Below are positions 1-64,000 of a stretch of 64,000 nt of DNA, one piece after another; within the stretch, counting starts at the first letter, position 1; every line of letters begins with the position of its first letter. A model generated the notes under the pieces. The model did no database searches and had not been told where the DNA came from. It saw nothing but the letters and a program-made list of their open reading frames with translations. The stretch covers positions 650,898 through 714,897 of the forward strand of contig CAWDEC010000006.1 in NCBI GenBank assembly GCA_963801255.1, read 5' to 3'. Position numbers and translations under genes: made by a program. This stretch comes from an uncultured Verrucomicrobiae bacterium (lineage in GTDB: Bacteria > Verrucomicrobiota > Verrucomicrobiia > Chthoniobacterales > UBA10450).

Positions 1-803
1 CGCCCTTCTGCCGCAACTTCCTCCATGGCGAGTCCGTCATCGCGTGCGCAAAGGAATGCTTCGCGCGCGGCGTCGAGCGAGTCCAGTTCGATGGTTTCTA
101 TCTCGAAACGGGTGAGCGGGAGCCGCAAAGAAGCCATTTCCTTTTCACGAGCCTGGGGCGAGAGAAGCGCGGCGGTGTCACGGCAAAAAATGGCCTCCAG
201 TGTGAGCATTTCGCAAAACCACGACTCGTCGCGTCCGGCTTTCGTCAGCCAGTCGAGCAGCATTTCGACAGGGACTGAAGTGCGCTCGAAAAAGCGTGTT
301 TTCTCCGCGGCAATCAGGTCGGGATCGACCTGCTTTCCGTCCACTTCCCGCGCAGCGGCAACACGCCAGCTGAAACGCTCGGCCATGCGCCCGATTTCGC
401 GAGAGAGAATCAATTCCGCGACGAGCAACTCGCGCAATTCGTTGGGCGCAGTCAAGTAATCCCGGGCCTCCGGCTCGAGGTCATCCGATTGTTCGCCCCA
501 ATAATGCCTGACGAAAAAAGCGCCAAAATCGCCTAACGAAAGACCGCGGTCGCTTAACCACTGCTCGGTCTCTTCGGCGGTAATGAGATCGTGCTCGTAA
601 CGGAACCTCTCGGCCGCGGCGTCAATCGTTTCATCGCTGCATTCCAGTTGATGCTCATCAGCCCGCTGTTCGGCGGCGAGAAGTCGAAGAAGGTTGTTCC
701 AGGCCGATTGCAGCTCGCCGCGAAAAAGCGCAGCATCGAGCAGGTCGCCAAGAGTGAAAACGCGATCGCCGCAAAGGAAAACGACCTTTTGGTCGATTGC
801 CAT
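1..803 (-). CDS. hypothetical protein, N-terminal part only (gene runs off the left edge)
   Basis: Absent from the supplied ORF track because it is truncated. Hand translation of the minus strand from ATG (801-803) gives MAIDQKVVFLCGDRVFTLGDLLDAALFRGELQSAWNNLL... I checked that no TTA/CTA/TCA occurs in this frame down to position 3. The + strand ORF 25..459 is an S/R-rich shadow of it. Confidence 0.55.
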   Translation of the reverse strand, partial: MAIDQKVVFLCGDRVFTLGDLLDAALFRGELQSAWNNLLRLLAAEQRADEHQLECSDETIDAAAERFRYEHDLITAEETEQWLSDRGLSLGDFGAFFVRHYWGEQSDDLEPEARDYLTAPNELRELLVAELILSREIGRMAERFSWRVAAAREVDGKQVDPDLIAAEKTRFFERTSVPVEMLLDWLTKAGRDESWFCEMLTLEAIFCRDTAALLSPQAREKEMASLRLPLTRFEIETIELDSLDAAREAFLCARDDGLAMEEVAAEG

Positions 804-908
804 CATTGCCGTTTCACACATCCCCGAACAGTTGTTCTGGGGATAACCTATTATATTTCGACCGATGTCGAGCCAAACCCCGCAGGAAGTATCGACTGCG
901 CGCTCAGC

Positions 909-1949
909 TTACGACCAGTCGAGCACGATCTTTCCCGAGTTACCCGATTTCATCAGTTCGATCGCTTCCTTAAATTCGGTGTAGGGGAAGCGGTGGGTGA
1001 TGACCGGCGAAATGTCGAGCCCGCTCTGGATCATGGCTGTCATTTTGTACCAGGTTTCATACATTTCCCGGCCGTAGATTCCTTTGATCGTTAGGCCATT
1101 AAAAACGACCAGATTCCAATCGATCGCCGCCGTATCTGGCATGATGCCTAACAATGCGATCTTTCCGCCGTGAAACATCGCCGGCAGTAGATCGGCCATC
1201 GCTTGCGGGCTGCCTGACATCTCCAGCGCGACATCAAACCCCTCTTTCATTCCCAACTCCTGCATTGCGTTGGCGAGATCGCCTTTCCGCACATCAAGCG
1301 CGTGCACGTTTCTCGCCATCTTTTTTGCCAACTCAAGACGATAGGGATTTACGTCGGTGATGACGATGTTGCGGGCGCCGGCGTGGCGCGCGATGGCCAC
1401 TGCCATACAACCGATCGGGCCCGCTCCCGTGATCAGCACGTCCTCGCCTACGAGATCGAAGGAAAGCGCGGTGTGGGTCGCGTTCCCGAACGGATCAAAA
1501 CAGGAGAGTACGTCGAGCGGAATCTTCGAGTCGGCGTGCCAGACGTTTGACATCGGAATGGAGAGAAACTCCGCGAATGCGCCCTGCCGATTCACGCCGA
1601 CGCCTTCGGTGTTTGGGCAAAGATGCCGCCGTCCGGCGAGGCAATTGCGGCAGTGTCCACAGACAATGTGGCCTTCGCCGGTGACGAGGTCGCCTGGGGC
1701 GAAGCCCTGCACACGTGCGCCGACACGTTCGATGACGCCGACATATTCGTGGCCGACGACCATCGGTACTGGGATCGTTTTTTGCGACCAGGCGTCCCAA
1801 TTGTAGATATGGACGTCAGTCCCGCAGATCGACGTCTTCTTGATTCGGATGAGCACATCGTCGTCGCCGACCGGGGGCACCGGCACTTCTTCCAGCCAGA
1901 GGCCTGGCTTGGCCTCCTTTTTCACGAGCGCGCGCATCGTCTTTTGCAC
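909..1949 (-). CDS. tdh: L-threonine 3-dehydrogenase (Zn-dependent MDR family)
   Basis: 346-aa ORF with GHEYVG, CGHCRNC and GAGPIG motifs. Full-length resemblance to Tdh. Confidence 0.9.
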
Positions 1950-2010
1950 GGCAGAAGATTAGGCGAATCAGGAAGCCAGGAAAACAGGAAAGTGGACGCC
2001 TAGACCAGCG

Positions 2011-2373
2011 TTATCCCTTTGGCTCCCAAAGCTCGATTGGATTGCCTTCGGGATCACAGAGACGAGCGAAGCGGCCGTTGGGATAATCTTCCGGCTCGGT
2101 CACTTCGATTTTCGCTGCGCGCAACTGACCGATGATGGCATCAAGGTCGCGCACGCGAAAGTTGATCATCCATTGTCGATCGGCACTGCCGAAATACTGC
2201 GTATCCTTCTCGAAGGGCGCGAAAGCCGTCGGCCCTGCCTCTTGCGACCAGGGCTCTGTCTCATAATCCCCCGGCACCATATTGATGCCGAGATGCTCGA
2301 GATACCATTGGCCTAATGACGTCGGGTCCTCTGCACGAAAGAAGAAACCACCGATGCCGACAACTCGTTCCAT
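2011..2373 (-). CDS. VOC/glyoxalase family protein
   Basis: C-terminal 120 aa of ORF 2011..2481. Start moved to the internal Met (MERVVGIGGFFFRAEDP...) because the longer form overlaps the upstream gene and is Arg-rich. Confidence 0.7.
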   Translation of the reverse strand: MERVVGIGGFFFRAEDPTSLGQWYLEHLGINMVPGDYETEPWSQEAGPTAFAPFEKDTQYFGSADRQWMINFRVRDLDAIIGQLRAAKIEVTEPEDYPNGRFARLCDPEGNPIELWEPKG

Positions 2374-2422
2374 GCTCCCGGCAATCCTTTTTCTTCGAAG
2401 TCGATCAGATTGGACGCGCTGC

Positions 2423-4669
2423 TTATGGGCTGAGGTTGTAGGTCTCGACCAGGCCGATACCTGTTCCGCCGGCCTTTCCACTTAGAATCGCGGTGTAAGT
2501 GCCCGGACTCAGAGTCGTCAGAATGGCCGACTCACGATCGTCGGTTGGCGCGAGTTTAGTGGCTTCAATCGCTGCCTCCTGAGAGTCTTTCCAGTTATCG
2601 TTGGATTGAAGCACCGTGCCGTTGGAATCATGTAGCTCGAGCACCGGATCCTGTAAGGTTCCTGCTACCCCGACGCTGGCAAGCGATGGACCGATACCGC
2701 GAAGAAGTACCTGAGTATCCACGGTTCCCAGGACAATCACGCCGCCGATCATGACATCGTCTCCGGTTTGCACCAGCCCTCGAGTGGAGATGTTAGCGAG
2801 CTTGGAATCCACGGTGCGATCGACGTCGTAGACCTCGACCAGGGCGACGCCCGTTTCGCCGGCAACTCCCTGGACAATTGCGGTGTAAGCTCCCGGCGCA
2901 AGAGTCACTAGGAGCGCCGATTCAGCATCGTTCGTTGGGGCGAGGCCCTTGTCGATGATGGCTTGCATCTTAACGCCGGTCTTCCAGTTGTCGTTCTTAG
3001 CGACAAGTCCGCCAGCCTGGTCGTGTAACTCGAGGAAAGGATCGCCTAAGGCACCGGCGACGGGAAGGGAAGGACCAAGGGCGCGGACAACGACGTCTTT
3101 CGACTGGGTTCCCGTGACGATGAAGCCGCCAATAAGGACGTCATCGCCCGTTCCGACACTCAGTCGGGTCGAGATGTTGCCTAGCTGGACAGGGTAGAAC
3201 GGCGTCGGTGATGGAGTGGGTGTCGCTGTGGGCGTTGCGGTAGGCGTTGGAGTTAAAGTAGGAGTTGGTGTGGGCGACGGAGTAGGTGTCGCCGTTGGGG
3301 TTGGAGTAGGAGTTAGAGTAGGAGTCGGCGTTGCGGTTGGAGTGGGTGTAGGGGTCGGCGTCGCGGTTGGAGTTGGGGTAGGAGTCGGCGTAGAAGATCC
3401 GGCCGGCACGATCCGAAAGACGTTTCCGTTGATATCGGTGAGATAAAGCTCTCCCAAAGCATCCTCACCCATTGAAGTCAGCGCACCCAGGGTATAACCC
3501 CCGATGCGTGTCGGGAATAGCTCGGAGGTAATTTCGGTAAAGCCAGAAGCTGTCCCATTGCTGTAGGTAAGGGTGAAAACATGACCCGTGAAGTCACTTC
3601 CTGGCCCGAAGCAATCGCCGAAAACGTAAAGGTTCTTCAGGTTAGTAACACTTCCGCGATAGATATAGCCGCCGATGACGCAGGAGCCGGTCGCGCCATG
3701 AGTGTAGTCGTAGATCGGATCGACGGCATTAGGTGGCGGTGGATCATCGGGGTAATGCATATTTTGCACCGAACCTTCGCGAACCCGCCATCCATAGTTT
3801 TCTCCGCCTCCTGGGTTCGAACCCAGTTGTGTGTCTACTTCTTCGCGCGCGGTTTCGCCGACGTCTCCGATCAACATGTCGCCGTTGTGAAGGTCAAAGC
3901 TGGCACGAAACGGGTTCCGGAGACCGTAGCAAAAGATCTCCTGCTTGTTCGTGTCAGACCCGACAAAGGGGTTATTAGGCGGAATAGTATAGCTCCCGTC
4001 GGCTTCTACGTGGATGCGTAGCATCTTGCCCAGCAGGACCGTCGTGCTTTGGGCAAAGCCGCCCGGCGGAGCGTTGGAACCATCATCCTCCTTCAGGCCG
4101 CCATCGCCGGAGGAGATATACATATTATTATCATCGCCGGACCGCGGGCTAAAGCCGATCCAATCGAAGTTATGGTCGTGATCGGGTTGGTCGGCGCTAA
4201 TCACCACCAGTCGGCTCTGCGGGTCGGCTACGTTGGGGTCGGAAGTAACCTGGAATCGCGCGACGTAGGAAACGCCCGCACTAAAAACGCCGCCCGAATT
4301 GGTAGTGTAGGATACGTAAAAGAAACCATTGGTGGAGTAATGCGGATCGAAGGTCATGCCGAGAATACCTGTTCCCGAGCCCTGACCAACTATGGCTGTG
4401 ATATCCAGATACGGAGTGGGAAGCACGGTGTTGGTCGTGAGGTCAATGATCTTGATCTTGCCACCTTGTTCAGGCACAAAAATGCGGCTGGTATCGCCCG
4501 CCGGCGCACAGACGTAAAGCGGGATGGTTAATCCAGTCGCGATGCGGTTTGCTTCCGCCCCGGTCTGGCCGCTGGCCGCCGTCAGGGCAAAAGCCATCAT
4601 CGGAAGAAGAAGCGCGAAAAGTCGGCCTCGGACATTACGTGCGAGGCGATGAGATATAATGAACTTCAT
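2423..4669 (-). CDS. secreted PQQ-dependent sugar dehydrogenase-like beta-propeller protein with PT linker and two tandem C-terminal ~115-aa domains
   Basis: 748-aa ORF. It has an N-terminal signal-like hydrophobic segment and sorbosone/glucose dehydrogenase-like motifs ([20 protein letters not shown]). A (PT)n linker follows, then the duplicated NISTR...GDDV.IGG...DNWK domain. Confidence 0.75.
3200..3391 (-). repeat. low-complexity coding tandem repeat (Pro-Thr linker, ACN-CCN units)
   Basis: Translates on the minus strand to [65 protein letters not shown]. The antisense strand gives the artefactual GV-repeat ORF 3216..3446. Confidence 0.9.
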
Positions 4670-4746
4670 AAATTTGGTGCGCGGGGGGTTCCAGTTTTAC
4701 TACTTGCGTGTGCTACATACAAGGAAAGAATTGACCCGACTCCGAG

Positions 4747-5700
4747 GTGGACATTTCCACCTGGACTGTGATGATGCAGACCGGAATGTCCGCCACGCTC
4801 GAGAAACCTGCCCCTCCGGCGCCGACCGCGCGGCTGACTTTTATCTTCCGTTTTGCGAGCACTATTGTGCTCTGGACGGTTGCCCTCCTGATCGTGTTCT
4901 CGGGCTACGAGCTGGCCTTTTTTGCCCTCATCGGTTCGGTGGGGTTGATTGCGCTCTGGGAGTTTTATCGCATGCTCGATCACCGCGGGCTCCCGAATTT
5001 CAAGATCACCGCCATGATCTGCGGGGCGGCGATGCTGGTGGGGAGCTTCTACTATTTCTCAGTCTATGGGCCGGCCCGCTCCTACGACTATGAAATGGCG
5101 GTACTGCTTTTCTTTCTCCTGACGGTTTTCACCCGGCAGATGTTTAGCGGGCTGCGGGATGACGCGCCATTAAGGACGATGTCCTATACGCTTTTTGGGC
5201 TGCTCTATGTGCTCTGGCTCTATAATTTTATCACGAAGATCGTCTACGTAACGCCACGCACGCCCGCGGGCGCGACTACGGGGCAGTTCTACGTCTTCTA
5301 CTGCATCGCAATCACAAAGTTCTCCGATATGGGAGCCTATCTGACGGGGAGCCTGATCGGACGGCATCCACTCGTTCCCCACATCAGCCCCAAAAAGACC
5401 TGGGAGGGGTTTTTTGGAGCGATCGGTTTTTCGCTCCTGGCGAGCATGGGATTATTTGCGCTCATGCCCGGGCATCTCGCGGTCTTGAATTGGACGCACT
5501 CGATCGTACTCGGGCTCTTGCTGGGTTTCGCGGCGGTGGTTGGAGACTTGGCCGAATCCATCCTCAAGCGCAGCACCGGCGTGAAGGATTCCGGAAACAT
5601 GCTACCGGGAATCGGTGGAGCGCTTGATTTGGTCGATAGTCTCCTCTTCACGGCGCCGTTGCTGTTTTTTTATCTGCGGTTGGTAATCGGAGTGCCCTAA
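4747..5700 (+). CDS. cdsA: phosphatidate cytidylyltransferase (CDP-diglyceride synthase)
   Basis: 317-aa polytopic ORF with the C-terminal SxxKRxxGxKDxGxxxPGHGGxxDR-like signature (SILKRSTGVKDSGNMLPGIGGALDLVDS). It sits directly upstream of dxr as in many bacteria. The exact start is uncertain. Confidence 0.85.
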   Translation: MDISTWTVMMQTGMSATLEKPAPPAPTARLTFIFRFASTIVLWTVALLIVFSGYELAFFALIGSVGLIALWEFYRMLDHRGLPNFKITAMICGAAMLVGSFYYFSVYGPARSYDYEMAVLLFFLLTVFTRQMFSGLRDDAPLRTMSYTLFGLLYVLWLYNFITKIVYVTPRTPAGATTGQFYVFYCIAITKFSDMGAYLTGSLIGRHPLVPHISPKKTWEGFFGAIGFSLLASMGLFALMPGHLAVLNWTHSIVLGLLLGFAAVVGDLAESILKRSTGVKDSGNMLPGIGGALDLVDSLLFTAPLLFFYLRLVIGVP

Positions 5701-5771
5701 GGACAGGATTAGCAGCATTGTCAGGATAGATTCGTCCGATCCTGTTTAGTCTTCTAAGTCCTGTCTCACCT

Positions 5772-6932
5772 ATGAAGCGAAAAAGAGTCGTGGTGCTCGG
5801 GGCGACCGGCTCGATCGGCGAAAGCGCGATTAAGGTCGCTCGCGACATTCCCGAGCGCATGGAAATTGTCGGCCTGGCGGCAAAGTCGAACGCCCGCAAG
5901 CTGGCTGTGCAAGCTAATCTCGTTAGGCCGGAAGCGATTTGCCTCGTCGAGGAAGGAAAGCTCGGAGAACTCTGCGCAAATCTCGAATATCATCCGGCGA
6001 TTTTCACGGGCGAAGATGGTCTGATCGAAATCGCCCGCCTGGCGAACGCTGAAATGGTGCTGGTGGCCGTTGTCGGCACCGGTGGGTTGCGTCCGGCACT
6101 GGCGGCGATCGAGGCTGGCAAAGATCTTGCGGTGGCGAGCAAAGAAATTCTCGTCATGGCTGGTGAAGCGGTCATGAGCGCCGCGGAAGGCAGAGGCATT
6201 CGCGTCCTGCCGGTCGATAGCGAGCATAACGCGATCTTTCAATGTCTCGACGGGCGCTCGTCGGAGGTAAAACGGATTATCCTGACTGCCTCGGGTGGCC
6301 CTTTCCGTGAAACCTCGAGCGAAAAATTTGCCACTATCACGCCGGAGCAAGCCCTGAAGCATCCAACCTGGAACATGGGACCCAAGATCACGATCGATTC
6401 CGCGACGCTTTTCAACAAAGGGCTCGAGATGATTGAGGCGCATTGGCTTTTCGGTGTCGAAATGGCGCGAGTGGAAGTCATCATCCATCCGCAAAGCATT
6501 GTGCATTCGATGGTCGAGTTCACTGATGGTTCCGTTCTCGCCCAGCTCTCGCATTCCGATATGTGTTTCCCGATTCAATATGCCGTGACGTGGCCGGAAC
6601 GGGTGGCAAACACTCTGCCGCCGCTCGATTTCCACGCCTTGGGCAAGCTGGAGTTTGCTGCGCCGCGTCTGGTCGACTTTCCTGCGCTCAACCTCGCGAG
6701 ACGTGCGGGCGAAACCGGCGGGACACTCCCGGCGGTAATGAACGCTGCCAATGAGGTTGCTGTCTCAGCCTTTCTCGATCGCCAGATTTCCTTTCCGCGT
6801 ATCTGGCAAATGGTCGAGGAAGTGATGAATCGCCACGCGCCAATTGCCAACCCGACCCTCGATGCCATATTGGAGGCCGACCGTTGGGCGCGGCAGGAAG
6901 CCGCCAAAAGCGTTGTCGATTCGGGCCATTAA
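5772..6932 (+). CDS. dxr: 1-deoxy-D-xylulose 5-phosphate reductoisomerase
   Basis: 386-aa ORF with the GATGSIG NADPH motif, plus DSEHNAIFQC and the NKGLE motif. Confidence 0.95.
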   Translation: MKRKRVVVLGATGSIGESAIKVARDIPERMEIVGLAAKSNARKLAVQANLVRPEAICLVEEGKLGELCANLEYHPAIFTGEDGLIEIARLANAEMVLVAVVGTGGLRPALAAIEAGKDLAVASKEILVMAGEAVMSAAEGRGIRVLPVDSEHNAIFQCLDGRSSEVKRIILTASGGPFRETSSEKFATITPEQALKHPTWNMGPKITIDSATLFNKGLEMIEAHWLFGVEMARVEVIIHPQSIVHSMVEFTDGSVLAQLSHSDMCFPIQYAVTWPERVANTLPPLDFHALGKLEFAAPRLVDFPALNLARRAGETGGTLPAVMNAANEVAVSAFLDRQISFPRIWQMVEEVMNRHAPIANPTLDAILEADRWARQEAAKSVVDSGH

Positions 6933-6947
6933 TCATCCATCGAGCGT

Positions 6948-8354
6948 ATGTTGTCGCACGCCCTTCGAATCATCTTTATCCTACTGGAGGTTGTCCTCCT
7001 TTTTAACCTTCTCATCGTGGTGCATGAGCTGGGCCATTTCCTCGCCGCCCGCTGGCGTGGCCTGGTAATCGAGAAGTTCGCGGTCTGGTTTGGCAAGCCG
7101 ATTTGGAAAGCAAAGATCAACGGTGTCGAGTATTCGTTAGGCACGTTGCCGTTTGGCGGCTTTGTTTCTCTTCCGCAACTCGCTCCGATGGATATCATCG
7201 AGGGCGAAACGGAGACAGACCGTAGCAAGCTGCCGCCGGCATCGGCGCTCGATAAGATCATTGTTGCCATCGCCGGACCGATCTTCAGTCTGCTCCTCGC
7301 CTTGGTTTTTGCTGCCATCGTCTGGGGCGTAGGTCATCCTGTAAGCGAGGCCGACACAACAACCGTGATTGGTTTTGTTGAAGCGGGCTCACCCGCCGAA
7401 AAGGCAGGTCTGAAACCCGGAGATAAAATTCTCGAGGTCGATGGCAAAGCGGTGACGCGCTTTTCCGGCATGAGCGATAGCGTGACGTGGAATGTGATCC
7501 GGAGCGAAGGCGACTCGATTCTGTTCGTCGTCGAGCGCAATGGCCAGCGTATCACCACTTCGGTCGTGCCCTATATTGCGCCGAGCAGCGGTTGGCGGCG
7601 CAAAAGCGTGCGGCAGGTGCTGATTTATCCCGCGACTCTGCCTGTGATCGATGAAGTGCAGCCGAAGACGCCGGCGGCCGCTGTCGGTCTGCAACATGGC
7701 GACGTCATCCGTGGCTTAAACGGTCACCGCATTTATAGCCCGGTCGCGCTCAGCGCCTGGCTGGAAAATCATCCGAATCAGCCCGTCGTGCTCGACGTCG
7801 ATCGGCGCGGCCAGCAGCTTCATCTGACGGTTAAACCCGAGGTTTTGCCCAACGAAAAGGCACCACGCATCGGCATTGCCTGGGATACTTCCGGCCAGAC
7901 GAGCATTTCGCATCCGAATCCGGTGGAACAGGTCTACAACAGCGTTACCAGCACGCTGGAAACAATTGGCGCGGTCGCGTCTCCGAAGTCGGACGTGAGG
8001 CTGCAGCATCTGAGCGGTCCACTCGGCATCTTTCGCATTTACTATTTGCTCTTCGAAAATGAGCGCGGCTGGCAGCTGGCGTTGTGGTTTAGCGTGATCC
8101 TGAACGTCAATCTCGCCATCATCAACATGTTGCCGATTCCCGTGCTGGATGGCGGTCACATTCTCCTCGCGCTCGTGGAAGCCGTACGACGCAAACCCGT
8201 TAACATTCGTGTTCTCGAAGTTGTGCAAACTGGCTGTGCCGTGCTGATCATCGGTTACATTTGCTACATCAGCTTCTTCGACGTTGGCGATATGATCGGC
8301 GACAAACGGGAAACGACTCGACCACTTCCGACTCCGCAGGCGGCCAAGCCTTGA
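6948..8354 (+). CDS. rseP: RIP metalloprotease RseP (site-2 protease, M50)
   Basis: 468-aa ORF with HELGH near the N-terminus, PDZ region(s) and a C-terminal NxxPxxxLDGG motif (NMLPIPVLDGGH). Confidence 0.9.
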   Translation: MLSHALRIIFILLEVVLLFNLLIVVHELGHFLAARWRGLVIEKFAVWFGKPIWKAKINGVEYSLGTLPFGGFVSLPQLAPMDIIEGETETDRSKLPPASALDKIIVAIAGPIFSLLLALVFAAIVWGVGHPVSEADTTTVIGFVEAGSPAEKAGLKPGDKILEVDGKAVTRFSGMSDSVTWNVIRSEGDSILFVVERNGQRITTSVVPYIAPSSGWRRKSVRQVLIYPATLPVIDEVQPKTPAAAVGLQHGDVIRGLNGHRIYSPVALSAWLENHPNQPVVLDVDRRGQQLHLTVKPEVLPNEKAPRIGIAWDTSGQTSISHPNPVEQVYNSVTSTLETIGAVASPKSDVRLQHLSGPLGIFRIYYLLFENERGWQLALWFSVILNVNLAIINMLPIPVLDGGHILLALVEAVRRKPVNIRVLEVVQTGCAVLIIGYICYISFFDVGDMIGDKRETTRPLPTPQAAKP

Positions 8355-8458
8355 GCCGTTGCGCCGCTGATTCCTTCCCAATACAGTGAACAGAGTATGA
8401 CGTTGGGAGGGACTTCTAACCAATTTCGAAAGGCAACGGCACCCCACGACCGGAAACA

Positions 8459-10285
8459 GTGAAAAACCTTCTGACAAGCGCTTTTTCCGCCCGCCGCCGT
8501 CGGTCGCGTGAAGTGCTCGTCGGGCCCGTCGGTATCGGCGGCGACAATCCGATCCGTGTGCAGTCGATGATCACCTGCGACACGATGGATACGGAGGCTT
8601 CAATCGGGCAAACGATCGAGTTGGCAAAGGCCGGTTGCGAGATCGTCCGTATCACCGCGCCAACCGTAAAGGACGCGGCCAACCTGCAACATATCGTTGA
8701 GGGATTACGCCAGCGTGGCTGTGACGTACCGATCGTGGCCGATATTCATTTCAAACCTGAGGCCGCCTTGGAAGCAGCCAGGTGGATAGAGAAGGTGCGA
8801 ATCAATCCTGGCAATTATGCCGACTCGAAGAAATTCAAGATCATCGAGTATAGCGACGAGCAATACGCCGCCGAGTTAGACAGGATACGCGAGCGTTTCA
8901 CGCCGCTCGTCAGGCTGTGCCAGGAACGTGGCATCGCGATGCGTATCGGCACAAATCACGGCTCGCTCAGCGACCGCATTATGAACCGTTACGGCGACAC
9001 ACCGCTCGGGATGGTCGAGAGCGCGCTCGAGTTCGCCCGCATTGCTCGCGAGCTCGGTTATCACGCGTTCATCTTTTCGATGAAATCGAGCAACCCCAAG
9101 GTCATGATCGCAGCTTATCGCCTGCTCGTCGCACGACTCGAGGAAGAAGGGTCGGACTGGAATTATCCCATCCATCTCGGCGTCACCGAAGCGGGCGAAG
9201 GCGAGGACGCGCGGATAAAAAGCGCGATCGGGATCGGTTCCCTTTTGCAGGATGGAATCGGCGACACAATCCGTGTTTCGCTCACCGAAGACAGCATCCA
9301 TGAAATCCCAGTCGCGCAAGCGCTCGTGGAGATGGTGTCGACGCGCGACTCGGAAGGCGCAACTCGACATGTATCCGCGATCGAAGGTCAATATGGTTTC
9401 GACCCCTTTTCTTACCGCCGACGCGAGAGCAGCGTGATTAAAGTCGTCGGGATCGACGACGACGTTTTGTTAGGCGGCGGCGAAACTGTCCGGGTTGCCA
9501 TCCGCCAGGACAATTTTGAAAAGGTCGCGCACAAGCTTGATCGCATGGGCGATTTCAAGCCCGAATTCATTTATGAGGAGTCCGGTATTGTGGAAGTCGA
9601 TCCACGCGATGACGCAGGCATCGCGGCCGTAAACCAAAGCTCGGACCTTAAGCTGGTGACGGTTGCGGACGGGCTCGACTTGCCTGTGGTCGGCGCCTAT
9701 CGCTTGCTCGCGACTCGCTTGGAACCGCGGCATCCGATCCTGCTCAAAGATAGTCTAACGATTTCCAAGGACCCGGCAGCTGATTTCCTGCGCACTCTCC
9801 TTCGTGCGGCGACGAACATTGGTGCACTCCTTTGTGATGGAATCGGCGACGCAATTCTCGTCCAAGGCGAGCATGGGCCTGGGCAGGCATTGCGTTTGTC
9901 TTATAACATTCTCCAGGGAGCCGGGACGCGTATTTTTAAAACCGATTACGTGGCCTGTCCGTCATGCGGGCGCACGTTGTTCAACCTGCAGACCACCACG
10001 GCACGCATTAAGGCCGCCACCCTTCATTTGAAAGGAGTGAAGATCGCGATCATGGGCTGTATCGTGAATGGTCCGGGCGAGATGGCCGACGCCGATTTTG
10101 GTTATGTAGGCGGCGCTCCCGGGAAAGTGAATCTCTACGTCGGCAAGACCGCGGTGAAATTCAACATTCCTGAAGTCGAAGCAGTCGATCGCTTAAAGGA
10201 TCTCATTCGTGAGCATGGCAAATGGGTGGAACCACCGGCCGACACGTCGTCCACGCTACCGGCAGCCGCATTGGCAAACGGTTAA
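8459..10285 (+). CDS. ispG: 4-hydroxy-3-methylbut-2-enyl diphosphate synthase, long form with inserted domain
   Basis: 608-aa ORF with a TIM-barrel N-terminal part (IRVQSM, RITAP, ADIHF, RINPGN). It has a large central insert and a C-terminal CPSCGR...GCIVNGPGE cluster motif. Confidence 0.9.
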   Translation: MKNLLTSAFSARRRRSREVLVGPVGIGGDNPIRVQSMITCDTMDTEASIGQTIELAKAGCEIVRITAPTVKDAANLQHIVEGLRQRGCDVPIVADIHFKPEAALEAARWIEKVRINPGNYADSKKFKIIEYSDEQYAAELDRIRERFTPLVRLCQERGIAMRIGTNHGSLSDRIMNRYGDTPLGMVESALEFARIARELGYHAFIFSMKSSNPKVMIAAYRLLVARLEEEGSDWNYPIHLGVTEAGEGEDARIKSAIGIGSLLQDGIGDTIRVSLTEDSIHEIPVAQALVEMVSTRDSEGATRHVSAIEGQYGFDPFSYRRRESSVIKVVGIDDDVLLGGGETVRVAIRQDNFEKVAHKLDRMGDFKPEFIYEESGIVEVDPRDDAGIAAVNQSSDLKLVTVADGLDLPVVGAYRLLATRLEPRHPILLKDSLTISKDPAADFLRTLLRAATNIGALLCDGIGDAILVQGEHGPGQALRLSYNILQGAGTRIFKTDYVACPSCGRTLFNLQTTTARIKAATLHLKGVKIAIMGCIVNGPGEMADADFGYVGGAPGKVNLYVGKTAVKFNIPEVEAVDRLKDLIREHGKWVEPPADTSSTLPAAALANG

Positions 10286-10461
10286 TGCCTCCGCGCGATC
10301 TCGTTGCCTAACGATCATCGCGGGAAAGCAATCTTGAGGCGTTTACTGGACCGTTTCGTTCTCGTTCGCTCCCGCCTTCTCGAAGGTTGGGATTAAAAAC
10401 TTTCGTCTCAGGTAAAATTTCCTTGTCAGCTAGGTGACATTTCTGTCATTGTCAGAGTCTC

Positions 10462-13400
10462 TTGCGCAAATTCACCCGGGTTCAGGGGCGCAAAATGGTG
10501 TTAAACAAAAAGATGAAATCGTCACAACTTACAATCTGCTTCCCGGGGCGACATGCGCGCTCCGTCGTGGCCACGGCTCTTTGCCTTGGTCTTATCGTGG
10601 GTGCGCTCGATGCACGCCCAATTCCGCAAAACCTCGCGTCTGGCCTGGATAAATTGGTTGAAAGCAATCAAATCCAAAAACAACAAAAAGCTCAGGGCCT
10701 TTCGGTCTCTGCAAAATTTAACGGTTATGCCACTCAGCAGGCAGCTGATTTCGCTCGAAACGCGATTCAGGACGAAGAGACCGGCCGCTTTTTGGTCGAT
10801 ATCCACCCCAGCGGTCTGGTGCCCTTGGATAAGCTCCTCAAGAAGATTGAGACCCGCTTTAAGTCTTTCACGCTTACTGCCCAGGACACCAAATACAAGG
10901 GTGCGGGCGTGTTGGAAGGCTTTATCGCGATCGATGATGCCCCTGCACTTGGTAACCTGTGGGGAGTGCGTTCCGTTCAATTGGGTCTGAAGCCCGAGCT
11001 AAGCCGCGCCGCTGCGACAGGTAATGGCGGTATTCAGCCTGGCACCACGCTAACTGCTCTCGGCACTGCGTTCGACCAGGGTGTCTACGACCATCGGGTA
11101 GACCAAATCAATAAATTCTACAATCCTGCGGCTAAGCTCGACTATGAGGGTAGCGGCATGAATATCGGCTTTATCTCCGATAGCATTGGCAACATTGCCA
11201 CCGACGTTAACAATTTCGACCTTCCGGGTGCGTCTAATAACCCAATCAACACGCAGCCGGTAGTTATTCTGCAAGACTTTCCCGGCACTGATGAAGGTCG
11301 CGGCATGGGACAAATCGTTTACAAAATGGCGCCCAAGGCGCGGATCGCTTTCGCTACTGCTAACGGCGGCGAGGTGGGCTTCGCGAACAACATTCGTGCT
11401 CTTGCCGGACTACCTGACTTTGTCTATCCCCCGGAGATCCAGCAGGGTTTCGCGGCCAACACGATCTGCGATGACGTGGGTTACAGCGATGAGCCTTTCT
11501 TCGAGGACGGTATTATCGGTCAGGCAGTGAATGACGTCGCCGCGGCCGGTGTGTCTTACTTCTCCTCCGCTGGAAACGATATCGGCACTTATGACTACGA
11601 TTCAGACTATCGTAATGTGCCAAATGGTCCGCACGCGCTCGATGGCACTAATATCAACCTGACCGGCGTTCCGACCAACCTGTATCAAGGTGGTTTCCAT
11701 AACTTCAATCCAGCCGCTGGTCAGCAGGATGTTGCCCAAACCGTTAATGTCCTTTCTTCAGGTGAACCTGCTACCAACTTTCAGTGGGATGACCCGTACA
11801 ATCAGATCTTAACCTTCGATCCGAACCCGATCTACACGGCCCACGAGGTGTATACCAATATGCCGATTACCTTCATGACGCCCAGCCTTACTGCAGGAAA
11901 CAACTACGTCATCACGGTTACGGCCGACGCAGGTAGTTCTTTCGATGCGATCGTTACGGTGAAGGACCCGAATGGTAACATCATCGTCAACAACCAGGAC
12001 ACGGGGACGGACGAGACCATCAATCTCTTTCCGCCTGTCACTGGCGTCTACACGATCGTTGTCATGAACTTTGGCGGGACGACGGGAGCGTTCACCGTCA
12101 ATGTTTACAACGGCAACAATCCGCAAATTACGACTGATTTTAACCTCCTTGTTTTCGACAAAGAGGGTAACTATCTAAGCGGTAGTTCGCTAACGGCGAA
12201 CAACATTGCCAACAATGTCCCGTTCGAATTTGGCGCCACGACTCCGAAAGCCGGTGAAACTCAGGTACAGTACGTTATCGCCCGCTCCAGCATACCGACG
12301 GCCCCTAATCCTGCGACTCATGTCCGCTGGATCATTCGTGGTAACGGTTTGTCTGGTATCGGCCCGGCGGAATACTTCGTCTACAATACTCCTAACACCC
12401 ATGGTCACTCAGTCGCGAATGGCTGTAACGGCACTGCGGCCTACGGCGTTTTCCGTCCGAGCATTCCGGAGTATTTCACTTCGCCTGGTCCGGCGACAAT
12501 CTACTTCGATATCATGGGCAACCGTCTGTCTACCCCTGAAGTAAGGTTGCAGCCGAGCATCGCTGCGGCGGATAATGCTAACACCTCCTTCTTCGGTGGA
12601 GACGATCCGGGAGACCTGGACACCAAACCCAACTTCTCCGGCACGAGCGCCGCTGCTCCTCACGCCGCAGCCATTGCCGCCCTCGTTATCGAGGCCCACG
12701 GCGGGCCAGGTTCGGTTACGCCAGAGCAAATGAAGGCCCTCTTGCAGCGGAGCACCTTCCCGCACGACCTGGATCCTAACTCCGCGAACGGCGTAGCCCG
12801 CACCACGGATCGTGGCCGAGTTCGCATTACGATTAACTCTGACCTTGGCTTGAACCCAAGCGCTGGTGTCAACGATACCAACGCCTTTGTCATCAGTTAT
12901 CGCGGTGAAGGCTCTATCACGAGCATTACCTTCAATCCGACAGGCACGGCGCAGACAGGGGGTAACACTACTGGAGGCAACAATGGTCTGGATTTGACCA
13001 ATACTTACTTCAGTAACATTTACCCAGGACTGGTTTGGGAGCCCAATACCAAGCCATTTACCATGGGTACCTCTGTGGGTCTCGGCACGGGTGATGCGGT
13101 GGCGACCTTTAGTAATCAGGCCCCGTTACCGTCGGTCGCGGGTCAATGGTGGACAATGACGTTGACCTTCCCGAATAGTAACTTCACCGATGGTGACGAG
13201 TTGCATTTTGTGGTCGGTCACGGTCCGCAGCACAACCGCGTGGTTACCAACGGCACCGGCCAGGACGGCGGAGCGACTTCCACGTCCTTCGTTATGGCTG
13301 ACTTGTTCGGCACCGAGACGCTCCTGCCGGCTGGTACGAGAGTCCAGGGAGGCATGGCCTTTAGCGGCACGACTTCCACGGGCGCGACCTTCAACGGCGT

Positions 13401-13491
13401 GCTGACGAATAAAATCGGGCACGGCTATTCGAAGACGGACGGCTTCGGGTTCATCAACGCCCAGATGGCGGTTAATGCGCCACTACAGTAA
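10462..13491 (+). CDS. secreted S8 (subtilase) family serine peptidase, large
   Basis: 1009-aa ORF with a signal-like N-terminus. Candidate Asp region GFISDS, His region THGHSVANG and Ser motif SGTSAAAPHAAAIAALV are present. The start could be an internal ATG at 10495 or 10513. Confidence 0.75.
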   Translation: MRKFTRVQGRKMVLNKKMKSSQLTICFPGRHARSVVATALCLGLIVGALDARPIPQNLASGLDKLVESNQIQKQQKAQGLSVSAKFNGYATQQAADFARNAIQDEETGRFLVDIHPSGLVPLDKLLKKIETRFKSFTLTAQDTKYKGAGVLEGFIAIDDAPALGNLWGVRSVQLGLKPELSRAAATGNGGIQPGTTLTALGTAFDQGVYDHRVDQINKFYNPAAKLDYEGSGMNIGFISDSIGNIATDVNNFDLPGASNNPINTQPVVILQDFPGTDEGRGMGQIVYKMAPKARIAFATANGGEVGFANNIRALAGLPDFVYPPEIQQGFAANTICDDVGYSDEPFFEDGIIGQAVNDVAAAGVSYFSSAGNDIGTYDYDSDYRNVPNGPHALDGTNINLTGVPTNLYQGGFHNFNPAAGQQDVAQTVNVLSSGEPATNFQWDDPYNQILTFDPNPIYTAHEVYTNMPITFMTPSLTAGNNYVITVTADAGSSFDAIVTVKDPNGNIIVNNQDTGTDETINLFPPVTGVYTIVVMNFGGTTGAFTVNVYNGNNPQITTDFNLLVFDKEGNYLSGSSLTANNIANNVPFEFGATTPKAGETQVQYVIARSSIPTAPNPATHVRWIIRGNGLSGIGPAEYFVYNTPNTHGHSVANGCNGTAAYGVFRPSIPEYFTSPGPATIYFDIMGNRLSTPEVRLQPSIAAADNANTSFFGGDDPGDLDTKPNFSGTSAAAPHAAAIAALVIEAHGGPGSVTPEQMKALLQRSTFPHDLDPNSANGVARTTDRGRVRITINSDLGLNPSAGVNDTNAFVISYRGEGSITSITFNPTGTAQTGGNTTGGNNGLDLTNTYFSNIYPGLVWEPNTKPFTMGTSVGLGTGDAVATFSNQAPLPSVAGQWWTMTLTFPNSNFTDGDELHFVVGHGPQHNRVVTNGTGQDGGATSTSFVMADLFGTETLLPAGTRVQGGMAFSGTTSTGATFNGVLTNKIGHGYSKTDGFGFINAQMAVNAPLQ

Positions 13492-13518
13492 GTGTTAGTG
13501 AGGTTGAACTAGCGGGAC

Positions 13519-13556
13519 GGCAGGCCAGCGATGGCCTGCCGTTCTTGCTTTTTTCG
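13519..13556 (+). terminator. Rho-independent terminator after the S8 peptidase gene
   Basis: GGCAGGCCA-GCGA-TGGCCTGCC forms a perfect 9-bp stem with a 4-nt loop. It is followed by GTTCTTGCTTTTTTC. Confidence 0.8.
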
Positions 13557-13712
13557 GGATTTGTCACCGAATTCTCCCTTTGCTGCGGTTCCGGTTGACG
13601 CCCGCCCTTCTTGCCTTGATATTCGGCCCTCCACGGCGCCCTCTGCGCCCAGCTGGCCGGCATAACGTGAGTTTCAAGCGCCAGCTTTCTCTTCCGAGGG
13701 CGCAGCTACGAA

Positions 13713-15527
13713 ATGGATAAGATCCGCAACATCGCTATTATCGCTCACGTCGATCACGGGAAAACCACGCTCGTCGATCAACTCCTGCGCCAGTCCGGCA
13801 CCTTCCGCTCCAATCAGAAGGTCGAGGAACGGGTTATGGACTCGATGGATCTCGAGCGGGAGAAGGGCATCACGATTCGCGCGAAGAATGCGGCTTTTAA
13901 CTGGAACGGCTACCGCATCAACATTGTCGATACACCAGGTCACGCCGATTTCGGCGGCGAAGTCGAGCGGATCATGAAAATGGTCGATGGCGTATTGCTC
14001 GTGGTGGACGCACACGATGGCCCGCAAGCGCAGACGCGTTTCGTTTTGAAAAAAGCGCTGGAGAACAGAGTTAAGCCGATCGTTGTCATCAACAAAGTCG
14101 ATCGCGAAAATGCCCGCCCGCACAAAGTGCTCGACATGGTTTTCGATCTTTTCGTCGAGCTGAAAGCAAATGATGAGCAGCTTGATTTCCCGATCATCTA
14201 CGCCAGCGCGAAGAACGGGTTCGCGATGCGCGAGGTGCACGAGAACAGCGAAGACATGACGCCGCTTTTCGAGGCGATCGTGAAATACGTCCCGCCCCCG
14301 GCGATCGCGAGCGAGCCGTATTTTCAGATGCTGGTTTCGAATCTGCACTACAGCGATTATCTCGGCCGCATCGCGCTTGGACGGATCGTAAGCGGGCGTG
14401 TCGCGGTCGGTGATTCGGTTGTCTGCATTCATCGCGACGGGCGACGCGAACGCGCGAACGTGACCGCGCTTTTCACTTACACGGGCTTGCAGCAGGTCGA
14501 GACCGAGCACGCCAGTGCGGGCGACATCGTCGGCCTGACCGGTTTCGAGGAAGTCTATATCGGTGAGACGCTGACCGATCGCGAGGAGCGAACGGCGCTC
14601 CAGTTTGTCGACATTGATCCGCCAACGATCCGGATGCGGATTCTGGTGAACGATTCACCTTTTGCCGGCCGCGAAGGAAAGTTCGTGACGGCCCGCCACG
14701 TTCGCGAGCGACTGGTGAGGGAAACCCGCGGCAATGTGTCCCTTCAGGTAAGCGATACCGAGACGGGCGGTGCTTTCGAGATCAACGCGCGAGGTGAAAT
14801 GCAGATCGCGATTCTCGTCGAGCAAATGCGCCGCGAGGGCTACGAAGTGATGGTTTCGCGGCCGGAAGTTATTTTTCACAGAGACGAACATGGCAACCTG
14901 CTCGAGCCGCTCGAAAATCTCTATGTCGAAGTCCCTAACGACAACCTGGGCGATGTTCTGCAATCGATCGCCGGCCGTAAAGGCGAAGTCACCGCGATGG
15001 ACCACCATGCCAATCGCGTTTCGGTTGAAGCGACCATCCCAACCCGCGGTCTGATCGGTTTCGAAACGGATCTCGTGAACCTGACGCGCGGCGAAGGCAT
15101 CATGAGCCACCTTTTCCGTGAATACGTTTCCTTTCGGGGCGAGATCGAAGGGCGCGGCCGGGGGGTGATGGTTTCGATGGAACCAGGAATCAGCACGGCT
15201 TATGCGCTCAACAACATCCAGGCCCGCGGAAAATTGTTCATTGGACCACAGGAGGAAATTTACGCCGGCATGATTGTGGGCGAGAACGCGCGGCCCGAAG
15301 ACCTGCCGGTTAATCCCTGCAAGGCCAAACATCTGACGAACATGAGGAGTCAGGGCGACGGCAAAGGCATTCAGCTCGAAGCCCCGCTCAAGATGAGCCT
15401 GGAACGCGCGATCGAGTACATCGACGCCGACGAGTACGTCGAAGCCACCCCGAAGTCGCTCCGTCTGCGCAAGCGCATCCTCGACGCCAACGCCCGCAAG
15501 CGTGCAGCCAACGCCGTTGCGGCCTAA
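13713..15527 (+). CDS. typA: translational GTPase TypA/BipA
   Basis: 604-aa ORF with the G-domain motifs [14 protein letters not shown] and NKVD. Full-length BipA-like sequence. Confidence 0.95.
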
Positions 15528-15592
15528 CGAATAGCGCGCCGCTTGACCCTCGCTCCCCAGTCGTTACTCTCGCTGGCGGAAAGGAGCGAGCG

Positions 15593-15832
15593 ATGAAAAC
15601 CGAAGTCCGGATCGAGTATTGCGTCGTCTGAAACTACACGCCGAAGGCCGTCAGTTTGGCGACCAAGATTCTCGAACTCGGCGATCGGATCGCGTCGCTC
15701 ACGCTTGTCCCCTCGAGCGGCGGCGCCTTCGAAGTCACCGCCAATGGCAAAAAGGTCCATTCTAAACTGGAAACCGGCGAATGGCCGGACTTCGACGAAA
15801 TCGTTAGGCAGATCAAGAAGATCAAAGCCTAA
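15593..15832 (+). CDS. SelW/Rdx-family selenoprotein (CxxU), in-frame UGA at 15629-15631 read as selenocysteine
   Basis: Hand translation gives MKTEVRIEYCVV-U-NYTPKAVSLATKILELGDRIASLTLVPSSGGAFEVTANGKKVHSKLETGEWPDFDEIVRQIKKIKA. An AAGGAG ribosome-binding site lies at 15581-15586. The CVVU redox motif is typical of the Rdx fold. It is missed by the ORF track because of the UGA. Confidence 0.8.
15639..15661 (+). promoter_or_regulatory. candidate bacterial SECIS hairpin for the SelW-like gene
   Basis: CGCCGAA-GGCCGTCAG-TTTGGCG forms a 7-bp stem (one G-U pair) starting 8 nt after the UGA. Confidence 0.4.
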
Positions 15833-15835
15833 CGA
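15801..15835. repeat. inverted pair of the abundant 9-mer (TCGTTAGGC-N17-GCCTAACGA) spanning the SelW-like stop codon
   Basis: Perfect 9-nt arms at 15801-15809 and 15827-15835. The TAA stop (15830-15832) lies inside the second arm. Confidence 0.8.
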
Positions 15836-15967
15836 ATCTGGAACGCGGAAACCTGGGAAGAAATCGGAAGAGCAACCGAGGCCAGGCGGTGGGACTTCAA
15901 TCCCGGGAGGTTTTTCGCATGCGCGGCTCTTCTTTCTGGCTTTCTGGTTTTCAAATTTCCCCTTTTC

Positions 15968-16061
15968 GGAGAGTGAACGGTGCCTGGTGGCCCGCGCGGT
16001 CTTCAAAACCGTCGTCGGCTCGTTCTGCGGGCCGGGGTAGGTTCGATTCCTATCCTCTCCG
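15968..16061 (+). tRNA. selC: tRNA-Sec (anticodon UCA)
   Basis: GGAGAGTGAACGGTGCCTGGTGGCCCGCGCGGTCTTCAAAACCGTCGTCGGCTCGTTCTGCGGGCCGGGGTAGGTTCGATTCCTATCCTCTCCG. It has anticodon loop CTTCAAA, a long variable arm and a GGTTCGATTCC T-loop, about 94 nt in total. Ends are accurate to about 3 nt. Confidence 0.85.
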
Positions 16062-16195
16062 CCTTTTTCGTCAGCCGAGGAATCTGGAAACTGGAAGGCC
16101 AAAAAGAGACCGATTAGAGAAGTCCTTCTACCAACCTTCACGCTCTTCCAGCTTCCAAGTCCCATTCTCTTTCAGTCGAAGGGAGGTGACACACG

Positions 16196-17254
16196 ATGTC
16201 GCGTGAGCAGATCCGCAAGCTGACCTCGCTTTCGTCCTGCGCCGGTTGAGCTTCCAAGCTGAGCCAACAGGCCCTGGCGCAAGTTTTGCGTCAGCTACCG
16301 CAGTATCCGAATCGCAACGTCCTTGTCGGCTCCGCGACGGGGGACGACGCAGGTGTTTTTCGTCTCGATCGTAATCGCGCTCTTGTGCAAACGACCGACT
16401 TTTTCACTCCCATCGTGGACGACCCGTTCGCCTACGGTCAGATTGCTGCCGCTAACGCTCTCTCCGACATTTTCGCCATGGGCGGCCGCCCGCTCACTGC
16501 GCTCAATCTCCTGGGCGTGCCTAACGAACTCATCACGCCGGCGACGATTGCCGCCATCCTGCGCGGCGGTCTGGAAAAAACGCGGGAGGTGGGCTGCGTC
16601 ATCATTGGTGGCCACACCATTCGCAATCCGGAACCGATCTATGGCCTTGCCGTCACCGGCATTGTTTCGCCAAAGAAAATGCTGACAAACGCGAGAGCAA
16701 AGCCGGGCGATTTCCTCGTTCTCACGAAGCCGTTAGGCACAGGGATCGCAACGACCGGATTGAAACGCGGCCTAACGAGTCGTGTGCTTTCCAGCGCGGT
16801 CGTAAAACTCATGGCCAAGGTTAATGTCGTTGGCGCCGAGCTGGCCGAACACGGACTCGTTAGGGCGGCGACCGACATCACCGGCTTTGGCTTGCTTGGC
16901 CATCTCGCGTCGATGTGCCGGGCCAGCGGCGTGAGTGCCGAAATCTCAGCGAACGAAGTTCCTGCCCTGAGCGACGAAATTTTCGATCTTATCGCCCAGG
17001 ACTGCATTCCCGGCGGCACAAAACAAAACCTAACGACGGCCAATGCAGTTACCTTTTGGGGCAAAACTCCAGCGCATCAACGATTGCTCCTGAGCGACGC
17101 CCAAACGAGCGGCGGTCTCCTGCTTGCGGTTCCACCGCGAAAACTGGAGGCCGTCGTCGATCTTCTCAAAAAACATCGAACTCCTGCACGCGCCGTCGTT
17201 GGGCAAATCACGCAGCGGGGCAAACGGTTAATCAGCCTACGTGAAGGCAAATGA
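16196..17254 (+). CDS. selD: selenide, water dikinase SelD (selenophosphate synthetase), Sec-containing form with UGA at 16247-16249
   Basis: ORF 16286..17254 extends upstream in frame through one TGA to ATG 16196, with a GGGAGG ribosome-binding site at 16181. The N-terminus is MSREQIRKLTSLSSCAG-U-ASKLSQQALAQVL. The U aligns with the catalytic Cys/Sec of the SelD glycine-rich loop. Confidence 0.85.
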
Positions 17255-18606
17255 CCATGCGCCGCTCCATTCCTGCGGTTGGGAAATTGTTGGAGGAACT
17301 GGGCGAATTCGACCTGCCGCGTCCAGTAGTTGCGCAACTCGTTAGGCGACATCTCGCTCATCTTCGAACCAACGATGAGATTCCGTCGCACGACGAAATT
17401 GTCAGAGCCGTGCGCAAAAATATCGGGCGACTCGAGCAAGCTCGCCTCCAGCCAATCGTCAACGGCACCGGCATCATTCTGCATACCAACTTCGGCCGCG
17501 CGCCGCTCGGTCCCGCGACGCTACGCGCGCTCAACCAGATAGCGGGCAGTTACAATAATCTAGAATACGATCTCACGACCGGCACCCGGGGCCAGCGCGG
17601 CGCTTCACTCGAGTCGGCCCTTGCCCTGCTCTGCCAGAGCGAAGCCGCCACCGTGGTCAACAACTGCGCCGCGGCGGTCGTTCTGATCGTTAGGCATTTC
17701 ACGAAAACAAGACCGGAAGTGATTATCTCCCGGGGAGAACTCGTGCAGATCGGTGACGGGTTTCGGATCGGAGAGATTGTTGCGGCCGCTGGCGCACGGT
17801 TGCGGGAAATCGGGGCAACGAACAAGACAACGCTGGACGATTATGCCTTCGCCATCGGCCCCGAGACCGCGCTCATCTTGCGCGTGCACCAAAGCAATTT
17901 CTTCATGAGCGGTTTCGCCGATGTTCCGCCTAACGACCAGGTCGCGCAGCTTGCGCGCGGGCGGCGCATTCCGCTTGTGGCTGATCTCGGCAGCGGGGTC
18001 GTCTTCGCGCGCGAAATGCCTGATTTTCTCGAAGGCGAGCCTACGCCGGCGCAAACTCTGAAGAGCGGCGCGGCCCTCGTTTGCTTTAGCGGCGACAAAC
18101 TCCTCGGCGGCCCACAAGCGGGAATCATCGCCGGCAAAAGGACACTGATCAGTGCTTTGAAGCGCGAACCCCTCTTTCGCGCCTTGCGTTGCGACAAACT
18201 GGTCTTCGCTGCGCTCCAGGCCACTGTCGACGCTCACTTACGGCAGGATTGGCAGGAAATTCCAACCATTCATTTGCTAAAGATTTCCCTCGACGATTTG
18301 CGAACACGCGGTCAGGCATTCGTTAGGCAACTGGCTCACCTTCCGCTGCAAATCCGCGTGATTGATGCAACCGGCGAGATGGGCGGCGGCACTTTGCCAC
18401 GTTCTGTTATCCCGTCGGTCGCGCTCGAGTTGAGTTGCGGATTTCTTTCGCCTGACGAACTGGGTCTGCGCCTGCGCCACGCCACACCGCCGGTTATCGG
18501 CTACATCATGCGAGGGCGGTTTCGACTCGATCTCCGGACAATCTTCCCCGAGCAGGATGAGCTGATCATGGACACTCTGAAGAAATGCCTAACGAGTCAG
18601 GCCTAA
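17251..18606 (+). CDS. selA: L-seryl-tRNA(Sec) selenium transferase
   Basis: 451-aa ORF with full-length SelA-like sequence (SGDKLLGGPQAG PLP-lysine region). ATGA overlap with the selD stop. Confidence 0.9.
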   Translation: MTMRRSIPAVGKLLEELGEFDLPRPVVAQLVRRHLAHLRTNDEIPSHDEIVRAVRKNIGRLEQARLQPIVNGTGIILHTNFGRAPLGPATLRALNQIAGSYNNLEYDLTTGTRGQRGASLESALALLCQSEAATVVNNCAAAVVLIVRHFTKTRPEVIISRGELVQIGDGFRIGEIVAAAGARLREIGATNKTTLDDYAFAIGPETALILRVHQSNFFMSGFADVPPNDQVAQLARGRRIPLVADLGSGVVFAREMPDFLEGEPTPAQTLKSGAALVCFSGDKLLGGPQAGIIAGKRTLISALKREPLFRALRCDKLVFAALQATVDAHLRQDWQEIPTIHLLKISLDDLRTRGQAFVRQLAHLPLQIRVIDATGEMGGGTLPRSVIPSVALELSCGFLSPDELGLRLRHATPPVIGYIMRGRFRLDLRTIFPEQDELIMDTLKKCLTSQA

Positions 18607-20477
18607 GGCATTTCATCCTCGCCACGGCCGGGCATGTCGATCACGGCAAGACCGCACTCGTCCAGGCTCTGACCGGCATCGACACCGATCGTTTACCGGA
18701 AGAGAAAGCCCGCGGAATCACGATCGATCTCGGGTTCGCGCATCTCGCACTGCCCGGTTTTTCGATCGGCGTGATCGACGTTCCCGGGCACGAAGATTTT
18801 GTGCGCAACATGATCGCGGGTGTCGGCGCGATCGATCTTGCTCTCTTTGTCGTCGCGGCGGACGACGGCTGGATGCCGCAGACGGAGGAACATTTGCAGA
18901 TTCTCAACTATCTCGGCGTCACTCGTGTCGTCGTTGCCCTGACGAAGTCGGATCTCGGCAAAGTGGAAGAACGGTCCGCGGAGATTCGCGAGCAATTGCA
19001 CGGCACTCCTTTCGCGTCAGCGCCAATCGTCCCCACTTCGATGCGACCATTGGCAGGGATCGAGGAGCTGCGGGTCGCCCTAACGAACGAGTTTGGGCAA
19101 CTGCCGAAGCCGCGTGACGTCGGCAAGCCACGGCTCTTTGTCGATCGCGTCTTCACCGTGCATGGCAGCGGAACGGTCGTGACCGGCACATTGAGCGGCG
19201 GAAGTCTCAGGCGCGGCGACGACATTCTGGTTCAGCCACAGAATCGCACTGCGCGAATCCGTGGTTTGCAGAGTCACAATCAGCCCCTCGAAACTGCGGG
19301 TCCGAGGCGGCGTTTGGCGTTAAACCTCGTTGATCTAGCACCCGACCAAATTTCGCGCGGATCGGCGATCTGCGCGGCAGGCGATGCCATTGGAGTTTCA
19401 CAAGTGATCGATGTGCTGCTCAATCGATCACCGCGACTTCCCCCCGGGACACGACCAATTCGTAACGGTGCGATGCTTAATTTGTATTTCGGCAGCGCAC
19501 GCAATACCGCCCGGATGCAGTTACGCGGCCGCGGTGAATTATTGCCTAACGAAAACACGGTCGCACGCCTTCGACTTGCCGAACCCGTCTGCGCTTTTCC
19601 TGGCGACCGCTTCATCCTGCGCGATGCGTCTGAGCGACAAACGATCGCCGGCGGAGTAGTGCTCGATGCAACGCCAGAAGGAAACAAGTTTCGCTCCAGC
19701 GGGCAGCGCACATTGCTCGATCGGCGCGCGACTGCGCCTAACGACCTTGAAACACTGCTCTGCACACACCTGGAGCGCGATCACTTCGCTATCCGCGTCG
19801 ACTTGCTGCGGAATGCTCCGTTCTCCGAAGACGAAGTGGCGGCGGCACTGAAAGAATTGGATGCGAGCGGCCGTATCTTTCTCAACGAGAAGATAGCGGT
19901 GGATGCGACCTGGTGGACGTCATTTCGTCAATCCGCCGCACGATTGGTTGACGCGGAGCACGACGCTCATCCGGAGCGACAGGGACTGGAGATTAGTCGT
20001 CTGCGCGAAGTGCTTCACGTTACGAGCCCTGATTTGTTTGCCGCGCTCGTGCACGCCCTGGCGCAAGATGGATATCGACAGGAAGGAGCAGCGCTGCGAC
20101 ACGCGAGCTTTCAACCGTCGCTCCCGCCAAATTTACACGCAGCGGGAGAGAGGATTCGGACGGCATTGCGAGCGCGTCCGCTCGATCCGCCGGCGCGCCG
20201 GGAACTTGCCAGCGATGCGGCTGCGACTCAGGCCCTGCGGTTTCTTTGTCAAACCGGTGAACTTGTCGCCCTGAACGGAGACCTCGTCCTGAGTGCCGAA
20301 GGGATTACAAAGCTACGAGTGGCGATTGAGCAGCAGTTGCGCGGCGGAAAAAGCGCGACCGTGAGCGAGTTGCGCCAGGCAACGGGGACGACACGTCGAG
20401 TGATCGTGCCATTACTGGAATATTTCGATCGGATTGGCCTAACGAGACGATCCGGTGATCGCCGGACGCTTCGTTAG
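18585..20477 (+). CDS. selB: selenocysteine-specific elongation factor SelB
   Basis: 630-aa ORF with GTPase motifs AGHVDHGKT, DVPGH and TKSD, plus C-terminal winged-helix SECIS-binding domains. It overlaps the selA 3' end by 22 nt. Confidence 0.9.
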   Translation: MPNESGLRHFILATAGHVDHGKTALVQALTGIDTDRLPEEKARGITIDLGFAHLALPGFSIGVIDVPGHEDFVRNMIAGVGAIDLALFVVAADDGWMPQTEEHLQILNYLGVTRVVVALTKSDLGKVEERSAEIREQLHGTPFASAPIVPTSMRPLAGIEELRVALTNEFGQLPKPRDVGKPRLFVDRVFTVHGSGTVVTGTLSGGSLRRGDDILVQPQNRTARIRGLQSHNQPLETAGPRRRLALNLVDLAPDQISRGSAICAAGDAIGVSQVIDVLLNRSPRLPPGTRPIRNGAMLNLYFGSARNTARMQLRGRGELLPNENTVARLRLAEPVCAFPGDRFILRDASERQTIAGGVVLDATPEGNKFRSSGQRTLLDRRATAPNDLETLLCTHLERDHFAIRVDLLRNAPFSEDEVAAALKELDASGRIFLNEKIAVDATWWTSFRQSAARLVDAEHDAHPERQGLEISRLREVLHVTSPDLFAALVHALAQDGYRQEGAALRHASFQPSLPPNLHAAGERIRTALRARPLDPPARRELASDAAATQALRFLCQTGELVALNGDLVLSAEGITKLRVAIEQQLRGGKSATVSELRQATGTTRRVIVPLLEYFDRIGLTRRSGDRRTLR

Positions 20478-20479
20478 GC
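20437..20479. repeat. inverted pair of the abundant 9-mer (GCCTAACGA-N25-TCGTTAGGC) with a nested TCCGG/CCGGA stem at the convergent selB / nrfD-like junction
   Basis: Perfect 9-nt arms at 20437-20445 and 20471-20479. The inner 5-bp stem is TCCGG-TGATCG-CCGGA. Confidence 0.8.
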
Positions 20480-21469
20480 GCGTCGTTGCGCGGCAAAGAC
20501 AGCTTCCGGATCGCGACCAGAAGTACGGCCGGCTTCGATCCAGCCATAGCGGCTGCTGAGGGCACCGAGGAGGAAGGACGCGGCCGCCAACGGTACCAAG
20601 TTCGTTAGGCGAAAGATAATCGCAAGCGGACCCGAAAGAATTTCTCCGAGTCGAATCAACCAACCGGCGCGACCGTGGTGCAACGCGCGATCAGCCGCAC
20701 CGTGCCTGTCGAACTCGAGCCAAACCCAGAGGAGTGTCTCAACACAGGCCGCGACCAATCCAATTACCCAGAGTGGGCGAATTTGAAAACCACACAGTTC
20801 CAGAATTGCTGAGGCGCAGCCGAGGCCAGCGGTTCCGAAGTGAATTGGCAGCAAAACTCGATGTAAATTCCAAGCGGGGATTACGGTCGCGCCGATAAGC
20901 ACGCCAGTGTAAGTCGCGAGCGCGAGACCGGCGATTGCAGCGGCAAAGGTGAGCAACGCAACGACAACAAGGACGAGAAGATAAATAGAAGGCGCGAAAG
21001 CCTGGTTCACGTAAAGGACCATGATGAGCCAGGCCGGAACAGCGAAGGCGCCAAAGAGGCTGAGAACCCAGGCGCCAACAGACATCGGAGAGCGATGTTT
21101 GAAGACGCGCAGCATGTTGAGGAAAAGTTGCGGGCGACCGAGATCCATGACGAGAAGAAGGGGCGAAAGAAGCGCGCCGATGCCGGCGATCCAAAGCGCG
21201 AAATAGGCTAACTCGATTTTTCCGAGGAGAAGCGCGGCGAACGCGATGAGGGGCGCCATTCCGGCTGCACCGCCGACAAAAAAGTAGAGCGGAATTTCCC
21301 AAGTCCAAACTGGCGGCCTAACGACCCCCTCACCATAGTAGCCCACGTAGCGCGGGACGGGGCCGCCTGCGACATCGACGCCACGGCCCTGGAGCGGCGC
21401 GCCATGCTTTGCCTGTTCGCGCAAAGCCTCAAGGCGAGATTCAAAATTGCCTTCGATTTCGCGCGCCAT
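20474..21469 (-). CDS. NrfD/PsrC-like polytopic membrane subunit of the formate dehydrogenase
   Basis: The hydrophobic C-terminal 331 aa of ORF 20474..21988, starting at MAREIEGNFESRL (ATG 21467-21469). That start lies 2 nt after the FeS subunit stop. The Arg-rich 5' extension of the ORF overlaps the FeS gene and is rejected. Confidence 0.75.
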   Translation of the reverse strand: MAREIEGNFESRLEALREQAKHGAPLQGRGVDVAGGPVPRYVGYYGEGVVRPPVWTWEIPLYFFVGGAAGMAPLIAFAALLLGKIELAYFALWIAGIGALLSPLLLVMDLGRPQLFLNMLRVFKHRSPMSVGAWVLSLFGAFAVPAWLIMVLYVNQAFAPSIYLLVLVVVALLTFAAAIAGLALATYTGVLIGATVIPAWNLHRVLLPIHFGTAGLGCASAILELCGFQIRPLWVIGLVAACVETLLWVWLEFDRHGAADRALHHGRAGWLIRLGEILSGPLAIIFRLTNLVPLAAASFLLGALSSRYGWIEAGRTSGRDPEAVFAAQRRA

Positions 21470-21471
21470 TT

Positions 21472-22344
21472 TTAGAAGAAAGCGAAAGCAAGAGCGACCA
21501 CCGCGATTGCGGCGATCGCGGTCACGGCGGCGGCAAGCCATGAGGATTTTAGATAAATGGTGGGAACCTCTGGTTTTGGGGGAAGGCCATACGGCCCCGG
21601 TTCGCCTAACAAAAGGAAGAAGGCGTGAAGACCGCCGACGGAGGTGTCCTGGGGATCGTAAAGTTGTGCGTCGCTGTAGCCACTCTCGCGCAGATGACGG
21701 ACACGATCGCTGGCGCGGGCGCGAAGATCGTCGAGGCGACCGAAGACGATCGACTCCGTCGGACAAACCTTGGCGCAGGCGGGAGTGAGACCGCTTTTCT
21801 GTCGGTCGTAACAGAAAGTGCACTTGAAGGCGCCGCCGGCGTCGGGCAAGGGCTCGGGGCGGCGATCGATCACGCCGAATGGGCAAGAAACGACGCAGTA
21901 ACCACACCCGTTGCAGACGTCGTTCTGTACCAGCACCGAACCGACCTCCGTGCGGACGATAGAACCGGTGGGGCACGCTTCGAGGCAACCGGCTTCTTCA
22001 CAATGTTTGCAAACATCGGATAGAAAGACCCAGCGGAACGGGTCCTCGCCCGGGTCGCCATTGCCTAACGAGACGGATCCGGTGATCTGATTTCCCTTTG
22101 GCAGATCCTGTTCGAGAAAAAGCACGTGCCGCCAGGTCGAGGCGCCAAGATGGCCGGTATTGTCGTAGGAGTTGCCGGTCCAAACGTAGCCATCGTCGGG
22201 GACCTGGTTCCATTCCTTGCACGCGACCTCGCAAGCCTTGCAACCGATGCAGACGGTTGGGTCAGTGAAGAAGCCAACCGTTGCGCCTTCTTCGACATAG
22301 GAATGGCGCCGCTGGTTCGTGCTCTGAATGCCTTCGCCGATCAT
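21472..22344 (-). CDS. formate dehydrogenase iron-sulfur (4x[4Fe-4S]) subunit with C-terminal membrane anchor
   Basis: 290-aa ORF with several CxxCxxCxxxC ferredoxin motifs (CIGCKACEVAC, CKHCEEAGCLEAC, CNGCGYCVVSC) and a C-terminal hydrophobic helix. ATGA overlap with the alpha subunit stop. Confidence 0.9.
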   Translation of the reverse strand: MIGEGIQSTNQRRHSYVEEGATVGFFTDPTVCIGCKACEVACKEWNQVPDDGYVWTGNSYDNTGHLGASTWRHVLFLEQDLPKGNQITGSVSLGNGDPGEDPFRWVFLSDVCKHCEEAGCLEACPTGSIVRTEVGSVLVQNDVCNGCGYCVVSCPFGVIDRRPEPLPDAGGAFKCTFCYDRQKSGLTPACAKVCPTESIVFGRLDDLRARASDRVRHLRESGYSDAQLYDPQDTSVGGLHAFFLLLGEPGPYGLPPKPEVPTIYLKSSWLAAAVTAIAAIAVVALAFAFF

Positions 22345-25300
22345 TGTGAATCGGTTTTTCCATGTTGACCGTGCCCACCACCTTGCGCCCCGGCCGGCTC
22401 GTTTGGCGGCGGTTGTTCCGGATGCAAATTAGGCGGCCCGCCCTCGGGCACATAATTTTTGATCCAGTCCTCATAGGCTGCTCCGCGGGGCAATCGGCCT
22501 GGAATAATGTTAACGCCGCAGGCTTTGGCTTCCATGATGGTGACGTTTGGCTCGCCTGAAATCGGAATTAGATCATTGGTCGCGCCGCCCTGCACTGGTC
22601 CGGCGGAACCGAAATGGAACGGCATTGCAATTTGATGGACTGTTTTCCCATCAAGTTGCATCGGACGCATGCGGCGGCTAACGAGTGCGCGCGCTTCGAT
22701 CCCTCCGCGCAGACTTACGATCGAAACATAATCACCGTTGTTGATTTTCAGTTCGCGCGCGAGCTCGGGAGACATTTCCGCGAACAATTCCGGCTGCAAT
22801 TCGGCAAGGTGACTGAGGAAACGCGACATGCCGCCGGCGGTGTGATGTTCCGTCAGGCGGTAGGTCGTTAGGACAAATGGAAACCGCGGGTCGCCTGGCG
22901 GCGCGAAACGATTTTCTTTCCGCGTAAACCAGTTAACCACAGGATTGGTGTCGCGTGAGTAAAGGGCGTTACGCACCGGCGACTCAAGCGGTTCGTAGTG
23001 AGTCGGCATCGGACCGTCCTGCAAACCTTTCGGCACATACAACCAGGCGAGACCATCTTCGTGCAAAATGAATCCCGCATCGCCGGGAATCGCGTCGAGT
23101 CCGGTTTCGTTCCCGGTTGGTCGAAACTCGGGAGATTTTTCGACGGGGAAATCCGGGTGATCGAGACCCGTCCATTTACCCTGTGCCCGGTCCCACCAGA
23201 TCAGTTTCTTCTCCTCGCTCCACGGTTCACCCGTGGGTGCCGCGCTCGCTCTATTATATATGATGCGCCGGTCCCCCGGCCAGGCGAAGCCCCAGCCATG
23301 TCCGAGGTAATCTTTCGAATGGCGCGAGTTCGCTTTGTTGATCATATCAGGGCCGAGTACGCCGGCGTAAATCCAAGCGCCACTAGCGGTAGAGCCGTCG
23401 GCCTTGAGTTGCGGATAGCCGTCGATCTGCGGCCCGTGATGCGGATTACCACCGCGATCGAGTCCGAAGACCACTCCGTCACCGTCGGACTGCGGAGAAG
23501 TGTACCAGCCGTTAATTTCTGCCAGCACCGCTTCCGTTTCTGGTGCGCCTCGTTTCCCCTCCGGATACCACCAATCGAGAGCGCGCAAAGGTTCATCAAT
23601 GGGGTCGTTCGATTCCTTCGCTTTTGCAATCAAACGCAAGGCAAGCTGATGCATGAACCACTCGTCTGAGCGGCAGTCACCCGGAGGGTCGATCGCGTGC
23701 TGACGCCACTGCAGGAGCCGTTGCGTATTCGTGAACGTGCCGTCGTTTTCCGCGTGCCCAGCCACCGGGAAGAAGAAAACTTCCGTCTCAATTTCCTCCG
23801 TCTTCAGTTCCTCGCGCTCAATCTCCGGTGACTTGCGCCAAAATACGGCCGCTTCGATCTCGACCATATCACGCACGACTAGCCATTTTAATTTCGAGAG
23901 CGCTTTCCGCTGCAACCGCGAGTTAGCCCCGGCAACGGCTGGATTCTGGCCCATCACAAACATGCCTTCCATCCTTCCGTCGGCCATGTCGTAGACATAA
24001 TCGAAGAATGAATGGTTCCCTGTGATCTTCGGGACCCAGTCATAACCGAAGTCGTTTTGCGGGTTCGCGTTCTTGCCGTAATAAGCTTTCAAGAGACTGA
24101 TGAAATAAGCTGGCGTGTTGTGCCAAAGCCCAGTCGGCTTGGTTTGATGGCTCAAATAGTCCCGCAACGTCTCCTCCGTACCATCGCCGCGTGGCATCGG
24201 GAGATAACCCGGCAAGATGTCGTATAGCGTCGGGATATCGGTCGAGCCCTGGATTGAGGCATGGCCGCGTAACGCGAGAATTCCGCCGCCGGGCCGGCCG
24301 ATGTTGCCTAACAAGAGTTGGAGGATGGCGGCGGTGCGAATAATCTGGACGCCTTTGGAGTGTTGGGTCCAGCCAAGCGCATAACAAATCGCTGCGGTTT
24401 TATTGTGGCCAGATGCCCTAACAAGTGCGTCCGCCACTTTCTGGAAGAGAGCGGGGGAAATCCCGCAAATCTTTTCCACCATTTCGGGTGTGTAACGCGC
24501 GAAGTGCCGGCGCAACGTTTGCAAGACACAGCGCGGATGTTGCAAGGTGAGATCCCGTTTTGGAAAACTAAGTTTGTCGTTTCCTTCGTAGAGCCAGGTT
24601 TTGTTATCGTAAGATCGTTTTTCCGGATTCCAGCCGGAAAAGAGGCCACTTAGTCCTTCATCTGTGTCGCGAAAGTCTTCGCGCAGGATGCAGGAGGCGT
24701 TCGTGTAGTGAACAACGTAGTCGCGGAAGAAAAGCTCGTTCTCGAGGATGTGCCTAACGAGTCCGCCGAGAAACGCGATATCGCTGCCCGCGCGAATCGG
24801 CACCCAGATATCGGCGAGCGCACTTGTGCGCGAGAACCTTGGGTCGACATGAATGATGGTCGCACCGCGCTCCTTCGCTTTCATCACCCAGCGGAAACCG
24901 ACTGGATGCGCTTCAGCCATGGACGAACCTTCGATTAGAATGCAATCGGCGTTGGCGAGATCTTGTTGCGCCGTCGTAGCTCCGCCCCGGCCGAAAGAGG
25001 TGCCCAGACCGGGCACCGTGCTGCTATGTCATATCCGGGCCTGGTTGGATATGCACACCATCCCCAGGCCGAGAGTGAAGAGTTTTCTGATAAGATAGTT
25101 TTCTTCAATGTCGAGAGTCGCGCCGCCGAGATGGCAGATCGCCGTCGTGTGATTCAGCGTCCGGCCGTTTCGTTTGTGCACGAAAGTGCGCTTGCGCGAT
25201 TCCCAGACACGATCCGCGACCATGTCCATCGCGCGTTCCAACGAAATCTCCGTCCATTCCCTGGCACGCGGCGCGCGATATTTCATTCTCGTTTCGCGCC

Positions 25301-25595
25301 GATCGTGGGTCAGTAGCTGATAGGAAGCGGCGCCTTTCGGGCAAAGGTTCCCCTGGCTGATCGGCGACTCCGGGTCGCCCTCGATGGCGAGCAATTTGCC
25401 GTCTCGATGATAAATCAGCTGACCGCAGCCGACGCCGCAGTAGGGACAGACTGACTTTGCGACCTTCGCATCGTCGATCCGCGCATGCATTGCGCGGGTC
25501 TTCTCCGACATCGCTTCGAGTCCAGTCCCGTCTTTGCGCTGGCGAATTTGTCGAAGCAACGGCCACTGCTCGAGCAGATCGGCGAGGTTATCCAT
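22341..25595 (-). CDS. fdhA: formate dehydrogenase catalytic (molybdopterin) subunit, selenocysteine-containing; UGA at 25029-25031
   Basis: ORFs 22341..25016 and 25029..25826 are in the same frame, joined by one TGA. The junction reads ...CISNQARI-U-HSSTVPGLGTSFGRGGATT, the canonical FDH Sec site. The N-terminal CPYCGVGCG cluster is present. The start is placed at MDNLADLLEQWPLLRQ (25593-25595). I see no twin-arginine signal. Confidence 0.9.
24999..25017 (-). promoter_or_regulatory. SECIS hairpin of the formate dehydrogenase gene
   Basis: In gene sense, 11 nt after the UGA: GGTGCCC-GGTCT-GGGCACC. This is a perfect 7-bp stem with a GGUCU loop, resembling the E. coli fdhF SECIS apical loop. 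Confidence 0.75.
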
Positions 25596-25734
25596 GCTTG
25601 TGATTCTTCGCTCCGCGGGTGTTGATTGGTTGCCGTGATCTTTGCGGGGAAATGGAAGGCGAGTCGAGAAGGAATAGTTTTCGCGGCGATTTTGATTGCA
25701 CAATCGCCGGCCGATCGGCAGACGATCTAAGGCA

Positions 25735-27093
25735 ATGGGATTCTTTGACCGCGAACAAACTATCGCCCCACCGGGGTTCAGCCGCTGGCTCGTGCCGTCT
25801 GCGGCCTTGGCAGTGCATTTGTCCATCGGGCAAGTCTATGCGTTCAGCGTTTTCAAATTGCCGCTGACGAAAGTAATCGGGATCACGAAATCCGCGCCTA
25901 ACGACTGGACTCAGCCGGAGCTTGCCTGGATTTTTAGTCTCGCAATTTTCTTTCTCGGCCTATCGGCAGCGGTCTTTGGCCGCTGGGTGGAACGGGTCGG
26001 CCCGCGGAAAACCATGGCAACGGCGGCGCTCTGTTTTGGCGGCGGTTTCATTATTTCCGCCTTCGGAGTCTGGTGGCACCAGCTCTGGTTGATTTATCTT
26101 GGCTATGGCGTCATCGGCGGGTGCGGGCTCGGTCTCGGCTACATCTCGCCCGTCTCGACTTTGGTGAAATGGTTTCCCGATCGGCCGGGAATGGCCACTG
26201 GAATGGCGATCATGGGTTTCGGCGGCGGCGCCTTCATCGGCTCGAACTTAAGCCTGCTCCTGATGGATCATTTCAAATCAGCCACCAGTGTCGGCGTCGG
26301 CAAAAGCTTCATCGCGCTCGGCATCATTTATTTTTGTTACATGATGTTTGGTTCGTTCATCGTGCGGGTGCCGGCTGAAAATTGGCGGCCGGCCGGGTAC
26401 GTTGCGCCCACGCATTCACACGGTCTCATCACCAGCGCCAACGTGGCCGTCGACCAAGCCTGGCGAACACCCCAGTTCTGGATGTTGTGGATTGTCCTCT
26501 GCTTTAACGTTACTGCCGGCATTGGCATTCTCGAACAGGCCTCGCCCATGATTCAGGAAATGTTTCCCGGCAAAGTACTGGCCGCGGCGGCAGGTGGCTT
26601 TGTCGCGTTGCTCAGTCTTTTCAACATGGCTGGCCGCTTTGCCTGGTCATCGCTAAGCGATTACACGGGACGCAAGACGGTTTATGTCATCTTCCTTTTG
26701 TTAGGCGCGATCCTTTATTGCCTGATTCCGCTCGCGGGGCGCAGTGGCAGCGTGCCGTTTTTCGTCGCCGTCTGTGTGATTATCCTGAGCATGTACGGCG
26801 GAGGTTTCGCTACCATCCCGGCTTATTTGAAGGACCTTTTTGGGTCGATGCAGGTGGGCGCAATTCATGGACGGCTGCTGACGGCCTGGTCGGTGGCGGG
26901 AGTTCTCGGCCCCGTACTGGTGAATTACATTCGAGAATATTTGAAGAATCGCGGAGCGAGTGGCGTGGCGCTTTACGCGCCGACCATGTATCTCATGGCT
27001 GGCCTGCTCGTGATCGGGTTAATCTGCAACCTTGCCGTGCGGCCGGTGGCCGAGCGGTTCTATTACAAGAAATCGGAGGCAAATCATGGCTAA
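25735..27093 (+). CDS. MFS transporter, oxalate/formate antiporter (OFA) family
   Basis: ORF 25696..27093 is a 12-TM-like hydrophobic protein with an OFA-like N-terminus (RWLVPSAALAVHLSIGQVYAFSVF). The start is placed at MGFFDRE. It is divergent from the FDH operon. Confidence 0.8.
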   Translation: MGFFDREQTIAPPGFSRWLVPSAALAVHLSIGQVYAFSVFKLPLTKVIGITKSAPNDWTQPELAWIFSLAIFFLGLSAAVFGRWVERVGPRKTMATAALCFGGGFIISAFGVWWHQLWLIYLGYGVIGGCGLGLGYISPVSTLVKWFPDRPGMATGMAIMGFGGGAFIGSNLSLLLMDHFKSATSVGVGKSFIALGIIYFCYMMFGSFIVRVPAENWRPAGYVAPTHSHGLITSANVAVDQAWRTPQFWMLWIVLCFNVTAGIGILEQASPMIQEMFPGKVLAAAAGGFVALLSLFNMAGRFAWSSLSDYTGRKTVYVIFLLLGAILYCLIPLAGRSGSVPFFVAVCVIILSMYGGGFATIPAYLKDLFGSMQVGAIHGRLLTAWSVAGVLGPVLVNYIREYLKNRGASGVALYAPTMYLMAGLLVIGLICNLAVRPVAERFYYKKSEANHG

Positions 27094-27211
27094 CGAATCG
27101 AAATCGAGCGGAAATGCGCTCATGCTCCTGATCTCCTGGATCGCGGTTGGAATTCCCCTCGTCTGGGGCGTTTACAACACGCTGCTCAAGCTTCCGGCGC
27201 TCTTTCGTTAG
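27086..27211 (+). CDS. 41-aa single-TM small protein (MFS transporter small subunit-like)
   Basis: Hand-found ORF: MANESKSSGNALMLLISWIAVGIPLVWGVYNTLLKLPALFR. Its ATG overlaps the MFS stop (ATGGCTAA). Small subunits of this kind are known to accompany OFA-type transporters. Confidence 0.6.
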   Translation: MANESKSSGNALMLLISWIAVGIPLVWGVYNTLLKLPALFR

Positions 27212-27294
27212 GCAGACCTCGCGTCTAACCGGCGCAGGGGCGCTTGCCTAACGTTTGGCAAGTCGATCCTTTGCCGAGAGCGCGCGGCGCAGGA

Positions 27295-28743
27295 TCAAAA
27301 TATGACCTGCAAACGCAGCAGCACTTCGTCGAATTGATCCTCTCCGAGGTCCGGATTCGCCGCTCGAAAATCCGACCAGGTGTGCACGTAGTCGGCCATC
27401 ATCTTTACGCTGTCGCCGTGGACATAATAGTTAAGGCCGCCGGTAATGGAGTGGATACCGTCGCTGCCGAACTGGCCCGGATTCAGTGCTTCCCATTTTA
27501 CGACCGCCTGCAGCTTTTTCGGCATAAGGAAATAGCTCCCCTGAACATAGTAACCATTGGTCACAAAGCTGGGCATTGCCGGGACGCCGTTCACTTCGCG
27601 GCCGTCGACGTGTTCTTCAAGAAACTCTCCGATAAGATCGAAGCGTCCCAGTCGCAGCCAGGCATCGAAACTAAAGGCATTGCGTTCGTCTGCACTCGTT
27701 AGGGTAAAGGAGGAAAGCGAGCCGTCGGGACCCACCTTCAAGTTGAGCGCGGGCGAGATGTTGGTCCCGGCATCGTCCCGGCTGTGGAAATAGTCGGCGC
27801 CCAATTTGAGATACGACTCCTGTCCCATCAGCTGACCCTTGAACGGCTGGAGCTCGAGCCGCGTGACATACATGAATTCGTTGTTGTCGTTGTTATTGAA
27901 GTTGCGCCCGTTGCCGTTGAAGACGCCGCCGTAGTAAGTGAGGAGATCCTTTTCGTCGGGAAAAACGTTCGTCAGCGGTTTGCCCCAGACCATGGCGCCG
28001 ATCTGGCGCTCCGGCACGATCGCACCAGTCGGTAAGCTGCGTTCGATCGTATAGATGAGCGTGTCAGGGGTGAGATTTTCCAGACCAAACGGAGCTTTCC
28101 ATTGGCCGGCCTTAATGTTTGCCTCCGGTATGCCATGCCAGTTGATGAAAATGTCCGTGGCGGAGAATTGGGTGCGATTGGAAGTCGAGGTCGTCGTGGT
28201 CGTAATCACGCCGTCCTTGCTCGTTACCTTACTAATCGCCGTAACCGCCGCGTCGCTCTGCTCGAAGTCGCCCTCGACCTTGAAGTCAAATTGATCGGTG
28301 TAATCTCCGGTGATGGAGATGCGCGCGCGCCTCAGGCGGAAGCGGTCTTTCAGCGCCGTTAAACCAAAGCGGCCTTCAAAGGCTGAGACATCTCCTCCTT
28401 CATAATTCATCTGCACATAACCTCCGAGGGTAAGCTTGTACTCTGGACCAGCCGCGTGCACTTCGACCGTGCCAGGCGAAGGCGCGGGTGCGACAAAGAC
28501 GGCTTTGTTGTCGTTGCCTGCCGTGGGCTGTTTTTCGCCGCCTATCACAGGCGCAAAAGGACTGCGCGCCTTCAGATGATTCACCTCGTCTTCCAGTTGC
28601 GAATTACGCTGCTGGAGTTGCTTCACGGCCGATTCCAGCTTTTGCAAACGATCCGATTCCGAGCCCTGTGCTGAGGCCTGCCGCAGCGCAGGAAATGAGA
28701 GAAGAGCGAACAAAACCAACGAGGCAGTGGTGGCGGTTTTCAT
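27295..28743 (-). CDS. outer-membrane porin, OprO/OprP-like, with N-terminal coiled-coil
   Basis: ORF 27295..28788 with the start placed at MKTATTASLVLFALL (signal peptide). It has a coiled-coil segment (LQKLESAVKQLQQRNSQLEDEVNHLK), alternating beta-strand pattern and a C-terminal aromatic residue (VIF). Confidence 0.7.
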   Translation of the reverse strand: MKTATTASLVLFALLSFPALRQASAQGSESDRLQKLESAVKQLQQRNSQLEDEVNHLKARSPFAPVIGGEKQPTAGNDNKAVFVAPAPSPGTVEVHAAGPEYKLTLGGYVQMNYEGGDVSAFEGRFGLTALKDRFRLRRARISITGDYTDQFDFKVEGDFEQSDAAVTAISKVTSKDGVITTTTTSTSNRTQFSATDIFINWHGIPEANIKAGQWKAPFGLENLTPDTLIYTIERSLPTGAIVPERQIGAMVWGKPLTNVFPDEKDLLTYYGGVFNGNGRNFNNNDNNEFMYVTRLELQPFKGQLMGQESYLKLGADYFHSRDDAGTNISPALNLKVGPDGSLSSFTLTSADERNAFSFDAWLRLGRFDLIGEFLEEHVDGREVNGVPAMPSFVTNGYYVQGSYFLMPKKLQAVVKWEALNPGQFGSDGIHSITGGLNYYVHGDSVKMMADYVHTWSDFRAANPDLGEDQFDEVLLRLQVIF

Positions 28744-28888
28744 GCAGTTTGTGGCGCTTCTAGCCTCCTCGGATTGCGGTGTAAACAAAAATCTATGTTA
28801 AATCTTTGTGTCATTTGCTGCGGCGTCGTCGGCAGTCAAAAAGCCATTCCGTTTGGCCGTCTCGATGGACGATTTTCCCTGGCCGTTA

Positions 28889-32182
<3,294 letters not shown>

Positions 32183-32378
32183 GCGCAGCGGGAGAGTATG
32201 CAAAAAGCGGGCGAATGGAAGTCGGGCCTGCCGAGGCGATGCTGGCAGCGGCCTTCAGCGGGTTGATGAAATGAGCGGCGGAAAAGGCGAACAAACTTTC
32301 TCTCCAGCGAACTGAACCAAGGAAGCGCCCTGGCAGGTCGAGACATTCAGCCTCGAAACGGCATGCGAATCAGGAAGC

Positions 32379-33002
32379 GTGGCGAGAAAGTCGAAATGGG
32401 CAAAGCCGATCGGCGCACAGGTCGGCTGGCACCGTCGCGAGACCGAGATCGTCTTTCGCAATCCGATCTTCAAATTGCGCAAAGATGAGATCGAGCTGCC
32501 CGACGGGACGGAGATGTCGCTCGCCTACATGGTACGGACAGAAGCAGTCATCATCGTGCCTGTGACGCCCGATGGACAGATGGTGTTGATCGATCAATAT
32601 CGTTATTCGATCGACCAATGGTGTCTCGAATTGCCGGCTGGAGGCACGCACGACAAGCCTAACGAATCATTGGAAGAAGTGGCGCGCTCCGAGTTGCGCG
32701 AGGAGGTGGGTGGGACATGCGAGGCGATGACGTATGTCGGCTTCTTCTTTTCCGCCACGTCAATCACGGATGAGAAATGCCATGTTTTTCTCGCGCAAGG
32801 TGTGACGCTTTTGGAAGCGGCGCGCGAACCGAGCGAAACGATCAAGGTGAAACCGGTCGCAATCGCGGAAGCGATCGAGCTCGCGCGGCGGGGTGAAATC
32901 AAGGATGGGCAGTCCGCGCTCGCAATTCTGCTCAGCGAACCGCTTTTGCGCGCAGCTTCCTCTTCGCCAGCCCGGCTGATTACTATCAGGCCGGAATCTT
33001 GA
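32379..33002 (+). CDS. NUDIX hydrolase
   Basis: 207-aa ORF with a Nudix box (GGTHDKPNESLEEVARSELREEVG). Confidence 0.8.
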   Translation: MARKSKWAKPIGAQVGWHRRETEIVFRNPIFKLRKDEIELPDGTEMSLAYMVRTEAVIIVPVTPDGQMVLIDQYRYSIDQWCLELPAGGTHDKPNESLEEVARSELREEVGGTCEAMTYVGFFFSATSITDEKCHVFLAQGVTLLEAAREPSETIKVKPVAIAEAIELARRGEIKDGQSALAILLSEPLLRAASSSPARLITIRPES

Positions 33003-33456
33003 CTTCCGCTCCGCTTGCTCGCTCTCGATCGAGATAAACCTTGCAGATTCCCTTGATGCGGCTCAGGACGTAGTAGGTCGTCTGGCTGCGTACTCTCACG
33101 AGATCAGCGCCGACGATTCGCATGACGAAATCTTGCGGCAAATCCAATATTTCCTGAGGAGTAGAGCCGTCGAGTCCTTTGCAAAGGATGGAAGCCATGG
33201 CGCGAGTGAGTGTTTGCACCTCCGGGCCAAGAGTCATGCGAATGTGCGCCTTGCCTTGATCGTCGACCTGCAAGTAAACGCCAACCGTGTCGGCGCATTC
33301 TTCATCTTTGCGCACATCTTCCAGGTCGAATTTTTCGTTAGGCCGAGGGGCTTGTTTCGGCGCGCTGTCAGCGTAGGCGACGAGCGTTTCCCGCCGTTCC
33401 ACCTCGGGTAGATGATCGAAAAGGTCGATAATGTTATGCAGCTTCTTCGGATACAT
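32986..33456 (-). CDS. SufE-like sulfur acceptor protein
   Basis: 156-aa ORF with SufE/Fe-S metabolism-associated domain-like sequence and a conserved Cys (DEECADTVGVYL). It lies next to a rhodanese. Confidence 0.6.
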   Translation of the reverse strand: MYPKKLHNIIDLFDHLPEVERRETLVAYADSAPKQAPRPNEKFDLEDVRKDEECADTVGVYLQVDDQGKAHIRMTLGPEVQTLTRAMASILCKGLDGSTPQEILDLPQDFVMRIVGADLVRVRSQTTYYVLSRIKGICKVYLDRERASGAEVKIPA

Positions 33457-33593
33457 CGCGGAAGAAATGTTCCATAGCTTCCGAAGTCAGTCATCTTGAC
33501 CGACGCGGCAGGCGGCCGTGAACTCACGGGCCTCTGGTCCTTCCGGGCCGCTTCTCCAAACTAGACCGGCGATGGCCCGATTCGGCGAAGTTG

Positions 33594-34460
33594 TTAGGCG
33601 CTCTTCTCTATTGGTGCGCCGACTTTGTTGCCCCATTCGGTCCAGGAGCCATCGTAGTTACGCACGTTATCGAGACCTAGGAGATAGGTGAGCACAAACC
33701 AGGTGTGACTCGAACGTTCGCCGATGCGGCAATAGACCACGGTGTCGACATCTGGTTTTACTCCCGCGCCTTCAAAATAAATCTTCGCCAGCTCCGGCGC
33801 CGATTTGAACGTGTTGTCGTCCTTTGTCGCGGTTTTCCATGGCACGCTTTTCGCGCCGGGAATGTGTCCGCCGCGCAGCACACCTTCCTGCGGATACTCC
33901 GCCATATGAGTGATCTCTCCCTTGTATTCGCCCGGCGAACGGACGTCGATGAGCGGCTTTTTCGCGTTGCTCTGGGCGAGCGCCTCGTCGGCAAAAGCGC
34001 GAATCTCTTTATCCATCCGGCGCGCCGGAACCGGGTAATCGGTCGCTGGATATTTCGGCACGTCGCGCGTCATCTTGCGATTCTCGGCTTTCCACTTGTC
34101 GCGACCGCCATTGAGGATTTTCACTTTGTCATGACCAAATAAGCGAAAGGCCCAAAGCGCGTAGCAAGCCCACCAGTTCGCTTTGTCGCCATAGAAAATA
34201 CAGGTCGTATCGGGCGAGATGCCGTTGCGGCGGCACAGTTCGGCGAATTTCTCCGGCGCGATGTAGTCGCGGATCACCTGGTCCTGCAAATCGGCCCGCC
34301 AATCGATGTGGACGGCTCCAGGAATGTGTCCGGTATCATAAAGGAGAATGTCCTCGTTCGATTCCACGATGCGGATGTCTTTATCGTCCAAATGCTCTTC
34401 GAGCCACTCGGTCTCAACCAGCGCTTCAGGATGCGCGTACTGCGTCGGATTTGTGCTCAT
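33594..34460 (-). CDS. thiosulfate/3-mercaptopyruvate sulfurtransferase (tandem rhodanese)
   Basis: ORF 33594..34496 with the start placed at [15 protein letters not shown]. The active-site loop is [12 protein letters not shown]. Confidence 0.85.
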
Positions 34461-34574
34461 GTCTGAAGAGTATTGAATGAAGGGCGCGACTAGCAAGCCG
34501 CCTGTCGCGAATTCGCTCTTTCCCCGGCGACGCTTGTAAACCGCTTGACCGATCTGATATGACGGTGCCGCGAG

Positions 34575-35051
34575 ATGAAACCTTCGAGCAAAGTGAAACC
34601 CAAGGCGAAGCCTTCCGCAGCCCGCCCGGTTGCGGCGAAGAAATCAAGGCCGATTGCGAAGAGCAAAGGCAAACCCGTGTCTGTCAAACAGGCGAAAAAA
34701 TCTGTCGGCGCAGCGGGCGGATTGGCTTTTGGTGAATTCGAAGCACTCCGCCGTCAACTCGATCTTTCCCTGGAAGAACTCAGTGCGCGGCTCGGTCTTT
34801 CTCGCGCCACGATCGAGCAACGCAAAGCGAGCGGTCGCCTAACGACCGAAGAATCAGGAAAGGTTGTTTCCTTCGCCCGACTGCTTGGCCACGCCGTGCA
34901 TCTTTTTGGTGGACTTGAGGAAGCCCGGGAATGGTTGAAGGCGCCGCAGCGCAATCTGCACGGCGCCGTTCCATTAGAGTATGCGCAAACAGAGTATGGT
35001 GCGCGCGAAGTGGAAAAGCTGCTCACGCAGCTCGACCATGAACGGTCGTAA
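34575..35051 (+). CDS. Xre/MbcA/ParS-type antitoxin (DUF2384 C-terminal domain) with Lys-rich N-terminal extension
   Basis: 158-aa ORF. The C-terminal part ([76 protein letters not shown]) matches the RES-partner antitoxin fold. Confidence 0.7.
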
Positions 35052-35170
35052 GGCGGACATCGCGTCGAGCGAACAGGTTTGCCTAACGGACGCGACAGAA
35101 GCGTTTCTCGACAAGACAGGTTGGGCCCTGGCGTAACGACCGGACGTGCCTTCGGACTCGATGACGATCA

Positions 35171-35440
35171 CTAATCTGCCGTCGGTGCCGGTTTATAGCC
35201 GCTCTTCAAAATCGCGTCGTGCAAATCGGGCGCATGCGTTTTCCGGGCATCAAAGGTGATCCACACGCGCTCGTTGGTCGGATCGGCTTTTACCTCTTTC
35301 ACTCCGTCGATGCGCAGTAATGGCTCTCGCAGGGCGCGCACGCATTCGTCGCAATCGTTTCCCTCTGTTGCAATATCGATCGTCTCCAGCACTTCGTGAT
35401 CGGCAGTGTCGTGCAGATTATGTGGATCGGCTGGGTCCAT
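35171..35440 (-). CDS. heavy-metal-associated (HMA) domain protein
   Basis: 89-aa ORF with a ferredoxin-like HMA pattern and CDEC in place of the usual CxxC. Confidence 0.55.
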   Translation of the reverse strand: MDPADPHNLHDTADHEVLETIDIATEGNDCDECVRALREPLLRIDGVKEVKADPTNERVWITFDARKTHAPDLHDAILKSGYKPAPTAD

Positions 35441-35484
35441 TTCCTATAGTTCGCAGCTCGCAAGGCTGACGGGCGCATTCCTAC

Positions 35485-35847
35485 TCAGGCGGAGAGCACG
35501 AAACGATTGCCCTCGCTGTCCTTAAACAGGGCGTAACTGCCCCAATGCTGCTTTTCCGGCGGACCTTCGAATTCCACCCCGCGGTTCTTCAACTCTTCGT
35601 AGGTTTGATTGATGTCATTGCACGCATAGGAGATGTTCATCATGCCGCCGATGCGCTTTTCTTCGCCGTCGGCGGTGAACAGGACGATTCGAGTTTCTGC
35701 TCCTGGCACACGCAGCTCAATCCAGCGCTGTTTCTCATCGAAAGGCTGGTCGGTGATGATCGTGAACCCGAGTTTATCGGTATAAAAATCGAGTGCACGA
35801 TTCTGATCTGTGACCGGAATACTGACGAATTTGATTTGCTTGATCAT
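35485..35847 (-). CDS. VOC/glyoxalase family protein
   Basis: 120-aa ORF with typical glyoxalase/bleomycin-resistance fold sequence (MIKQIKFVSIPVTDQNRALDFYTDKLGF). Confidence 0.8.
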   Translation of the reverse strand: MIKQIKFVSIPVTDQNRALDFYTDKLGFTIITDQPFDEKQRWIELRVPGAETRIVLFTADGEEKRIGGMMNISYACNDINQTYEELKNRGVEFEGPPEKQHWGSYALFKDSEGNRFVLSA

Positions 35848-36014
35848 GGTCTGAAAAGCGTAGGTCGCGGCTCCGCCTCCCGTCCAGCGTTCGCCAGTAG
35901 AAGGACGAAGAAACTGCTGTCCCTTTATCGGTACAGCGATCGAGGCGTGATTTTACCCGGATACTCGGAAACTGGTTGTTCGGATATCGGCAGAACGGCT
36001 AACCTGCCGATCCA

Positions 36015-36380
36015 ATGGCTGGCTTCCGCAAGACTGTTCCGGTGGATGATTATGTTCTCGATATTCTGATGCGCGATCTTGTGGGGCATGATCAGCAGCC
36101 GGGAGCTTTTCTTGTTTATCTTCATCTTTATCGCGCGGCAGAAAAGTGTAACTGGCAACCGGTCACGGGCAGTGTGCGCGAGATCGCCGACGGTACCGGC
36201 CTGTCAAAGAGCACCGTGCAAATGGCTTTGGAAACACTGCGCCGACGTGAGCTGATCGAATCTGCCAGCGCGCATGCGACCGCCGTACGACGACACCGCG
36301 TGCTGCGACACTGGCGTCGAAGACTCGTGCGGCGGACCGCCTCAAAATCCGGGCGCTTACTTTCGACTCGCCGCTCTTAG
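36015..36380 (+). CDS. hypothetical protein, probable winged-helix DNA-binding
   Basis: 121-aa ORF with an HTH-like segment (VREIADGTGLSKSTVQMALETLRRRELI) and an Arg-rich tail. Confidence 0.45.
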   Translation: MAGFRKTVPVDDYVLDILMRDLVGHDQQPGAFLVYLHLYRAAEKCNWQPVTGSVREIADGTGLSKSTVQMALETLRRRELIESASAHATAVRRHRVLRHWRRRLVRRTASKSGRLLSTRRS

Positions 36381-36432
36381 ATTGAACGATTGCCACGCCT
36401 GGCTCTCGCGAAGGTTGGTCCTTTTTCTTGAT

Positions 36433-37476
36433 CTACTCTGTGGCCGGCTGCTGTTGCGTCAGACAGTGAAATGCACCGAGACCCCAGATCAACTCGCGGC
36501 TATCGATCGGCACAATTTGCCGGCCGGGAAAAGCCTGCTGCAAGACTTCAATCGCCTCGTCATCGCCTGGATCAGCGAAGGTCGGGAGAAGGACGTTCGT
36601 ATTCGCGATGTAAAAGTTGGCGTAGCTGGCTGGAAGCCGGAGGTTTTCCCTGACGATCTTGCGCGGCATGGGAAGGGTCGCGATCTCGAGCGACTGGCCG
36701 TTAATCGTTAGGCCGCGCAGCCGTTCGAGGTTAGCCCGTAGCGGAGCGTAGTTCGCATCCGACTCATCCTCTTCCACGACAGTCACGACCTGCCGCTGAC
36801 CGACGAAACGCGTCAGATCGTCGATATGTCCATCGGTGTCGTCGCCTTCGATTCCATCGCCGAGCCAAAGAATCTCGCGCACGCCAAGGTAATCGCGCAG
36901 CCGTTGTTCGATCTCTTCGCGCGAGAGCTGAGGATTTCGATTGGGGTTAAGCAAACAACTTTCCGTTGTGAGAAGCGCGCCCGCACCGTTCACGTCGATC
37001 GAGCCACCTTCTAAAATCATGTGCGGATAATAAACGGGGAGCCGGAGTCTTTCCGCGATGCGTGTCGGCACGACCTCATCAAGATCGCACGGCGGATACT
37101 TGCCGCCCCAGGCGTTGTAATCCCAATCGACCACGGCCACCCGCGGCTCGTCCTGGCGGGTGAGAAAGATGGGTCCGTGATCACGACACCAGGGCTCGTT
37201 TGTCGGGATCAGATGAAACGTCAGACGTTCGTTAGGCAAGCCCTCCAGCGCGACGCGCGCTTCGGCTTCATGGGCTCCGTTGCAGACATTGATGTTGACC
37301 GGTTCGGAGGTGAGTAGCGCCGCCACCATCGCTCGCAGCGCTGGCACCACCCGGTCGTAGGAGTCAGGAAAACTGATTCCCTCGCGCCGCGGCCAGGAAA
37401 GCCAGGTGGCAGCGTGCGGTTCCCATTCCGCCGGCATGCGATAGCCAATGGCGGTGGGCTTGGATTCATCCGGCAT
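36433..37476 (-). CDS. aguA: agmatine deiminase
   Basis: ORF 36433..37524 with the start placed at MPDESKPTAIGYRMPAEWEPH. The C-terminal catalytic GAFHCLTQQQP motif is present. Confidence 0.85.
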   Translation of the reverse strand: MPDESKPTAIGYRMPAEWEPHAATWLSWPRREGISFPDSYDRVVPALRAMVAALLTSEPVNINVCNGAHEAEARVALEGLPNERLTFHLIPTNEPWCRDHGPIFLTRQDEPRVAVVDWDYNAWGGKYPPCDLDEVVPTRIAERLRLPVYYPHMILEGGSIDVNGAGALLTTESCLLNPNRNPQLSREEIEQRLRDYLGVREILWLGDGIEGDDTDGHIDDLTRFVGQRQVVTVVEEDESDANYAPLRANLERLRGLTINGQSLEIATLPMPRKIVRENLRLPASYANFYIANTNVLLPTFADPGDDEAIEVLQQAFPGRQIVPIDSRELIWGLGAFHCLTQQQPATE

Positions 37477-37516
37477 AGGTCGGAAGATTGAAACAGGATG
37501 GGCGATTTGACAATCG

Positions 37517-39916
37517 TTAGGCAAATCGCCGCTGTTGCGTCGCGAGCAGGGGCGGGAAATCGAGGACCGTGGGCGAGGCGGTTAGTTGCACAAGTCGCGT
37601 TGCGGCCTCCTTTAGTTCGCGCCAACGGGGCCAATCCAAGTCGGGCGCGGCAGTGATGTGACGCAAAAGACTGCGCCATTCCATGATTGCGCGTTCGATG
37701 TCGCCGTGACGCAACGATTCAGAGGTAAGTTTGCCGCGCCCGGTAGCGTTCGTCACCAGCTCCCGAATGACCTCCGACGCCCCCGCGCCGTAGTGCACAG
37801 GCACGCCCATCTCGAGGTAGCCGGGATGATCGGCTCGTTCATAAACGGTTTGGCAAAGCGCGCCCAGCCGGCCGCCTAACGGCGAATCGTCACCGGCAAA
37901 GCGGTGACCAGCGCGCAGATTGCCAAGATCGAAAATGAGATCATCAATCCCGTAGCTCTCGTTCTCGAGTGCGGCGGCGATGGCCAGACCTTCGCCGGCC
38001 TGGAAAAAACCAAAGACGAGTCCGCGGCGCGTTGGTCTTCCATCGGCCTCGACCAGTCCAAGACGTCGCCAGGCAAAAGCGGGCGAGGCGACAATTTCGG
38101 CGCTCTGATCGTGCTCCAGTTGATCGCAACCGCGGCAGACGATCGGCAACGCTTCGTGCTGTGGGGGATCAGCAAGCGCCTGGCCTAACGAATCGCGATA
38201 GGCCCGCGCCTTTACGTCAGAAAAATCGACTTGGGCTGACAAGAGATTGCCGCGTCTGACGAATTCCAGGACCACTCCACCCCCGCTCCACTGTGGCATG
38301 AGCGCCTTCACCTGTGCCCTCAATTCCGGCTCCGCCAGCGATTTGCTCTGGAGAACCTTACGCAGCGGTTTGACCAGTTGTAGCTCCTTCCGGCCGGCGA
38401 GCACGGTGGCGAGAGGCAATTCGCGCCCATAGATTTTCTTTGCCCGTAGACGACACAGGTTCCCGAAAGGAAAACGATCGAGGGTGCGCGCCAGACGCAA
38501 CGCGGGCAACCAACGCTCGCCGTCACGCAAGAGCACTTCGCCTAACGAAACCTCAATCGGCTCTCCACGCGTTTCCCATTGCTCCTGGCTATTCAGGATT
38601 TCGACGATCGGTCGTCTGACGAATCGTGCTCGTTCGGCATCGACCCAAAGCCCGCAAGGTCGTACGCCGGTCGCGAGAGAATGTTCCACGCCAAGCGGCA
38701 CCTTCTGCGCGCTGAAAAGCGAGCGGCTCAACTCAACCGCGGCGGTGAAAGGCTCTTCGCTCCGCTCGGCCGCGCCACGCATGACGCTGATCAGGCTCGG
38801 CCAGTCGACTTGGGTCGCGCGTTTCAGCTGCCGCGGCCGGGCGAAGCTCAGGCGCGGTTGATCGGGCGTGAAAAGAATAAAGCCGGTGTCGTCGAGTCCG
38901 CGGCGTCCCGCGCGGCCGAACATTTGCAAGAGTTCATCCGGCTGCACCTGACGTTCGAAGTTTCCCGCGAAGTAACGCGTATCGGTGACGAGGACGGAGC
39001 GCATGGAAAAGTTGATTCCAGCCGCCAGGCCCATGGTCGCGACGACCACGTTGAGCTGGCCGTTTTTGGCCAGCGGTTCAATCAAACCGGCGCGGGCCGC
39101 ATAGCTCAAACCGCTGTGGTGATAAGCAACTCGGTTACGCAGAAGCTTCGTCAGGTATTTGCCGGCGAGAGCTTCCTGTTCGCGCGAAAGCGGCAGCGGA
39201 TCACGCACCGGCACCACGTTCGCGATCGCTTGCGCCATCTCTTCGGTCGCATTGCGTCGCGGCGCGAAAACCAGGATGGGCGCGAATCCACCATGCAGGG
39301 CGCGCGCGATCATGCGCGGCCAAAATTCGCGGGTGCGCGCAAAACCGGCGTCCGGAAGGGCGCGCAAATCGATCTCATGTTGTGGCACGGGTCGCTGATC
39401 ATGCCTAACGAGAAGGGCATCGCGGTCAATTCGCCGCAGCCATTCCACCACGTCCTGGGGGTTATTTACGCTCCCGCTGAGCAGGAGCAGCTGAGTGCCA
39501 GGCGGGGCGAGGGCAAGCGCCAGCTCGTAATGCACTCCACGCACTGGATCGGCGATGAGTTGATATTCATCGACCACGAGCAGCTGCGGCCCTTCGCGGC
39601 GGAGAAATCGCGCGCGCTGGGTCTCGAGCGTGGCGACAAGAACTTTTGCCTCTAGATTGATCGCAAGATCACCAGTGGCGATGCCAACGTCCCAGCCGCG
39701 CGCGCGCCATTCGGTCAGCTTGTCATTTGCCAGAGCGCGGGTCGGAACGGTGAATACGGCCTGACCTTTGAGCGACGAGTAAAGCAGCTCAAAGATGTAA
39801 GTTTTCCCCGCACCCGTAGGAGCGTGCACGACGACGTCTTTGCCGGATTGAAGGGCGCGCACGGCTTCCTGCTGCCAGAGATCGGGCACAACCAAATTGA
39901 TCTCCAGTCCACGCAT
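37517..39916 (-). CDS. DEAD/DEAH-box (Ski2-like) helicase
   Basis: 799-aa ORF with Walker A APTGAGKT, a DEYQ box, and SGS, HHSGL and QMFGRAGRRG motifs. Confidence 0.8.
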   Translation of the reverse strand: MRGLEINLVVPDLWQQEAVRALQSGKDVVVHAPTGAGKTYIFELLYSSLKGQAVFTVPTRALANDKLTEWRARGWDVGIATGDLAINLEAKVLVATLETQRARFLRREGPQLLVVDEYQLIADPVRGVHYELALALAPPGTQLLLLSGSVNNPQDVVEWLRRIDRDALLVRHDQRPVPQHEIDLRALPDAGFARTREFWPRMIARALHGGFAPILVFAPRRNATEEMAQAIANVVPVRDPLPLSREQEALAGKYLTKLLRNRVAYHHSGLSYAARAGLIEPLAKNGQLNVVVATMGLAAGINFSMRSVLVTDTRYFAGNFERQVQPDELLQMFGRAGRRGLDDTGFILFTPDQPRLSFARPRQLKRATQVDWPSLISVMRGAAERSEEPFTAAVELSRSLFSAQKVPLGVEHSLATGVRPCGLWVDAERARFVRRPIVEILNSQEQWETRGEPIEVSLGEVLLRDGERWLPALRLARTLDRFPFGNLCRLRAKKIYGRELPLATVLAGRKELQLVKPLRKVLQSKSLAEPELRAQVKALMPQWSGGGVVLEFVRRGNLLSAQVDFSDVKARAYRDSLGQALADPPQHEALPIVCRGCDQLEHDQSAEIVASPAFAWRRLGLVEADGRPTRRGLVFGFFQAGEGLAIAAALENESYGIDDLIFDLGNLRAGHRFAGDDSPLGGRLGALCQTVYERADHPGYLEMGVPVHYGAGASEVIRELVTNATGRGKLTSESLRHGDIERAIMEWRSLLRHITAAPDLDWPRWRELKEAATRLVQLTASPTVLDFPPLLATQQRRFA

Positions 39917-39989
39917 GTCGATGCAAGATGGAGGCAGGGACCGGCGATTGGCAACCGGCGCGGCGTTTCAACCGCTTCTTCAGGACTGG

Positions 39990-40640
39990 CTAGTCCAGGG
40001 CCGCCGCGGCGCGTTCGTGTCCCTCGAGTTCGAGGACCATTCGCCGGATGTGACGATACTTCGTGTGCCGTGCGAGCCGACGCAGGCTTTCGGCCGGATC
40101 ACCCCACTGCACGATTTGAATCATTTCCCGCCGCACGCCCCAGCCATTCATGTCGCTCGGCGTTGCCATGTAGAGGTCGATGGTGTTTCGACCCGACAGA
40201 GCCCAGCCGTAATCCTCGACACGATAAAGTTGTCCGGTCGAGACAACGCGAAAGATGGTTCCGGCCGGCCAGCGCGACCAGTCCGCCGCTGCGCTGCCGT
40301 AGACTTGGCGCGAAAAATTATCGCGCAGAAAAGGCTGCGATCCGGAGATGTAGGCGACCTGCTGATAGTCTGCTTCAGAACCGCTCAGGCTTTGGTCCCG
40401 CGTCAGTGGCATGGCACGCGGAACGACTGGCGGTGGCGCGGCGTGCAATACGCTGCCGAGCGCTGTGCGGTTACCATATTGCTCGTGATCGCTCTCTGTG
40501 TGCGTATAGGCGGTGGTGCGAACAACCTGAAAATCGGCTCGGCCGAGCGGGGGTTCATAAGCGGGAAGATGACGACCCGTGCTACACGCTCCTAATGTGA
40601 GCGCGCTGGCGGTGGCGAGCAGAGCAGGATGAAAACGCAT
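39990..40640 (-). CDS. 3D-domain lipoprotein (MltA/RlpA-like fold)
   Basis: 216-aa ORF with a lipobox-like LTLGAC. The C-terminal 3D domain shows TTAYTHTE, AADWSRWPAGT and TIDLYM. Confidence 0.65.
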   Translation of the reverse strand: MRFHPALLATASALTLGACSTGRHLPAYEPPLGRADFQVVRTTAYTHTESDHEQYGNRTALGSVLHAAPPPVVPRAMPLTRDQSLSGSEADYQQVAYISGSQPFLRDNFSRQVYGSAAADWSRWPAGTIFRVVSTGQLYRVEDYGWALSGRNTIDLYMATPSDMNGWGVRREMIQIVQWGDPAESLRRLARHTKYRHIRRMVLELEGHERAAAALD

Positions 40641-40791
40641 GCCTCCTGAATCGGAAAGTTATTAACAGTTATTCACAAGCTCGACAAGTCGCTCTTTTCT
40701 GAACTGCGATGCTTTGGACGAGAGGCGCTTGCCGTTTCTTCACTCGCAGCCTGATCTACCCACACGTTGGAACGGTATGCTACCGTGGGCC

Positions 40792-41973
40792 ATGCTCGCG
40801 AAAGTAGCCGATCAGATCACATCCACTCTCGAAGAAATCAAAGCCCAGGGTTTGTATAAGACCGAGCGTATCATCACCGGCCCGCAGAATGCCGAGATCC
40901 CGATTGCAGATGGGCGGCGCGTGATCAATCTCTGTGCAAACAATTATCTGGGCCTGGCAGATCATCCCGCCTTGATCGCGGCGGCGAAGGAAGCGCTCGA
41001 TTCCCATGGCTTCGGCATGGCCAGTGTGCGTTTTATTTGCGGAACGCAGGATATTCACAAAGCACTGGAAGCGTCTTTGACGACGTTTCTCGGAACCGAA
41101 GATACGATCCTTTATCCCTCCTGCTTCGACGCCAACGGAGGGCTCTTCGAGACTTTGTTAGGCGAAGAGGACGCGATCATTTCCGACGAACTCAATCATG
41201 CCTCGATTATTGACGGCATTCGCCTCTGCAAAGCCCGACGTTATCGCTACAAGAACTGCGACATGGGCGATCTCGAGAAGCAGCTCGAAGCGGCCCGGGA
41301 TGCGCGCTTCCGTCTGATCGCGACTGACGGCGTCTTCTCCATGGACGGCACGATCGCAAACCTGAAAGGCATCTGCGACCTCGCGGAAAAATACAGTGCC
41401 ATGGTCATGGTCGACGACGCGCATGCGGCCGGGTTTATCGGCCAGACAGGTCGTGGCACCCCGGAACATTGCGGCGTGCAAGGACGGGTAGATGTGATCA
41501 CAGGAACGTTAGGCAAGGCGCTGGGTGGCGCGAGCGGCGGCTATACGAGCGGGCGCAAGGAAATCGTCGCGCTCCTGCGGCAACGCTCACGACCCTATCT
41601 TTTTTCCAACACCGTTGCGCCGCCCATCGTGGCCGCCTCGCTTAAAGCGCTCGAGTTACTGAGCAGTTCCACGGAGCTGCGCGACAAGCTGGAAGAGAAT
41701 ACAAAATACTTTCGCGCTGCCCTAACGAGTAAAGGATTGAGCATCAAGCCGGGCACTCATCCGATCGTTCCGATCATGCTGGGTGATGCCGCGCTTTCCC
41801 AGAAATTCGCGGCGCGCATGCTGGAGAAAGGCGTTTATGTCATTGGCTTCTTCTATCCGGTCGTGCCCCACGGCACGGCACGCGTTCGCACCCAGGTCTC
41901 GGCCGCGCACAGCCGTGAGGAGTTAGAGCGTGCCGTCAACGCTTTTGCCGAGACAGACCAGGAGTTGAAATAG
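40792..41973 (+). CDS. kbl: glycine C-acetyltransferase (2-amino-3-ketobutyrate CoA ligase)
   Basis: ORF 40714..41973 with full-length Kbl-like sequence and PLP-lysine region ([14 protein letters not shown]). The start is uncertain (40777 or 40792). Confidence 0.9.
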
Positions 41974-42057
41974 GGCGACGTCCTGAGGACGGCTAAGCAC
42001 GACAAAGCAATTTTTGTAGCTTTAGCTTGGACGATTACGTCGCGAGGTTTGAAGAGT

Positions 42058-43248
42058 TCACTCACCCTCATGCAGGGCGATGCTGGCGCCGACCCAGGTT
42101 TTTTCCTTGTTGAAGTCGACTCCCATCATCTTGCCCTGGCTCATGCGGACGAGGTTGTTTACCAGAGTTGGCTCGCCTCCTTCGGGCCAGAGAAACATCA
42201 TCCGGATCTCGGCCTTCGAGCGCCGCCCATCGATGGTCTGGATACACTCGGCGTACTGCACCTTCTTCTGCAAAATCCAACTGTGCGGAGAATCGAGCGC
42301 AGCAAGTTTTTCCAGGGTCGGTTCCATCTCGACGCCAAGTCCGGCGAAGGAATAGAGCGGCTTGAGGACGTAGTTGTCGAGCGACTCACCCGGCGGAAAC
42401 TCGTCGGCAAAAAACGCAGGCGCGGTGTGCGCGCTCCTGAGGAAGGGTAGCGAATGCTTACTGATCCGAAAATACCAGTTGGGATGCCCGGCCCAGCTGA
42501 CGTCGAGGTCGTCTTTGAAATCGAATCCGGGCGTAATGTCCGGTCGACGGAGAAGCTCGTCAAAAATGACGCGGTTGTAAATTCGTTCGATGCGCACTTC
42601 GCGCCCGTCGCGTTCGTAAAAGAGTTGGTGGCCGCGCTGTCTTATCTTCGTTAGGCAAACCGGCCGGACACCAATCAGCGTTTCGGTACAGGCAAAATCG
42701 ATCCGCGTCTTTTGTTTTTCCGGCTCGATTTCGAGCAGGATAACATTCTCCGGATCCGAGCGGCCAATAATCACCTCCCGCAGAAGTGAGAGATAGCTCT
42801 CGTCTTTCAAGCCACTGAACGCCGAGGTCCAATTACGCGGGATGCTCGAGAAGGCCTGACGAATGCAGCCGAGGAGAAGAAGCTGAAATCCATAGAGACT
42901 CGGGAAAGCCTGAAGCTCGATCAAACGCGGCGTGAGCCGACCCTCCGATTCGCAAATGCCGAAATCCACGACGAGGAAGTTGGGATGTGTTGGTTCGTTA
43001 GGCACCTCCAGACCGGCCGGGATGGCGTCGGCCGCATGCCTGGCAAACTCAGGTGTGCGGGTTTGCCTAACGAGCTCGTGCGCGGCCCCAACGACTTCGC
43101 CGGCGAATTCCCGCGTGAGAAAGACCGGCGTCTCAGCGATGCGGAAATCGGCGGGCCAGCGCTCGCTGCTTTGCACGCAACGGACCAGGGCTTCGTATTT
43201 CTCGGGCGAGAAATCGGCATTGAAGCGGGCGCGTTGAACTGGATCCAT
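42058..43248 (-). CDS. hypothetical protein, possibly ATP-grasp fold
   Basis: ORF 42058..43293 with the start placed at MDPVQRARF. The VLKPLYSFAGLGV and C-terminal RMSQGKMMGVDFNKEKTWVG segments resemble circularly permuted ATP-grasp proteins. The function is not established. Confidence 0.4.
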   Translation of the reverse strand: MDPVQRARFNADFSPEKYEALVRCVQSSERWPADFRIAETPVFLTREFAGEVVGAAHELVRQTRTPEFARHAADAIPAGLEVPNEPTHPNFLVVDFGICESEGRLTPRLIELQAFPSLYGFQLLLLGCIRQAFSSIPRNWTSAFSGLKDESYLSLLREVIIGRSDPENVILLEIEPEKQKTRIDFACTETLIGVRPVCLTKIRQRGHQLFYERDGREVRIERIYNRVIFDELLRRPDITPGFDFKDDLDVSWAGHPNWYFRISKHSLPFLRSAHTAPAFFADEFPPGESLDNYVLKPLYSFAGLGVEMEPTLEKLAALDSPHSWILQKKVQYAECIQTIDGRRSKAEIRMMFLWPEGGEPTLVNNLVRMSQGKMMGVDFNKEKTWVGASIALHEGE

Positions 43249-43332
43249 GGGCCCAGACCATGGCACAAACCGGCGCGCACAACAAAACTGCACCGCTTTG
43301 TTTTGGAACGAAGGGAATCCTTAACTGGCTGA

Positions 43333-44271
43333 CTAAGAAACCTGACTCTGTGTCACTGGCGGTGCGCCTTTGCGCCGGCGCGGAATACCGAGGCTATCGA
43401 AGATGATGCGCGTCGCGTCAGAGCGATTCAACGTATAGAAATGGATGCCTGCAACATCGTTGTCGAGCAGGTCATGGCATTGTTCGAGCGCGAAGTGGAC
43501 ACCTACGCGACTCACCATTGCGGGATCTTTGTCGCAGCGCTGAAGTGCTCGCAGAAGCCGAGCAGGAAAACGCGCGCCTCCCGCCAGCTCGGCGATTCGT
43601 TTAAATCCGCTGATCGACGTGATCGGCATGATGCCGGCAATGACCGGAACGTGAATATCAGCCAGCAGACAGCGTTCGCGGAAATCGAGAAAGTCGCGAT
43701 TATCGAAAAAAAGCTGGGTGACGATGTAGTCGGCGCCGGCATCGACTTTCGCTTTCAGATGGTCCATCTCCACGAGGCGGTTGGGTGTTGCGGGATGACC
43801 TTCGGGGAAGCCTGCCACGCCAATGCCGAAGCCGCGCGGATCCGGATGCGCGCCGGTTCCGTTAAAGCGGTGAATGAATCTTACAAGGTCGATCGCGTGC
43901 TGGAATGCGTCGGCCGACTTATCGTAGACCATCCCGCGCGGCGGATCCCCGCCAAGGGCGAGAATGTTACTAATACCCGACTGCGCATAACGGGTGAGGA
44001 TGCCGTCGATCTCGGCCTCCGTGTGACATACACAGGTCAGGTGCGGGATAGGGTTGAGCTTGGTGGTGTTTTTGATGCGCTCCACCAGGTCGTGGGTCAG
44101 CTCGCGCGTCGAGCCACCGGCACCGTAGGTGACGCTGACGAAATGCGGCATGTACTCCTCCAGCTCGCGGATCGTTTGGTAGAGAGTCTCGGCGGCTTCA
44201 GGTGTCTTCGGCGGAAAGAACTCGAAGGAAAACGTCGGCGGATCCTGCCGCATGATGTCGGTGATATGCAT
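43333..44271 (-). CDS. metF: methylenetetrahydrofolate reductase
   Basis: 312-aa ORF with SFEFFPPKT, VTYGAGGSTR and LTCV motifs. Confidence 0.9.
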   Translation of the reverse strand: MHITDIMRQDPPTFSFEFFPPKTPEAAETLYQTIRELEEYMPHFVSVTYGAGGSTRELTHDLVERIKNTTKLNPIPHLTCVCHTEAEIDGILTRYAQSGISNILALGGDPPRGMVYDKSADAFQHAIDLVRFIHRFNGTGAHPDPRGFGIGVAGFPEGHPATPNRLVEMDHLKAKVDAGADYIVTQLFFDNRDFLDFRERCLLADIHVPVIAGIMPITSISGFKRIAELAGGARFPARLLRALQRCDKDPAMVSRVGVHFALEQCHDLLDNDVAGIHFYTLNRSDATRIIFDSLGIPRRRKGAPPVTQSQVS

Positions 44272-44341
44272 GGCTACTCAGAAGACAATTCTAGCATTTT
44301 TCGCGCGATGCCGCTTGCAGCCGGCGATTGACGTCGTGGCC

Positions 44342-45031
44342 TCAGAGAAGCCGCACTTCGGTGACGGCAATGTTTCCGGCAAAGCAAACGTCCACGTCCG
44401 CGCCTGGCGTACGTCCACGCAGGTTATAGTCGCCGGCGTAATAGAGCCCACTCTCCTCTTCGTGACGGTAGTTGAGCGGCAGCGGTTTCGGATCGAGTGG
44501 ACACCAAAGGACCTCCGGATCAGCTGCGTCGGGAGCGAGCAGCGGAAGGTTCACGTTATAAAAAACCCCACGATCGATTCGCTTTTCCAGCAGCTCACGC
44601 AGAATCGGAGCGATCCATCGTTGCGCGCGTGCCCAATCAAACTCAACGCCGCTCTTTCGATAATGCGAGAAGGCGATGCCGGGCCAACCATGCAAAAGCG
44701 CTTCGCGAACGGCTGCCACTGTGCCCGAATACCAGACGTCGGCGCCAAGATTGGCACCGTGATTGATTCCACTCAGAACCCATTTCGCCTCTGGCACGAG
44801 ATGAAGAAGGCCGAGCCGCGTGCAATCGGCCGGCGTGCCATGGATGGCGAAACACTCTTCACCCCGCGGCTCGATCCGCACGCCTTCATGCCATGTGACG
44901 GAATGACTTACACCCGACTGCGGGGCGGCCGGTGCGACCACGATCGGGTCGCCTAACAAACGGGCTGCGGCGAGGAGCGCTTGCAACCCGGCAGCTTCGA
45001 TCCCGTCGTCATTCGTCACGAGAAATTTCAC
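44342..45031 (-). CDS. surE: 5'/3'-nucleotidase SurE
   Basis: 229-aa ORF with N-terminal MKFLVTNDDGIEA and the GINHGANLG motif. Confidence 0.9.
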   Translation of the reverse strand: MKFLVTNDDGIEAAGLQALLAAARLLGDPIVVAPAAPQSGVSHSVTWHEGVRIEPRGEECFAIHGTPADCTRLGLLHLVPEAKWVLSGINHGANLGADVWYSGTVAAVREALLHGWPGIAFSHYRKSGVEFDWARAQRWIAPILRELLEKRIDRGVFYNVNLPLLAPDAADPEVLWCPLDPKPLPLNYRHEEESGLYYAGDYNLRGRTPGADVDVCFAGNIAVTEVRLL

Positions 45032-45263
45032 CAGGGGCGAAAAGGTAGCCCGTCGAACGGCAAAGGCCAGCGGAGCGAAGGCGACTCCATTCGTTAGGCG
45101 TCGTTTTCAACGAACTTGTTCGAACGCGCGAGCGCGCCGGATGTGCAACCTATTTGTTGAATATAGAATGTTCTTGATTCCGACGGGGCAGGTCTGGCCA
45201 GAATCAGCTTGTTGCGCGAGGCACAGAGAGCTAAGACGGGCAACAGAGAGAAGGGAAAGACCG

Positions 45264-48083
45264 ATGAGCGATGACCGCGAGACGGCAGGACAGGCAAAGT
45301 CACTGGCGGATATTCTGGCGGAAGAACTCGACGGCGAAGTAAGCGAGAGCCGGACGCAGGAATTATCCGTGGAAGAGAAGCAGAAGCTTCTGCGCGCGGT
45401 CTACGATCGGATTCATGCCGAACAACCAGAGCGCTCGGCGATCTGTCTTTCCGGTGGAGGCATCCGGAGCGCGATTTTCGGTCTCGGGATTCTGCAGGGT
45501 TTGGCGCACACGTCTTTGCTGCGCGAATTCGATTATCTCTCGACCGTCTCGGGCGGCGGCTACGTCGGCGGATGGTTCAGCGCCTGGATCAAAAATCATT
45601 CACGCGGCGCGGAAGGCGTGGCGGAGGAGCTGGGGCAACGGTCCGACCTGACGCTCAACCCTGAGCCGGTCCCGATCCGGCATCTGCGCAAGTACAGCAA
45701 TTATCTCACTCCGAAGACCGGCTTCACTTCGGTCGACTCCTGGACGCTGATCGCGATCTATCTGCGCAACGTTTTCCTAAACTGGCTCGTCCTCTTCTCA
45801 TGGATGGCTGCGGTGCTGACACTTCCACGCCTCTACCTCGCGGCTATCCTATTGCCACCTGAAGGTTGGATATGGGCGCCTGATTACACGACGATCGTTC
45901 ATCGCTATGACATCGTCCTCAGTCTCCTTCTGACAGGCAGCTTTCTTCTCGTTGCTCTGGCGATGGCCTACGCGATTGTCGATGTGCCGGCGACCGGCAA
46001 CGCCCGCTGGCCGCAAGGAAAATTCCTTCTCTTTCGCCAACTTCCGCTCGCCGTTGCCGCGCTTGCCCTTACGGAATGGTGGGCGCTCAATGCGAATATT
46101 CATGGGAGCGCGCAATTTCGCTCCGCGAGCGGCGCCTTCGAGTTTCTCGCTTTCGCGATCGGGAGTTACCTCGCAGGCGGATTTCTCGGGAGCGGTTTCC
46201 TATGGTTGCGCCGGCAAAAATGGTTTCGTTGGCAGGATAAGTCGGCAACAGGCAAACCGCGGGAGTCACATCTGCGCGCATCGCTTCTCCGTCTTCTTGC
46301 CATCCTTGTCACAACGGCCCTTGGCGGCCTTTGTCTTTGGCAGATAGCCACAGGTTGGTTTTTTAACCCCGCGGCCATGGCGATCAATTACGTCTGCTTT
46401 GGCCCGCCCGCTATCATGGCTGTGCTCCTCCTGGTCAATTTCCTTTTCACCGGATTGGCCAGTTGGCTCTCGGAAGATCCCGATCGAGAATGGTGGGCAC
46501 GCTCGGCTGCTTGGATTCTTATCACGATCTGCGCCTGGGTCGCACTCAACGTTATTGTGCTTTGGGGTGCGCAGATGATTTCGGGGAGACCTTCCAACCG
46601 CATCGACGTCCTCTACGGCGCCAACGGCCGGGATATCCTTGATTTCACCAGTCGCAGTGCCCGCGCCATCTATGCCAGCTTTGGAACAATCGCGGGTATC
46701 TTCGGCGCCCTCTTCGGGCTGGCTTCCAAGTTATCGAAGACGCAAACGAAAGCAGAACGCCCGCTCCGCGGGCCACTCATAATCGCGGCCGCGGTTTTCC
46801 TCGTCCTGCTGGCGATCCTTCTTTCCTGGGCCCTGCTTGTTGTGACGGCGTGGCTTTCGGAAAAGAGGACCGCACTGCATGTTCATTCCTACCAGGAGCA
46901 GCTCATCGCGCTTTGTTTGGTCATCGGCGTCAATCTCATCTTTGGCATCGTGATGGGCTTCTTTATCAACGTGAACAAGTTTTCCCTCCACGCGCTCTAT
47001 CGTATCCGGCTCATTCGCGCTTTCCTCGCCGCTTCGCGCCCCGAAGAGCCGCCTGATGATGAGCCGGCCGATCCGCCTAACGAGGCCTTGAAATTTCGGC
47101 GCCCGCATCGCTTCACCGGCTTCGATGATGGTGACAACATCGACCTGCATTGCCTGCCGCCCGGCAAGCCTTTTCACATCATCAACACCGCTCTCAATCT
47201 GGTGAAAGGCGAAGAGCTCGCCTGGCAAGAGCGCAAGGCCGAGTCCTTCACCATGAGTCGTCTCCATTGCGGCGGCTGGCACGTTGGCTATCGACCTTCG
47301 GAAAAATATGGCGCGACCATCAGCCTAGGCACGGCTCTGACTATCTCGGGGGCCGCGGCCAATCCCAATATGGGATATCACTCCTCGGCGCTGGTTGGTT
47401 TTCTCATGACGCTCTTCAACGTCCGCCTCGGCTGGTGGCTGGGGAATCCCGGCAAGCACGGCGCGACTACCTGGGAGCGAAATGGCCCGCGCTACGCAGT
47501 CGGGCCGCTCTTCTCCGAAGCGCTCGGCAACACGACCGATAGCTACAAATACGTCAATCTTTCTGATGGCGGCCACTTCGAGAACCTTGGCCTTTACGAG
47601 ATGGTGTTGCGCCGTTGCCGCTACATCGTCGTGATCGATGCCGGGCAGGATTCGAACTACGTCTTCGAAGATCTCGGCAATGCCATTCGCAAAATCCGCA
47701 TCGACTTCGGCATCCCGATCGATCTCAAGGTGGTCTCGCCGAAAAAGGAGACTCAAGGCACAGTTCAACGCTGCGCCTACGGCAAAGTCCAATATTCCGT
47801 GGTCGACACGTCGAAGCCGGACGGCGAACTCATTTACATCAAACCGGTCATTTCAGGAGACGAACCGCCCGACGTCTACAACTACCATGCAGCGCATCCT
47901 GAATTTCCCCACGAACCAACGAGCGACCAATGGTTCAGCGAATCGCAGCTCGAGAGTTATCGTTTGCTCGGAGTGCACACGATCGACGCCATCTGTGGCG
48001 AGAAATGGACGCCGAAAAGTCTCCCGCAATTTTTCCAGCAGGTGAAAGAGAACCTGGCCCGCGCAACACCCGAGCCCGGTTAA
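45264..48083 (+). CDS. patatin-like phospholipase with a large polytopic membrane insertion
   Basis: ORF 45141..48083 with the start placed at MSDDRETAG (ATG 45264). It has oxyanion GGGIRS and serine motif TVSGGG near the N-terminus. About 10 hydrophobic helices follow. The catalytic Asp motif LSDGGHFENLG lies about 670 aa later. Confidence 0.75.
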   Translation: MSDDRETAGQAKSLADILAEELDGEVSESRTQELSVEEKQKLLRAVYDRIHAEQPERSAICLSGGGIRSAIFGLGILQGLAHTSLLREFDYLSTVSGGGYVGGWFSAWIKNHSRGAEGVAEELGQRSDLTLNPEPVPIRHLRKYSNYLTPKTGFTSVDSWTLIAIYLRNVFLNWLVLFSWMAAVLTLPRLYLAAILLPPEGWIWAPDYTTIVHRYDIVLSLLLTGSFLLVALAMAYAIVDVPATGNARWPQGKFLLFRQLPLAVAALALTEWWALNANIHGSAQFRSASGAFEFLAFAIGSYLAGGFLGSGFLWLRRQKWFRWQDKSATGKPRESHLRASLLRLLAILVTTALGGLCLWQIATGWFFNPAAMAINYVCFGPPAIMAVLLLVNFLFTGLASWLSEDPDREWWARSAAWILITICAWVALNVIVLWGAQMISGRPSNRIDVLYGANGRDILDFTSRSARAIYASFGTIAGIFGALFGLASKLSKTQTKAERPLRGPLIIAAAVFLVLLAILLSWALLVVTAWLSEKRTALHVHSYQEQLIALCLVIGVNLIFGIVMGFFINVNKFSLHALYRIRLIRAFLAASRPEEPPDDEPADPPNEALKFRRPHRFTGFDDGDNIDLHCLPPGKPFHIINTALNLVKGEELAWQERKAESFTMSRLHCGGWHVGYRPSEKYGATISLGTALTISGAAANPNMGYHSSALVGFLMTLFNVRLGWWLGNPGKHGATTWERNGPRYAVGPLFSEALGNTTDSYKYVNLSDGGHFENLGLYEMVLRRCRYIVVIDAGQDSNYVFEDLGNAIRKIRIDFGIPIDLKVVSPKKETQGTVQRCAYGKVQYSVVDTSKPDGELIYIKPVISGDEPPDVYNYHAAHPEFPHEPTSDQWFSESQLESYRLLGVHTIDAICGEKWTPKSLPQFFQQVKENLARATPEPG

Positions 48084-48153
48084 TCTTGCGCGGTTCGGCG
48101 AGAAAAAATTTATTCTTGCTGCGCCTTCCGGAACGGGACTAGAAATTCCTCTT

Positions 48154-50328
48154 ATGAAACCGCGACCGTTCGAAAGCGGTTTGGCGGCGTGCAGGCGAGG
48201 CGCGTCGATCGGGGGATGCACGCTCGCGTTTTTCTCTCTCCTCGTCGCGGGCTGCAAACCCAAGCCTGCACCCGAGGACGAAGCCAAACTCGCCGGTCTC
48301 ACGCCTAACGACTTTCCGCAGACCACGGCTGACATTTTCAAGCCGCTCGACGGTGGGATCGCGCTCGAGCCTAACGAAATTATGGGCCGCAACACCTGGA
48401 ACCTCTGGAGTGGCGGCAACCAGCATTTCTGGAATCACGTCGCCCAGGACAGCTTTGGCCTCATGGACCTGCTCAAGATGCTGGACAACCGCAAATACCC
48501 GCGTGGCGACCGCTTCAAGACTCTCGGTCTGGTGAACGAGCCCGGTTTCCGCGCCGCGACCAAGCCGGACGAATACGGTCTCTGGCTCGATGAGCAGGTT
48601 GAACCGGAGCCAGCCGGGATTGACGACAAAATCTATGGGAAACCTTCCGGCATTCTCGGGTTCCGTCTCTTCCCCAATCCGGAGTTCGACGATGCAGCGC
48701 GCCAAAAGTGGGATGGCGCGCGCTTCATGAACGACCCGCATTATTACAGCAACAATAAACTCGTTAGGCCATATCGCGTCGGGGTTGCCTGCGGGGCCTG
48801 TCACATCTCGCCCAATCCTTCCAAGCCCCCGGACGACCCGGAAAATCCGCGCTGGGAAAATCTTGCCTCCGCCATCGGCAACCAATACATCCGGGAAGGA
48901 AAAGTCTTCGCGGCGAACGTGGAAAAAGGCGGCTTCTTCTACGAAGAACTGGCCGCGCAACCGCCCGGCACGTCGGACACCTCACGCATCGCGACCGATC
49001 ACATCAACAACCCCAATGCGATCAACGCCATCTTCCTCCTGGCCGAACGCGAAAAGATGGCCCGGAACGAAAAGATGGCCGGCGGCACCCTCGCTTTGCC
49101 GGGCGAGAAAGAGGAAATGGCGGTGCCACATATTTTGAAAGATGGCGCCGACTCGATCGGCGTCGCGGGCGCGACCATCCGCGTTTACGTCAACATCGGG
49201 ATGTTCTCCGAGTATTGGCTCACGCGCCACAACCGTCTCATCGGCCTTACCGCGCAGGAACCGTTCGAGATTCCTTTTGCACAAGAGCATTCTGTCTTCT
49301 GGCGGGCGACGGAACAGCGAGTCGCCAATATCGCGGCTTTCTTCCGGCGACTCCAACCCTATCATCTCGCCGACGCACCGGGCGGCGCGGCCTATCTTTC
49401 GACCGACGAATCGCTCATGAATCACGGCAAGCTCATCTTTGCCAACAGTTGCGCCCATTGCCACTCGAGCAAACAACCTCCCCCCGGGATCGATCCCGAG
49501 TCTGGTGACGGGAAAGCCTGGTTTCGCGCCGCCGTCATGAAGCCGGATTTCCTTGAGAACAATTTTCTCTCCAGCGACCAGCGTTATCCGCTTTCGAGAA
49601 TCCGGACTAACTCCGCCCGCGCCTTGGGAACGAACGCCATGTCCGGTCACGTCTGGGATAACTTTTCCTCGACTAACTATAAGGAACTGCCGCTCCCCGA
49701 AGACCTCGAGTTTTACAATCCGTGGGACGAGACACAGCCGATCAAGTTCCAGCCGAAAGCGAAAAAGACCGGGCCCGGCTGGTATCGCGTGCCTTCACTC
49801 GTTAGTCTTTGGAGCTCGGCACCCTTCCTGCATAACAACGCGCTCGGTAAGTTTACCGGCGATCCTTCGGTCGCAGGCCGCTTGGAAGCATTTAACGACG
49901 CCGTCGAAAAACTCCTCTGGCCGGAAAAGCGTCTCGGCAAAGCGTCGATCTGGCGGACCCAGAATGAATGTTACCTCCACCTGAGAAAGGAATTCGTCCC
50001 CGAAGTGCTGCAGTCCTTTGCCGACACGGACGGCTATGTAAAACTCGGGCCGATTCCAAAAGGCACGCCCATTAACCTGCTCGCCAACACCGAGCCCGAT
50101 TTCGATCAATTGGCCGCGCTCAACATCAGTTTGGGCAAAGCTCTGCTCGCCATTCATGCCCGTAACCTTTCGCCGGAGGAAGCGCGCAAGGAACTGATCA
50201 AGTCCGTCCCCGAGTTACTGGCGGCGAACAAGTGTCCCGATTTCATCGAAGACGAAGGCCATTACTTCGGGACCGATCTGCCCGACGAAGACAAGCGCGC
50301 CTTGATCGAATACCTGAAGACTTTTTAA
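48154..50328 (+). CDS. di-haem c-type cytochrome, CCP/MauG-like (paralog 1), lipoprotein-type signal
   Basis: 724-aa ORF with the LLVAGC lipobox and two CxxCH motifs (CGACH, CAHCH). The C-terminal ...DKRALIEYLKTF tail is shared with the two downstream paralogs. Confidence 0.7.
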   Translation: MKPRPFESGLAACRRGASIGGCTLAFFSLLVAGCKPKPAPEDEAKLAGLTPNDFPQTTADIFKPLDGGIALEPNEIMGRNTWNLWSGGNQHFWNHVAQDSFGLMDLLKMLDNRKYPRGDRFKTLGLVNEPGFRAATKPDEYGLWLDEQVEPEPAGIDDKIYGKPSGILGFRLFPNPEFDDAARQKWDGARFMNDPHYYSNNKLVRPYRVGVACGACHISPNPSKPPDDPENPRWENLASAIGNQYIREGKVFAANVEKGGFFYEELAAQPPGTSDTSRIATDHINNPNAINAIFLLAEREKMARNEKMAGGTLALPGEKEEMAVPHILKDGADSIGVAGATIRVYVNIGMFSEYWLTRHNRLIGLTAQEPFEIPFAQEHSVFWRATEQRVANIAAFFRRLQPYHLADAPGGAAYLSTDESLMNHGKLIFANSCAHCHSSKQPPPGIDPESGDGKAWFRAAVMKPDFLENNFLSSDQRYPLSRIRTNSARALGTNAMSGHVWDNFSSTNYKELPLPEDLEFYNPWDETQPIKFQPKAKKTGPGWYRVPSLVSLWSSAPFLHNNALGKFTGDPSVAGRLEAFNDAVEKLLWPEKRLGKASIWRTQNECYLHLRKEFVPEVLQSFADTDGYVKLGPIPKGTPINLLANTEPDFDQLAALNISLGKALLAIHARNLSPEEARKELIKSVPELLAANKCPDFIEDEGHYFGTDLPDEDKRALIEYLKTF

Positions 50329-50357
50329 CCCGTTGCGCCCTAACGAAAGGAAAGAAG

Positions 50358-50795
50358 ATGACCGCTGCTGAAATGTTAAAGATGTCGCAGGCTGATCTGG
50401 ACACACTGTTTACCGAAAGTCCCGCGGGAGAAATTCCCAAAGGCGAAGGTAAAGGCACGGCGATCGTCGCTCCGGGCACGACCTACACGCAGAACATTGC
50501 GAGTTTTGTCAATCACTTCGCCTGGCAGGGGAAAGTCTTCGATCCGGAGAAAGGAGTCTTGCGCAACAAGATCACGACTTTTGGCCTGAATGCCATCATC
50601 GCCAAAGTCTACAAAGGCGAAAGCTGGCTCGACGGCAAGGAGTGCATCGTCCTCGATTACTCGGACACCTCACTCCTCGCCCATTGGGTCCGTGACGAAA
50701 TCCGTGAGGTCGCGCCGCACACTTATCTCGGCAAAGTTTACTGGAGCAAAAAGCGCCTGATCGATTTCGCACTCGAGTTTCCTGCTTCTGCCTAA
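50358..50795 (+). CDS. hypothetical protein (145 aa)
   Basis: ATG preceded by AAGGAAAG. Sequence MTAAEMLKMSQADLDTLFTESPAGEIPKGEGKGTAIVAPG... It is tightly spaced between paralogs 1 and 2. Confidence 0.6.
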   Translation: MTAAEMLKMSQADLDTLFTESPAGEIPKGEGKGTAIVAPGTTYTQNIASFVNHFAWQGKVFDPEKGVLRNKITTFGLNAIIAKVYKGESWLDGKECIVLDYSDTSLLAHWVRDEIREVAPHTYLGKVYWSKKRLIDFALEFPASA

Positions 50796-50810
50796 CGAAT
50801 TGTTGCGGCC

Positions 50811-52223
50811 ATGGCCGATCCCATCCCAACGCCGCCGCCCAAACCGATTGTTTGGTGGTGGCGGATCCTCGTTCTGGTGGTCGTCGGCCTGGTTATTATC
50901 GCCGCCTATAGCCTGCTGGGCCGACTTACCCTGGATAAGCCGGTCGCCTACGCCGATGCGGAAGAGTTTTTCAAATACGGCTCGCTGGGCGGCGAGCGCG
51001 AATCCGGCATCCCCTATTGGATCTGGAAAGTTCTCCCGAAACTATTTCCAGAATATCTGCCGGGAAAACAATACGTCCCGGGCCGCGAATACGCCTCGTT
51101 AGGCTTTATCTACGAACCGGGCAAAGACCTACCCGTGGGCGTTTCGCAACGCAACACCCAAGGGATCAATCGGGTCTTTCTCAACTGCGCCATCTGCCAC
51201 GCCGGCACCGTGCGCGGGAGCGCGCAAAGCCCGCACACAATCTACACCGGGATGCCCTCGAACACGGTCGATCTCGAAGGCTTTCAGCGTTTCATCTTCT
51301 CCTGTGCTTCCGATCCGCGCTTCAACGCCGATCGCATGATGTGCGAAATGCAGGCGCTCGGCGCCCACTACGATCTGCTCAACCGCACCATTATTCGTTA
51401 CTACGCCATTCCGTTCATGCGCGAGCGGCTCCTCATGTTGAAGGACCGTTTCCGTTTCATCGACTGGGAACCGGAACAGGGGCCAGGGCGGACCGACACC
51501 TTTAATCCCGCCAAGACACTCATCAATTATCCACTCGAAAAGATGGAGACGCGCGAGCTGGTCGGCATTTGCGACCTGCCCTCGATCTGGCTGCAAGGCC
51601 CACGGCGCGATCACGACATGCAGCTGCACTGGGACGGTAACCAGCGCAAAATGGAAGAGCGCAATAAGAACGCAGCCTTTGGGACCGGCGCCTTTCCACC
51701 TACGATCGATCTTCAAGGTTTGGCCCGCATCGAAAAGTGGCTGCTCGACCTTACGCCGCCGAAGTATCCTTTCCCGATCAATCAAGCTCTCGTCGCTCAG
51801 GGCGAGAAAATCTACGGCCAATACTGTGGCGATTGTCACGGGCGAAATGGTCGTGACTTTAGCGGACGCTGGGTCGGAGGCGTGACTCCGGTCGAGCACG
51901 TCGGCACTGATCGGCATCGCCTCGATTCATTCACGCCCGAGCTCGCTTCCACTCTCAGCACCATCTATACCGGTTATCCTTGGCGCTTCACGCATTTCCG
52001 CAAGACTTTCGGTTACGCTAACTCGCCCCTCGACGGCATCTGGTTGCGCGCCCCCTATCTCCACAACGGCTCCGTGCCGACCTTGCGCGATTTGCTGAAG
52101 CCAGGCGCGCAACGGCCGCAGGTTTTCTATCGCGGCTACGACGTTTACGATCAGCAAAATGTCGGTTTCGTCTCGCAGGCCGAACGTTTCAGTCCGGATG
52201 GTCGCAGTCTCGATGACGCCTAA
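50811..52223 (+). CDS. di-haem c-type cytochrome, CCP/MauG-like (paralog 2); C-terminal ~55 aa continue in another frame (to 52392)
   Basis: 470-aa ORF with an N-terminal TM anchor, CAICH and CGDCH motifs and APYLHNGSVPTLRDLL. The expected tail (...YFRFDT...GTSLSPEDKDALLEYLKTF) is encoded in the +1 frame by ORF 52159..52392. This indicates an apparent frameshift or pseudogene. Confidence 0.7.
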   Translation: MADPIPTPPPKPIVWWWRILVLVVVGLVIIAAYSLLGRLTLDKPVAYADAEEFFKYGSLGGERESGIPYWIWKVLPKLFPEYLPGKQYVPGREYASLGFIYEPGKDLPVGVSQRNTQGINRVFLNCAICHAGTVRGSAQSPHTIYTGMPSNTVDLEGFQRFIFSCASDPRFNADRMMCEMQALGAHYDLLNRTIIRYYAIPFMRERLLMLKDRFRFIDWEPEQGPGRTDTFNPAKTLINYPLEKMETRELVGICDLPSIWLQGPRRDHDMQLHWDGNQRKMEERNKNAAFGTGAFPPTIDLQGLARIEKWLLDLTPPKYPFPINQALVAQGEKIYGQYCGDCHGRNGRDFSGRWVGGVTPVEHVGTDRHRLDSFTPELASTLSTIYTGYPWRFTHFRKTFGYANSPLDGIWLRAPYLHNGSVPTLRDLLKPGAQRPQVFYRGYDVYDQQNVGFVSQAERFSPDGRSLDDA

Positions 52224-52461
52224 CGATCAAAGGACTTATTTCCGTTTCGATACACGAGTAAACCAGGCGGGCCGAACGCCGCGGGAACGCAACGAAGGCA
52301 ACTCTAATGCCGGCCACGAAGGCGATGCCTACGGCACTTCGCTGTCACCGGAAGATAAGGACGCGCTTCTCGAATACCTCAAGACTTTCTGATGAAACTC
52401 TCGCCGAAGACAAAGCGTATTCTCTGGGTCGCAGCTGTCCTTTTCGTGCTCCTTCTCATCT

Positions 52462-53922
52462 TTGGCGGCCTTTTCACCTGGGACAAATTCTTTCCGCCAG
52501 GAAAAGCAGGTCTTCGCCAACGAAGCGGAACAATTCAAATACGGTTCGTTAGGCGCGGAAGGCGATCGGGGCGTCCCGTATTATCTTTGGCTGGTTCTTC
52601 CGAGAGTTTTTCCCGATCTCATGCCCGGGCCGGGCGGCTATAAATCGTTCGGCGTCGTCTGGGAAGAAGGCGCTGAGATTCCGGTTGGCTTTTCCAAGAA
52701 AAGGGTTGGCTTCGACCGCATCACGAACAATTGCGCCATCTGTCACACCGCTACCTGGCGGGCGCGCGAAGAGGAAACGCCACATGTCGTGATCGCGGCC
52801 GGGAGCAACGTACGCCTTCAGGAAATGCTGCGCTTCCTTTTCAAGGCAGCGCATGACCCACGCTTCAACGCCGACACCATTATGAGCGAAGTCCGGCTCG
52901 TGAGCGCAAACAACTTCGGCAACGGCGGCCTCTCATTCATCGACCGGCAGATTTATCGCTACCTGCTCATTCCCCTAACGAAAAAAGCACTACTCGAGCA
53001 GGAGAAACAATTTACCTGGATGAATCGGTATGTGAGCGACAACCATCCCAAGCCACCCTGGGGTCCGGGTCGCGACGACGCCATGAACCTGACCAAGTAC
53101 TTCATGACCAGCATGCCGGAGGACAACTCGGTTGGGCCGACGGATTTTCCTTCCATTTGGAATCTCGGTATCCGCAGCGGCAAGGACAAAGCCGGCAAAC
53201 AGATGCTGCTCAACTGGTCGGGCGATACGCCGGCGGTTCGTTCGGTCCTGATTGATTCCGCCCTCGGCCTTGGCGCACCGGCGCGACCATGGTTTCTGCA
53301 AAGGATGGCTGACCTTGATCGCTACCTGAGCAACCTGCCGCCGCCGGCCTGGCCATTCGCCAAAACCAGCCCGATCAATCAGCAACTTGCGGCCGAAGGT
53401 CAGAAAATCTTTGCGCGTGATTGCGCAGCCTGTCACGAGCCGCGCGGCGAATTTACGAACAAGGTGATCCCGATCGGACAGATCGGAACCGATGCCGAAC
53501 GCATGCATACCTGGTCGAAAGCCGCCGCCCAGGAAGCGAATCGCAAAGTGAAAGAGTTAGGCATCGATCGTCCGCCGATGACCGAGCTTGATCCATACGG
53601 CTACATCTCACCTCCGCTCGACGGACTCTGGATGCGCGCGCCTTATCTGCATAACGGTTCCGTCCCCAGTTTGCGCGACCTGCTCAATTTGCCTAACGAA
53701 CGACCACAAACCTTCCATCGCGGCTACGACGTCTACGATCCGGTAAAGGTCGGCTTCCAGGAACCGGCACCGCGTCCTGTAGGCGTGAACGGCGGGATGG
53801 AGCAGCGCTATTTCCTCTACGACACGCAACGCCGCGGCGACGGTAATGGCGGTCATCTCTACGGAACCAGCCTTCAGCCGGAAGAAAAAGATCAACTGCT
53901 GGAGTATCTCAAAACTCTCTAG
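52462..53922 (+). CDS. di-haem c-type cytochrome, CCP/MauG-like (paralog 3); N-terminal TM anchor encoded in another frame from ATG 52392
   Basis: 486-aa ORF with CAICH and CAACH motifs, APYLHNGSVPSLRDLL and the tail EEKDQLLEYLKTL. The membrane anchor MKLSPKTKRILWVAAVLFVLLLIFGGLFTW lies in ORF 52392..52643, one frame off. Confidence 0.7.
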   Translation: MAAFSPGTNSFRQEKQVFANEAEQFKYGSLGAEGDRGVPYYLWLVLPRVFPDLMPGPGGYKSFGVVWEEGAEIPVGFSKKRVGFDRITNNCAICHTATWRAREEETPHVVIAAGSNVRLQEMLRFLFKAAHDPRFNADTIMSEVRLVSANNFGNGGLSFIDRQIYRYLLIPLTKKALLEQEKQFTWMNRYVSDNHPKPPWGPGRDDAMNLTKYFMTSMPEDNSVGPTDFPSIWNLGIRSGKDKAGKQMLLNWSGDTPAVRSVLIDSALGLGAPARPWFLQRMADLDRYLSNLPPPAWPFAKTSPINQQLAAEGQKIFARDCAACHEPRGEFTNKVIPIGQIGTDAERMHTWSKAAAQEANRKVKELGIDRPPMTELDPYGYISPPLDGLWMRAPYLHNGSVPSLRDLLNLPNERPQTFHRGYDVYDPVKVGFQEPAPRPVGVNGGMEQRYFLYDTQRRGDGNGGHLYGTSLQPEEKDQLLEYLKTL

Positions 53923-53974
53923 CGCACCAAGGCCCTTGCCCTCTGGCATGCAGAAAGCTTAAGATAGGTTTCCG

Positions 53975-54670
53975 ATGATCCAGGCGAATTGTCGGGCGCG
54001 GTTCACGGCGGCGGATTTTCAATTCATCGTGCAGACGCTGGCGCGTTCGCCTAACGATCAAGTGTCGCTGGTCGATCTCCTGAGTGACGCCGAAACGCGC
54101 GACGCCGTGCTGGATAATCCACGACTGGTGGAGGCCATCCTTTCCCAGACGGGCCAGCTCACGATTTCGTCGCCCTTCTACTTTTACGTTTTGGCCCGTC
54201 ATGTCCTGCAACGTGCGCAGATTGCCGATCGCAAGCTCTGCGATTATATCGGCTCGCTCCTCGAGACCTTTTCACGCGCGAATGGACTGCGTTCTCCCCA
54301 CAGTGACGACGAGTGCAGTCGGCAATACATCTCTGACATGCTCATCGCGCTCACACGCGCGACTGCGGCACAGAGCTTTTTGCTGCGCGCGCACGTGGGG
54401 AATTATTCACTCTTCATCAGCGGCATCTTTCACGAAAACGCGCAGCTTCGTAGTCGTCGCGGCGCGCCCGACCTGGAGTTCTACGAAAAAGTCGGACGAA
54501 CTAACTTTCAACTCGTGGCCGGCCATTCGACCGCGCGCCGTTGCGAGTTAAATGATGTTTATGAAGAATTGGCCGATCGTTTTCATGAGGTGCGCCTGGC
54601 GCTTAATCGTCTCTCGGACGAACTGATCAACCTCGACGACGATCATCACCTTTCGTCGTTAGTCCTGTGA
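53975..54670 (+). CDS. hypothetical protein (231 aa)
   Basis: Clean ORF with no recognisable motifs. GTGA overlap with the next ORF. Confidence 0.5.
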   Translation: MIQANCRARFTAADFQFIVQTLARSPNDQVSLVDLLSDAETRDAVLDNPRLVEAILSQTGQLTISSPFYFYVLARHVLQRAQIADRKLCDYIGSLLETFSRANGLRSPHSDDECSRQYISDMLIALTRATAAQSFLLRAHVGNYSLFISGIFHENAQLRSRRGAPDLEFYEKVGRTNFQLVAGHSTARRCELNDVYEELADRFHEVRLALNRLSDELINLDDDHHLSSLVL

Positions 54671-55398
54671 ACGAAACGCTTTTCAGCCAGATTCAGCAAC
54701 TCTTCGAGCGCACTTATGCCCAGGTGGGGATCAATCTTGAAGAATGCCTGATCGATCCGAGCCGTTGCCGCCAACTAACCAGGCTGGCTGGCGCTTCCGC
54801 TCGTGAATTGAGTGAGTTGGCGCGGACTTTTCTTCGCACGGCGAATGATCGGCTCTACGTCGGTATTTACTACTCACGCTGGCTCATTCAGCAGCTGGAG
54901 GAACACGATCCGCGTGCCGGCCTGACGAACAGAAATATTCGTTCGCTGATTATGTTCGTGGAAGAGATTAACCACGCCTTGCACGCGGCTCTGCAATTCC
55001 GGAATGGCGAACGCCGGATCTGCTCGGAAGGCTTTGTGCGCGATCTCGAGCTACAGGCACGAGTCGACACCTATCTAGTCCTGCTCTTATTCGTTGCCTT
55101 CTTTCGTAAGACCCAGCGTATCTCGCGCGCTGACCGCCGGTGGCTGCGTTTCCATCTTTTCGAATCGCAAAATCCTGGCGCCTTCAAAGACGCAAACCTG
55201 CGTGGGCGCTATCTCGAGACGACAGAGCTGGCGGCGAGTTACACACGCTTCCTTGATAGCTTGAATGGTCTACGACGCGTGGAGGAAATCCGCACTTTTC
55301 GGGCTCTGGACTATCAGGCAAAAAAGCGCCGCATCCTCGCCCTGATGGATGCCGAGCCAATTCGTCAACTTCTGCCGCCATCACGCCCGGCGGATTAA
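54667..55398 (+). CDS. hypothetical protein (243 aa)
   Basis: Clean ORF, translationally coupled to the preceding ORF. No recognisable motifs. Confidence 0.5.
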   Translation: MNETLFSQIQQLFERTYAQVGINLEECLIDPSRCRQLTRLAGASARELSELARTFLRTANDRLYVGIYYSRWLIQQLEEHDPRAGLTNRNIRSLIMFVEEINHALHAALQFRNGERRICSEGFVRDLELQARVDTYLVLLLFVAFFRKTQRISRADRRWLRFHLFESQNPGAFKDANLRGRYLETTELAASYTRFLDSLNGLRRVEEIRTFRALDYQAKKRRILALMDAEPIRQLLPPSRPAD

Positions 55399-55483
55399 GC
55401 GGTTAGGCATTCGCGGCATCGCGCCGGTCTGTCGGAACAATTTACTTCCCCCTCTCTTCTCGGTTCACTTTCGAATTGAAAAG

Positions 55484-56491
55484 ATGATCAAGCACAAAGA
55501 CCTGGGCGATTCGGAGAAGCGCGAAGTGATCGTGGTTGGTGGTGGCATCGCCGGACTTTCCGCTGCCATTTATCTCGGACGCGCGGAGCGCGACACCCTC
55601 GTCATCGACTCCGGACGCTCCATGGCGAAATGGGAACCAGAAGTGCAGAATTATCTCGGCTTCCCGAACGGCGTTGCCGGATCGCAGCTCCTGCGCTACG
55701 GACGGCGCCAGGCACGGCGCTATCAGGTCGAATTTGCCAACGACGAAGTGAAAAACATCGCGCGCCGCAAAAACGGATTTTTCCTGCGTGGCCGTCGGCG
55801 CACCTACAGCACTAACCGATTGCTCATCGCTACCGGCATCTTTCATCTGCCTCCTAAGATTCCCGGCGTAAAGGAGTGCCTTGGGCACAGCATGTTTTTT
55901 TGCAAGGATTGTGACGGTTACCGTGTGCGCGGAAAACGCATCGCGATCTGCGGCGCGAACAATGAAGCGGTCGAGTACGCACTCGGCTTGCTCCATTATT
56001 CGCCCTGTATCGTCGTAGCGACCAACGGCGAAAAACCGCGCTGGAGTCAGCGGTACGGACGCCTTTTGCGCAAGTACGAAATCCCGGTGCACCGGGACAA
56101 AATTACCGGGGTTGAGCATCGCGGGTGTCAGGTGCATGGACTGCGTTTCATGGGGGCGCGTGAGGTGCGGATCGATTACATTTTCACTACCCGCGGCGAT
56201 ATTTTTTATACCGAGCTGGCGGAATCGTTAGGTGCGCGCCTCGATGCGGACGGTCAGATCGAAGTGGATCAATGCATGCGCACGAGTGTGCCGCGACTTT
56301 ATGCCGCGGGCTGCGTTACGCCGGCCAACTGCCAGATGATCATTGCCGCCGGCCAGGGCGCGGCCGCCGCACAGGCGATCAATCGGGATTTGTTCGAGGA
56401 AAACATCAAGACCGATTCGTTGCGTCGCTTTCGCAAGGTGCAACTGAAGAAGGAAAGGACTGTGCCGGAGGAGGCTCGGCCTAACGACTAA
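55484..56491 (+). CDS. NAD(P)/FAD-dependent oxidoreductase, thioredoxin-reductase-like
   Basis: ORF 55349..56491 with the start placed at MIKHKDLGD (ATG 55484). It has the GGGIAG dinucleotide motif, the redox-active-like CKDCDG, and a second GANNEA Rossmann motif. Confidence 0.75.
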   Translation: MIKHKDLGDSEKREVIVVGGGIAGLSAAIYLGRAERDTLVIDSGRSMAKWEPEVQNYLGFPNGVAGSQLLRYGRRQARRYQVEFANDEVKNIARRKNGFFLRGRRRTYSTNRLLIATGIFHLPPKIPGVKECLGHSMFFCKDCDGYRVRGKRIAICGANNEAVEYALGLLHYSPCIVVATNGEKPRWSQRYGRLLRKYEIPVHRDKITGVEHRGCQVHGLRFMGAREVRIDYIFTTRGDIFYTELAESLGARLDADGQIEVDQCMRTSVPRLYAAGCVTPANCQMIIAAGQGAAAAQAINRDLFEENIKTDSLRRFRKVQLKKERTVPEEARPND

Positions 56492-56566
56492 AGGACTTCC
56501 CTTGGCAAGCTCCTGACTTTCCGAAGATCAGCGCTGGCCGGCTACTAAGGAAAAACGCTGATCGAG

Positions 56567-57625
56567 TTAGAGGAGAAAGCGGCCGCGCTCCATGACCTGT
56601 TCGCCGTCGAACCAGATATCGAATTCGCGGCCGACGCAGTCGATGTGCGTTTTGGAAATCCAGTTCTGGCCAGTGTGCTCGGCGTAAGGATGGCCAAAGG
56701 CAATGTGGATTCCGGGGATCTTTTCGTCCTGGAGAATGTTACCGATAATGTGGGTGCAGGCGGTATTGGTCCCGACGGCGAATTCGCCCACTCGGTTGCT
56801 GTTCTCATCCGTGCTTGTGTAGAGACGAAAATCGTCGCGTAGATCCTTGTTTTCCGATTGGAGATTAACGATGCGGTTGTTCTCCACTTCAATCGTCAGG
56901 GGAGTTTCCTTCAGGTCGCCGTAGCGTTCGCAAAGATAATCCCCGACAACGCCATCGACGACGAAGACGCCGTTCGTGTTCATGGGGGAGGTGAAAATTT
57001 CGCCACCGGGCAAATTGCCCCATTTGTCCTTCGTGATAATGCCGCTCGTCTTGAGCCACTTCAGTTTGGGCGAAAGTTCGGCAACAAAATCGGTTCCGTT
57101 GCGCGTCTTACAAGTCACGCGCTCCGCCTTGCGCGCGCGTTCGACCAGCCGCTGGCTCAGCTCGTCGATCTTGAGAAAATCGGCCCGCATTCCTTCCAGC
57201 ATGATCTCGCGACTGATATTCACCATGTGGCCATGGCGAATGTGGTAGTGATTGACGACATCGCTCATCTGCATGCGCGAACCGAGCTCTCCCATCTGGG
57301 ATTGCGCAGCAAAGATCGACACCTGCGACGTGGCGAGATCGTCAAGAATGGCCTCGGGCATGAACTTGAGCGGTCGTCGCGCGTGATGCTCGAGCACGAA
57401 AAGACTGAAATCGCTTCCGATGCGTTCCACTTCTGTCTGCAGGGCGGCAGCAATTTCACGCGTAGCCGCATCCGTGATTATCGTGATGCGTTCGTTAGGC
57501 TGAAGACGCAGGCAGATCTCGACCGCATTACGGGCGCCGGGAAGCAGTTCGGGATCGACAGGATCTTGGTAGAAGCGATCGGGCATAAAGGTGTCAGGTG
57601 TAGCGTAAAATCGCAGTCCGGGCAA
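56567..57625 (-). CDS. aminopeptidase, M29 (AmpS/PepS) family
   Basis: 352-aa ORF with GGEIFTSP, VGEFAVGTN and HIAFG...HIDCV motifs. Confidence 0.75.
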   Translation of the reverse strand: MPGLRFYATPDTFMPDRFYQDPVDPELLPGARNAVEICLRLQPNERITIITDAATREIAAALQTEVERIGSDFSLFVLEHHARRPLKFMPEAILDDLATSQVSIFAAQSQMGELGSRMQMSDVVNHYHIRHGHMVNISREIMLEGMRADFLKIDELSQRLVERARKAERVTCKTRNGTDFVAELSPKLKWLKTSGIITKDKWGNLPGGEIFTSPMNTNGVFVVDGVVGDYLCERYGDLKETPLTIEVENNRIVNLQSENKDLRDDFRLYTSTDENSNRVGEFAVGTNTACTHIIGNILQDEKIPGIHIAFGHPYAEHTGQNWISKTHIDCVGREFDIWFDGEQVMERGRFLL

Positions 57626-57658
57626 TCAGAATAGCACCGCCTGTGCCGGCCGGTTCTC

Positions 57659-58798
57659 TTATGCATTAACCGCGTCCGCCAATTTGAAATTGAGACCTTC
57701 GTAAGTCTCGCTGACGAGATGGTCGACGACGTCATGCATATTGTGCTCGCGTTCCCAAGCGGCAATCTGGCGATCGGCACCTGTGCCGTGGTGCAGGATT
57801 TTGCGCACGTGCTCGATCTCACGTTGGGTCCCGAGTTCGTCGACCTCGGTGCTGATGAACTGCAACAGCTCCTCCATCAAATCAAGAACGGGCACCTCAC
57901 ACTCCCGTCCGAAATCGATCAACATTCCTTCTAATCCATAGCGCGAGGCGCGCCATCGGTTTTCATCGATAAGACGGCGCCGGTAAACACGGAAAGTTGT
58001 GTTTTGCCAGAGCAACTTGAAGAGCCGGGCTACGATGGCCTGGATCAAGGCCGCCAATGCCATCGTGTCGTCGACACGCGACTGTGCGTCGCAGATACGG
58101 ACTTCCAACGTATCGAAGAATGGATGGAGTCGAATGTCCCACCAGATTTTTTTCGGATTATCAATGCAACCCGTTTTGATGAGGAGTTTGGTGAAATCCT
58201 CGTACTCGGACAAACTTTCAAAGGCATCGGGCATGCCGGTCCGCGGGAAGCGCTCAAAAACTTTGAGCCGATAACCTTTCAAGCCCGTGTTGCGTCCGAC
58301 CCAAAACGGCGAATTGGTCGAGAGCGCGTAAAGATGCGGGAGGAAATAACGCATTTGGTTCATGACGTGGATCGCCGTTTCGCGGTCCGGAATTCCCACA
58401 TGGACGTGCAGGCCGAAAATGAGATTCGCGCGCGCCACCTGCTGCATGTCCTTTACGATCGTGGCATAGCGCTCGCCTTCCGTGATGTGCTGGTCGAACC
58501 AATGGGAGAAGGGATGCGTGCCGGCGGAAGCAATCTTGAGTCCCGCGCGGGCAGCGGTGCGGGCAAGATGTCCGCGCAGAGCAATGACTTGTTCGCGTGC
58601 CTTGTTCATGTCGCCACAAACGTCCGTGCCCAACTCGACGACTGACTGGTGCATCTCCGGCTTGATCTGCTCCTTTAGGGTAACTTTGCCTTCGCCCAGA
58701 ATCTCCTGGATGTGAGAACGCAGCTCCCGCGTGACCGGATCGATGATCTGGAATTCTTCCTCGATACCGAGAGTGAAGATGTGATTCGACGTGCTCAT
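57659..58798 (-). CDS. carboxylate-amine ligase, YbdK/GCS2 family
   Basis: 379-aa ORF with FTLGIEEEFQIIDP and GLHVHVGI motifs typical of glutamate-cysteine ligase family 2. Confidence 0.85.
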   Translation of the reverse strand: MSTSNHIFTLGIEEEFQIIDPVTRELRSHIQEILGEGKVTLKEQIKPEMHQSVVELGTDVCGDMNKAREQVIALRGHLARTAARAGLKIASAGTHPFSHWFDQHITEGERYATIVKDMQQVARANLIFGLHVHVGIPDRETAIHVMNQMRYFLPHLYALSTNSPFWVGRNTGLKGYRLKVFERFPRTGMPDAFESLSEYEDFTKLLIKTGCIDNPKKIWWDIRLHPFFDTLEVRICDAQSRVDDTMALAALIQAIVARLFKLLWQNTTFRVYRRRLIDENRWRASRYGLEGMLIDFGRECEVPVLDLMEELLQFISTEVDELGTQREIEHVRKILHHGTGADRQIAAWEREHNMHDVVDHLVSETYEGLNFKLADAVNA

Positions 58799-58946
58799 TG
58801 ATCTTTAGGAAGAATCGCCAAGTCGGTGAGCCGCGCAACTGTGGAGAGACACGTGTCTTGGCCGAAGTCATCGGACGGCGGCTGAAGGCTACTTTGGAAA
58901 GACTATTGCGCCTTCGTTCGAGTTTGGCGTTGGTCCCAGGCAGGCT

Positions 58947-59318
58947 TTACTTTTTCCAATCGAGCGCGCCTTTCTTCAAGGCATAGACATAGCCAACCAT
59001 GAGGATCGAAACGAAACTCAACATGCTCCAAAAGATGACGTGGCTATGAACCATGGCATCGCGATAAACCACCGCCCATGGATACATGAAGACAATTTCG
59101 AGATCGAAAAGAATGAAAAGCATCGCCACGAGATAGAACTTCACGCTGAAGCGCGGTTGCGCTTCTCCCTGCGGCACCATGCCGCACTCGTAGGCCGAAT
59201 CTTTCGTGCGGTTGCGCACTCCGGACTTCCCAAGCAAGACGCTTATGGTCAGGGCGCCGACGGCAAATCCAATCGCCACCACAGCCTGGAGAAGGATGGG
59301 AATGTATTCGCGGATCAT
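58947..59318 (-). CDS. nuoA: NADH-quinone oxidoreductase subunit A
   Basis: 123-aa, 3-TM ORF with YECGM and FLLFDLE-like (FILFDLEIVF) motifs. Confidence 0.85.
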   Translation of the reverse strand: MIREYIPILLQAVVAIGFAVGALTISVLLGKSGVRNRTKDSAYECGMVPQGEAQPRFSVKFYLVAMLFILFDLEIVFMYPWAVVYRDAMVHSHVIFWSMLSFVSILMVGYVYALKKGALDWKK

Positions 59319-59346
59319 GAGCTCAAACCGCTCCCCGCGACGGCTT

Positions 59347-59676
59347 CTAACGCGAGGTCGTTGCCGCTGGAATGTGACCGTTCGGCGGAATCAGGGCCTT
59401 GGCCAACGCCGAGGGAAGGCCACGATACTTTTTGCCGTTCTTTTTCACCATCCCGCGTGCGACAAGATTTTGCAGTTTCTCGTAGGCGCGTAGACGCAAC
59501 ATTTCCTCACCCCCGCTAGCCGCATTCCGGGCTCGCAGGTTTTCGTGCAGAATCTCGAAAAGCTGCTTGAATTCGAAGGAAGTGCGCCGGGAGAGAACGG
59601 CGACCAATTCCTCGGTTACGAGATCTGGCACGCGACGAGAGAATGCATTCTTTTTCAGGATGGCCATAGGGCGCAA
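59347..59676 (-). CDS. hypothetical protein (about 106-109 aa)
   Basis: Clean ORF directly upstream of nuoA. No recognisable motifs. Confidence 0.45.
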   Translation of the reverse strand: MRPMAILKKNAFSRRVPDLVTEELVAVLSRRTSFEFKQLFEILHENLRARNAASGGEEMLRLRAYEKLQNLVARGMVKKNGKKYRGLPSALAKALIPPNGHIPAATTSR

Positions 59677-59785
59677 AAGATAACATATCTTGGTAGAACC
59701 GCAGCTGTTTTCTCGTTTGCGCGAAAAATAACTTCCTCGTGGTGTGCGATTCTGGCGCAGCCGCAGATATCCGCGGGATTTTCGC

Positions 59786-61582
59786 CTAAAACGGGCTCGG
59801 ACTTGGACTTGGGCTCGCCAAGGTCGACGAAGGCGAGGTTGTCGGACTGGCTGACAACCCAGGTACTTTTAGTCCTTGGTGAAAATATGCGAGTGAGCCA
59901 ATTATCGCCGCCGCGATGCCGACAGTTGCCTGGCGAAACGTCACCGGGCCAATCGACTCCGTCACGTAGCCATCGTTTTCGTAGCGCTGCGACATCACAA
60001 TGGGAGAAAGGTGCCTTGTAATCGCCTCGGGGGGCGGAAACTTTGCCAGATCGACGGTCTTGTTCCAGGCGGGATAAAGTGTCGCGCCCATGGTCAGAAG
60101 CGGGCGAATCGCCGAGTCCAGCCGCTCGTAAAGCAACTTGGTATCGACATAGTTAAAGGCCGACTCACCTCGGGGCACTAGCGCATCCGCATCGCGAAAG
60201 GTTTTGTTTTTCTCGAGGCCATTCGGCGGAATCGCCCCGGTGAGCACTGCTTTCACTGCTCCCTGGTCCAAACCGAGAACGAAGAGCCGATCGTTCAGGG
60301 CCATCGTCAGGCTAAGTGGCACCAGTCCGTCGAGAATTTGCGCGCTGAAGAAGGTCGAACCGTTTTCCTCTGTTCTAGTCCAGCCTGCGCCAGCGACTTC
60401 CATAGTTGCGAGTGCATCGGCGATCTTACGTGCGCGGGACGGGTCTTTCACCGGCAGCGCTGCGAGGAACGCCGGCCAATGCGCGTCCTGCGTCCAGATT
60501 CCACTTGTCTCCGCCTGTTCGCCAAATGTGGCCCGTACTTCATCAGCGGTGATTCCATGCGAGTTCAAGGTTTGGCCGAAGTCTTGAAGCCACGCCATAA
60601 GGCCCTGAGCCGGTCCAGTCGACGGGGCGAGAAAGTTTGGCGGCCAATGCAGTTCTGAAACCGTGTAAAGAAAAGTATCGGTCGTCGCTGCTTTCAGGAG
60701 AGGCTGCGTCAACTTCTCCTTCGATCCCGCCCGCGGCATTTCCAGAAAATCCACCTCGCGCATCTTGCCGTGCTGAAATCCGAATGTGGTTGCGAAGCTG
60801 CGCACTGATTTCAGGCGTTCCAGCTCAGCCGTGGCGAGCGGCTGTTCCGCCATCGCCAAAAGAAGACTCAGCTTTTGCGCGAACGGCTGAGGATCAACGT
60901 AGAGCAGAGCGTCATAGTCGCTTCCCAGATGTTTGGTCGCTGCTGCGAAATGCGGATTTTCCTCCAGGGAACCGCTCGTTTGTTCGCCGCGGCGACGCGT
61001 TCGGTCGAGCAAAGCCTTCAAGGTCGCAAGATCATTCGAGGCAAAGAACCAGTGATTATGGTAGACGCTCGTGTAAGTGAGGTTACCCACGGCCACCACC
61101 TCGATCGGATGCTGTTCGTAGACGACCGTCGTATGTTTCGCCCCGCTCGATTTCGGCCACCAATTGGCCTCCCGCTGCGCGATGAATTGCCGAGCTTTCT
61201 CCTCTGTGGTCTCGAAATGAAACCCGCCGATGACCACGGGCTCGTTTTTTTCCAGGGAGGTGAGGGCGAGAAAGAGATGGTTCGAGCCGAGTTGCAGAAA
61301 TTCCTCCAGCGTTTGGTGGCTCGATTGATCTTTTGGCAATTGTGCGAGTGGGCGTTGCAGCCAGGCCTGCACCGAAGGCTCCCGCCAGATTTGATAAAGG
61401 TCACTCTGGTGCCAACGCTCACGCGTGCGCATCGGAGAACTCGCCTGTGCCAGGAGCAGTGTCGACCCAGGCAACAGCTCCGGCACTTTCGCCAACTGGT
61501 TCGCGATCTGAATCCGCAGCGTCACCCAAACCGCAGCTGCCACGACGAGCGCGATCGCTATCAGCGCGAGAAATTTTTTCAT
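59786..61582 (-). CDS. membrane-anchored hypothetical protein (DUF3352-like)
   Basis: 598-aa ORF with an N-terminal TM helix MKKFLALIAIALVVAAAVWV and a Ser/Pro-rich C-terminal tail. Confidence 0.55.
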   Translation of the reverse strand: MKKFLALIAIALVVAAAVWVTLRIQIANQLAKVPELLPGSTLLLAQASSPMRTRERWHQSDLYQIWREPSVQAWLQRPLAQLPKDQSSHQTLEEFLQLGSNHLFLALTSLEKNEPVVIGGFHFETTEEKARQFIAQREANWWPKSSGAKHTTVVYEQHPIEVVAVGNLTYTSVYHNHWFFASNDLATLKALLDRTRRRGEQTSGSLEENPHFAAATKHLGSDYDALLYVDPQPFAQKLSLLLAMAEQPLATAELERLKSVRSFATTFGFQHGKMREVDFLEMPRAGSKEKLTQPLLKAATTDTFLYTVSELHWPPNFLAPSTGPAQGLMAWLQDFGQTLNSHGITADEVRATFGEQAETSGIWTQDAHWPAFLAALPVKDPSRARKIADALATMEVAGAGWTRTEENGSTFFSAQILDGLVPLSLTMALNDRLFVLGLDQGAVKAVLTGAIPPNGLEKNKTFRDADALVPRGESAFNYVDTKLLYERLDSAIRPLLTMGATLYPAWNKTVDLAKFPPPEAITRHLSPIVMSQRYENDGYVTESIGPVTFRQATVGIAAAIIGSLAYFHQGLKVPGLSASPTTSPSSTLASPSPSPSPF

Positions 61583-61664
61583 CGGCGGAGTCTCGCATCA
61601 AATCGCGTCGCCGCGAGCCTCGCCGCGCGCTCGACATTTCGCGCGGCATCGACGATCTCCATGC

Positions 61665-62834
61665 ATGAAAAGATGTGCGGGCTCACAGCTCGTTCTCGGC
61701 CCATTCCACGAGAGCGCTGTCGTGACAGCCGCGGAAGAGGCGCTTGCCAACTGTGGCGGGCAGCCGACCTGTGGTTTTCTTTTTCTCTCCGCCAGCTGGC
61801 TACCTCAAATTGCTGAAGTTCTGGATCTCGTTAGGCTGCATGGCCGGATTCCACTCCTCGTCGGCGCAGTCGGTGGCGGGCTCATCGGCGTGAAGCGCGA
61901 AGCAGAAGGCGCCGCCGGCATGTCGCTCCTCCTCGTCCGGCTGGAGGAGACAAAGCTTACGCCGGTCGTCATTTCAAACGAACAAATCGAAGAATCGACC
62001 GGTCCGGCCTATTGGCAGATGGAAACCGGACTCAGTCCGGAGGACGTCGATTCCTGGATTGTTTTGGCGAACCCATTTGCGCCTGAGCTGGAACGTTGGC
62101 TGGCAGAATGGAACATAGCTTTCCCCAATACGCCGAGCATTGGCGGGTTGGCCAGCGGGATCAACGGTCCAGGTGAAAACGGTCTCCTCCTTGATGGCAA
62201 AATGATAGACGCCGCTGCCCTCGCGCTGGCCGTCAAAGGAACGAGGATTCGCACCATCGTTAGTCAGGGCTGCAAGCCGGTGGGTGAACCTTTTACCATT
62301 ACCCAGGCGGAAGAAAATCTCGTTTACTCGCTCGGCTCGCGACCGGCTTATCAGGTCCTTAGCGAAACCTTTAACGCTCTTTCCGATAACGAAAAAGAGC
62401 GCGCGCGGGGCAATCTTTTTGCCGGTATCGCTGCTTCCGAATATGTCGCCGAGTTAAAGCGCGGCGATTTTCTTGTCCGGAATTTGTTAGGCGCCGATCC
62501 GCAAACCGGCGCGGTCGCAATCGGTGCGCGCGCCCGGACCGGACAGACGCTTCAATACCAACTACGAGACAAGCGCACCGCGCACACCGACCTGGTCGAG
62601 CTGGCCACCGTGAATGGCTTGCAGGGTTGCGAGCCCTTTGCTTCGCTCATCTTTTCCTGCAACGGTCGCGGGCAACGATTTTTTGGCGCCCCAAATCACG
62701 ACGCCGCCACCCTGGCTGAAATCTTCGGCCCGGTTCCAAGCGCCGGCTTCTTTTGCAATGGCGAAATCGGTCCGATCGGTCACGCCAGCTATCTCCACGG
62801 CTACACCGCCTCCGTAGCGCTATTCTGCGATTAG
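61665..62834 (+). CDS. FIST N/C domain signal-transduction protein
   Basis: 389-aa ORF with the C-terminal FFCNGEIGP motif typical of FIST_C. Confidence 0.65.
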   Translation: MKRCAGSQLVLGPFHESAVVTAAEEALANCGGQPTCGFLFLSASWLPQIAEVLDLVRLHGRIPLLVGAVGGGLIGVKREAEGAAGMSLLLVRLEETKLTPVVISNEQIEESTGPAYWQMETGLSPEDVDSWIVLANPFAPELERWLAEWNIAFPNTPSIGGLASGINGPGENGLLLDGKMIDAAALALAVKGTRIRTIVSQGCKPVGEPFTITQAEENLVYSLGSRPAYQVLSETFNALSDNEKERARGNLFAGIAASEYVAELKRGDFLVRNLLGADPQTGAVAIGARARTGQTLQYQLRDKRTAHTDLVELATVNGLQGCEPFASLIFSCNGRGQRFFGAPNHDAATLAEIFGPVPSAGFFCNGEIGPIGHASYLHGYTASVALFCD

Positions 62835-63769
62835 TCCGATCGAATTTTGGCTCGCGGATGATACTTGTGGTGGATCGCCTTCAGCCGCTGCTGATCGACG
62901 TGCGTGTAAACCTGCGTCGTCGAAATGTCGGCGTGCCCGAGCATCTCCTGAATAATGCGCAGATCCGCACCGTTGCCTAACAAATGGGTGGCGAAACTGT
63001 GCCGCAAGAGATGCGGGTAGACATTTGCCTCCAAGCCGGAGCGTCGGGCGATCGCCTTCACAATCTGCCAGATGCGAACCGTCGTTAGGCGGCCGCCACG
63101 CACGGATAGAAAAACCTCACTTCCGCTCCGGCGCCGGACCAGACGTGGCCGCTCCTCTTCCAGGTAGGCAGCGAGCGCCCCGCAAGCCTTGCGCCCCACC
63201 GGCACAATCCTTGTCTTGTTGCCTTTTCCAGTCACGCGGACAACGCCGCTCTTCAGATCGAGATTTTCCAGCTTTGCTCCCGCCAGTTCCGAGATGCGAA
63301 GCCCGCTCGCGTAGAGCAATTCCAGCATCGCCTTGTCTCGCAGTCCCAAAGGCGCCTTCATGTCCACGCTTTCGAGCAATTGTTCGACCTGCAACTCATT
63401 CAAGGTCTCCGGTAGATAGCGCTCAATGCGCGGCAGACCTAACGACTCAGTCGGATCCTTGATGACAAAGCCGCGTGCGCCGGCGAAACGAAAGAAAATC
63501 TTCAAAGCCACCACAATGAGTTTGATCGAGGAAGCGGCGAGTCCGCCACGTTTCCGTTCCGCCAGGTATTCACTCACCAGAGGCAGCCCGACCTCCTGCG
63601 CCCGTGTGATCTGCTTTCGTTGCGCGCACCATTGGGCAAATTCCCCTAACGATCGCTGGGTGGAGAGCTGATAATTCTCCGACAAACCGCGCTCGACTGC
63701 GAGGTAGCGAATGAAAGCCTCGATCTCCTCCTCCATTGCGCTCCACGCTATCTGTGCTCGCGTTGACAA
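62831..63769 (-). CDS. tyrosine recombinase, XerC/XerD family
   Basis: 312-aa ORF with LRHSFATHLL, GADLRIIQEMLGHADISTTQVYTHV and the catalytic Tyr region. Confidence 0.85.
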   Translation of the reverse strand: MSTRAQIAWSAMEEEIEAFIRYLAVERGLSENYQLSTQRSLGEFAQWCAQRKQITRAQEVGLPLVSEYLAERKRGGLAASSIKLIVVALKIFFRFAGARGFVIKDPTESLGLPRIERYLPETLNELQVEQLLESVDMKAPLGLRDKAMLELLYASGLRISELAGAKLENLDLKSGVVRVTGKGNKTRIVPVGRKACGALAAYLEEERPRLVRRRSGSEVFLSVRGGRLTTVRIWQIVKAIARRSGLEANVYPHLLRHSFATHLLGNGADLRIIQEMLGHADISTTQVYTHVDQQRLKAIHHKYHPRAKIRSD

Positions 63770-63798
63770 AGCAAACGCGGACTCGATTGTTTCCTGCG

Positions 63799-64000
63799 AT
63801 GAGTCTCGACCTAAACAGCCTGCTAAAAGACTGGCCCCATGAACCCGGTGCGATCAAAGTCCGCAAAGTCCCCGGTCTTGACGGCCGAGAAAAGTTACAG
63901 CTCCGGATCGATCTCGGTCTGCTCCAGATGGAGATGGAAGGCCGGCCTGATGGTCAGCGCCCCCACAACTGTGAGTCCTGTCTTGTCTACCATCAACGTC
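63799..64000 (+). CDS. hypothetical protein, N-terminal part only (runs off the right edge)
   Basis: Hand translation from ATG 63799 gives MSLDLNSLLKDWPHEPGAIKVRKVPGLDGREKLQLRIDLGLLQMEMEGRPDGQRPHNCESCLVYHQR... It is open to the window end. Confidence 0.4.
   Translation, partial: MSLDLNSLLKDWPHEPGAIKVRKVPGLDGREKLQLRIDLGLLQMEMEGRPDGQRPHNCESCLVYHQR

Follow-up and report, generated by a model that had tools for sequence, protein, structure and literature searches.

A 9-nucleotide DNA word repeated about once per kilobase in one clade of uncultured soil Chthoniobacterales, with a possible role in DNA uptake or self-recognition

The window, that is, the whole 64-kb stretch of DNA analysed, carries, among others and in order, a Zn alcohol dehydrogenase gene, dxr, rseP, ispG, typA, an Rdx/SelW-like selenoprotein gene, selD, selA, selB, an NrfD-like gene, a 4Fe-4S subunit gene, formate dehydrogenase alpha, carB and, towards its end, genes for a FIST-domain protein and a XerC/D-like recombinase. 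Scattered through these genes is the 8-mer CCTAACGA, of which we recounted exactly the 68 copies (40 on the + strand and 28 on the - strand; 1.06 per kb) reported in an initial annotation of the sequence. All but one of the copy coordinates given there were correct; the copy placed at 57491 starts at 57492. The copies are listed below by the coordinates of the 8-nt core, strand, extent, location, orientation to the gene and peptide reading.

532..539, +, 9-mer, partial hypothetical gene, antisense, SLG
1088..1095, -, 9-mer, Zn alcohol dehydrogenase gene, sense, xLTx
5920..5927, -, 9-mer, dxr, antisense, xVR
7134..7141, -, 9-mer, rseP, antisense, SLG
10307..10314, +, 9-mer, intergenic, downstream of ispG, without terminator-like hairpin
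14934..14941, +, 8-mer CCCTAACGA, typA, sense, PN[DE]; site common to 43 species
15523..15530, +, 9-mer, gives TAA stop of typA
15801..15808, -, 9-mer, Rdx/SelW-like selenoprotein gene (15593-15832), antisense, IVR
15828..15835, +, 9-mer, gives TAA stop of Rdx/SelW-like selenoprotein gene
16520..16527, +, 9-mer, selD, sense, PN[DE]
16771..16778, +, 9-mer, selD, sense, xLTx
16857..16864, -, 8-mer, selD, antisense, xVR
17029..17036, +, 8-mer, selD, sense, xLTx
17339..17346, -, 9-mer, selA, antisense, xVR
17687..17694, -, 9-mer, selA, antisense, xVR
17929..17936, +, 9-mer, selA, sense, PN[DE]
18320..18327, -, 9-mer, selA, antisense, xVR
18588..18595, +, 9-mer, selA/selB overlap, sense in both frames
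19079..19086, +, 8-mer, selB, sense, xLTx
19545..19552, +, 9-mer, selB, sense, PN[DE]
19737..19744, +, 9-mer, selB, sense, PN[DE]
20438..20445, +, 9-mer, selB, sense, xLTx
20471..20478, -, 9-mer, TAG stop of selB (+) and TAA stop of convergent NrfD-like gene (-)
20602..20609, -, 9-mer, NrfD-like gene, sense, xLTx
21317..21324, +, 9-mer, NrfD-like gene, antisense, xVR
22064..22071, +, 9-mer, 4Fe-4S subunit gene, antisense, SLG
22865..22872, -, 8-mer, formate dehydrogenase alpha, sense, xLTx
24753..24760, +, 9-mer, formate dehydrogenase alpha, antisense, xVR
25897..25904, +, 9-mer, MFS transporter gene, sense, PN[DE]
27205..27212, -, 9-mer, intergenic, convergent MFS/porin genes, outside terminator-like hairpin 27105-27122
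27696..27703, -, 8-mer, porin O/P gene, sense, xLTx
29430..29437, +, 8-mer, carB, antisense, SLG
30008..30015, +, 9-mer, carB, antisense, xVR
30817..30824, -, 8-mer, carB, sense, xLTx
31853..31860, +, 9-mer, carB, antisense, xVR
32658..32665, +, 9-mer, NUDIX gene, sense, PN[DE]
33335..33342, -, 9-mer, sufE-like gene, sense, PN[DE]
34838..34845, +, 9-mer, Xre/ParS antitoxin gene, sense, xLTx
36705..36712, -, 9-mer, agmatine deiminase gene, sense, xLTx
37229..37236, -, 9-mer, agmatine deiminase gene, sense, PN[DE]
37514..37521, -, 9-mer, TAA stop of helicase gene and within start of agmatine deiminase gene
38184..38191, +, 9-mer, DEAD/DEAH helicase gene, antisense, SLG
38541..38548, +, 9-mer, DEAD/DEAH helicase gene, antisense, SLG
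39404..39411, +, 9-mer, DEAD/DEAH helicase gene, antisense, xVR
41721..41728, +, 8-mer, aminotransferase gene, sense, xLTx
42648..42655, -, 9-mer, hypothetical gene 42058-43293, sense, xLTx
42995..43002, -, 9-mer, hypothetical gene 42058-43293, sense, PN[DE]
43066..43073, +, 9-mer, hypothetical gene 42058-43293, antisense, xVR
45091..45098, -, 9-mer, intergenic, divergent surE / patatin-like genes
47076..47083, +, 9-mer, patatin-like gene, sense, PN[DE]
48304..48311, +, 9-mer, gene 48154-50328, sense, PN[DE]
48370..48377, +, 9-mer, gene 48154-50328, sense, PN[DE]
48761..48768, -, 9-mer, gene 48154-50328, antisense, xVR
50339..50346, +, 8-mer, start (uncertain) of ORF 50232-50795
50791..50798, +, 9-mer, gives TAA stop of ORF 50232-50795
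51096..51103, -, 9-mer, RoxA-like cytochrome c gene, antisense, SLG
52219..52226, +, 9-mer, gives TAA stop of gene 50811-52223
52546..52553, -, 9-mer, gene 52462-53922, antisense, SLG
52974..52981, +, 8-mer, gene 52462-53922, sense, xLTx
53692..53699, +, 9-mer, gene 52462-53922, sense, PN[DE]
54050..54057, +, 9-mer, hypothetical gene 53975-54670, sense, PN[DE]
56225..56232, -, 8-mer, FAD oxidoreductase gene, antisense, SLG
56480..56487, +, 9-mer, FAD oxidoreductase gene, sense, PN[DE]
57492..57499, -, 9-mer, M29 peptidase gene, sense, PN[DE]
61828..61835, -, 9-mer, FIST-domain gene, antisense, xVR
63082..63089, -, 9-mer, XerC/D-like recombinase gene, sense, xLTx
63438..63445, +, 8-mer, XerC/D-like recombinase gene, antisense, SLG
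63645..63652, +, 8-mer, XerC/D-like recombinase gene, antisense, SLG

Extension to the 9-mer GCCTAACGA was observed in 54 of the 68 window copies, the number first annotated, and extension to TGCCTAACGA and GCCTAACGAA in 20/68 and 23/68, respectively. The one-mismatch variant GCCTAACAA was found, to within 1 nt, at the positions previously assigned to it.

1146..1154, +, one-mismatch variant GCCTAACAA
9467..9475, -, one-mismatch variant GCCTAACAA
21604..21612, +, one-mismatch variant GCCTAACAA
24306..24314, +, one-mismatch variant GCCTAACAA
26698..26706, -, one-mismatch variant GCCTAACAA
33591..33599, -, one-mismatch variant GCCTAACAA
41155..41163, -, one-mismatch variant GCCTAACAA
44951..44959, +, one-mismatch variant GCCTAACAA
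62484..62492, -, one-mismatch variant GCCTAACAA
62975..62983, +, one-mismatch variant GCCTAACAA

These 10 occurrences compare with 0.17 expected, and one-mismatch 9-mers of all kinds number 52 in the window versus ~12 expected. CCTAACGA is the top-ranked 8-mer of the window, and the motif also gives the top 7-mer. Dinucleotide-preserving shuffles of the window yielded 1.03 +/- 1.01 copies (maximum, 4), and a shuffle preserving all protein sequences and the codon pool, the kind of null proposed in the initial annotation, yielded 8.9 +/- 1.9 (maximum, 16), versus the 68 observed. The sequence beside the copies has almost zero information content; therefore, the motif is not part of a longer repeat, in agreement with the unrelated flanks noted at first. 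Overall, the motif is the 9-mer GCCTAACGA, with sharp bounds and unrelated flanks.

As seen in the list, most copies lie inside genes, as originally described: 59 of the 68 in coding sequence, with 6 giving stop codons and 3 intergenic. Relative to the genes, 39 are sense, 25 are antisense and 1 is common to two convergent genes. The internal TAA/TAG limits the motif to four permitted frames, all of which are occupied, so that the frame and orientation independence claimed earlier was borne out; the peptide readings proposed with it (PN[DE], LT or A-stop in one sense and VR, SLG or R-stop in the other) were also correct. A peptide or RNA motif was rejected because both strands and all four permitted frames are in use; the motif acts on DNA, not on RNA or peptides. 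Across 37 loci, where a check against GC skew and replichore had been suggested, none had a significant strand bias or replichore polarity, and motif orientation did not correlate with GC skew. A Chi- or KOPS-type role was rejected given the equal strands and the absence of replichore polarity. A terminator element was likewise rejected, since no terminator use was found and copies are intergenic (~17%) about as often as the share of non-coding DNA (14.5%) would give. Close pairs in inverted orientation are rare (~1% of copies), and the close pairs of the window (n = 2) are both in coding sequence.

The enrichment extends beyond the window, a point on which the initial annotation had made its reading depend. 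The motif is the top word in ~35 other Chthoniobacterales species as well, at 0.5 to 1.9 per kb, and exact 9-mers number 558 versus 3.8 expected (147x) in 633 kb from ~30 related species. The motif-rich species form one monophyletic clade with the same 9-mer throughout, and density is graded, being intermediate in neighbouring lineages and near background in deeper ones. The motif was present in short-read and long-read assemblies of many projects and was also seen in unrelated soil metagenome contigs; an artefact was rejected given the ~35 species from independent assemblies. These results show that GCCTAACGA is confined to one clade of uncultured soil Chthoniobacterales (Verrucomicrobia).

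The motif has also reshaped which codons, stop codons and tripeptides are used. It forces rare codons, and the share of codons lying inside copies is 19% for CTA, 14% for TTA and 23% for AGG. PN[DE] tripeptides are twice as frequent in motif-rich lineages and are spelled CCTAACGA in 88% of cases, versus 18% in motif-poor relatives; for SLG spelled TCGTTAGG, the values are 66% and 5%. Moreover, 45 of 155 TAA stops (29%) and 23 of 102 TAG stops (23%) fall within a copy.

Copies are born and lost through single-base substitutions, not transposition. Among three sister species (88% identity), 32 aligned sites differ by 1 to 2 substitutions only, and at the typA site common to 43 species, CCG AAC GAx of motif-less species becomes CCT AAC GAx. 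A REP or MITE element was rejected given this mode of spread and the unrelated flanks. Once present, copies are kept above background, more often than control 8-mers, with a retention of 54 to 83% versus 40 to 41% for all 8-nt windows (p between 6e-5 and 0.003 in 3 of 4 comparisons). The central near-cognates GCCAAACGA and GCCGAACGA occur at 0.1x and 0.6x in motif-rich genomes, versus 0.7x and 1.9x in motif-poor ones, and edge-position variants are enriched up to 33x in motif-rich genomes. Depletion at the centre and enrichment at the edges form the kind of graded specificity that binding sites typically show.

To our knowledge, such a genomic signature was earlier seen only in cyanobacteria, for HIP1, and in relatives of Neisseria and Haemophilus, for their DNA-uptake sequences; the abundant soil bacteria studied here may therefore be able to recognise DNA of their own kind. 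We read the motif as a word recognised in double-stranded DNA, which would serve this clade as a genomic self-watermark. We consider GCCTAACGA best explained as a sequence for DNA uptake or self-recognition that would have spread by molecular drive linked to transformation, a reading whose chances we put at roughly one in two. Its main rival is an intracellular role of the word similar to that of HIP1, and a word under selection for such a role would fit all of the sequence evidence just as well.

Under the uptake or self-recognition reading, the asymmetric 9-mer would be bound by a sequence-specific component of the natural-transformation apparatus, possibly a minor type IV pilin or a ComEA-like receptor, which would read the central CTAAC positions most stringently; therefore, same-species DNA would be preferred in uptake. 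Incoming word-bearing alleles would displace resident alleles via homologous recombination, copy-creating point mutations would be over-transmitted, and the word would rise to ~1 per kb where coding constraints permit. We infer that these bacteria are competent. No genes for ComEC, ComEA, DprA, type IV pili or a candidate receptor were found within the 64-kb window, and the Chthoniobacterales DNA examined contained no prepilin-like ORF; a published table lists ComEC loci in abundant, recombining populations of soil Verrucomicrobia (PMC7305173). Separately, one lambda-like phage head module that was assigned to Chthoniobacterales has a host-like motif density (L117; 10 copies versus 0.17 expected), which uptake drive would not specifically predict, unless it were a long-resident prophage.

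In function, the motif most likely resembles the DNA uptake sequences of Neisseriaceae (DUS) and Pasteurellaceae (USS), whose density is comparable to 1.06 per kb. DUS and USS are described as 9- to 10-nt words whose copies number in the hundreds to thousands (bioRxiv 10.1101/2025.10.24.684340), and, according to the literature, about half of them sit in terminators, often as inverted pairs. The uptake-sequence reading proposed in the initial annotation is partly supported. Of the outcomes named there as refuting it, three did not occur: a count close to expectation, enrichment confined to the window and a strand bias. Unlike DUS and USS, the motif is not used in terminators and its inverted pairs are almost absent, and, unlike USS, it has no AT-rich flanks. 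Its sequence is unrelated to both, and literature searches found no earlier paper that describes the word as a genomic motif, consistent with the initial statement that no equivalent with the same sequence is described. Like DUS and USS, however, the motif is 9 to 10 nt long at ~1 per kb, uses both strands equally without replichore polarity, is independent of frame and orientation, is conserved across its clade, arises by point substitution with its central near-cognates depleted, and remodels codon use and the proteome. All testable sequence-level hallmarks of DNA uptake sequences are present in the motif.

An exact search of the window returned 68 copies of the 8-nt core CCTAACGA, 40 on the forward strand and 28 on the reverse, in agreement with the initial annotation, which had counted at least 68; its start positions were also correct for all copies but one, the copy placed at 57491 starting in fact at 57492. 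Dinucleotide-preserving shuffles of the window gave 1.03 ± 1.01 copies with a maximum of 4, against the 68 observed. A stricter null, in which synonymous codons were permuted while all protein sequences and the codon pool were kept, brought the figure to just 8.9 ± 1.9 copies (16 at most). CCTAACGA was the top-ranked 8-mer of the window, and its 7-mer likewise ranked first. No other word as enriched was found, CGATCG/HIP1-like words included, and a candidate second word around CGATCG was accounted for by base composition.

The 9-mer GCCTAACGA was present in 54 of the 68 copies, and the extensions TGCCTAACGA and GCCTAACGAA in 20 and 23, respectively. The base preceding the 8-mer was G in 54 of the 68 window copies and in 87% of 638 pooled copies. 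As had been claimed, the flanks were unrelated: each flanking position held approximately 0.1 bit or less, in the window as in the pooled copies, and since the flanks are free of information we are dealing with a word and not with a fragment of a longer repeat. One-mismatch variants were also abundant, with GCCTAACAA occurring 10 times in the window (0.17 expected) and all one-mismatch 9-mers totaling 52 (approximately 12 expected), where at least 20 had been proposed. The spacing of copies was Poisson-like, with a CV of 1.09 that falls within the random range, which rules out regular spacing at the scale of the window. A word of 9 to 12 nt, present about once per kb and far above expectation, is a trait of the DNA uptake class that is thus observed here. 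Extrapolation to a 3.67-Mb contig carrying the same sequence as the window, at 99.4 to 99.6% identity, suggests approximately 3,900 copies on that contig.

Of the window copies, 59 are coding, 6 provide a stop codon and 3 fall between genes. With respect to genes, 39 are in sense and 25 in antisense orientation, and 1 serves as the stop of two convergent genes at once. Because of its internal TAA and TAG, the word can be read in four frames only, and all four were used (PN[DE] and xLTx on one strand, SLG and xVR on the other), as the initial annotation had read them. Its orientation-independence held as well, the 40 versus 28 copies of the window not departing from equality (p = 0.18); orientation did not correlate with GC skew, and each of 37 loci was free of significant bias (binomial p > 0.06 throughout). 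The word therefore has the equal use of strands, without replication polarity, that is typical of the uptake class. When 29 loci were pooled (635 copies), 17% of the copies were intergenic, compared with 14.5% of non-coding DNA, and sense copies outnumbered antisense ones (301 versus 172), the excess lying in one frame of common codons, PN[DE], which accounts for 194 of the 301.

The effect on coding sequence was considerable. In the window, rare codons are imposed by the word, to which 19% of CTA, 14% of TTA and 23% of AGG codons belong. In motif-rich lineages of the Chthoniobacterales, 88% of Pro-Asn-Asp/Glu tripeptides are spelled with CCTAACGA, although CCT makes up 11% of Pro codons, and 66% of Ser-Leu-Gly tripeptides are spelled with TCGTTAGG, although TTA makes up 2.7% of Leu codons; the corresponding shares in motif-poor relatives are 18% and 5%. 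Motif-rich lineages also use the PN[DE] tripeptide twice as often. Among pooled stop codons, 45 of 155 TAA and 23 of 102 TAG lie inside a copy, roughly 100-fold above positional chance. Overall, these results indicate that the word acts on DNA and not on RNA or protein.

The window consists of ordinary chromosomal DNA, containing dxr, rseP, ispG, typA, selD-selA-selB, a selenocysteine formate dehydrogenase gene and carB, along with a helicase gene, metF, surE, cytochrome genes and a gene for a XerC/D-like recombinase. The following features were observed along it and on a near-identical public contig, L081:

2423-4669: GSDH-family gene, 0 copies of the word
8459-10285: ispG, 0 copies
10462-13491: S8 peptidase gene (3 kb), 0 copies
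15593-15832 (+): gene for a small Rdx/SelW-like selenoprotein (MKTEVRIEYCVVU...), in-frame TGA at 15629-15631, adjoining selD, selA and selB; first part of a selenium-utilization island
16286-20477: second part of the island
20471-20478: motif copy that ends two convergent genes, selB (+, TAG stop) and an NrfD-like gene (-, TAA stop), which overlap by 4 nt inside it
22341-25826 (-): third part of the island
25029-25031: Sec TGA of formate dehydrogenase alpha (context QARI-U-HSSTV)
34575-35051 (+): Xre/MbcA/ParS-type antitoxin gene with one motif copy, among housekeeping genes
59786-61582: gene for a 598-aa hypothetical protein, 0 copies
L081, 11812-12429: 205-aa antisense ORF called in place of the selenoprotein

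The selenium island is the densest motif region of the window, with 2.6 to 4.1 copies per kb in selD, selA and selB, and the neighbors of the long motif-free genes reach 2 to 4 copies per kb. The antitoxin gene likely belongs to a toxin-antitoxin module. Terminator hairpins were considered and rejected: the two close inverted pairs of the window lie in coding sequence (the selenoprotein gene and selB), and the intergenic copies fall outside terminator-like sites.

The enrichment extends well beyond the window. A TypA search returned 80 loci, every one from metagenome-assembled genomes (MAGs) of uncultured soil Chthoniobacterales (Verrucomicrobiota), and in approximately 35 of the species represented, the same word was the top or near-top 8-mer, at 0.5 to 1.9 copies per kb. 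Pooled relatives (633 kb) contained 558 exact 9-mers where 3.8 were expected, a 147-fold excess. In the TypA tree, the motif-rich genomes form one clade; densities fall to 0.2 to 0.6 copies per kb in neighboring lineages and to near background in deeper ones, which still exceed expectation approximately 15-fold. Altogether, the word was seen in more than 40 independent MAGs from many projects, assembled with megahit, SPAdes or from long reads, with intact ORFs. A metagenome scan added, among the matches listed, at least some 20 more motif-dense soil contigs from unrelated genomic places, one of them with 16 copies in 4.4 kb.

The 9-mer core is constant across sub-clades, and intermediate clades differ only by a mild 3' preference. 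In ten intermediate-lineage loci (L024, L026, L034, L039, L043, L048, L049, L057, L065 and L072), 53% of copies are followed by G at +1 and none has G at +2, with T preferred at +5/+6; the cause may be a weak dialect or the coding frame. No alternative dialect word was found in motif-poor lineages, where the top words are conserved orthologous segments. Two further kinds of match were noted. Metagenome contigs of high GC (0.71 to 0.75) that matched the two-copy pattern (L144, L147, L149, L152, L153, L159, L161, L165, L177, L178, L190, L202, L225 and L242) hold only 2 to 4 copies and may have in common a short repeat or conserved gene, of an unrelated high-GC organism, in which the pair occurs. 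The viral contigs L102 and L086 (GC 0.47 to 0.50) carry short tandem arrays containing GCCTAACGA, with matches 51 nt apart, that are unrelated to the dispersed motif.

The origin of individual copies was followed in an alignment of the window to two sister species (88% identity). This three-species alignment contained 32 motif sites; 11 were common to all three species, and the remaining ones were 1 or 2 base substitutions apart, with no insertions. Motif columns were 93 to 97% identical compared with 87 to 92% overall, and 54 to 83% of copies were retained compared with 40 to 41% of all 8-nt windows, a difference that was significant in three of four comparisons. At a typA site common to 43 species, the codons read CCG AAC GAx without the motif and CCT AAC GAx with it. 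Departures from the word are not equally accepted: edge variants are tolerated (CCCTAACGA at 33-fold, GCCTAACAA at 33-fold and GACTAACGA at 13-fold), whereas changes in the central CTAAC are not. The central near-cognates GCCAAACGA and GCCGAACGA stood at 0.1- and 0.6-fold in motif-rich genomes, compared with 0.7- and 1.9-fold in motif-poor ones. Such a graded spectrum of variants, along with an origin by substitution, is what directional conversion toward a word recognized by a protein would predict.

With abundance, bounds, DNA-level nature, substitution origin, graded specificity, preservation and clade distribution all observed, the profile of the word matches that of DNA uptake sequences and resembles HIP1, and it is for this reason that we commit to GCCTAACGA as a putative mark of self DNA in natural transformation that spreads through uptake-biased recombination, a reading to which we give an even chance. 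Incoming DNA carrying the word would be favored at uptake, and recombination would then spread the copies by molecular drive; a cognate receptor, the competence of these bacteria and the drive itself are the parts that we infer. Uptake sequences have been described only for Neisseriaceae and Pasteurellaceae, as words of 9 to 10 nt that occur hundreds to thousands of times (bioRxiv 10.1101/2025.10.24.684340). Indirect support comes from soil Verrucomicrobia, whose abundant populations recombine and for which ComEC loci are given in a published table (PMC7305173, Table S3). Within the 64-kb window, no competence genes (ComEC, DprA, DNA-uptake pilus, receptor) were found, and a prepilin-motif scan of related Chthoniobacterales loci found no prepilin-like ORF. 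The initial annotation knew of no described equivalent, and our literature searches bear this out, returning only primers or unrelated papers and no description of GCCTAACGA as a genomic motif or of uptake sequences in Verrucomicrobia/Udaeobacter.

The main alternative, possible if doubtful, is that GCCTAACGA is an intracellular word like HIP1, bound or modified in the cell and selected for a chromosomal function with no uptake specificity; its reader could be, for example, an orphan methyltransferase, a nucleoid-associated protein, a recombination/repair factor or a self/non-self discriminator. Like HIP1, the word is hyper-abundant in genes, used in all frames and spread by substitution, and its copies are conserved above background, the same argument by which selection on HIP1 is inferred (PMC5861425). 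The lack of terminator use, which sets it apart from DUS and USS, points the same way, as may the host-like density of a phage head module. Nevertheless, HIP1 and most words linked to methylation are palindromes, which GCCTAACGA is not; neither a reader nor a modifier emerged as a candidate, and the Poisson-like spacing shows no structural regularity at window scale. Moreover, a link to uptake or transformation is now being proposed for HIP1 too, which blurs the distinction from the uptake reading.

The phage module came to light when viral contigs were scanned twice for motif pairs lying close together; the numbers of matches were, by estimate, roughly at chance level. It is lambda-like, contains 10 copies (0.17 expected) and is attributed to Chthoniobacterales, its terminase family being named by NCBI in Chthoniobacterales MAGs. 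Two terminase relatives, from hosts that may or may not carry the motif, contain 0 copies in 22 kb (prophage L128) and 2 in 21 kb (phage contig L129). The features concerned are as follows:

L117, 1-12120 (IMGVR_UViG_3300036819_000104): phage head module with genes for gpA terminase, portal, S49 protease and GP7 capsid; 6 of the 10 copies at gene boundaries
L128, 7297-8194: prophage cytosine DNA methylase (PF00145), called as two adjacent pieces, on a 2.25-Mb Chthoniobacterales-type contig

It is also conceivable, but unlikely, that GCCTAACGA is a new kind of genome-wide self-mark unrelated to uptake, read inside the cell about once per kb, with selection having rewritten codons, stops and tripeptides around it throughout a dominant soil lineage; the system involved could be a recombination/repair factor, a strand-discrimination or anti-foreign-DNA system, or a chromosome-organizing protein.

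Still less probable is a neutral origin, in which a sequence-specific mutation or mismatch-repair bias, VSP-like, turns near-cognates into functionless GCCTAACGA. Such a bias would be consistent with copies arising via single substitutions, with the G-to-T synonymous conversion at the typA site, with the near-cognate GCCGAACGA being depleted in motif-rich and common in motif-poor genomes, and with the word occurring in a resident phage module. However, the known effects of VSP repair are modest, and an enrichment of 60- to 150-fold far exceeds them. Depletion is spread over variants at central positions 3, 4, 5, 6 and 7 and is not limited to a single type of mismatch, whereas variants at the edges are over-represented, a combination that fits recognition of the whole word. 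In addition, codon preference is overridden to near saturation (88% of PN[DE]), amino-acid content is changed, and the two related phage regions hold 0 and 2 copies in approximately 21 kb each. We therefore disfavor a neutral repair bias, because of the effect size and of near-cognate depletion at several positions.

Selection on peptides, codons or RNA, relics of REP/MITE elements, and an assembly or engineering artifact are, as a group, very improbable. The moderate sense excess of the pooled copies and the many copies at stop codons would suit a peptide- or RNA-level role, but the word is read as four unrelated peptides on two strands, its intergenic share tracks non-coding DNA, the sense excess is confined mainly to the PN[DE] frame, and copies lack an associated structure or terminator. 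Likewise, the flanks of copies in rich and intermediate clades carry no information that would betray a longer element, 65 of the 68 window copies being coding or forming stops, and an artifact would have had to recur across the independent MAGs and several assemblers while leaving ORFs intact. Finally, a polar chromosome-maintenance word of the Chi/KOPS/AIMS type, read by RecBCD/AddAB or FtsK, would share the over-representation of an 8- to 9-mer along the chromosome but is scarcely credible, Chi/KOPS polarity being ruled out by an orientation that is balanced at every locus and uncorrelated with GC skew, and the enrichment being far above that typical of Chi.

The pattern is extreme and robust, and it is found in an ecologically dominant uncultured lineage; the host group ranks with the most abundant in soil and with the least cultivated. 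Uptake-type watermarks are documented in two proteobacterial families only, with HIP1 in cyanobacteria as a possible third case, and a separate example in Verrucomicrobia, just as extreme, would show that such watermarks are general. If the proposed function is true, self-selective transformation, or another form of DNA self-recognition, would shape the population genetics of dominant soil bacteria; self-DNA recognition, so far a hypothesis drawn from sequence, becomes a directly testable question in these organisms. The graded density across lineages is a natural experiment for finding the reader protein by phylogenetic co-variation, and the word is an obvious addition to constructs for genetic tractability. 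It also serves as a simple barcode for metagenomic contig binning, host assignment and the spotting of recently acquired DNA. A word that accounts for 88% of one tripeptide's spellings and a quarter of TAA/TAG stops also bears on codon-usage and gene-prediction models.

Among known systems, Chi, KOPS and architecture-imparting sequences are likewise over-represented chromosomal 8-mers read by DNA-processing machines, but these words are strongly co-oriented with replication and modestly enriched, whereas GCCTAACGA shows no co-orientation in 37 loci and is enriched 60- to 150-fold. The USS of Pasteurellaceae (AAGTGCGGT / ACAAGCGGT) has, like GCCTAACGA, a 9-mer core that is mostly intragenic, with frames biased to tolerable peptides, measurable proteome effects and core positions of unequal importance. 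The core sequence is unrelated, however, and USS carries AT-rich flanking segments and is used in terminators, whereas the flanks of GCCTAACGA hold at most 0.1 bit per position, without AT-rich segments, and terminators are not used. Synonymous saturation is much stronger for GCCTAACGA (88% of PN[DE]), and its use of stop codons is extensive.

The DUS of Neisseriaceae (GCCGTCTGAA and dialects; receptor ComP) is likewise a non-palindromic 9- to 12-mer found about once per kb with strands equal, conserved within its clade and above background, intragenic in permissive frames and arising by point mutation. Its hosts belong to a different phylum, and its sequence is unrelated, since all dialects have a CTG core (bioRxiv 10.1101/2025.10.24.684340), which the consensus GCCTAACGA lacks; only GCC...GAA coincides. 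DUS vary as dialects, while the core of GCCTAACGA is invariant between sub-clades. About half of DUS lie in terminators, a placement that is essentially absent for GCCTAACGA, with 8 inverted pairs with gaps below 30 nt across all loci (approximately 1% of copies).

Cyanobacterial HIP1 (GCGATCGC) resembles GCCTAACGA in its octamer scale, its 15- to 300-fold enrichment, its presence within and between genes and across a large clade, its spread by substitution and its conservation above neutral expectation. Unlike the asymmetric GCCTAACGA, HIP1 is palindromic, and methyltransferases that target it are known; GCGATCGC and CGATCG words are at expectation in the window. HIP1 also has a periodicity of 10 to 90 kb, while the spacing of GCCTAACGA was assessed in 64 kb only. 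The role of HIP1, long obscure, is currently suspected to involve transformation (PMC5861425; bioRxiv 10.1101/2024.09.10.611283; 10.64898/2026.06.24.733823). Itself no member of the DUS, USS or HIP1 families, GCCTAACGA appears, by its profile, to belong with the hyper-abundant, clade-wide DNA watermarks of the DUS/USS/HIP1 type.

Follow-up and report, generated by a model that had tools for sequence, protein, structure and literature searches.

Different Ser-Leu-Gly Codons in Two Cytochrome Paralogs Reflect a Genome-Wide DNA Word in an Uncultured Soil Verrucomicrobial Lineage

Two sister cytochrome genes in an uncultured MAG lineage of soil Chthoniobacterales, near Ca. Udaeobacter, differ in how they spell a conserved Ser-Leu-Gly because one of them bears the 9-mer TCGTTAGGC. 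This contrast is one local expression of a DNA word that pervades the genome, TCGTTAGGC/GCCTAACGA, of which there are 2,519 copies (0.64 per kb) in the 3.92-Mb genome (G000). The word is almost certainly installed and maintained at the level of the DNA, regardless of strand, reading frame, coding status, codon preference and, often, amino acid. The best explanation of the whole, with about an even chance of being right, would be such a DNA-level word combined with an uptake mechanism of the kind served by the uptake sequences USS and DUS. The features discussed here are listed in Table 1, where the window is the whole stretch of 64,000 nucleotides that was analyzed.

Table 1. Word copies, Ser-Leu-Gly sites and cytochrome genes in the window.
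Feature	Position	Strand	Details
Cytochrome paralog 2, RoxA-like di-haem cytochrome c	ORF 50811-52223	+	TAA within the word copy at 52218-52226 truncates the ORF
Cytochrome paralog 3, RoxA-like	ORF 52462-53922	+	
Ser-Leu-Gly without the word, paralog 2	50982-50990	+	TCG CTG GGC (TCGCTGGGC); in frame, homologous to 52546-52554
TCGTTAGGC copy, paralog 3	52546-52554	+	TCG TTA GGC (Ser-Leu-Gly) in KYGSLGA; in frame
Second TCG TTA GGC, within paralog 2	51096-51104	+	In frame (YASLGF); kept in G004 and G002
Word copy, paralog 3	53691-53699	-	xxG CCT AAC GAx (Pro-Asn-Glu); commonest frame, no rare codon
Word copy, end of paralog 2	52218-52226	-	GCC TAA CGA; 1-nt G insertion seen in the G000 assembly only
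Word copy with stop codon	50790-50798	-	Its TAA (50793-50795) terminates ORF 50232-50795
All exact word copies (n = 54)	1-64000	23 on +, 31 on -	44 in predicted coding sequence

Paralogs 2 and 3 (RoxA-like cytochrome c, PF21419) are 37% identical and their KYGSLG peptides align. A sequence-only reading had proposed that they encode the same tripeptide with different codons, and both its coordinates and its reading frames are correct. In paralog 3 the word is overlaid on an invariant Ser-Leu-Gly through two synonymous changes, CTN to TTA, and this copy is unchanged in the genomes G004 and G002 though an adjacent synonymous site differs (TAC/TAT). The synonymous sites of the paralog 2 tripeptide drift freely, since it is encoded TCG CTC GGC in G004 and TCG CTC GGT in G002; TCG TTA GGC is present in the paralog 2 orthologs of a sister clade. 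On an ortholog tree of 52 rows, KYGSLG occurs in all but three (KYGSMG). TCG TTA GGC is found in 11/12 rows of the word-rich clade, 4/11 of a middle group and 0/29 of the Udaeobacter-like clade, where the Leu codon is CTT, CTC, CTG or CTA, a pattern that requires at least four changes. Alignment of orthologs had been suggested as a way to see whether gains of the word are synonymous, and it reveals a fixed peptide with the word as a lineage-specific synonymous overlay: the peptide is constrained and the word is not ancestral.

Other copies in the two genes have different effects on the protein. The difference at 53691 alters the protein, because G002 carries GGCTAACGA at this site and reads Ala-Asn-Glu, not Pro-Asn-Glu. 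At the end of paralog 2 the inserted G of the G000 assembly completes the word and yields a premature TAA and a frameshift, and the same region in G004 and G002 is GAC-CCTAACGA, in frame and encoding Asp-Pro-Asn-Asp. The N-terminal membrane helix of paralog 3 lies in a separate frame starting at 52392, and there is an extra C in G000 near 52490. The pilus ATPase genes of G000 also have frame breaks, but these contained no word copies when checked, so that assembly error linked to the word does not explain such breaks in general.

The 54 exact copies in the window compare with 0.34 expected and with no more than 2 in any of 100 shuffles. Across G000 the word is the top 9-mer, 5-fold ahead, and the unrelated 9-mer that ranks next has 501 copies. 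TCGTTAGGC is not palindromic, its reverse complement being GCCTAACGA, and 1,316 of its copies are in the forward and 1,203 in the reverse orientation. They occupy each of the four stop-free frames (SLG 521, xVRx 314, xLTx 384, xPN[DE] 569) and a further 176 copies supply stop codons (87 TAA and 89 TAG). ORFs hold 71% of the copies; per kb there are 0.56 in coding sequence and 1.04 in non-coding sequence. We found no positioning relative to promoters or terminators: divergent, tandem and convergent spacers have 0.81, 1.02 and 1.18 copies per kb, with a flat profile. The flanks of 2,518 copies carry at most 0.17 bit of information at every position from -15 to +15, with a faintly A-rich 3' flank. 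Gaps of 60 nt or less between copies number 91 overall as compared with ~99 expected under a Poisson model. Inverted pairs at close range are no more frequent in the genome than chance predicts (38 within 60 nt), and on this ground we rejected a terminator-pair model raised in a companion sequence-only reading. A scan of viral contigs for such pairs yielded only four contigs, of which one 24-kb fragment has 7 copies and the others one pair each.

The sequence-only reading also judged TTA, CTA and AGG to be uncommon, and TTA and CTA indeed account for 4.8% and 4.4% of Leu codons and AGG for 5.0% of Arg codons in G000, as tabulated from our own ORF-based gene set. Its claim that the word forces these codons holds in part. 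Of the window's 44 coding copies, 26 impose AGG (11), CTA (8) or TTA (7), but the commonest frame, xxG CCT AAC GAx (Pro-Asn-Asp/Glu), accounts for the other 18 and needs no rare codon. Nor does the word contain most of the rare codons: its share is 9.8% of TTA, 8.1% of CTA and 9.0% of AGG, with ~90% outside (in the window, 7/76, 8/91 and 11/53). The three codons are nevertheless far from equally common outside the word, being ~100-fold enriched in its context. TCG TTA GGC, one of 144 possible codon triplets for SLG, occurs 521 times versus 5.4 expected, or in 52% of all SLG versus 0.5% (~100-fold). Synonymous-compatible peptide sites in G000 hold the word 23- to 119-fold above the codon-usage prediction, and this genome-wide synonymous excess, together with the ortholog tree at the KYGSLG site, bears out the earlier suggestion that it is the DNA word, not the peptide, that is under pressure.

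In the genome as a whole the word usually alters the peptide and most coding copies have changed the protein, so that a purely synonymous case such as KYGSLG belongs to the minority. SLG, PNE and PND exceed composition in G000 by 1.84x, 3.9x and 3.8x, and word-poor relatives have no excess of these tripeptides. Other genera have the identical tripeptide at only 8/80 word-coded SLG or PN[DE] sites, versus 38% for control tripeptides (p = 2e-8). Across rare-codon quintiles the word thins out from 0.76 per kb in typical to 0.22 per kb in atypical (rare-codon-rich) genes, where rare-codon content is no more than a proxy for recent acquisition. Codon cost is a weak candidate for the main brake on the word: the cognate tRNA-Leu(TAA), tRNA-Leu(TAG) and tRNA-Arg(CCT) are all encoded, and the genes poorest in rare codons hold the most copies, rare-codon frames included.

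Copies of the word are retained above background and also turn over. In G004, 43/54 of the window copies are exact, versus 43.7% of all 9-mers (p = 7e-8, ~2-fold better). On two terminal branches we counted ~17 losses and ~10 gains, nearly all of them single substitutions. The word is confined to the family, with 1,808-2,628 copies per genome in its own genus, 57-1,312 in the family and 1-19 in other families. A second word of unrelated sequence, AAGATCGACA, dominates six other genera, a set largely complementary to that of the first word. G000 encodes ComEC, DprA, a ComEA-type HHH protein, three secretins and five PilT-family genes. These competence genes do not discriminate, because the word-less families of the order encode them equally. 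In G009, where the second word is very dense, ComEC is interrupted by a TGA, a possible assembly error.

In its sequence traits the signature matches the USS of Pasteurellaceae and the DUS of Neisseriaceae. The word is a short asymmetric top oligomer present in both orientations, without polarity and in all stop-free frames; the tripeptides that it encodes are enriched, the residues that it occupies are poorly conserved and atypical genes have few copies. It is common to relatives with lineage versions, though the two words are unrelated, and genes for uptake and processing machinery, which are necessary but not sufficient, are encoded. The 9-mer cores of USS are AAGTGCGGT in Haemophilus influenzae and ACAAGCGGT in Actinobacillus pleuropneumoniae, flanked by AT-rich tracts. 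The DUS of Neisseriaceae comprise GCCGTCTGAA and its dialects, have the minor pilin ComP as their receptor and often form inverted-pair terminators. USS and DUS show a ~2-fold tripeptide enrichment, a frame bias linked to codon quality, few copies in genes that lack homologs and a location at residues of low conservation (Findlay and Redfield 2009, PMC2817400).

As with USS, the word consists of no more than an asymmetric 9-mer, with a density of about 0.6-0.8 per kb (1,471 copies, 65% in ORFs, in H. influenzae (PMC2817400); 2,519 copies, 71% in ORFs, here), found in both orientations and every stop-free frame, with roughly doubled tripeptides, poorly conserved residues, rarity in atypical genes and two word types divided among genera. 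It differs in phylum (Verrucomicrobiota), in flanks that are faintly A-rich on the 3' side only and have no AT-rich tracts, and in that preferential uptake, shown for USS, is hypothetical here. USS types differ at few positions and the known USS and DUS dialects are 1-3 nt apart, but TCGTTAGGC and AAGATCGACA are unrelated. The frame with the poorest codons (TTA) ranks second in use here, which makes codon quality a weak explanation of frame choice. DUS often form inverted pairs and Neisseriaceae have the ComP receptor, whereas pairs here are at chance and no ComP-like receptor was identified in this lineage. DUS are mostly intergenic, with 34.5% in ORFs (PMC2817400), as compared to 71% for the word. 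With DUS the word shares a family-wide distribution with lineage-specific versions, a density of ~1 per kb and the character of a DNA-level property that shapes proteins (PMC2817400).

By analogy with Pasteurellaceae and Neisseriaceae, an uptake mechanism is the most likely explanation, one that we would accept and doubt in equal measure. A DNA-import machine (type IV pilus, ComEA, ComEC, DprA) would favor fragments bearing the word. Alleles that gain the word would arise by ordinary point mutation and, because the machine would favor word-bearing fragments, those released from dead kin would be imported and recombined more often than word-less ones. The resulting molecular drive would make the word denser until mutation, together with selection on proteins and codons, offsets it. 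In sister genera with a switched preference, AAGATCGACA would build up and the old word would decay. Intracellular conversion or selection on a binding site would yield identical static statistics. If the uptake reading is true, such a tag would be the first that we could find outside the Proteobacteria in the literature searched, in which TCGTTAGGC appeared solely as a primer fragment and nothing linked Udaeobacter or Verrucomicrobia to uptake sequences.

The word also resembles part of an integron recombination site. The attC sites of integrons carry RYYYAAC and GTTRRRY boxes across a 57-141-nt imperfect palindrome and are arrayed downstream of cassettes. The word is TC + GTTAGGC, of which GTTAGGC fits the integron core site GTTRRRY, and on its complement GCCTAAC conforms to the inverse core RYYYAAC (PMC3053210). 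The attC sites of the word-bearing family finish in TCTCG|TTAGRY, and this type is found in 17/18 family genomes and in 1/12 searched genomes from 12 other families. We identified ~17 genuine attC sites in G000, each with the word or a near-variant as its end, and attC arrays in G011, G007, G015 and G022. In the literature searched, no paper combined GTTRRRY, GTTAGGC and integron. In contrast to attC sites, the ~2,500 dispersed copies lack a hairpin, conserved flanks and a partner box at attC distance, so that they do not qualify as attC; they have T at position -1, versus C in attC, and sit in conserved housekeeping genes, where they arise by point substitution. No integron integrase gene was detected in G000, G008 or G009, and such genes are present in word-less families. 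We rejected the integrase as driver because the presence of intI is independent of word abundance. The second word, AAGATCGACA, matches no conserved part of attC.

Perhaps, although we think it rather unlikely, the word is a self-DNA uptake tag exapted from the integron core of the family (TC + GTTAGGC, the R' end of attC), such that cassette-bearing and kin DNA would be imported preferentially and the receptor would later have been retuned to AAGATCGACA. The same core likeness, and the near confinement of this attC type to the family, would fit a reading without uptake, in which the word is the binding box of an abundant intracellular protein, for instance a tyrosine-recombinase/IntI arm site or a nucleoid protein site, and selection keeps the density but not single copies. 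Asymmetric 9-bp boxes are typical of recombinase half-sites, and the conservation of copies above background agrees with this reading. The distribution of integrase genes, the dissimilarity of AAGATCGACA to attC, the missing attC flanks and partner boxes, the lack of any gene-relative position preference and the fast turnover of copies do not, and we regard a binding box as a rather unlikely alternative to uptake.

It is distinctly unlikely that the word is made by a sequence-specific repair or gene-conversion bias that 'corrects' near-matches within the cell, as has been considered for very-short-patch repair words and HIP1. One-mismatch variants are unevenly enriched (TCGTCAGGC 312, TTGTTAGGC 257 and TCGTTAGGG 313, with 10-40 at central positions), close genomes differ nearly always by single substitutions to or from the word, and the word-completing insertion at 52218 breaks a gene in the G000 assembly, all of which such a bias could produce. 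However, methyltransferase and Vsr-type sites are not like a non-palindromic word with 9 specified bases, and no candidate enzyme was identified. Atypical genes of the same cell are word-poor, a pattern expected from slow accumulation whatever the model and lending no support to fast conversion. HIP1 of cyanobacteria (GCGATCGC) is an 8-bp highly iterated palindrome tied to methyltransferase sites. It is likewise a hyper-abundant short word, genic and intergenic, with DNA-level maintenance, but it is palindromic and of 8 bp, whereas the word here is asymmetric and of 9 bases.

A polar chromosome signal, such as a Chi-like hotspot or a KOPS-like guide for FtsK, is very improbable. Chi and KOPS are, like the word, short, asymmetric and over-represented, but they are co-oriented with replication. 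The orientation of the word is independent of GC skew (r = 0.06), with contigs of opposite skew both slightly forward-rich. Its enrichment, ~40-fold relative to a reversed-word control, is also far above that of Chi. We give as little credence to the copies being remnants of a dispersed mobile element (MITE/REP or scattered attC). The ends of the genuine attC sites in G000 are in its favor, yet the flanks carry no information beyond the 9 bases, genomes differ by substitutions within conserved genes and not by insertions, and partner boxes at attC distance are not in excess. Peptide-level selection or chance codon choice, with S-L-G favored and TTA incidental, would account for the invariant KYGSLG but is almost certainly wrong, given that the 9-mer is enriched in four frames with unrelated peptides, on both strands, in stop codons and most densely in non-coding sequence, that 52% of SLG fall on a single codon triplet, and that orthologs retain the peptide with different codons.

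If the word is an uptake tag, it would point to self-recognizing natural transformation in a dominant uncultured family of soil Verrucomicrobia. A selfish drive at the DNA level would then be rewriting codons and proteins, occupying about half of Ser-Leu-Gly and three quarters of compatible Pro-Asn-Asp/Glu sites. The identity between the word and the integron core offers a concrete lead on how such tags originate. Word density and type (A or B) are an inexpensive way to mark lineages in binning and to recognize foreign DNA. The word supplies ~10% of TAA and TAG stops, and in well-adapted genes 21-22% of TTA, CTA and AGG codons lie inside it, inflating rare-codon counts; the word should therefore be masked in analyses of codon usage, dN/dS and HGT detection.

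The excess of the word TCGTTAGGC (reverse complement GCCTAACGA) noticed earlier in the window is borne out, with 54 copies against 0.34 expected and at most 2 in any of 100 shuffles. It is by far the commonest 9-mer of the window's own genome (G000; assembly of 3.92-Mb, 57% G+C, 21 contigs), with 2,519 copies, of which 1,316 run forward and 1,203 in reverse; the runner-up unrelated 9-mer has 501. No flanking position carries more than 0.17 bit, so the word is a bare one and a longer repeat is ruled out. In G000, word orientation is unlinked to GC skew (r = 0.06), close inverted pairs show no excess over the Poisson expectation, and intergenic copies have no promoter-side or terminator-side preference.

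The pressure almost certainly acts at the level of the DNA word, as the sequence-only reading had proposed. We used a home-made, approximate coding set of 2,853 ORFs scored by codon usage (82% of the genome), whose error is far smaller than the codon effects measured. The set holds 1,788 coding copies, spread over all four stop-free frames (table; expectations at synonymous-compatible sites are from codon usage), and 52% of its S-L-G tripeptides are written TCG TTA GGC. The two other frames of the word give stops (87/890 TAA and 89/900 TAG in the coding set). Genome-wide tabulation showed that TTA, CTA and AGG, judged uncommon by eye, are indeed rare, at 4.8% and 4.4% of Leu and 5.0% of Arg codons, respectively; cognate tRNAs are present for all three. 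The stronger suggestion that these codons are largely due to the word fails, since the exact word holds only 9.8% of TTA, 8.1% of CTA and 9.0% of AGG; in the fifth of genes poorest in rare codons its share climbs to 21-22%. The word was also said to force these codons across the window. This is so for AGG in 11 of the 44 coding copies, CTA in 8 and TTA in 7, but not for the 18 in the Pro-Asn-Asp/Glu (PN[DE]) frame. Word density peaks in genes that otherwise avoid rare codons (0.76 per kb) and is lowest in atypical, rare-codon-rich genes (0.22 per kb).

Reading frames of the word in G000 and positions of word- and attC-related features (G022, a genome of another family; C, contig)
Feature	Position	Copies, sites or loci	Synonymous-compatible sites, observed vs expected
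Frame TCG TTA GGC (SLG)		521 copies	521 vs 5.4 (96x)
Frame xTC GTT AGG Cxx		314 copies	314 vs 2.6 (119x)
Frame xGC CTA ACG Axx		384 copies	384 vs 4.3 (90x)
Frame xxG CCT AAC GAx		569 copies	557 vs 23.9 (23x)
Word copy as stop codon of ORF 50232-50795	window 50790-50798		
G022 cassette array, homogeneous	C7:93629-96651, C21:53993-55860, C13:25-1453, C10:119-221	loci L121, L123, L124	
G022 integron integrase gene	C10:677-1612		
G000 attC-type sites, RYCTAACCA...TCTCGTTAGRY, 102-123 nt	C12:383520-435315, C11:7543-9442, C1:6026, C2:3274-5225, C16:5098	~17 sites	

Two cytochrome paralogs had been said to encode the same Ser-Leu-Gly without and with the word, and they do: paralog 2 reads AAA TAC GGC TCG CTG GGC (TCGCTGGGC at 50982-50990) and paralog 3 AAA TAC GGT TCG TTA GGC (the word at 52546-52554), each in the reading frame of its ORF, 50811-52223 and 52462-53922, respectively. 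Both proteins match PF21419 (RoxA-like cytochrome c) and align at KYGSLG with 37% identity overall, confirming the paralogy and the homologous peptide. A scan of species-representative genomes found 55 orthologous loci and placed the lineage in Verrucomicrobiota, Chthoniobacterales, near Candidatus Udaeobacter. On a maximum-likelihood, protein-based tree of 52 rows, built with the focal site left out, the ortholog check proposed earlier finds a constrained peptide, KYGSLG in all rows except three with KYGSMG. TCG TTA GGC occurs in 11 of the 12 rows of G000's clade (local word density 0.8-1.1 per kb), in 4 of the 11 of an intermediate group and in 0 of the 29 of a Udaeobacter-like clade, which instead has TCG or TCC/TCA, then CTT/CTC/CTG/CTA, then GGN. 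This distribution requires at least four changes. The three closest genomes agree at the word-coded site and differ in the neighbouring Tyr codon; at the paralog 2 site, which lacks the word, they have drifted apart (CTG GGC, CTC GGC, CTC GGT). In a sister clade, paralog 2 has the word at the focal site.

The KYGSLG site is of the purely synonymous kind, which is rarer than amino-acid-changing copies. Composition predicts 541 SLG, 111 PNE and 100 PND tripeptides in G000, which has 994, 436 and 381, respectively (permutations of SLG, 489-649), an excess absent from samples of word-poor relatives. At word-coded SLG and PN[DE] sites orthologs from three other genera share the tripeptide in only 8 of 80 cases, compared with 37-40% for control tripeptides in the same alignments (p = 2e-8). 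Most coding copies thus brought an amino-acid change when they arose, at positions under weak constraint.

Over its full length the window is syntenic with two congeneric genomes, G004 and G002 (nucleotide identity 89-91%). Window copies are exact in G004 at 43 of 54 sites (43.7% of all 9-mers; p = 7e-8), in G002 at 36 (40.7%; p = 1e-4) and in both at 31 (29.2%; p = 1e-5). Copies are kept above the 9-mer background, yet are not fixed: by parsimony, ~17 copies were lost and ~10 gained on two sister terminal branches, through single substitutions in nearly every case. By our reading of the alignment, variable coding sites hold ~15 synonymous and ~9 protein-changing differences.

An extra G at 52218-52226, in G000 alone, turns GAC-CCTAACGA into GACGCCTAACGA, completing a perfect word and giving an in-frame TAA and a frameshift in paralog 2; G004 and G002 read Asp-Pro-Asn-Asp there, in frame. 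By a rough estimate, the chance that a 1-nt insertion at random yields the word is only ~1e-4, and the extra G is either a real gene-breaking, word-completing mutation or a consensus error. Further G000-specific 1-nt insertions lie at 52490 and 55397 in the window and at C8:253975, C12:700420 and C12:702150; one parts paralog 3's N-terminal helix from its body, and several pilus-ATPase genes are in two frames. No word copy lies at these further breaks in paralog 3 and the pilus-ATPase genes. The frame breaks may be assembly indel errors or several pseudogenes.

Word counts among the compared genomes, which are MAGs and, as relatives, non-independent samples, are 1,808-2,628 within the genus, 57-1,312 in other genera of the family, and 1-19, below the reversed-word control, in twelve other sampled families of the order. 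K-mer counts in 100-kb samples identify an unrelated second word, AAGATCGACA (complement TGTCGATCTT), as dominant in other genera of the family. It reaches up to 1.0 per kb (loci L095-L104), and whole-genome counts bear out its dominance, with 699-2,607 copies in G009, G011, G013, G015, G017 and G018 against 12-54 in genomes dominated by TCGTTAGGC, which is itself weakly enriched in the AAGATCGACA genera. One genome, G010, has neither in quantity and a GATCGCGTCGGC-like word instead. A 24-kb fragment classified as viral (L119, IMGVR_UViG_3300010366_000067) carries 7 copies of TCGTTAGGC, or 0.29 per kb, where the reversed-word control gives 0; four of the copies fall in a 230-nt stretch. In each of three other viral contigs there is a single TCGTTAGGC-N15-GCCTAACGA hairpin and nothing more.

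We found no paper on this word, nor any on Verrucomicrobia or Udaeobacter that treats uptake sequences. The present analysis adds the quantified codon-level effect, the ortholog tree for a purely synonymous word site, the inverse relation of word density to rare-codon content and the identity of the word with an integron core. Known uptake sequences roughly double the tripeptides they encode, have a choice of frame partly tied to codon quality, are scarce in genes without homologs and sit at poorly conserved residues (Findlay and Redfield, PMC2817400). The G000 word resembles them in every sequence-level trait recorded, and by this analogy an uptake drive may lie behind it, a reading for which we find the balance even. 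ComEC and DprA are encoded in G000, along with a ComEA-type protein, three secretins and five PilT-family ATPases. Families of the order that lack the word have this gene set too, which makes it a necessary condition and not a discriminating one. In G009, the genome densest in the second word, a TGA or frameshift seems to interrupt ComEC (C9:459447-460251), which would be awkward for the uptake model if real and may be an assembly error.

The genome of another family, G022, holds 19 copies of the word, most inside a ~103-nt repeat found at intervals of 400-900 nt at contig ends; elsewhere it is word-poor. From their sequence (GCCTAACCAAGCG...CTCGTTAGGC), these repeats are integron attC sites. 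Such sites have an inverse core RYYYAAC and a core GTTRRRY, which GCCTAAC and GTTAGGC fit (PMC3053210). In G011, G007 and G015, attC arrays that adjoin integron integrase genes likewise end TCTCG|TTAGRY. Of 18 genomes of the family, 17 contain the pattern RYCTAAC-N78-106-CTCGTTAGRY, as does G022; genomes sampled in the other 11 families lack it. The word thus consists of a perfect integron core site preceded by TC, and the family's attC sites terminate in it. GTTAGGC or its complement falls within a random 9-mer with a chance of ~4e-4; the comparison was post hoc, and we therefore treat the link as a lead, short of proof. G000 has 25 pattern matches, ~17 of them apparently genuine attC sites, and no integron integrase was detected there (the top TIGR02249 match scores 80 bits; cut-off, 265); the sites are either CALIN-like clusters, or intI is unassembled. 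That an integron integrase drives word abundance is argued against by three observations: integrase presence is unlinked to abundance, the second word AAGATCGACA has no attC counterpart, and dispersed copies lack attC flanks or partners. At the window end, a word copy at 63082 adjoins an Xer-type tyrosine recombinase gene (62879-63073, minus strand; 340-aa frame), which G004 and G002 conserve.

Follow-up and report, generated by a model that had tools for sequence, protein, structure and literature searches.

The frame break in the second of three co-directional cytochrome paralogs of the window, the 64,000-nucleotide stretch of DNA analysed here, is most probably a consensus artefact that arose locally, at polymorphic sites, during assembly of a long-read metagenome, and not a property of the organism. 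The initial annotation had left three readings of this break side by side: a sequencing or assembly indel, a genuine pseudogene, and a motif-improving insertion fixed in a redundant paralog. The indel is the best supported of the three, as the break is private to this assembly, is absent from three conspecifics and from all relatives, and shows two alleles written in tandem.

Paralog 2 starts at the ATG at 50811, on the forward strand like the parts of paralogs 2 and 3 described below, and according to the ORF list its body (50811-52223) runs for 470 codons to a premature TAA at 52221-52223, ending in GRSLDDA. It contains an N-terminal membrane anchor, two CxxCH haem sites and a RoxA-like cytochrome c motif, and its body shows 100% identity over 468 amino acids to an intact homologue of 526 residues (P0003). 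The in-frame TAA that ends the ORF lies within a copy of the 9-mer GCCTAACGA (52218-52226), and all the coordinates initially given for the stop and the motif copy are exact. The displaced C-terminal tail (52219-52392; 57 codons and a TGA) is read in the +1 frame from the CCT at 52219 as PNDQRTYFRFDT...GHEGDAYGTSLSPEDKDALLEYLKTF, with LLEYLKTF at its end and the TGA at 52390-52392, so that the translation agrees with the continuation of the conserved tail to 52392 first described. The remaining frame is closed in the tail region. The annotation of the depositor calls the tail as a separate ORF of 64 amino acids (P0010) beside the 470-residue ORF. The remaining paralog of the window, at 48154-50328, is intact. 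Just upstream of paralog 2, a gene encoding 145 amino acids (50358-50795) shows homology to the N-terminal extension seen in longer homologues, of about 640 amino acids (P0079, P0117, P0130 and P0137). It therefore represents a domain of this protein family that has been split off or fused. The stop codon of this gene (TAA, 50793-50795) also falls within a motif copy (50790-50798), and its register is that of the spurious stop of paralog 2.

Paralog 2 belongs to the RoxA-like di-haem cytochrome c family, with a match to PF21419 above the gathering score (E-value of 4.6e-17, 61.7 bits, cut-off 26.7) and two CxxCH sites; PF13442 and PF00034 were also matched. Paralog 3 matched PF21419 (2.3e-16) and PF00034. 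The features shared with the family (PF21419) are the two CxxCH sites, the motif LDG.WLRAPYLHNGSVP and the C-terminal EYLKTF. In a search of a large protein collection, relatives at E <= 1e-30 numbered more than 7500, and almost all have a length of 525-527 amino acids. An alignment of 18 sequences of the family shows that the haem sites C126/C129/H130 and C339/C342/H343 are invariant and that conservation in the family is highest in the displaced tail (GN.N.GHE...YGT.L...K....EYLKTF): G508, T509, L511, K516, E521, L523, K524 and T525 are invariant in the 18 sequences, and G496, N499, G501, H502, E503 and Y507 nearly so. Because the lost tail holds this most conserved part, a paralog 2 truncated at residue 469 would very probably be non-functional. 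The nearest solved structure is RoxA (PDB: 4B2N), and the similarity is limited to about 50 residues (E = 9.8e-11), therefore the family name says little about function. Compared with RoxA itself, the proteins of the window are membrane-anchored and about 140 residues shorter, and nothing in them indicates rubber cleavage.

Pairwise and multiple alignments place the extra base of paralog 2 at 52217-52218, where the window reads GA-C-G-CCT, the conspecifics GA-G-CCT and other species GA-C-CCT. In the other species of the genus the sequence is GAT GAC CCT AAC GAT (Asp-Asp-Pro-Asn-Asp), with the 8-mer CCTAACGA after the C. In the conspecifics it is GAT GAG CCT AAC GAT (Asp-Glu-Pro-Asn-Asp), in which the full 9-mer GCCTAACGA arises by a C-to-G substitution (Asp to Glu), without insertion and in the harmless register G CCT AAC GA. 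At codon 469, GAC CCT (Asp-Pro) is predicted to be the ancestral form and GAG CCT (Glu-Pro) the derived form that completes the 9-mer. The window shows GAT GAC G CCT AAC GA, which is one insertion away from either allele and holds both allelic bases in series. Deletion of one base 5' of the motif had been proposed to restore the frame, and relatives present exactly such a form, GAC-CCTAACGA or GAC-CC..., with open frames of 526-534 amino acids.

A second private extra base is located at 52490-52491, 272 bp downstream of the first, and separates the membrane anchor of paralog 3 from its body. The anchor piece (52392-52493, in the ORF 52392-52643) begins at the ATG at 52392, which overlaps the TGA of paralog 2, and the body (52494-53922, in the ORF 52462-53922) is a RoxA-like di-haem cytochrome c whose open frame is +1 with respect to its own start. 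In the conspecifics, paralog 3 is a single gene of 509 amino acids from the ATG at 52392. The conspecifics, the sister species G002 and a JGI contig (L035) read AAATT-T-TTCC at this site (AAA TTT TTC CGC), while the other sister species, G004, reads AAATT-C-TTCC (AAA TTC TTC CGC), a synonymous T/C difference. The window reads AAATT-C-T-TTCCGC, with the C and T alleles in tandem, and the extra-base forms at the two breaks are GACGCCTAACGA and AAATTCTTTCC. For a random insertion, the coincidence with tandem alleles would be about 2-3% per site by a rough, post hoc estimate. The second site is the weaker evidence for tandem alleles: the change can be described as a C within a short T run or as the gain of one T by that run, expansion of the run is an alternative, and of the sequences compared only G004, a different species, has the C allele. 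Judged from its sequence context, neither insertion is a typical slippage mutation, as there is no homopolymer at the first site (GA[C]GCC) and at the second a C stands inside a T run.

The two insertions delimit a patch of 274 bp (52217-52490) which, in a seven-way comparison, also contains private substitutions at 52287, 52308 and 52484. This gives five differences found only in this assembly in 274 bp, versus two in the other 6.26 kb compared. The substitutions at 52287 and 52308, in the tail of paralog 2, are both synonymous in the restored frame, and that at 52484 is non-synonymous in the anchor of paralog 3; they are too few to gauge relaxed selection.

The 90%-identity cluster of the 470-residue product has 16 members, nine of which have 526 amino acids. 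The 470-residue form with the 64-residue tail ORF is found only on the genome's own 773-kb contig, and an exact look-up of the 470-residue product gave no match beyond that contig. The cluster representative, P0003, is identical to the product of the window over residues 1-468 and continues with SLDEPNDQRTY.... Its DNA is on a 3.67-Mb ENA contig (ERZ25039457 contig_22585) that matches the window with 99.65% identity over 21.6 kb and differs from it in this length by four indels, at 52217/8, 52490, 56518 and 56549. The indels at 56518 (T3 versus T4) and 56549 (G2 versus G3) are differences of homopolymer length in the convergent spacer between a flavoprotein gene and an M29 peptidase gene.

Three conspecific contigs, this one included, from three different ENA assemblies, are 99.57, 99.71, and 99.08% identical to the window over 6.5 kb. 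All three show both genes intact (526 and 509 amino acids), and over the 6.5 kb their only indels relative to the window are those at 52217 and 52490. The extra base at 52217/8 is absent from G002 and G004, which belong to the same genus and have about 90% genome identity (95% in paralog 2), from G008, of another genus of the same family, and from two JGI metagenome contigs with 96% identity. The extra base at 52490 is absent from G002, G004 and the JGI contig L035, the relatives that cover this site. The comparison with orthologs and other strains that the initial annotation had recommended thus gives both breaks as private, found in no other assembly compared. In JGI metagenome contigs, the private haplotype of the window (52281-52311) had 0 matches, and a scan for any allele of the junction found only two, both intact GAC-CCT, and no frameshifted allele. 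No independent contig, these being from other strains, carries the lesion. Further contigs of the species, such as the Logan contig ERR10755946_390583, were traced through proteins encoded nearby, and none of them spans the patch. G004 has a frameshift of its own in paralog 2 (L003, on G004:C16, corresponding to 52051-52055 of the window), which is a C5-to-C4 homopolymer change; the same product of 482 residues has the accession HEY2713082.1 and also occurs in JGI/IMG and Logan records.

The true paralog 2 would be a normal membrane-anchored RoxA-like di-haem cytochrome c of 526 amino acids. The population, or close relatives, would hold two alleles at codon 469, and the consensus would have written both bases serially, as GAC G CCT. 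The added base would shift the TAA of the motif into frame and end the ORF, and the same event 272 bp downstream, at a synonymous TTC/TTT site, would have broken paralog 3. By the favoured route, reads of two co-occurring haplotypes may have been collapsed into one contig; in a draft with both bases, each base would be backed by about half of the reads, so polishing would retain both. Alternatively, a stretch built from very few reads might show a similar local error patch. The artefact accounts for the privacy of the breaks, the tandem alleles, the odd mutational contexts, the clustering with private substitutions and the undecayed tail.

We infer the platform, coverage, mixture of haplotypes and polishing route of the assembly. 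The conspecific records have Flye-style names (e.g., contig_22585) and contigs of 0.4-3.7 Mb, from which a Nanopore-only Flye/Medaka-type pipeline is plausible for this genome. In Nanopore-only consensus sequences, frameshifting, gene-breaking indels persist below about 40x coverage (PMC9262707), and large soil MAG sets at ENA consist of Nanopore-only Flye assemblies with one Medaka round (PMC12313526). With the long-read indel errors described for such data (PMC9262707; pipeline in PMC12313526), the breaks share a one-base indel that is private to one assembly, intact conspecifics, sister assemblies that are broken elsewhere, and a gene split by the depositor's gene caller into ORFs of 470 and 64 amino acids. 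They differ from them in that the first site is outside a homopolymer, the assembly is clean overall and the alleles stand in tandem instead of varying in run length; the platform in this comparison is the presumed one.

The quality of the assembly was analysed over 158 kb of G002 and 200 kb of G004 that are syntenic with the contig of the window, with frame-changing indel clusters polarised three ways and tested for an ORF-interior location. This replaced a tblastn frame-switch screen of three genomes of the genus, which was noisy as stop-to-stop ORFs caught intergenic indels and antisense ORFs. In the about 123 kb compared, 15 indel clusters are specific to this genome, and only 2 of them fall in the interior of an ORF that the two sister species conserve, and break it; the others are located at ORF edges or in non-coding DNA. 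One-base indels in ORF interiors number about 10 per 123 kb in G002 and about 4 in G004, including the C5-to-C4 change. In G002 (G002:C9:505001-663046, L013-L020), the interior indels mostly duplicate a neighbouring base. These counts suggest that G002 is a lower-quality long-read consensus. As private indels break only two ORFs in about 123 kb, the generic error rate of the assembly is low, which rules out a generically error-riddled assembly, and the two lesions are a local event and not part of a genome-wide error haze. A systematic consensus error specific to the motif was ruled out too, since 1 of about 95 aligned copies is affected.

The 9-mer GCCTAACGA has 54 copies in the window (0.3 expected), which span 531-63652. 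It is the top 9-mer of the 3.92-Mb genome, with 2519 copies (0.64 per kb) and a sharp core of 9 bp, and the next unrelated 9-mer has 501. The motif is enriched in most of the genera of the family sampled (e.g., 1808, 1391, 1312, and 1254 copies), while two genera have no excess of it. Since motif copies make up 0.76% of the window, chance would seldom put a break into one of them, by an estimate made post hoc; the coincidence exists because the variable base (C versus G) is position 1 of the motif. The link between motif and break that had been suggested stands in so far as the G is the motif-completing base, and fails in so far as an insertion was unnecessary for making the motif. Turnover of the motif was studied in 120 copies in 215 kb, of which about 95 could be aligned in each sister species. 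Orthologous copies are identical in 70-79 cases (74-83%, at about 90% genome identity) and differ by substitution in 20-23. No internal indel was found in the aligned copies except that at 52218, and one other copy has an adjacent extra A; the motif therefore turns over by substitution. Gain of further motif copies through indels was not borne out in these 215 kb, as the copy at 52218 is the only one with an internal indel among the approximately 95 aligned per sister species.

A stepwise build-up of the motif is observed at 52212-52226 and the orthologous sites (L004, L002 and L031), by protein-altering substitutions, from CCG GCC AAT in a relative of another genus (GAC CCG GCC AAT) to CCT AAC GAT in species of the genus (GAC CCT AAC GAT, with the 8-mer) and then to GAG CCT AAC GAT, with the 9-mer, in the conspecifics. 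The motif resembles the DUS of Neisseria and the USS of Pasteurellaceae in being a sharply bounded 9-mer that is present in both orientations, mostly intragenic and conserved across related species, and in the appearance of new copies of GCCTAACGA by point substitution, here Asp to Glu. This likeness, which is one of statistics, makes the motif a candidate for such a sequence, and the frame break would be explained without it. A literature search for the 9-mer gave no description of the motif, with incidental primer matches only. To our knowledge, natural competence is not known in Chthoniobacterales.

A real and recent pseudogenisation private to the strain, in which two one-base insertions knock out adjacent RoxA-like cytochrome paralogs, is considered rather unlikely. 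It could represent early decay of a redundant operon, or a single episode of error-prone repair that produced clustered mutations, for which the five private changes in 274 bp would be suitable. Several observations speak for it and count against the artefact: the assembly is otherwise clean, since in about 123 kb private indels disrupt ORFs nowhere else; a pair of lesions in neighbouring genes of the operon, with the paralog at 48154-50328 left intact, also has the look of early real decay; and the independent frameshift in the same gene in G004 and P0005 could be a hint of dispensability. A further point against the artefact is that public metagenome contigs did not contain the second haplotype it presupposes (GAC...A...T...C...TTC). 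However, the lesions are missing from the three conspecific assemblies and every other relative, and a real insertion leaves unexplained that the inserted base is the alternative allele at both sites. Neither insertion is a simple run-slippage event, and there is no further decay: the two private substitutions of the tail are synonymous and all its conserved residues are kept.

Insertion of the G as a motif-improving change, from CCCTAACGA to GCCTAACGA, fixed by a force that spreads the motif (e.g., uptake-biased recombination) and tolerated through paralog redundancy, is very improbable. The G does turn an ancestral one-off variant into the full 9-mer, the hyper-abundant motif shows good conservation between species, and comEC is present in the genome. 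Nevertheless, the conspecifics gained the same 9-mer at the same site by the frame-preserving substitution of GAC to GAG, and the other copies, about 95 per sister species with 20-23 substitution differences, lack internal indels. Moreover, there is no motif copy at the second break, which is located at a distance of 272 bp from the first and of 56 bp from the nearest copy. It shows the same tandem-allele pattern, so one cause unrelated to the motif explains both. There is equally little reason to expect that the extra G is real and was fixed by a motif-multiplying force despite truncation of the cytochrome, after which the neighbouring redundant paralog began to decay; if true, the case would show directly how a selfish sequence motif can spread to the detriment of a gene. 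Recoding, by programmed +1 ribosomal frameshifting or otherwise, through which full-length proteins would still be made from both genes, is the most improbable reading, hardly to be entertained. Both breaks do require a +1 shift, and the second is at UUU C, where tRNA-Phe could re-pair, but the shift is not conserved, as all orthologues, including those of strains with 99.7% identity, are in one frame, and at the first site (GCC UAA C) the tRNA-Ala in the P site is predicted to be unable to re-pair in +1. At the level of sequence, the motif-driven and programmed-frameshift readings are both contradicted by the conspecifics.

With the consensus artefact as the preferred reading, paralogs 2 and 3 are almost certainly two intact cytochromes in the organism, of 526 and 509 amino acids. 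The finding bears on data quality, as the genome that represents the species annotates ORFs of 470 and 64 amino acids and a paralog 3 devoid of its anchor, and it concerns a type of error, a polymorphic site written as two bases, that is missed by homopolymer-aware checks. Furthermore, the stepwise, protein-changing assembly of the motif at codon 469 bears on how the motif spreads.
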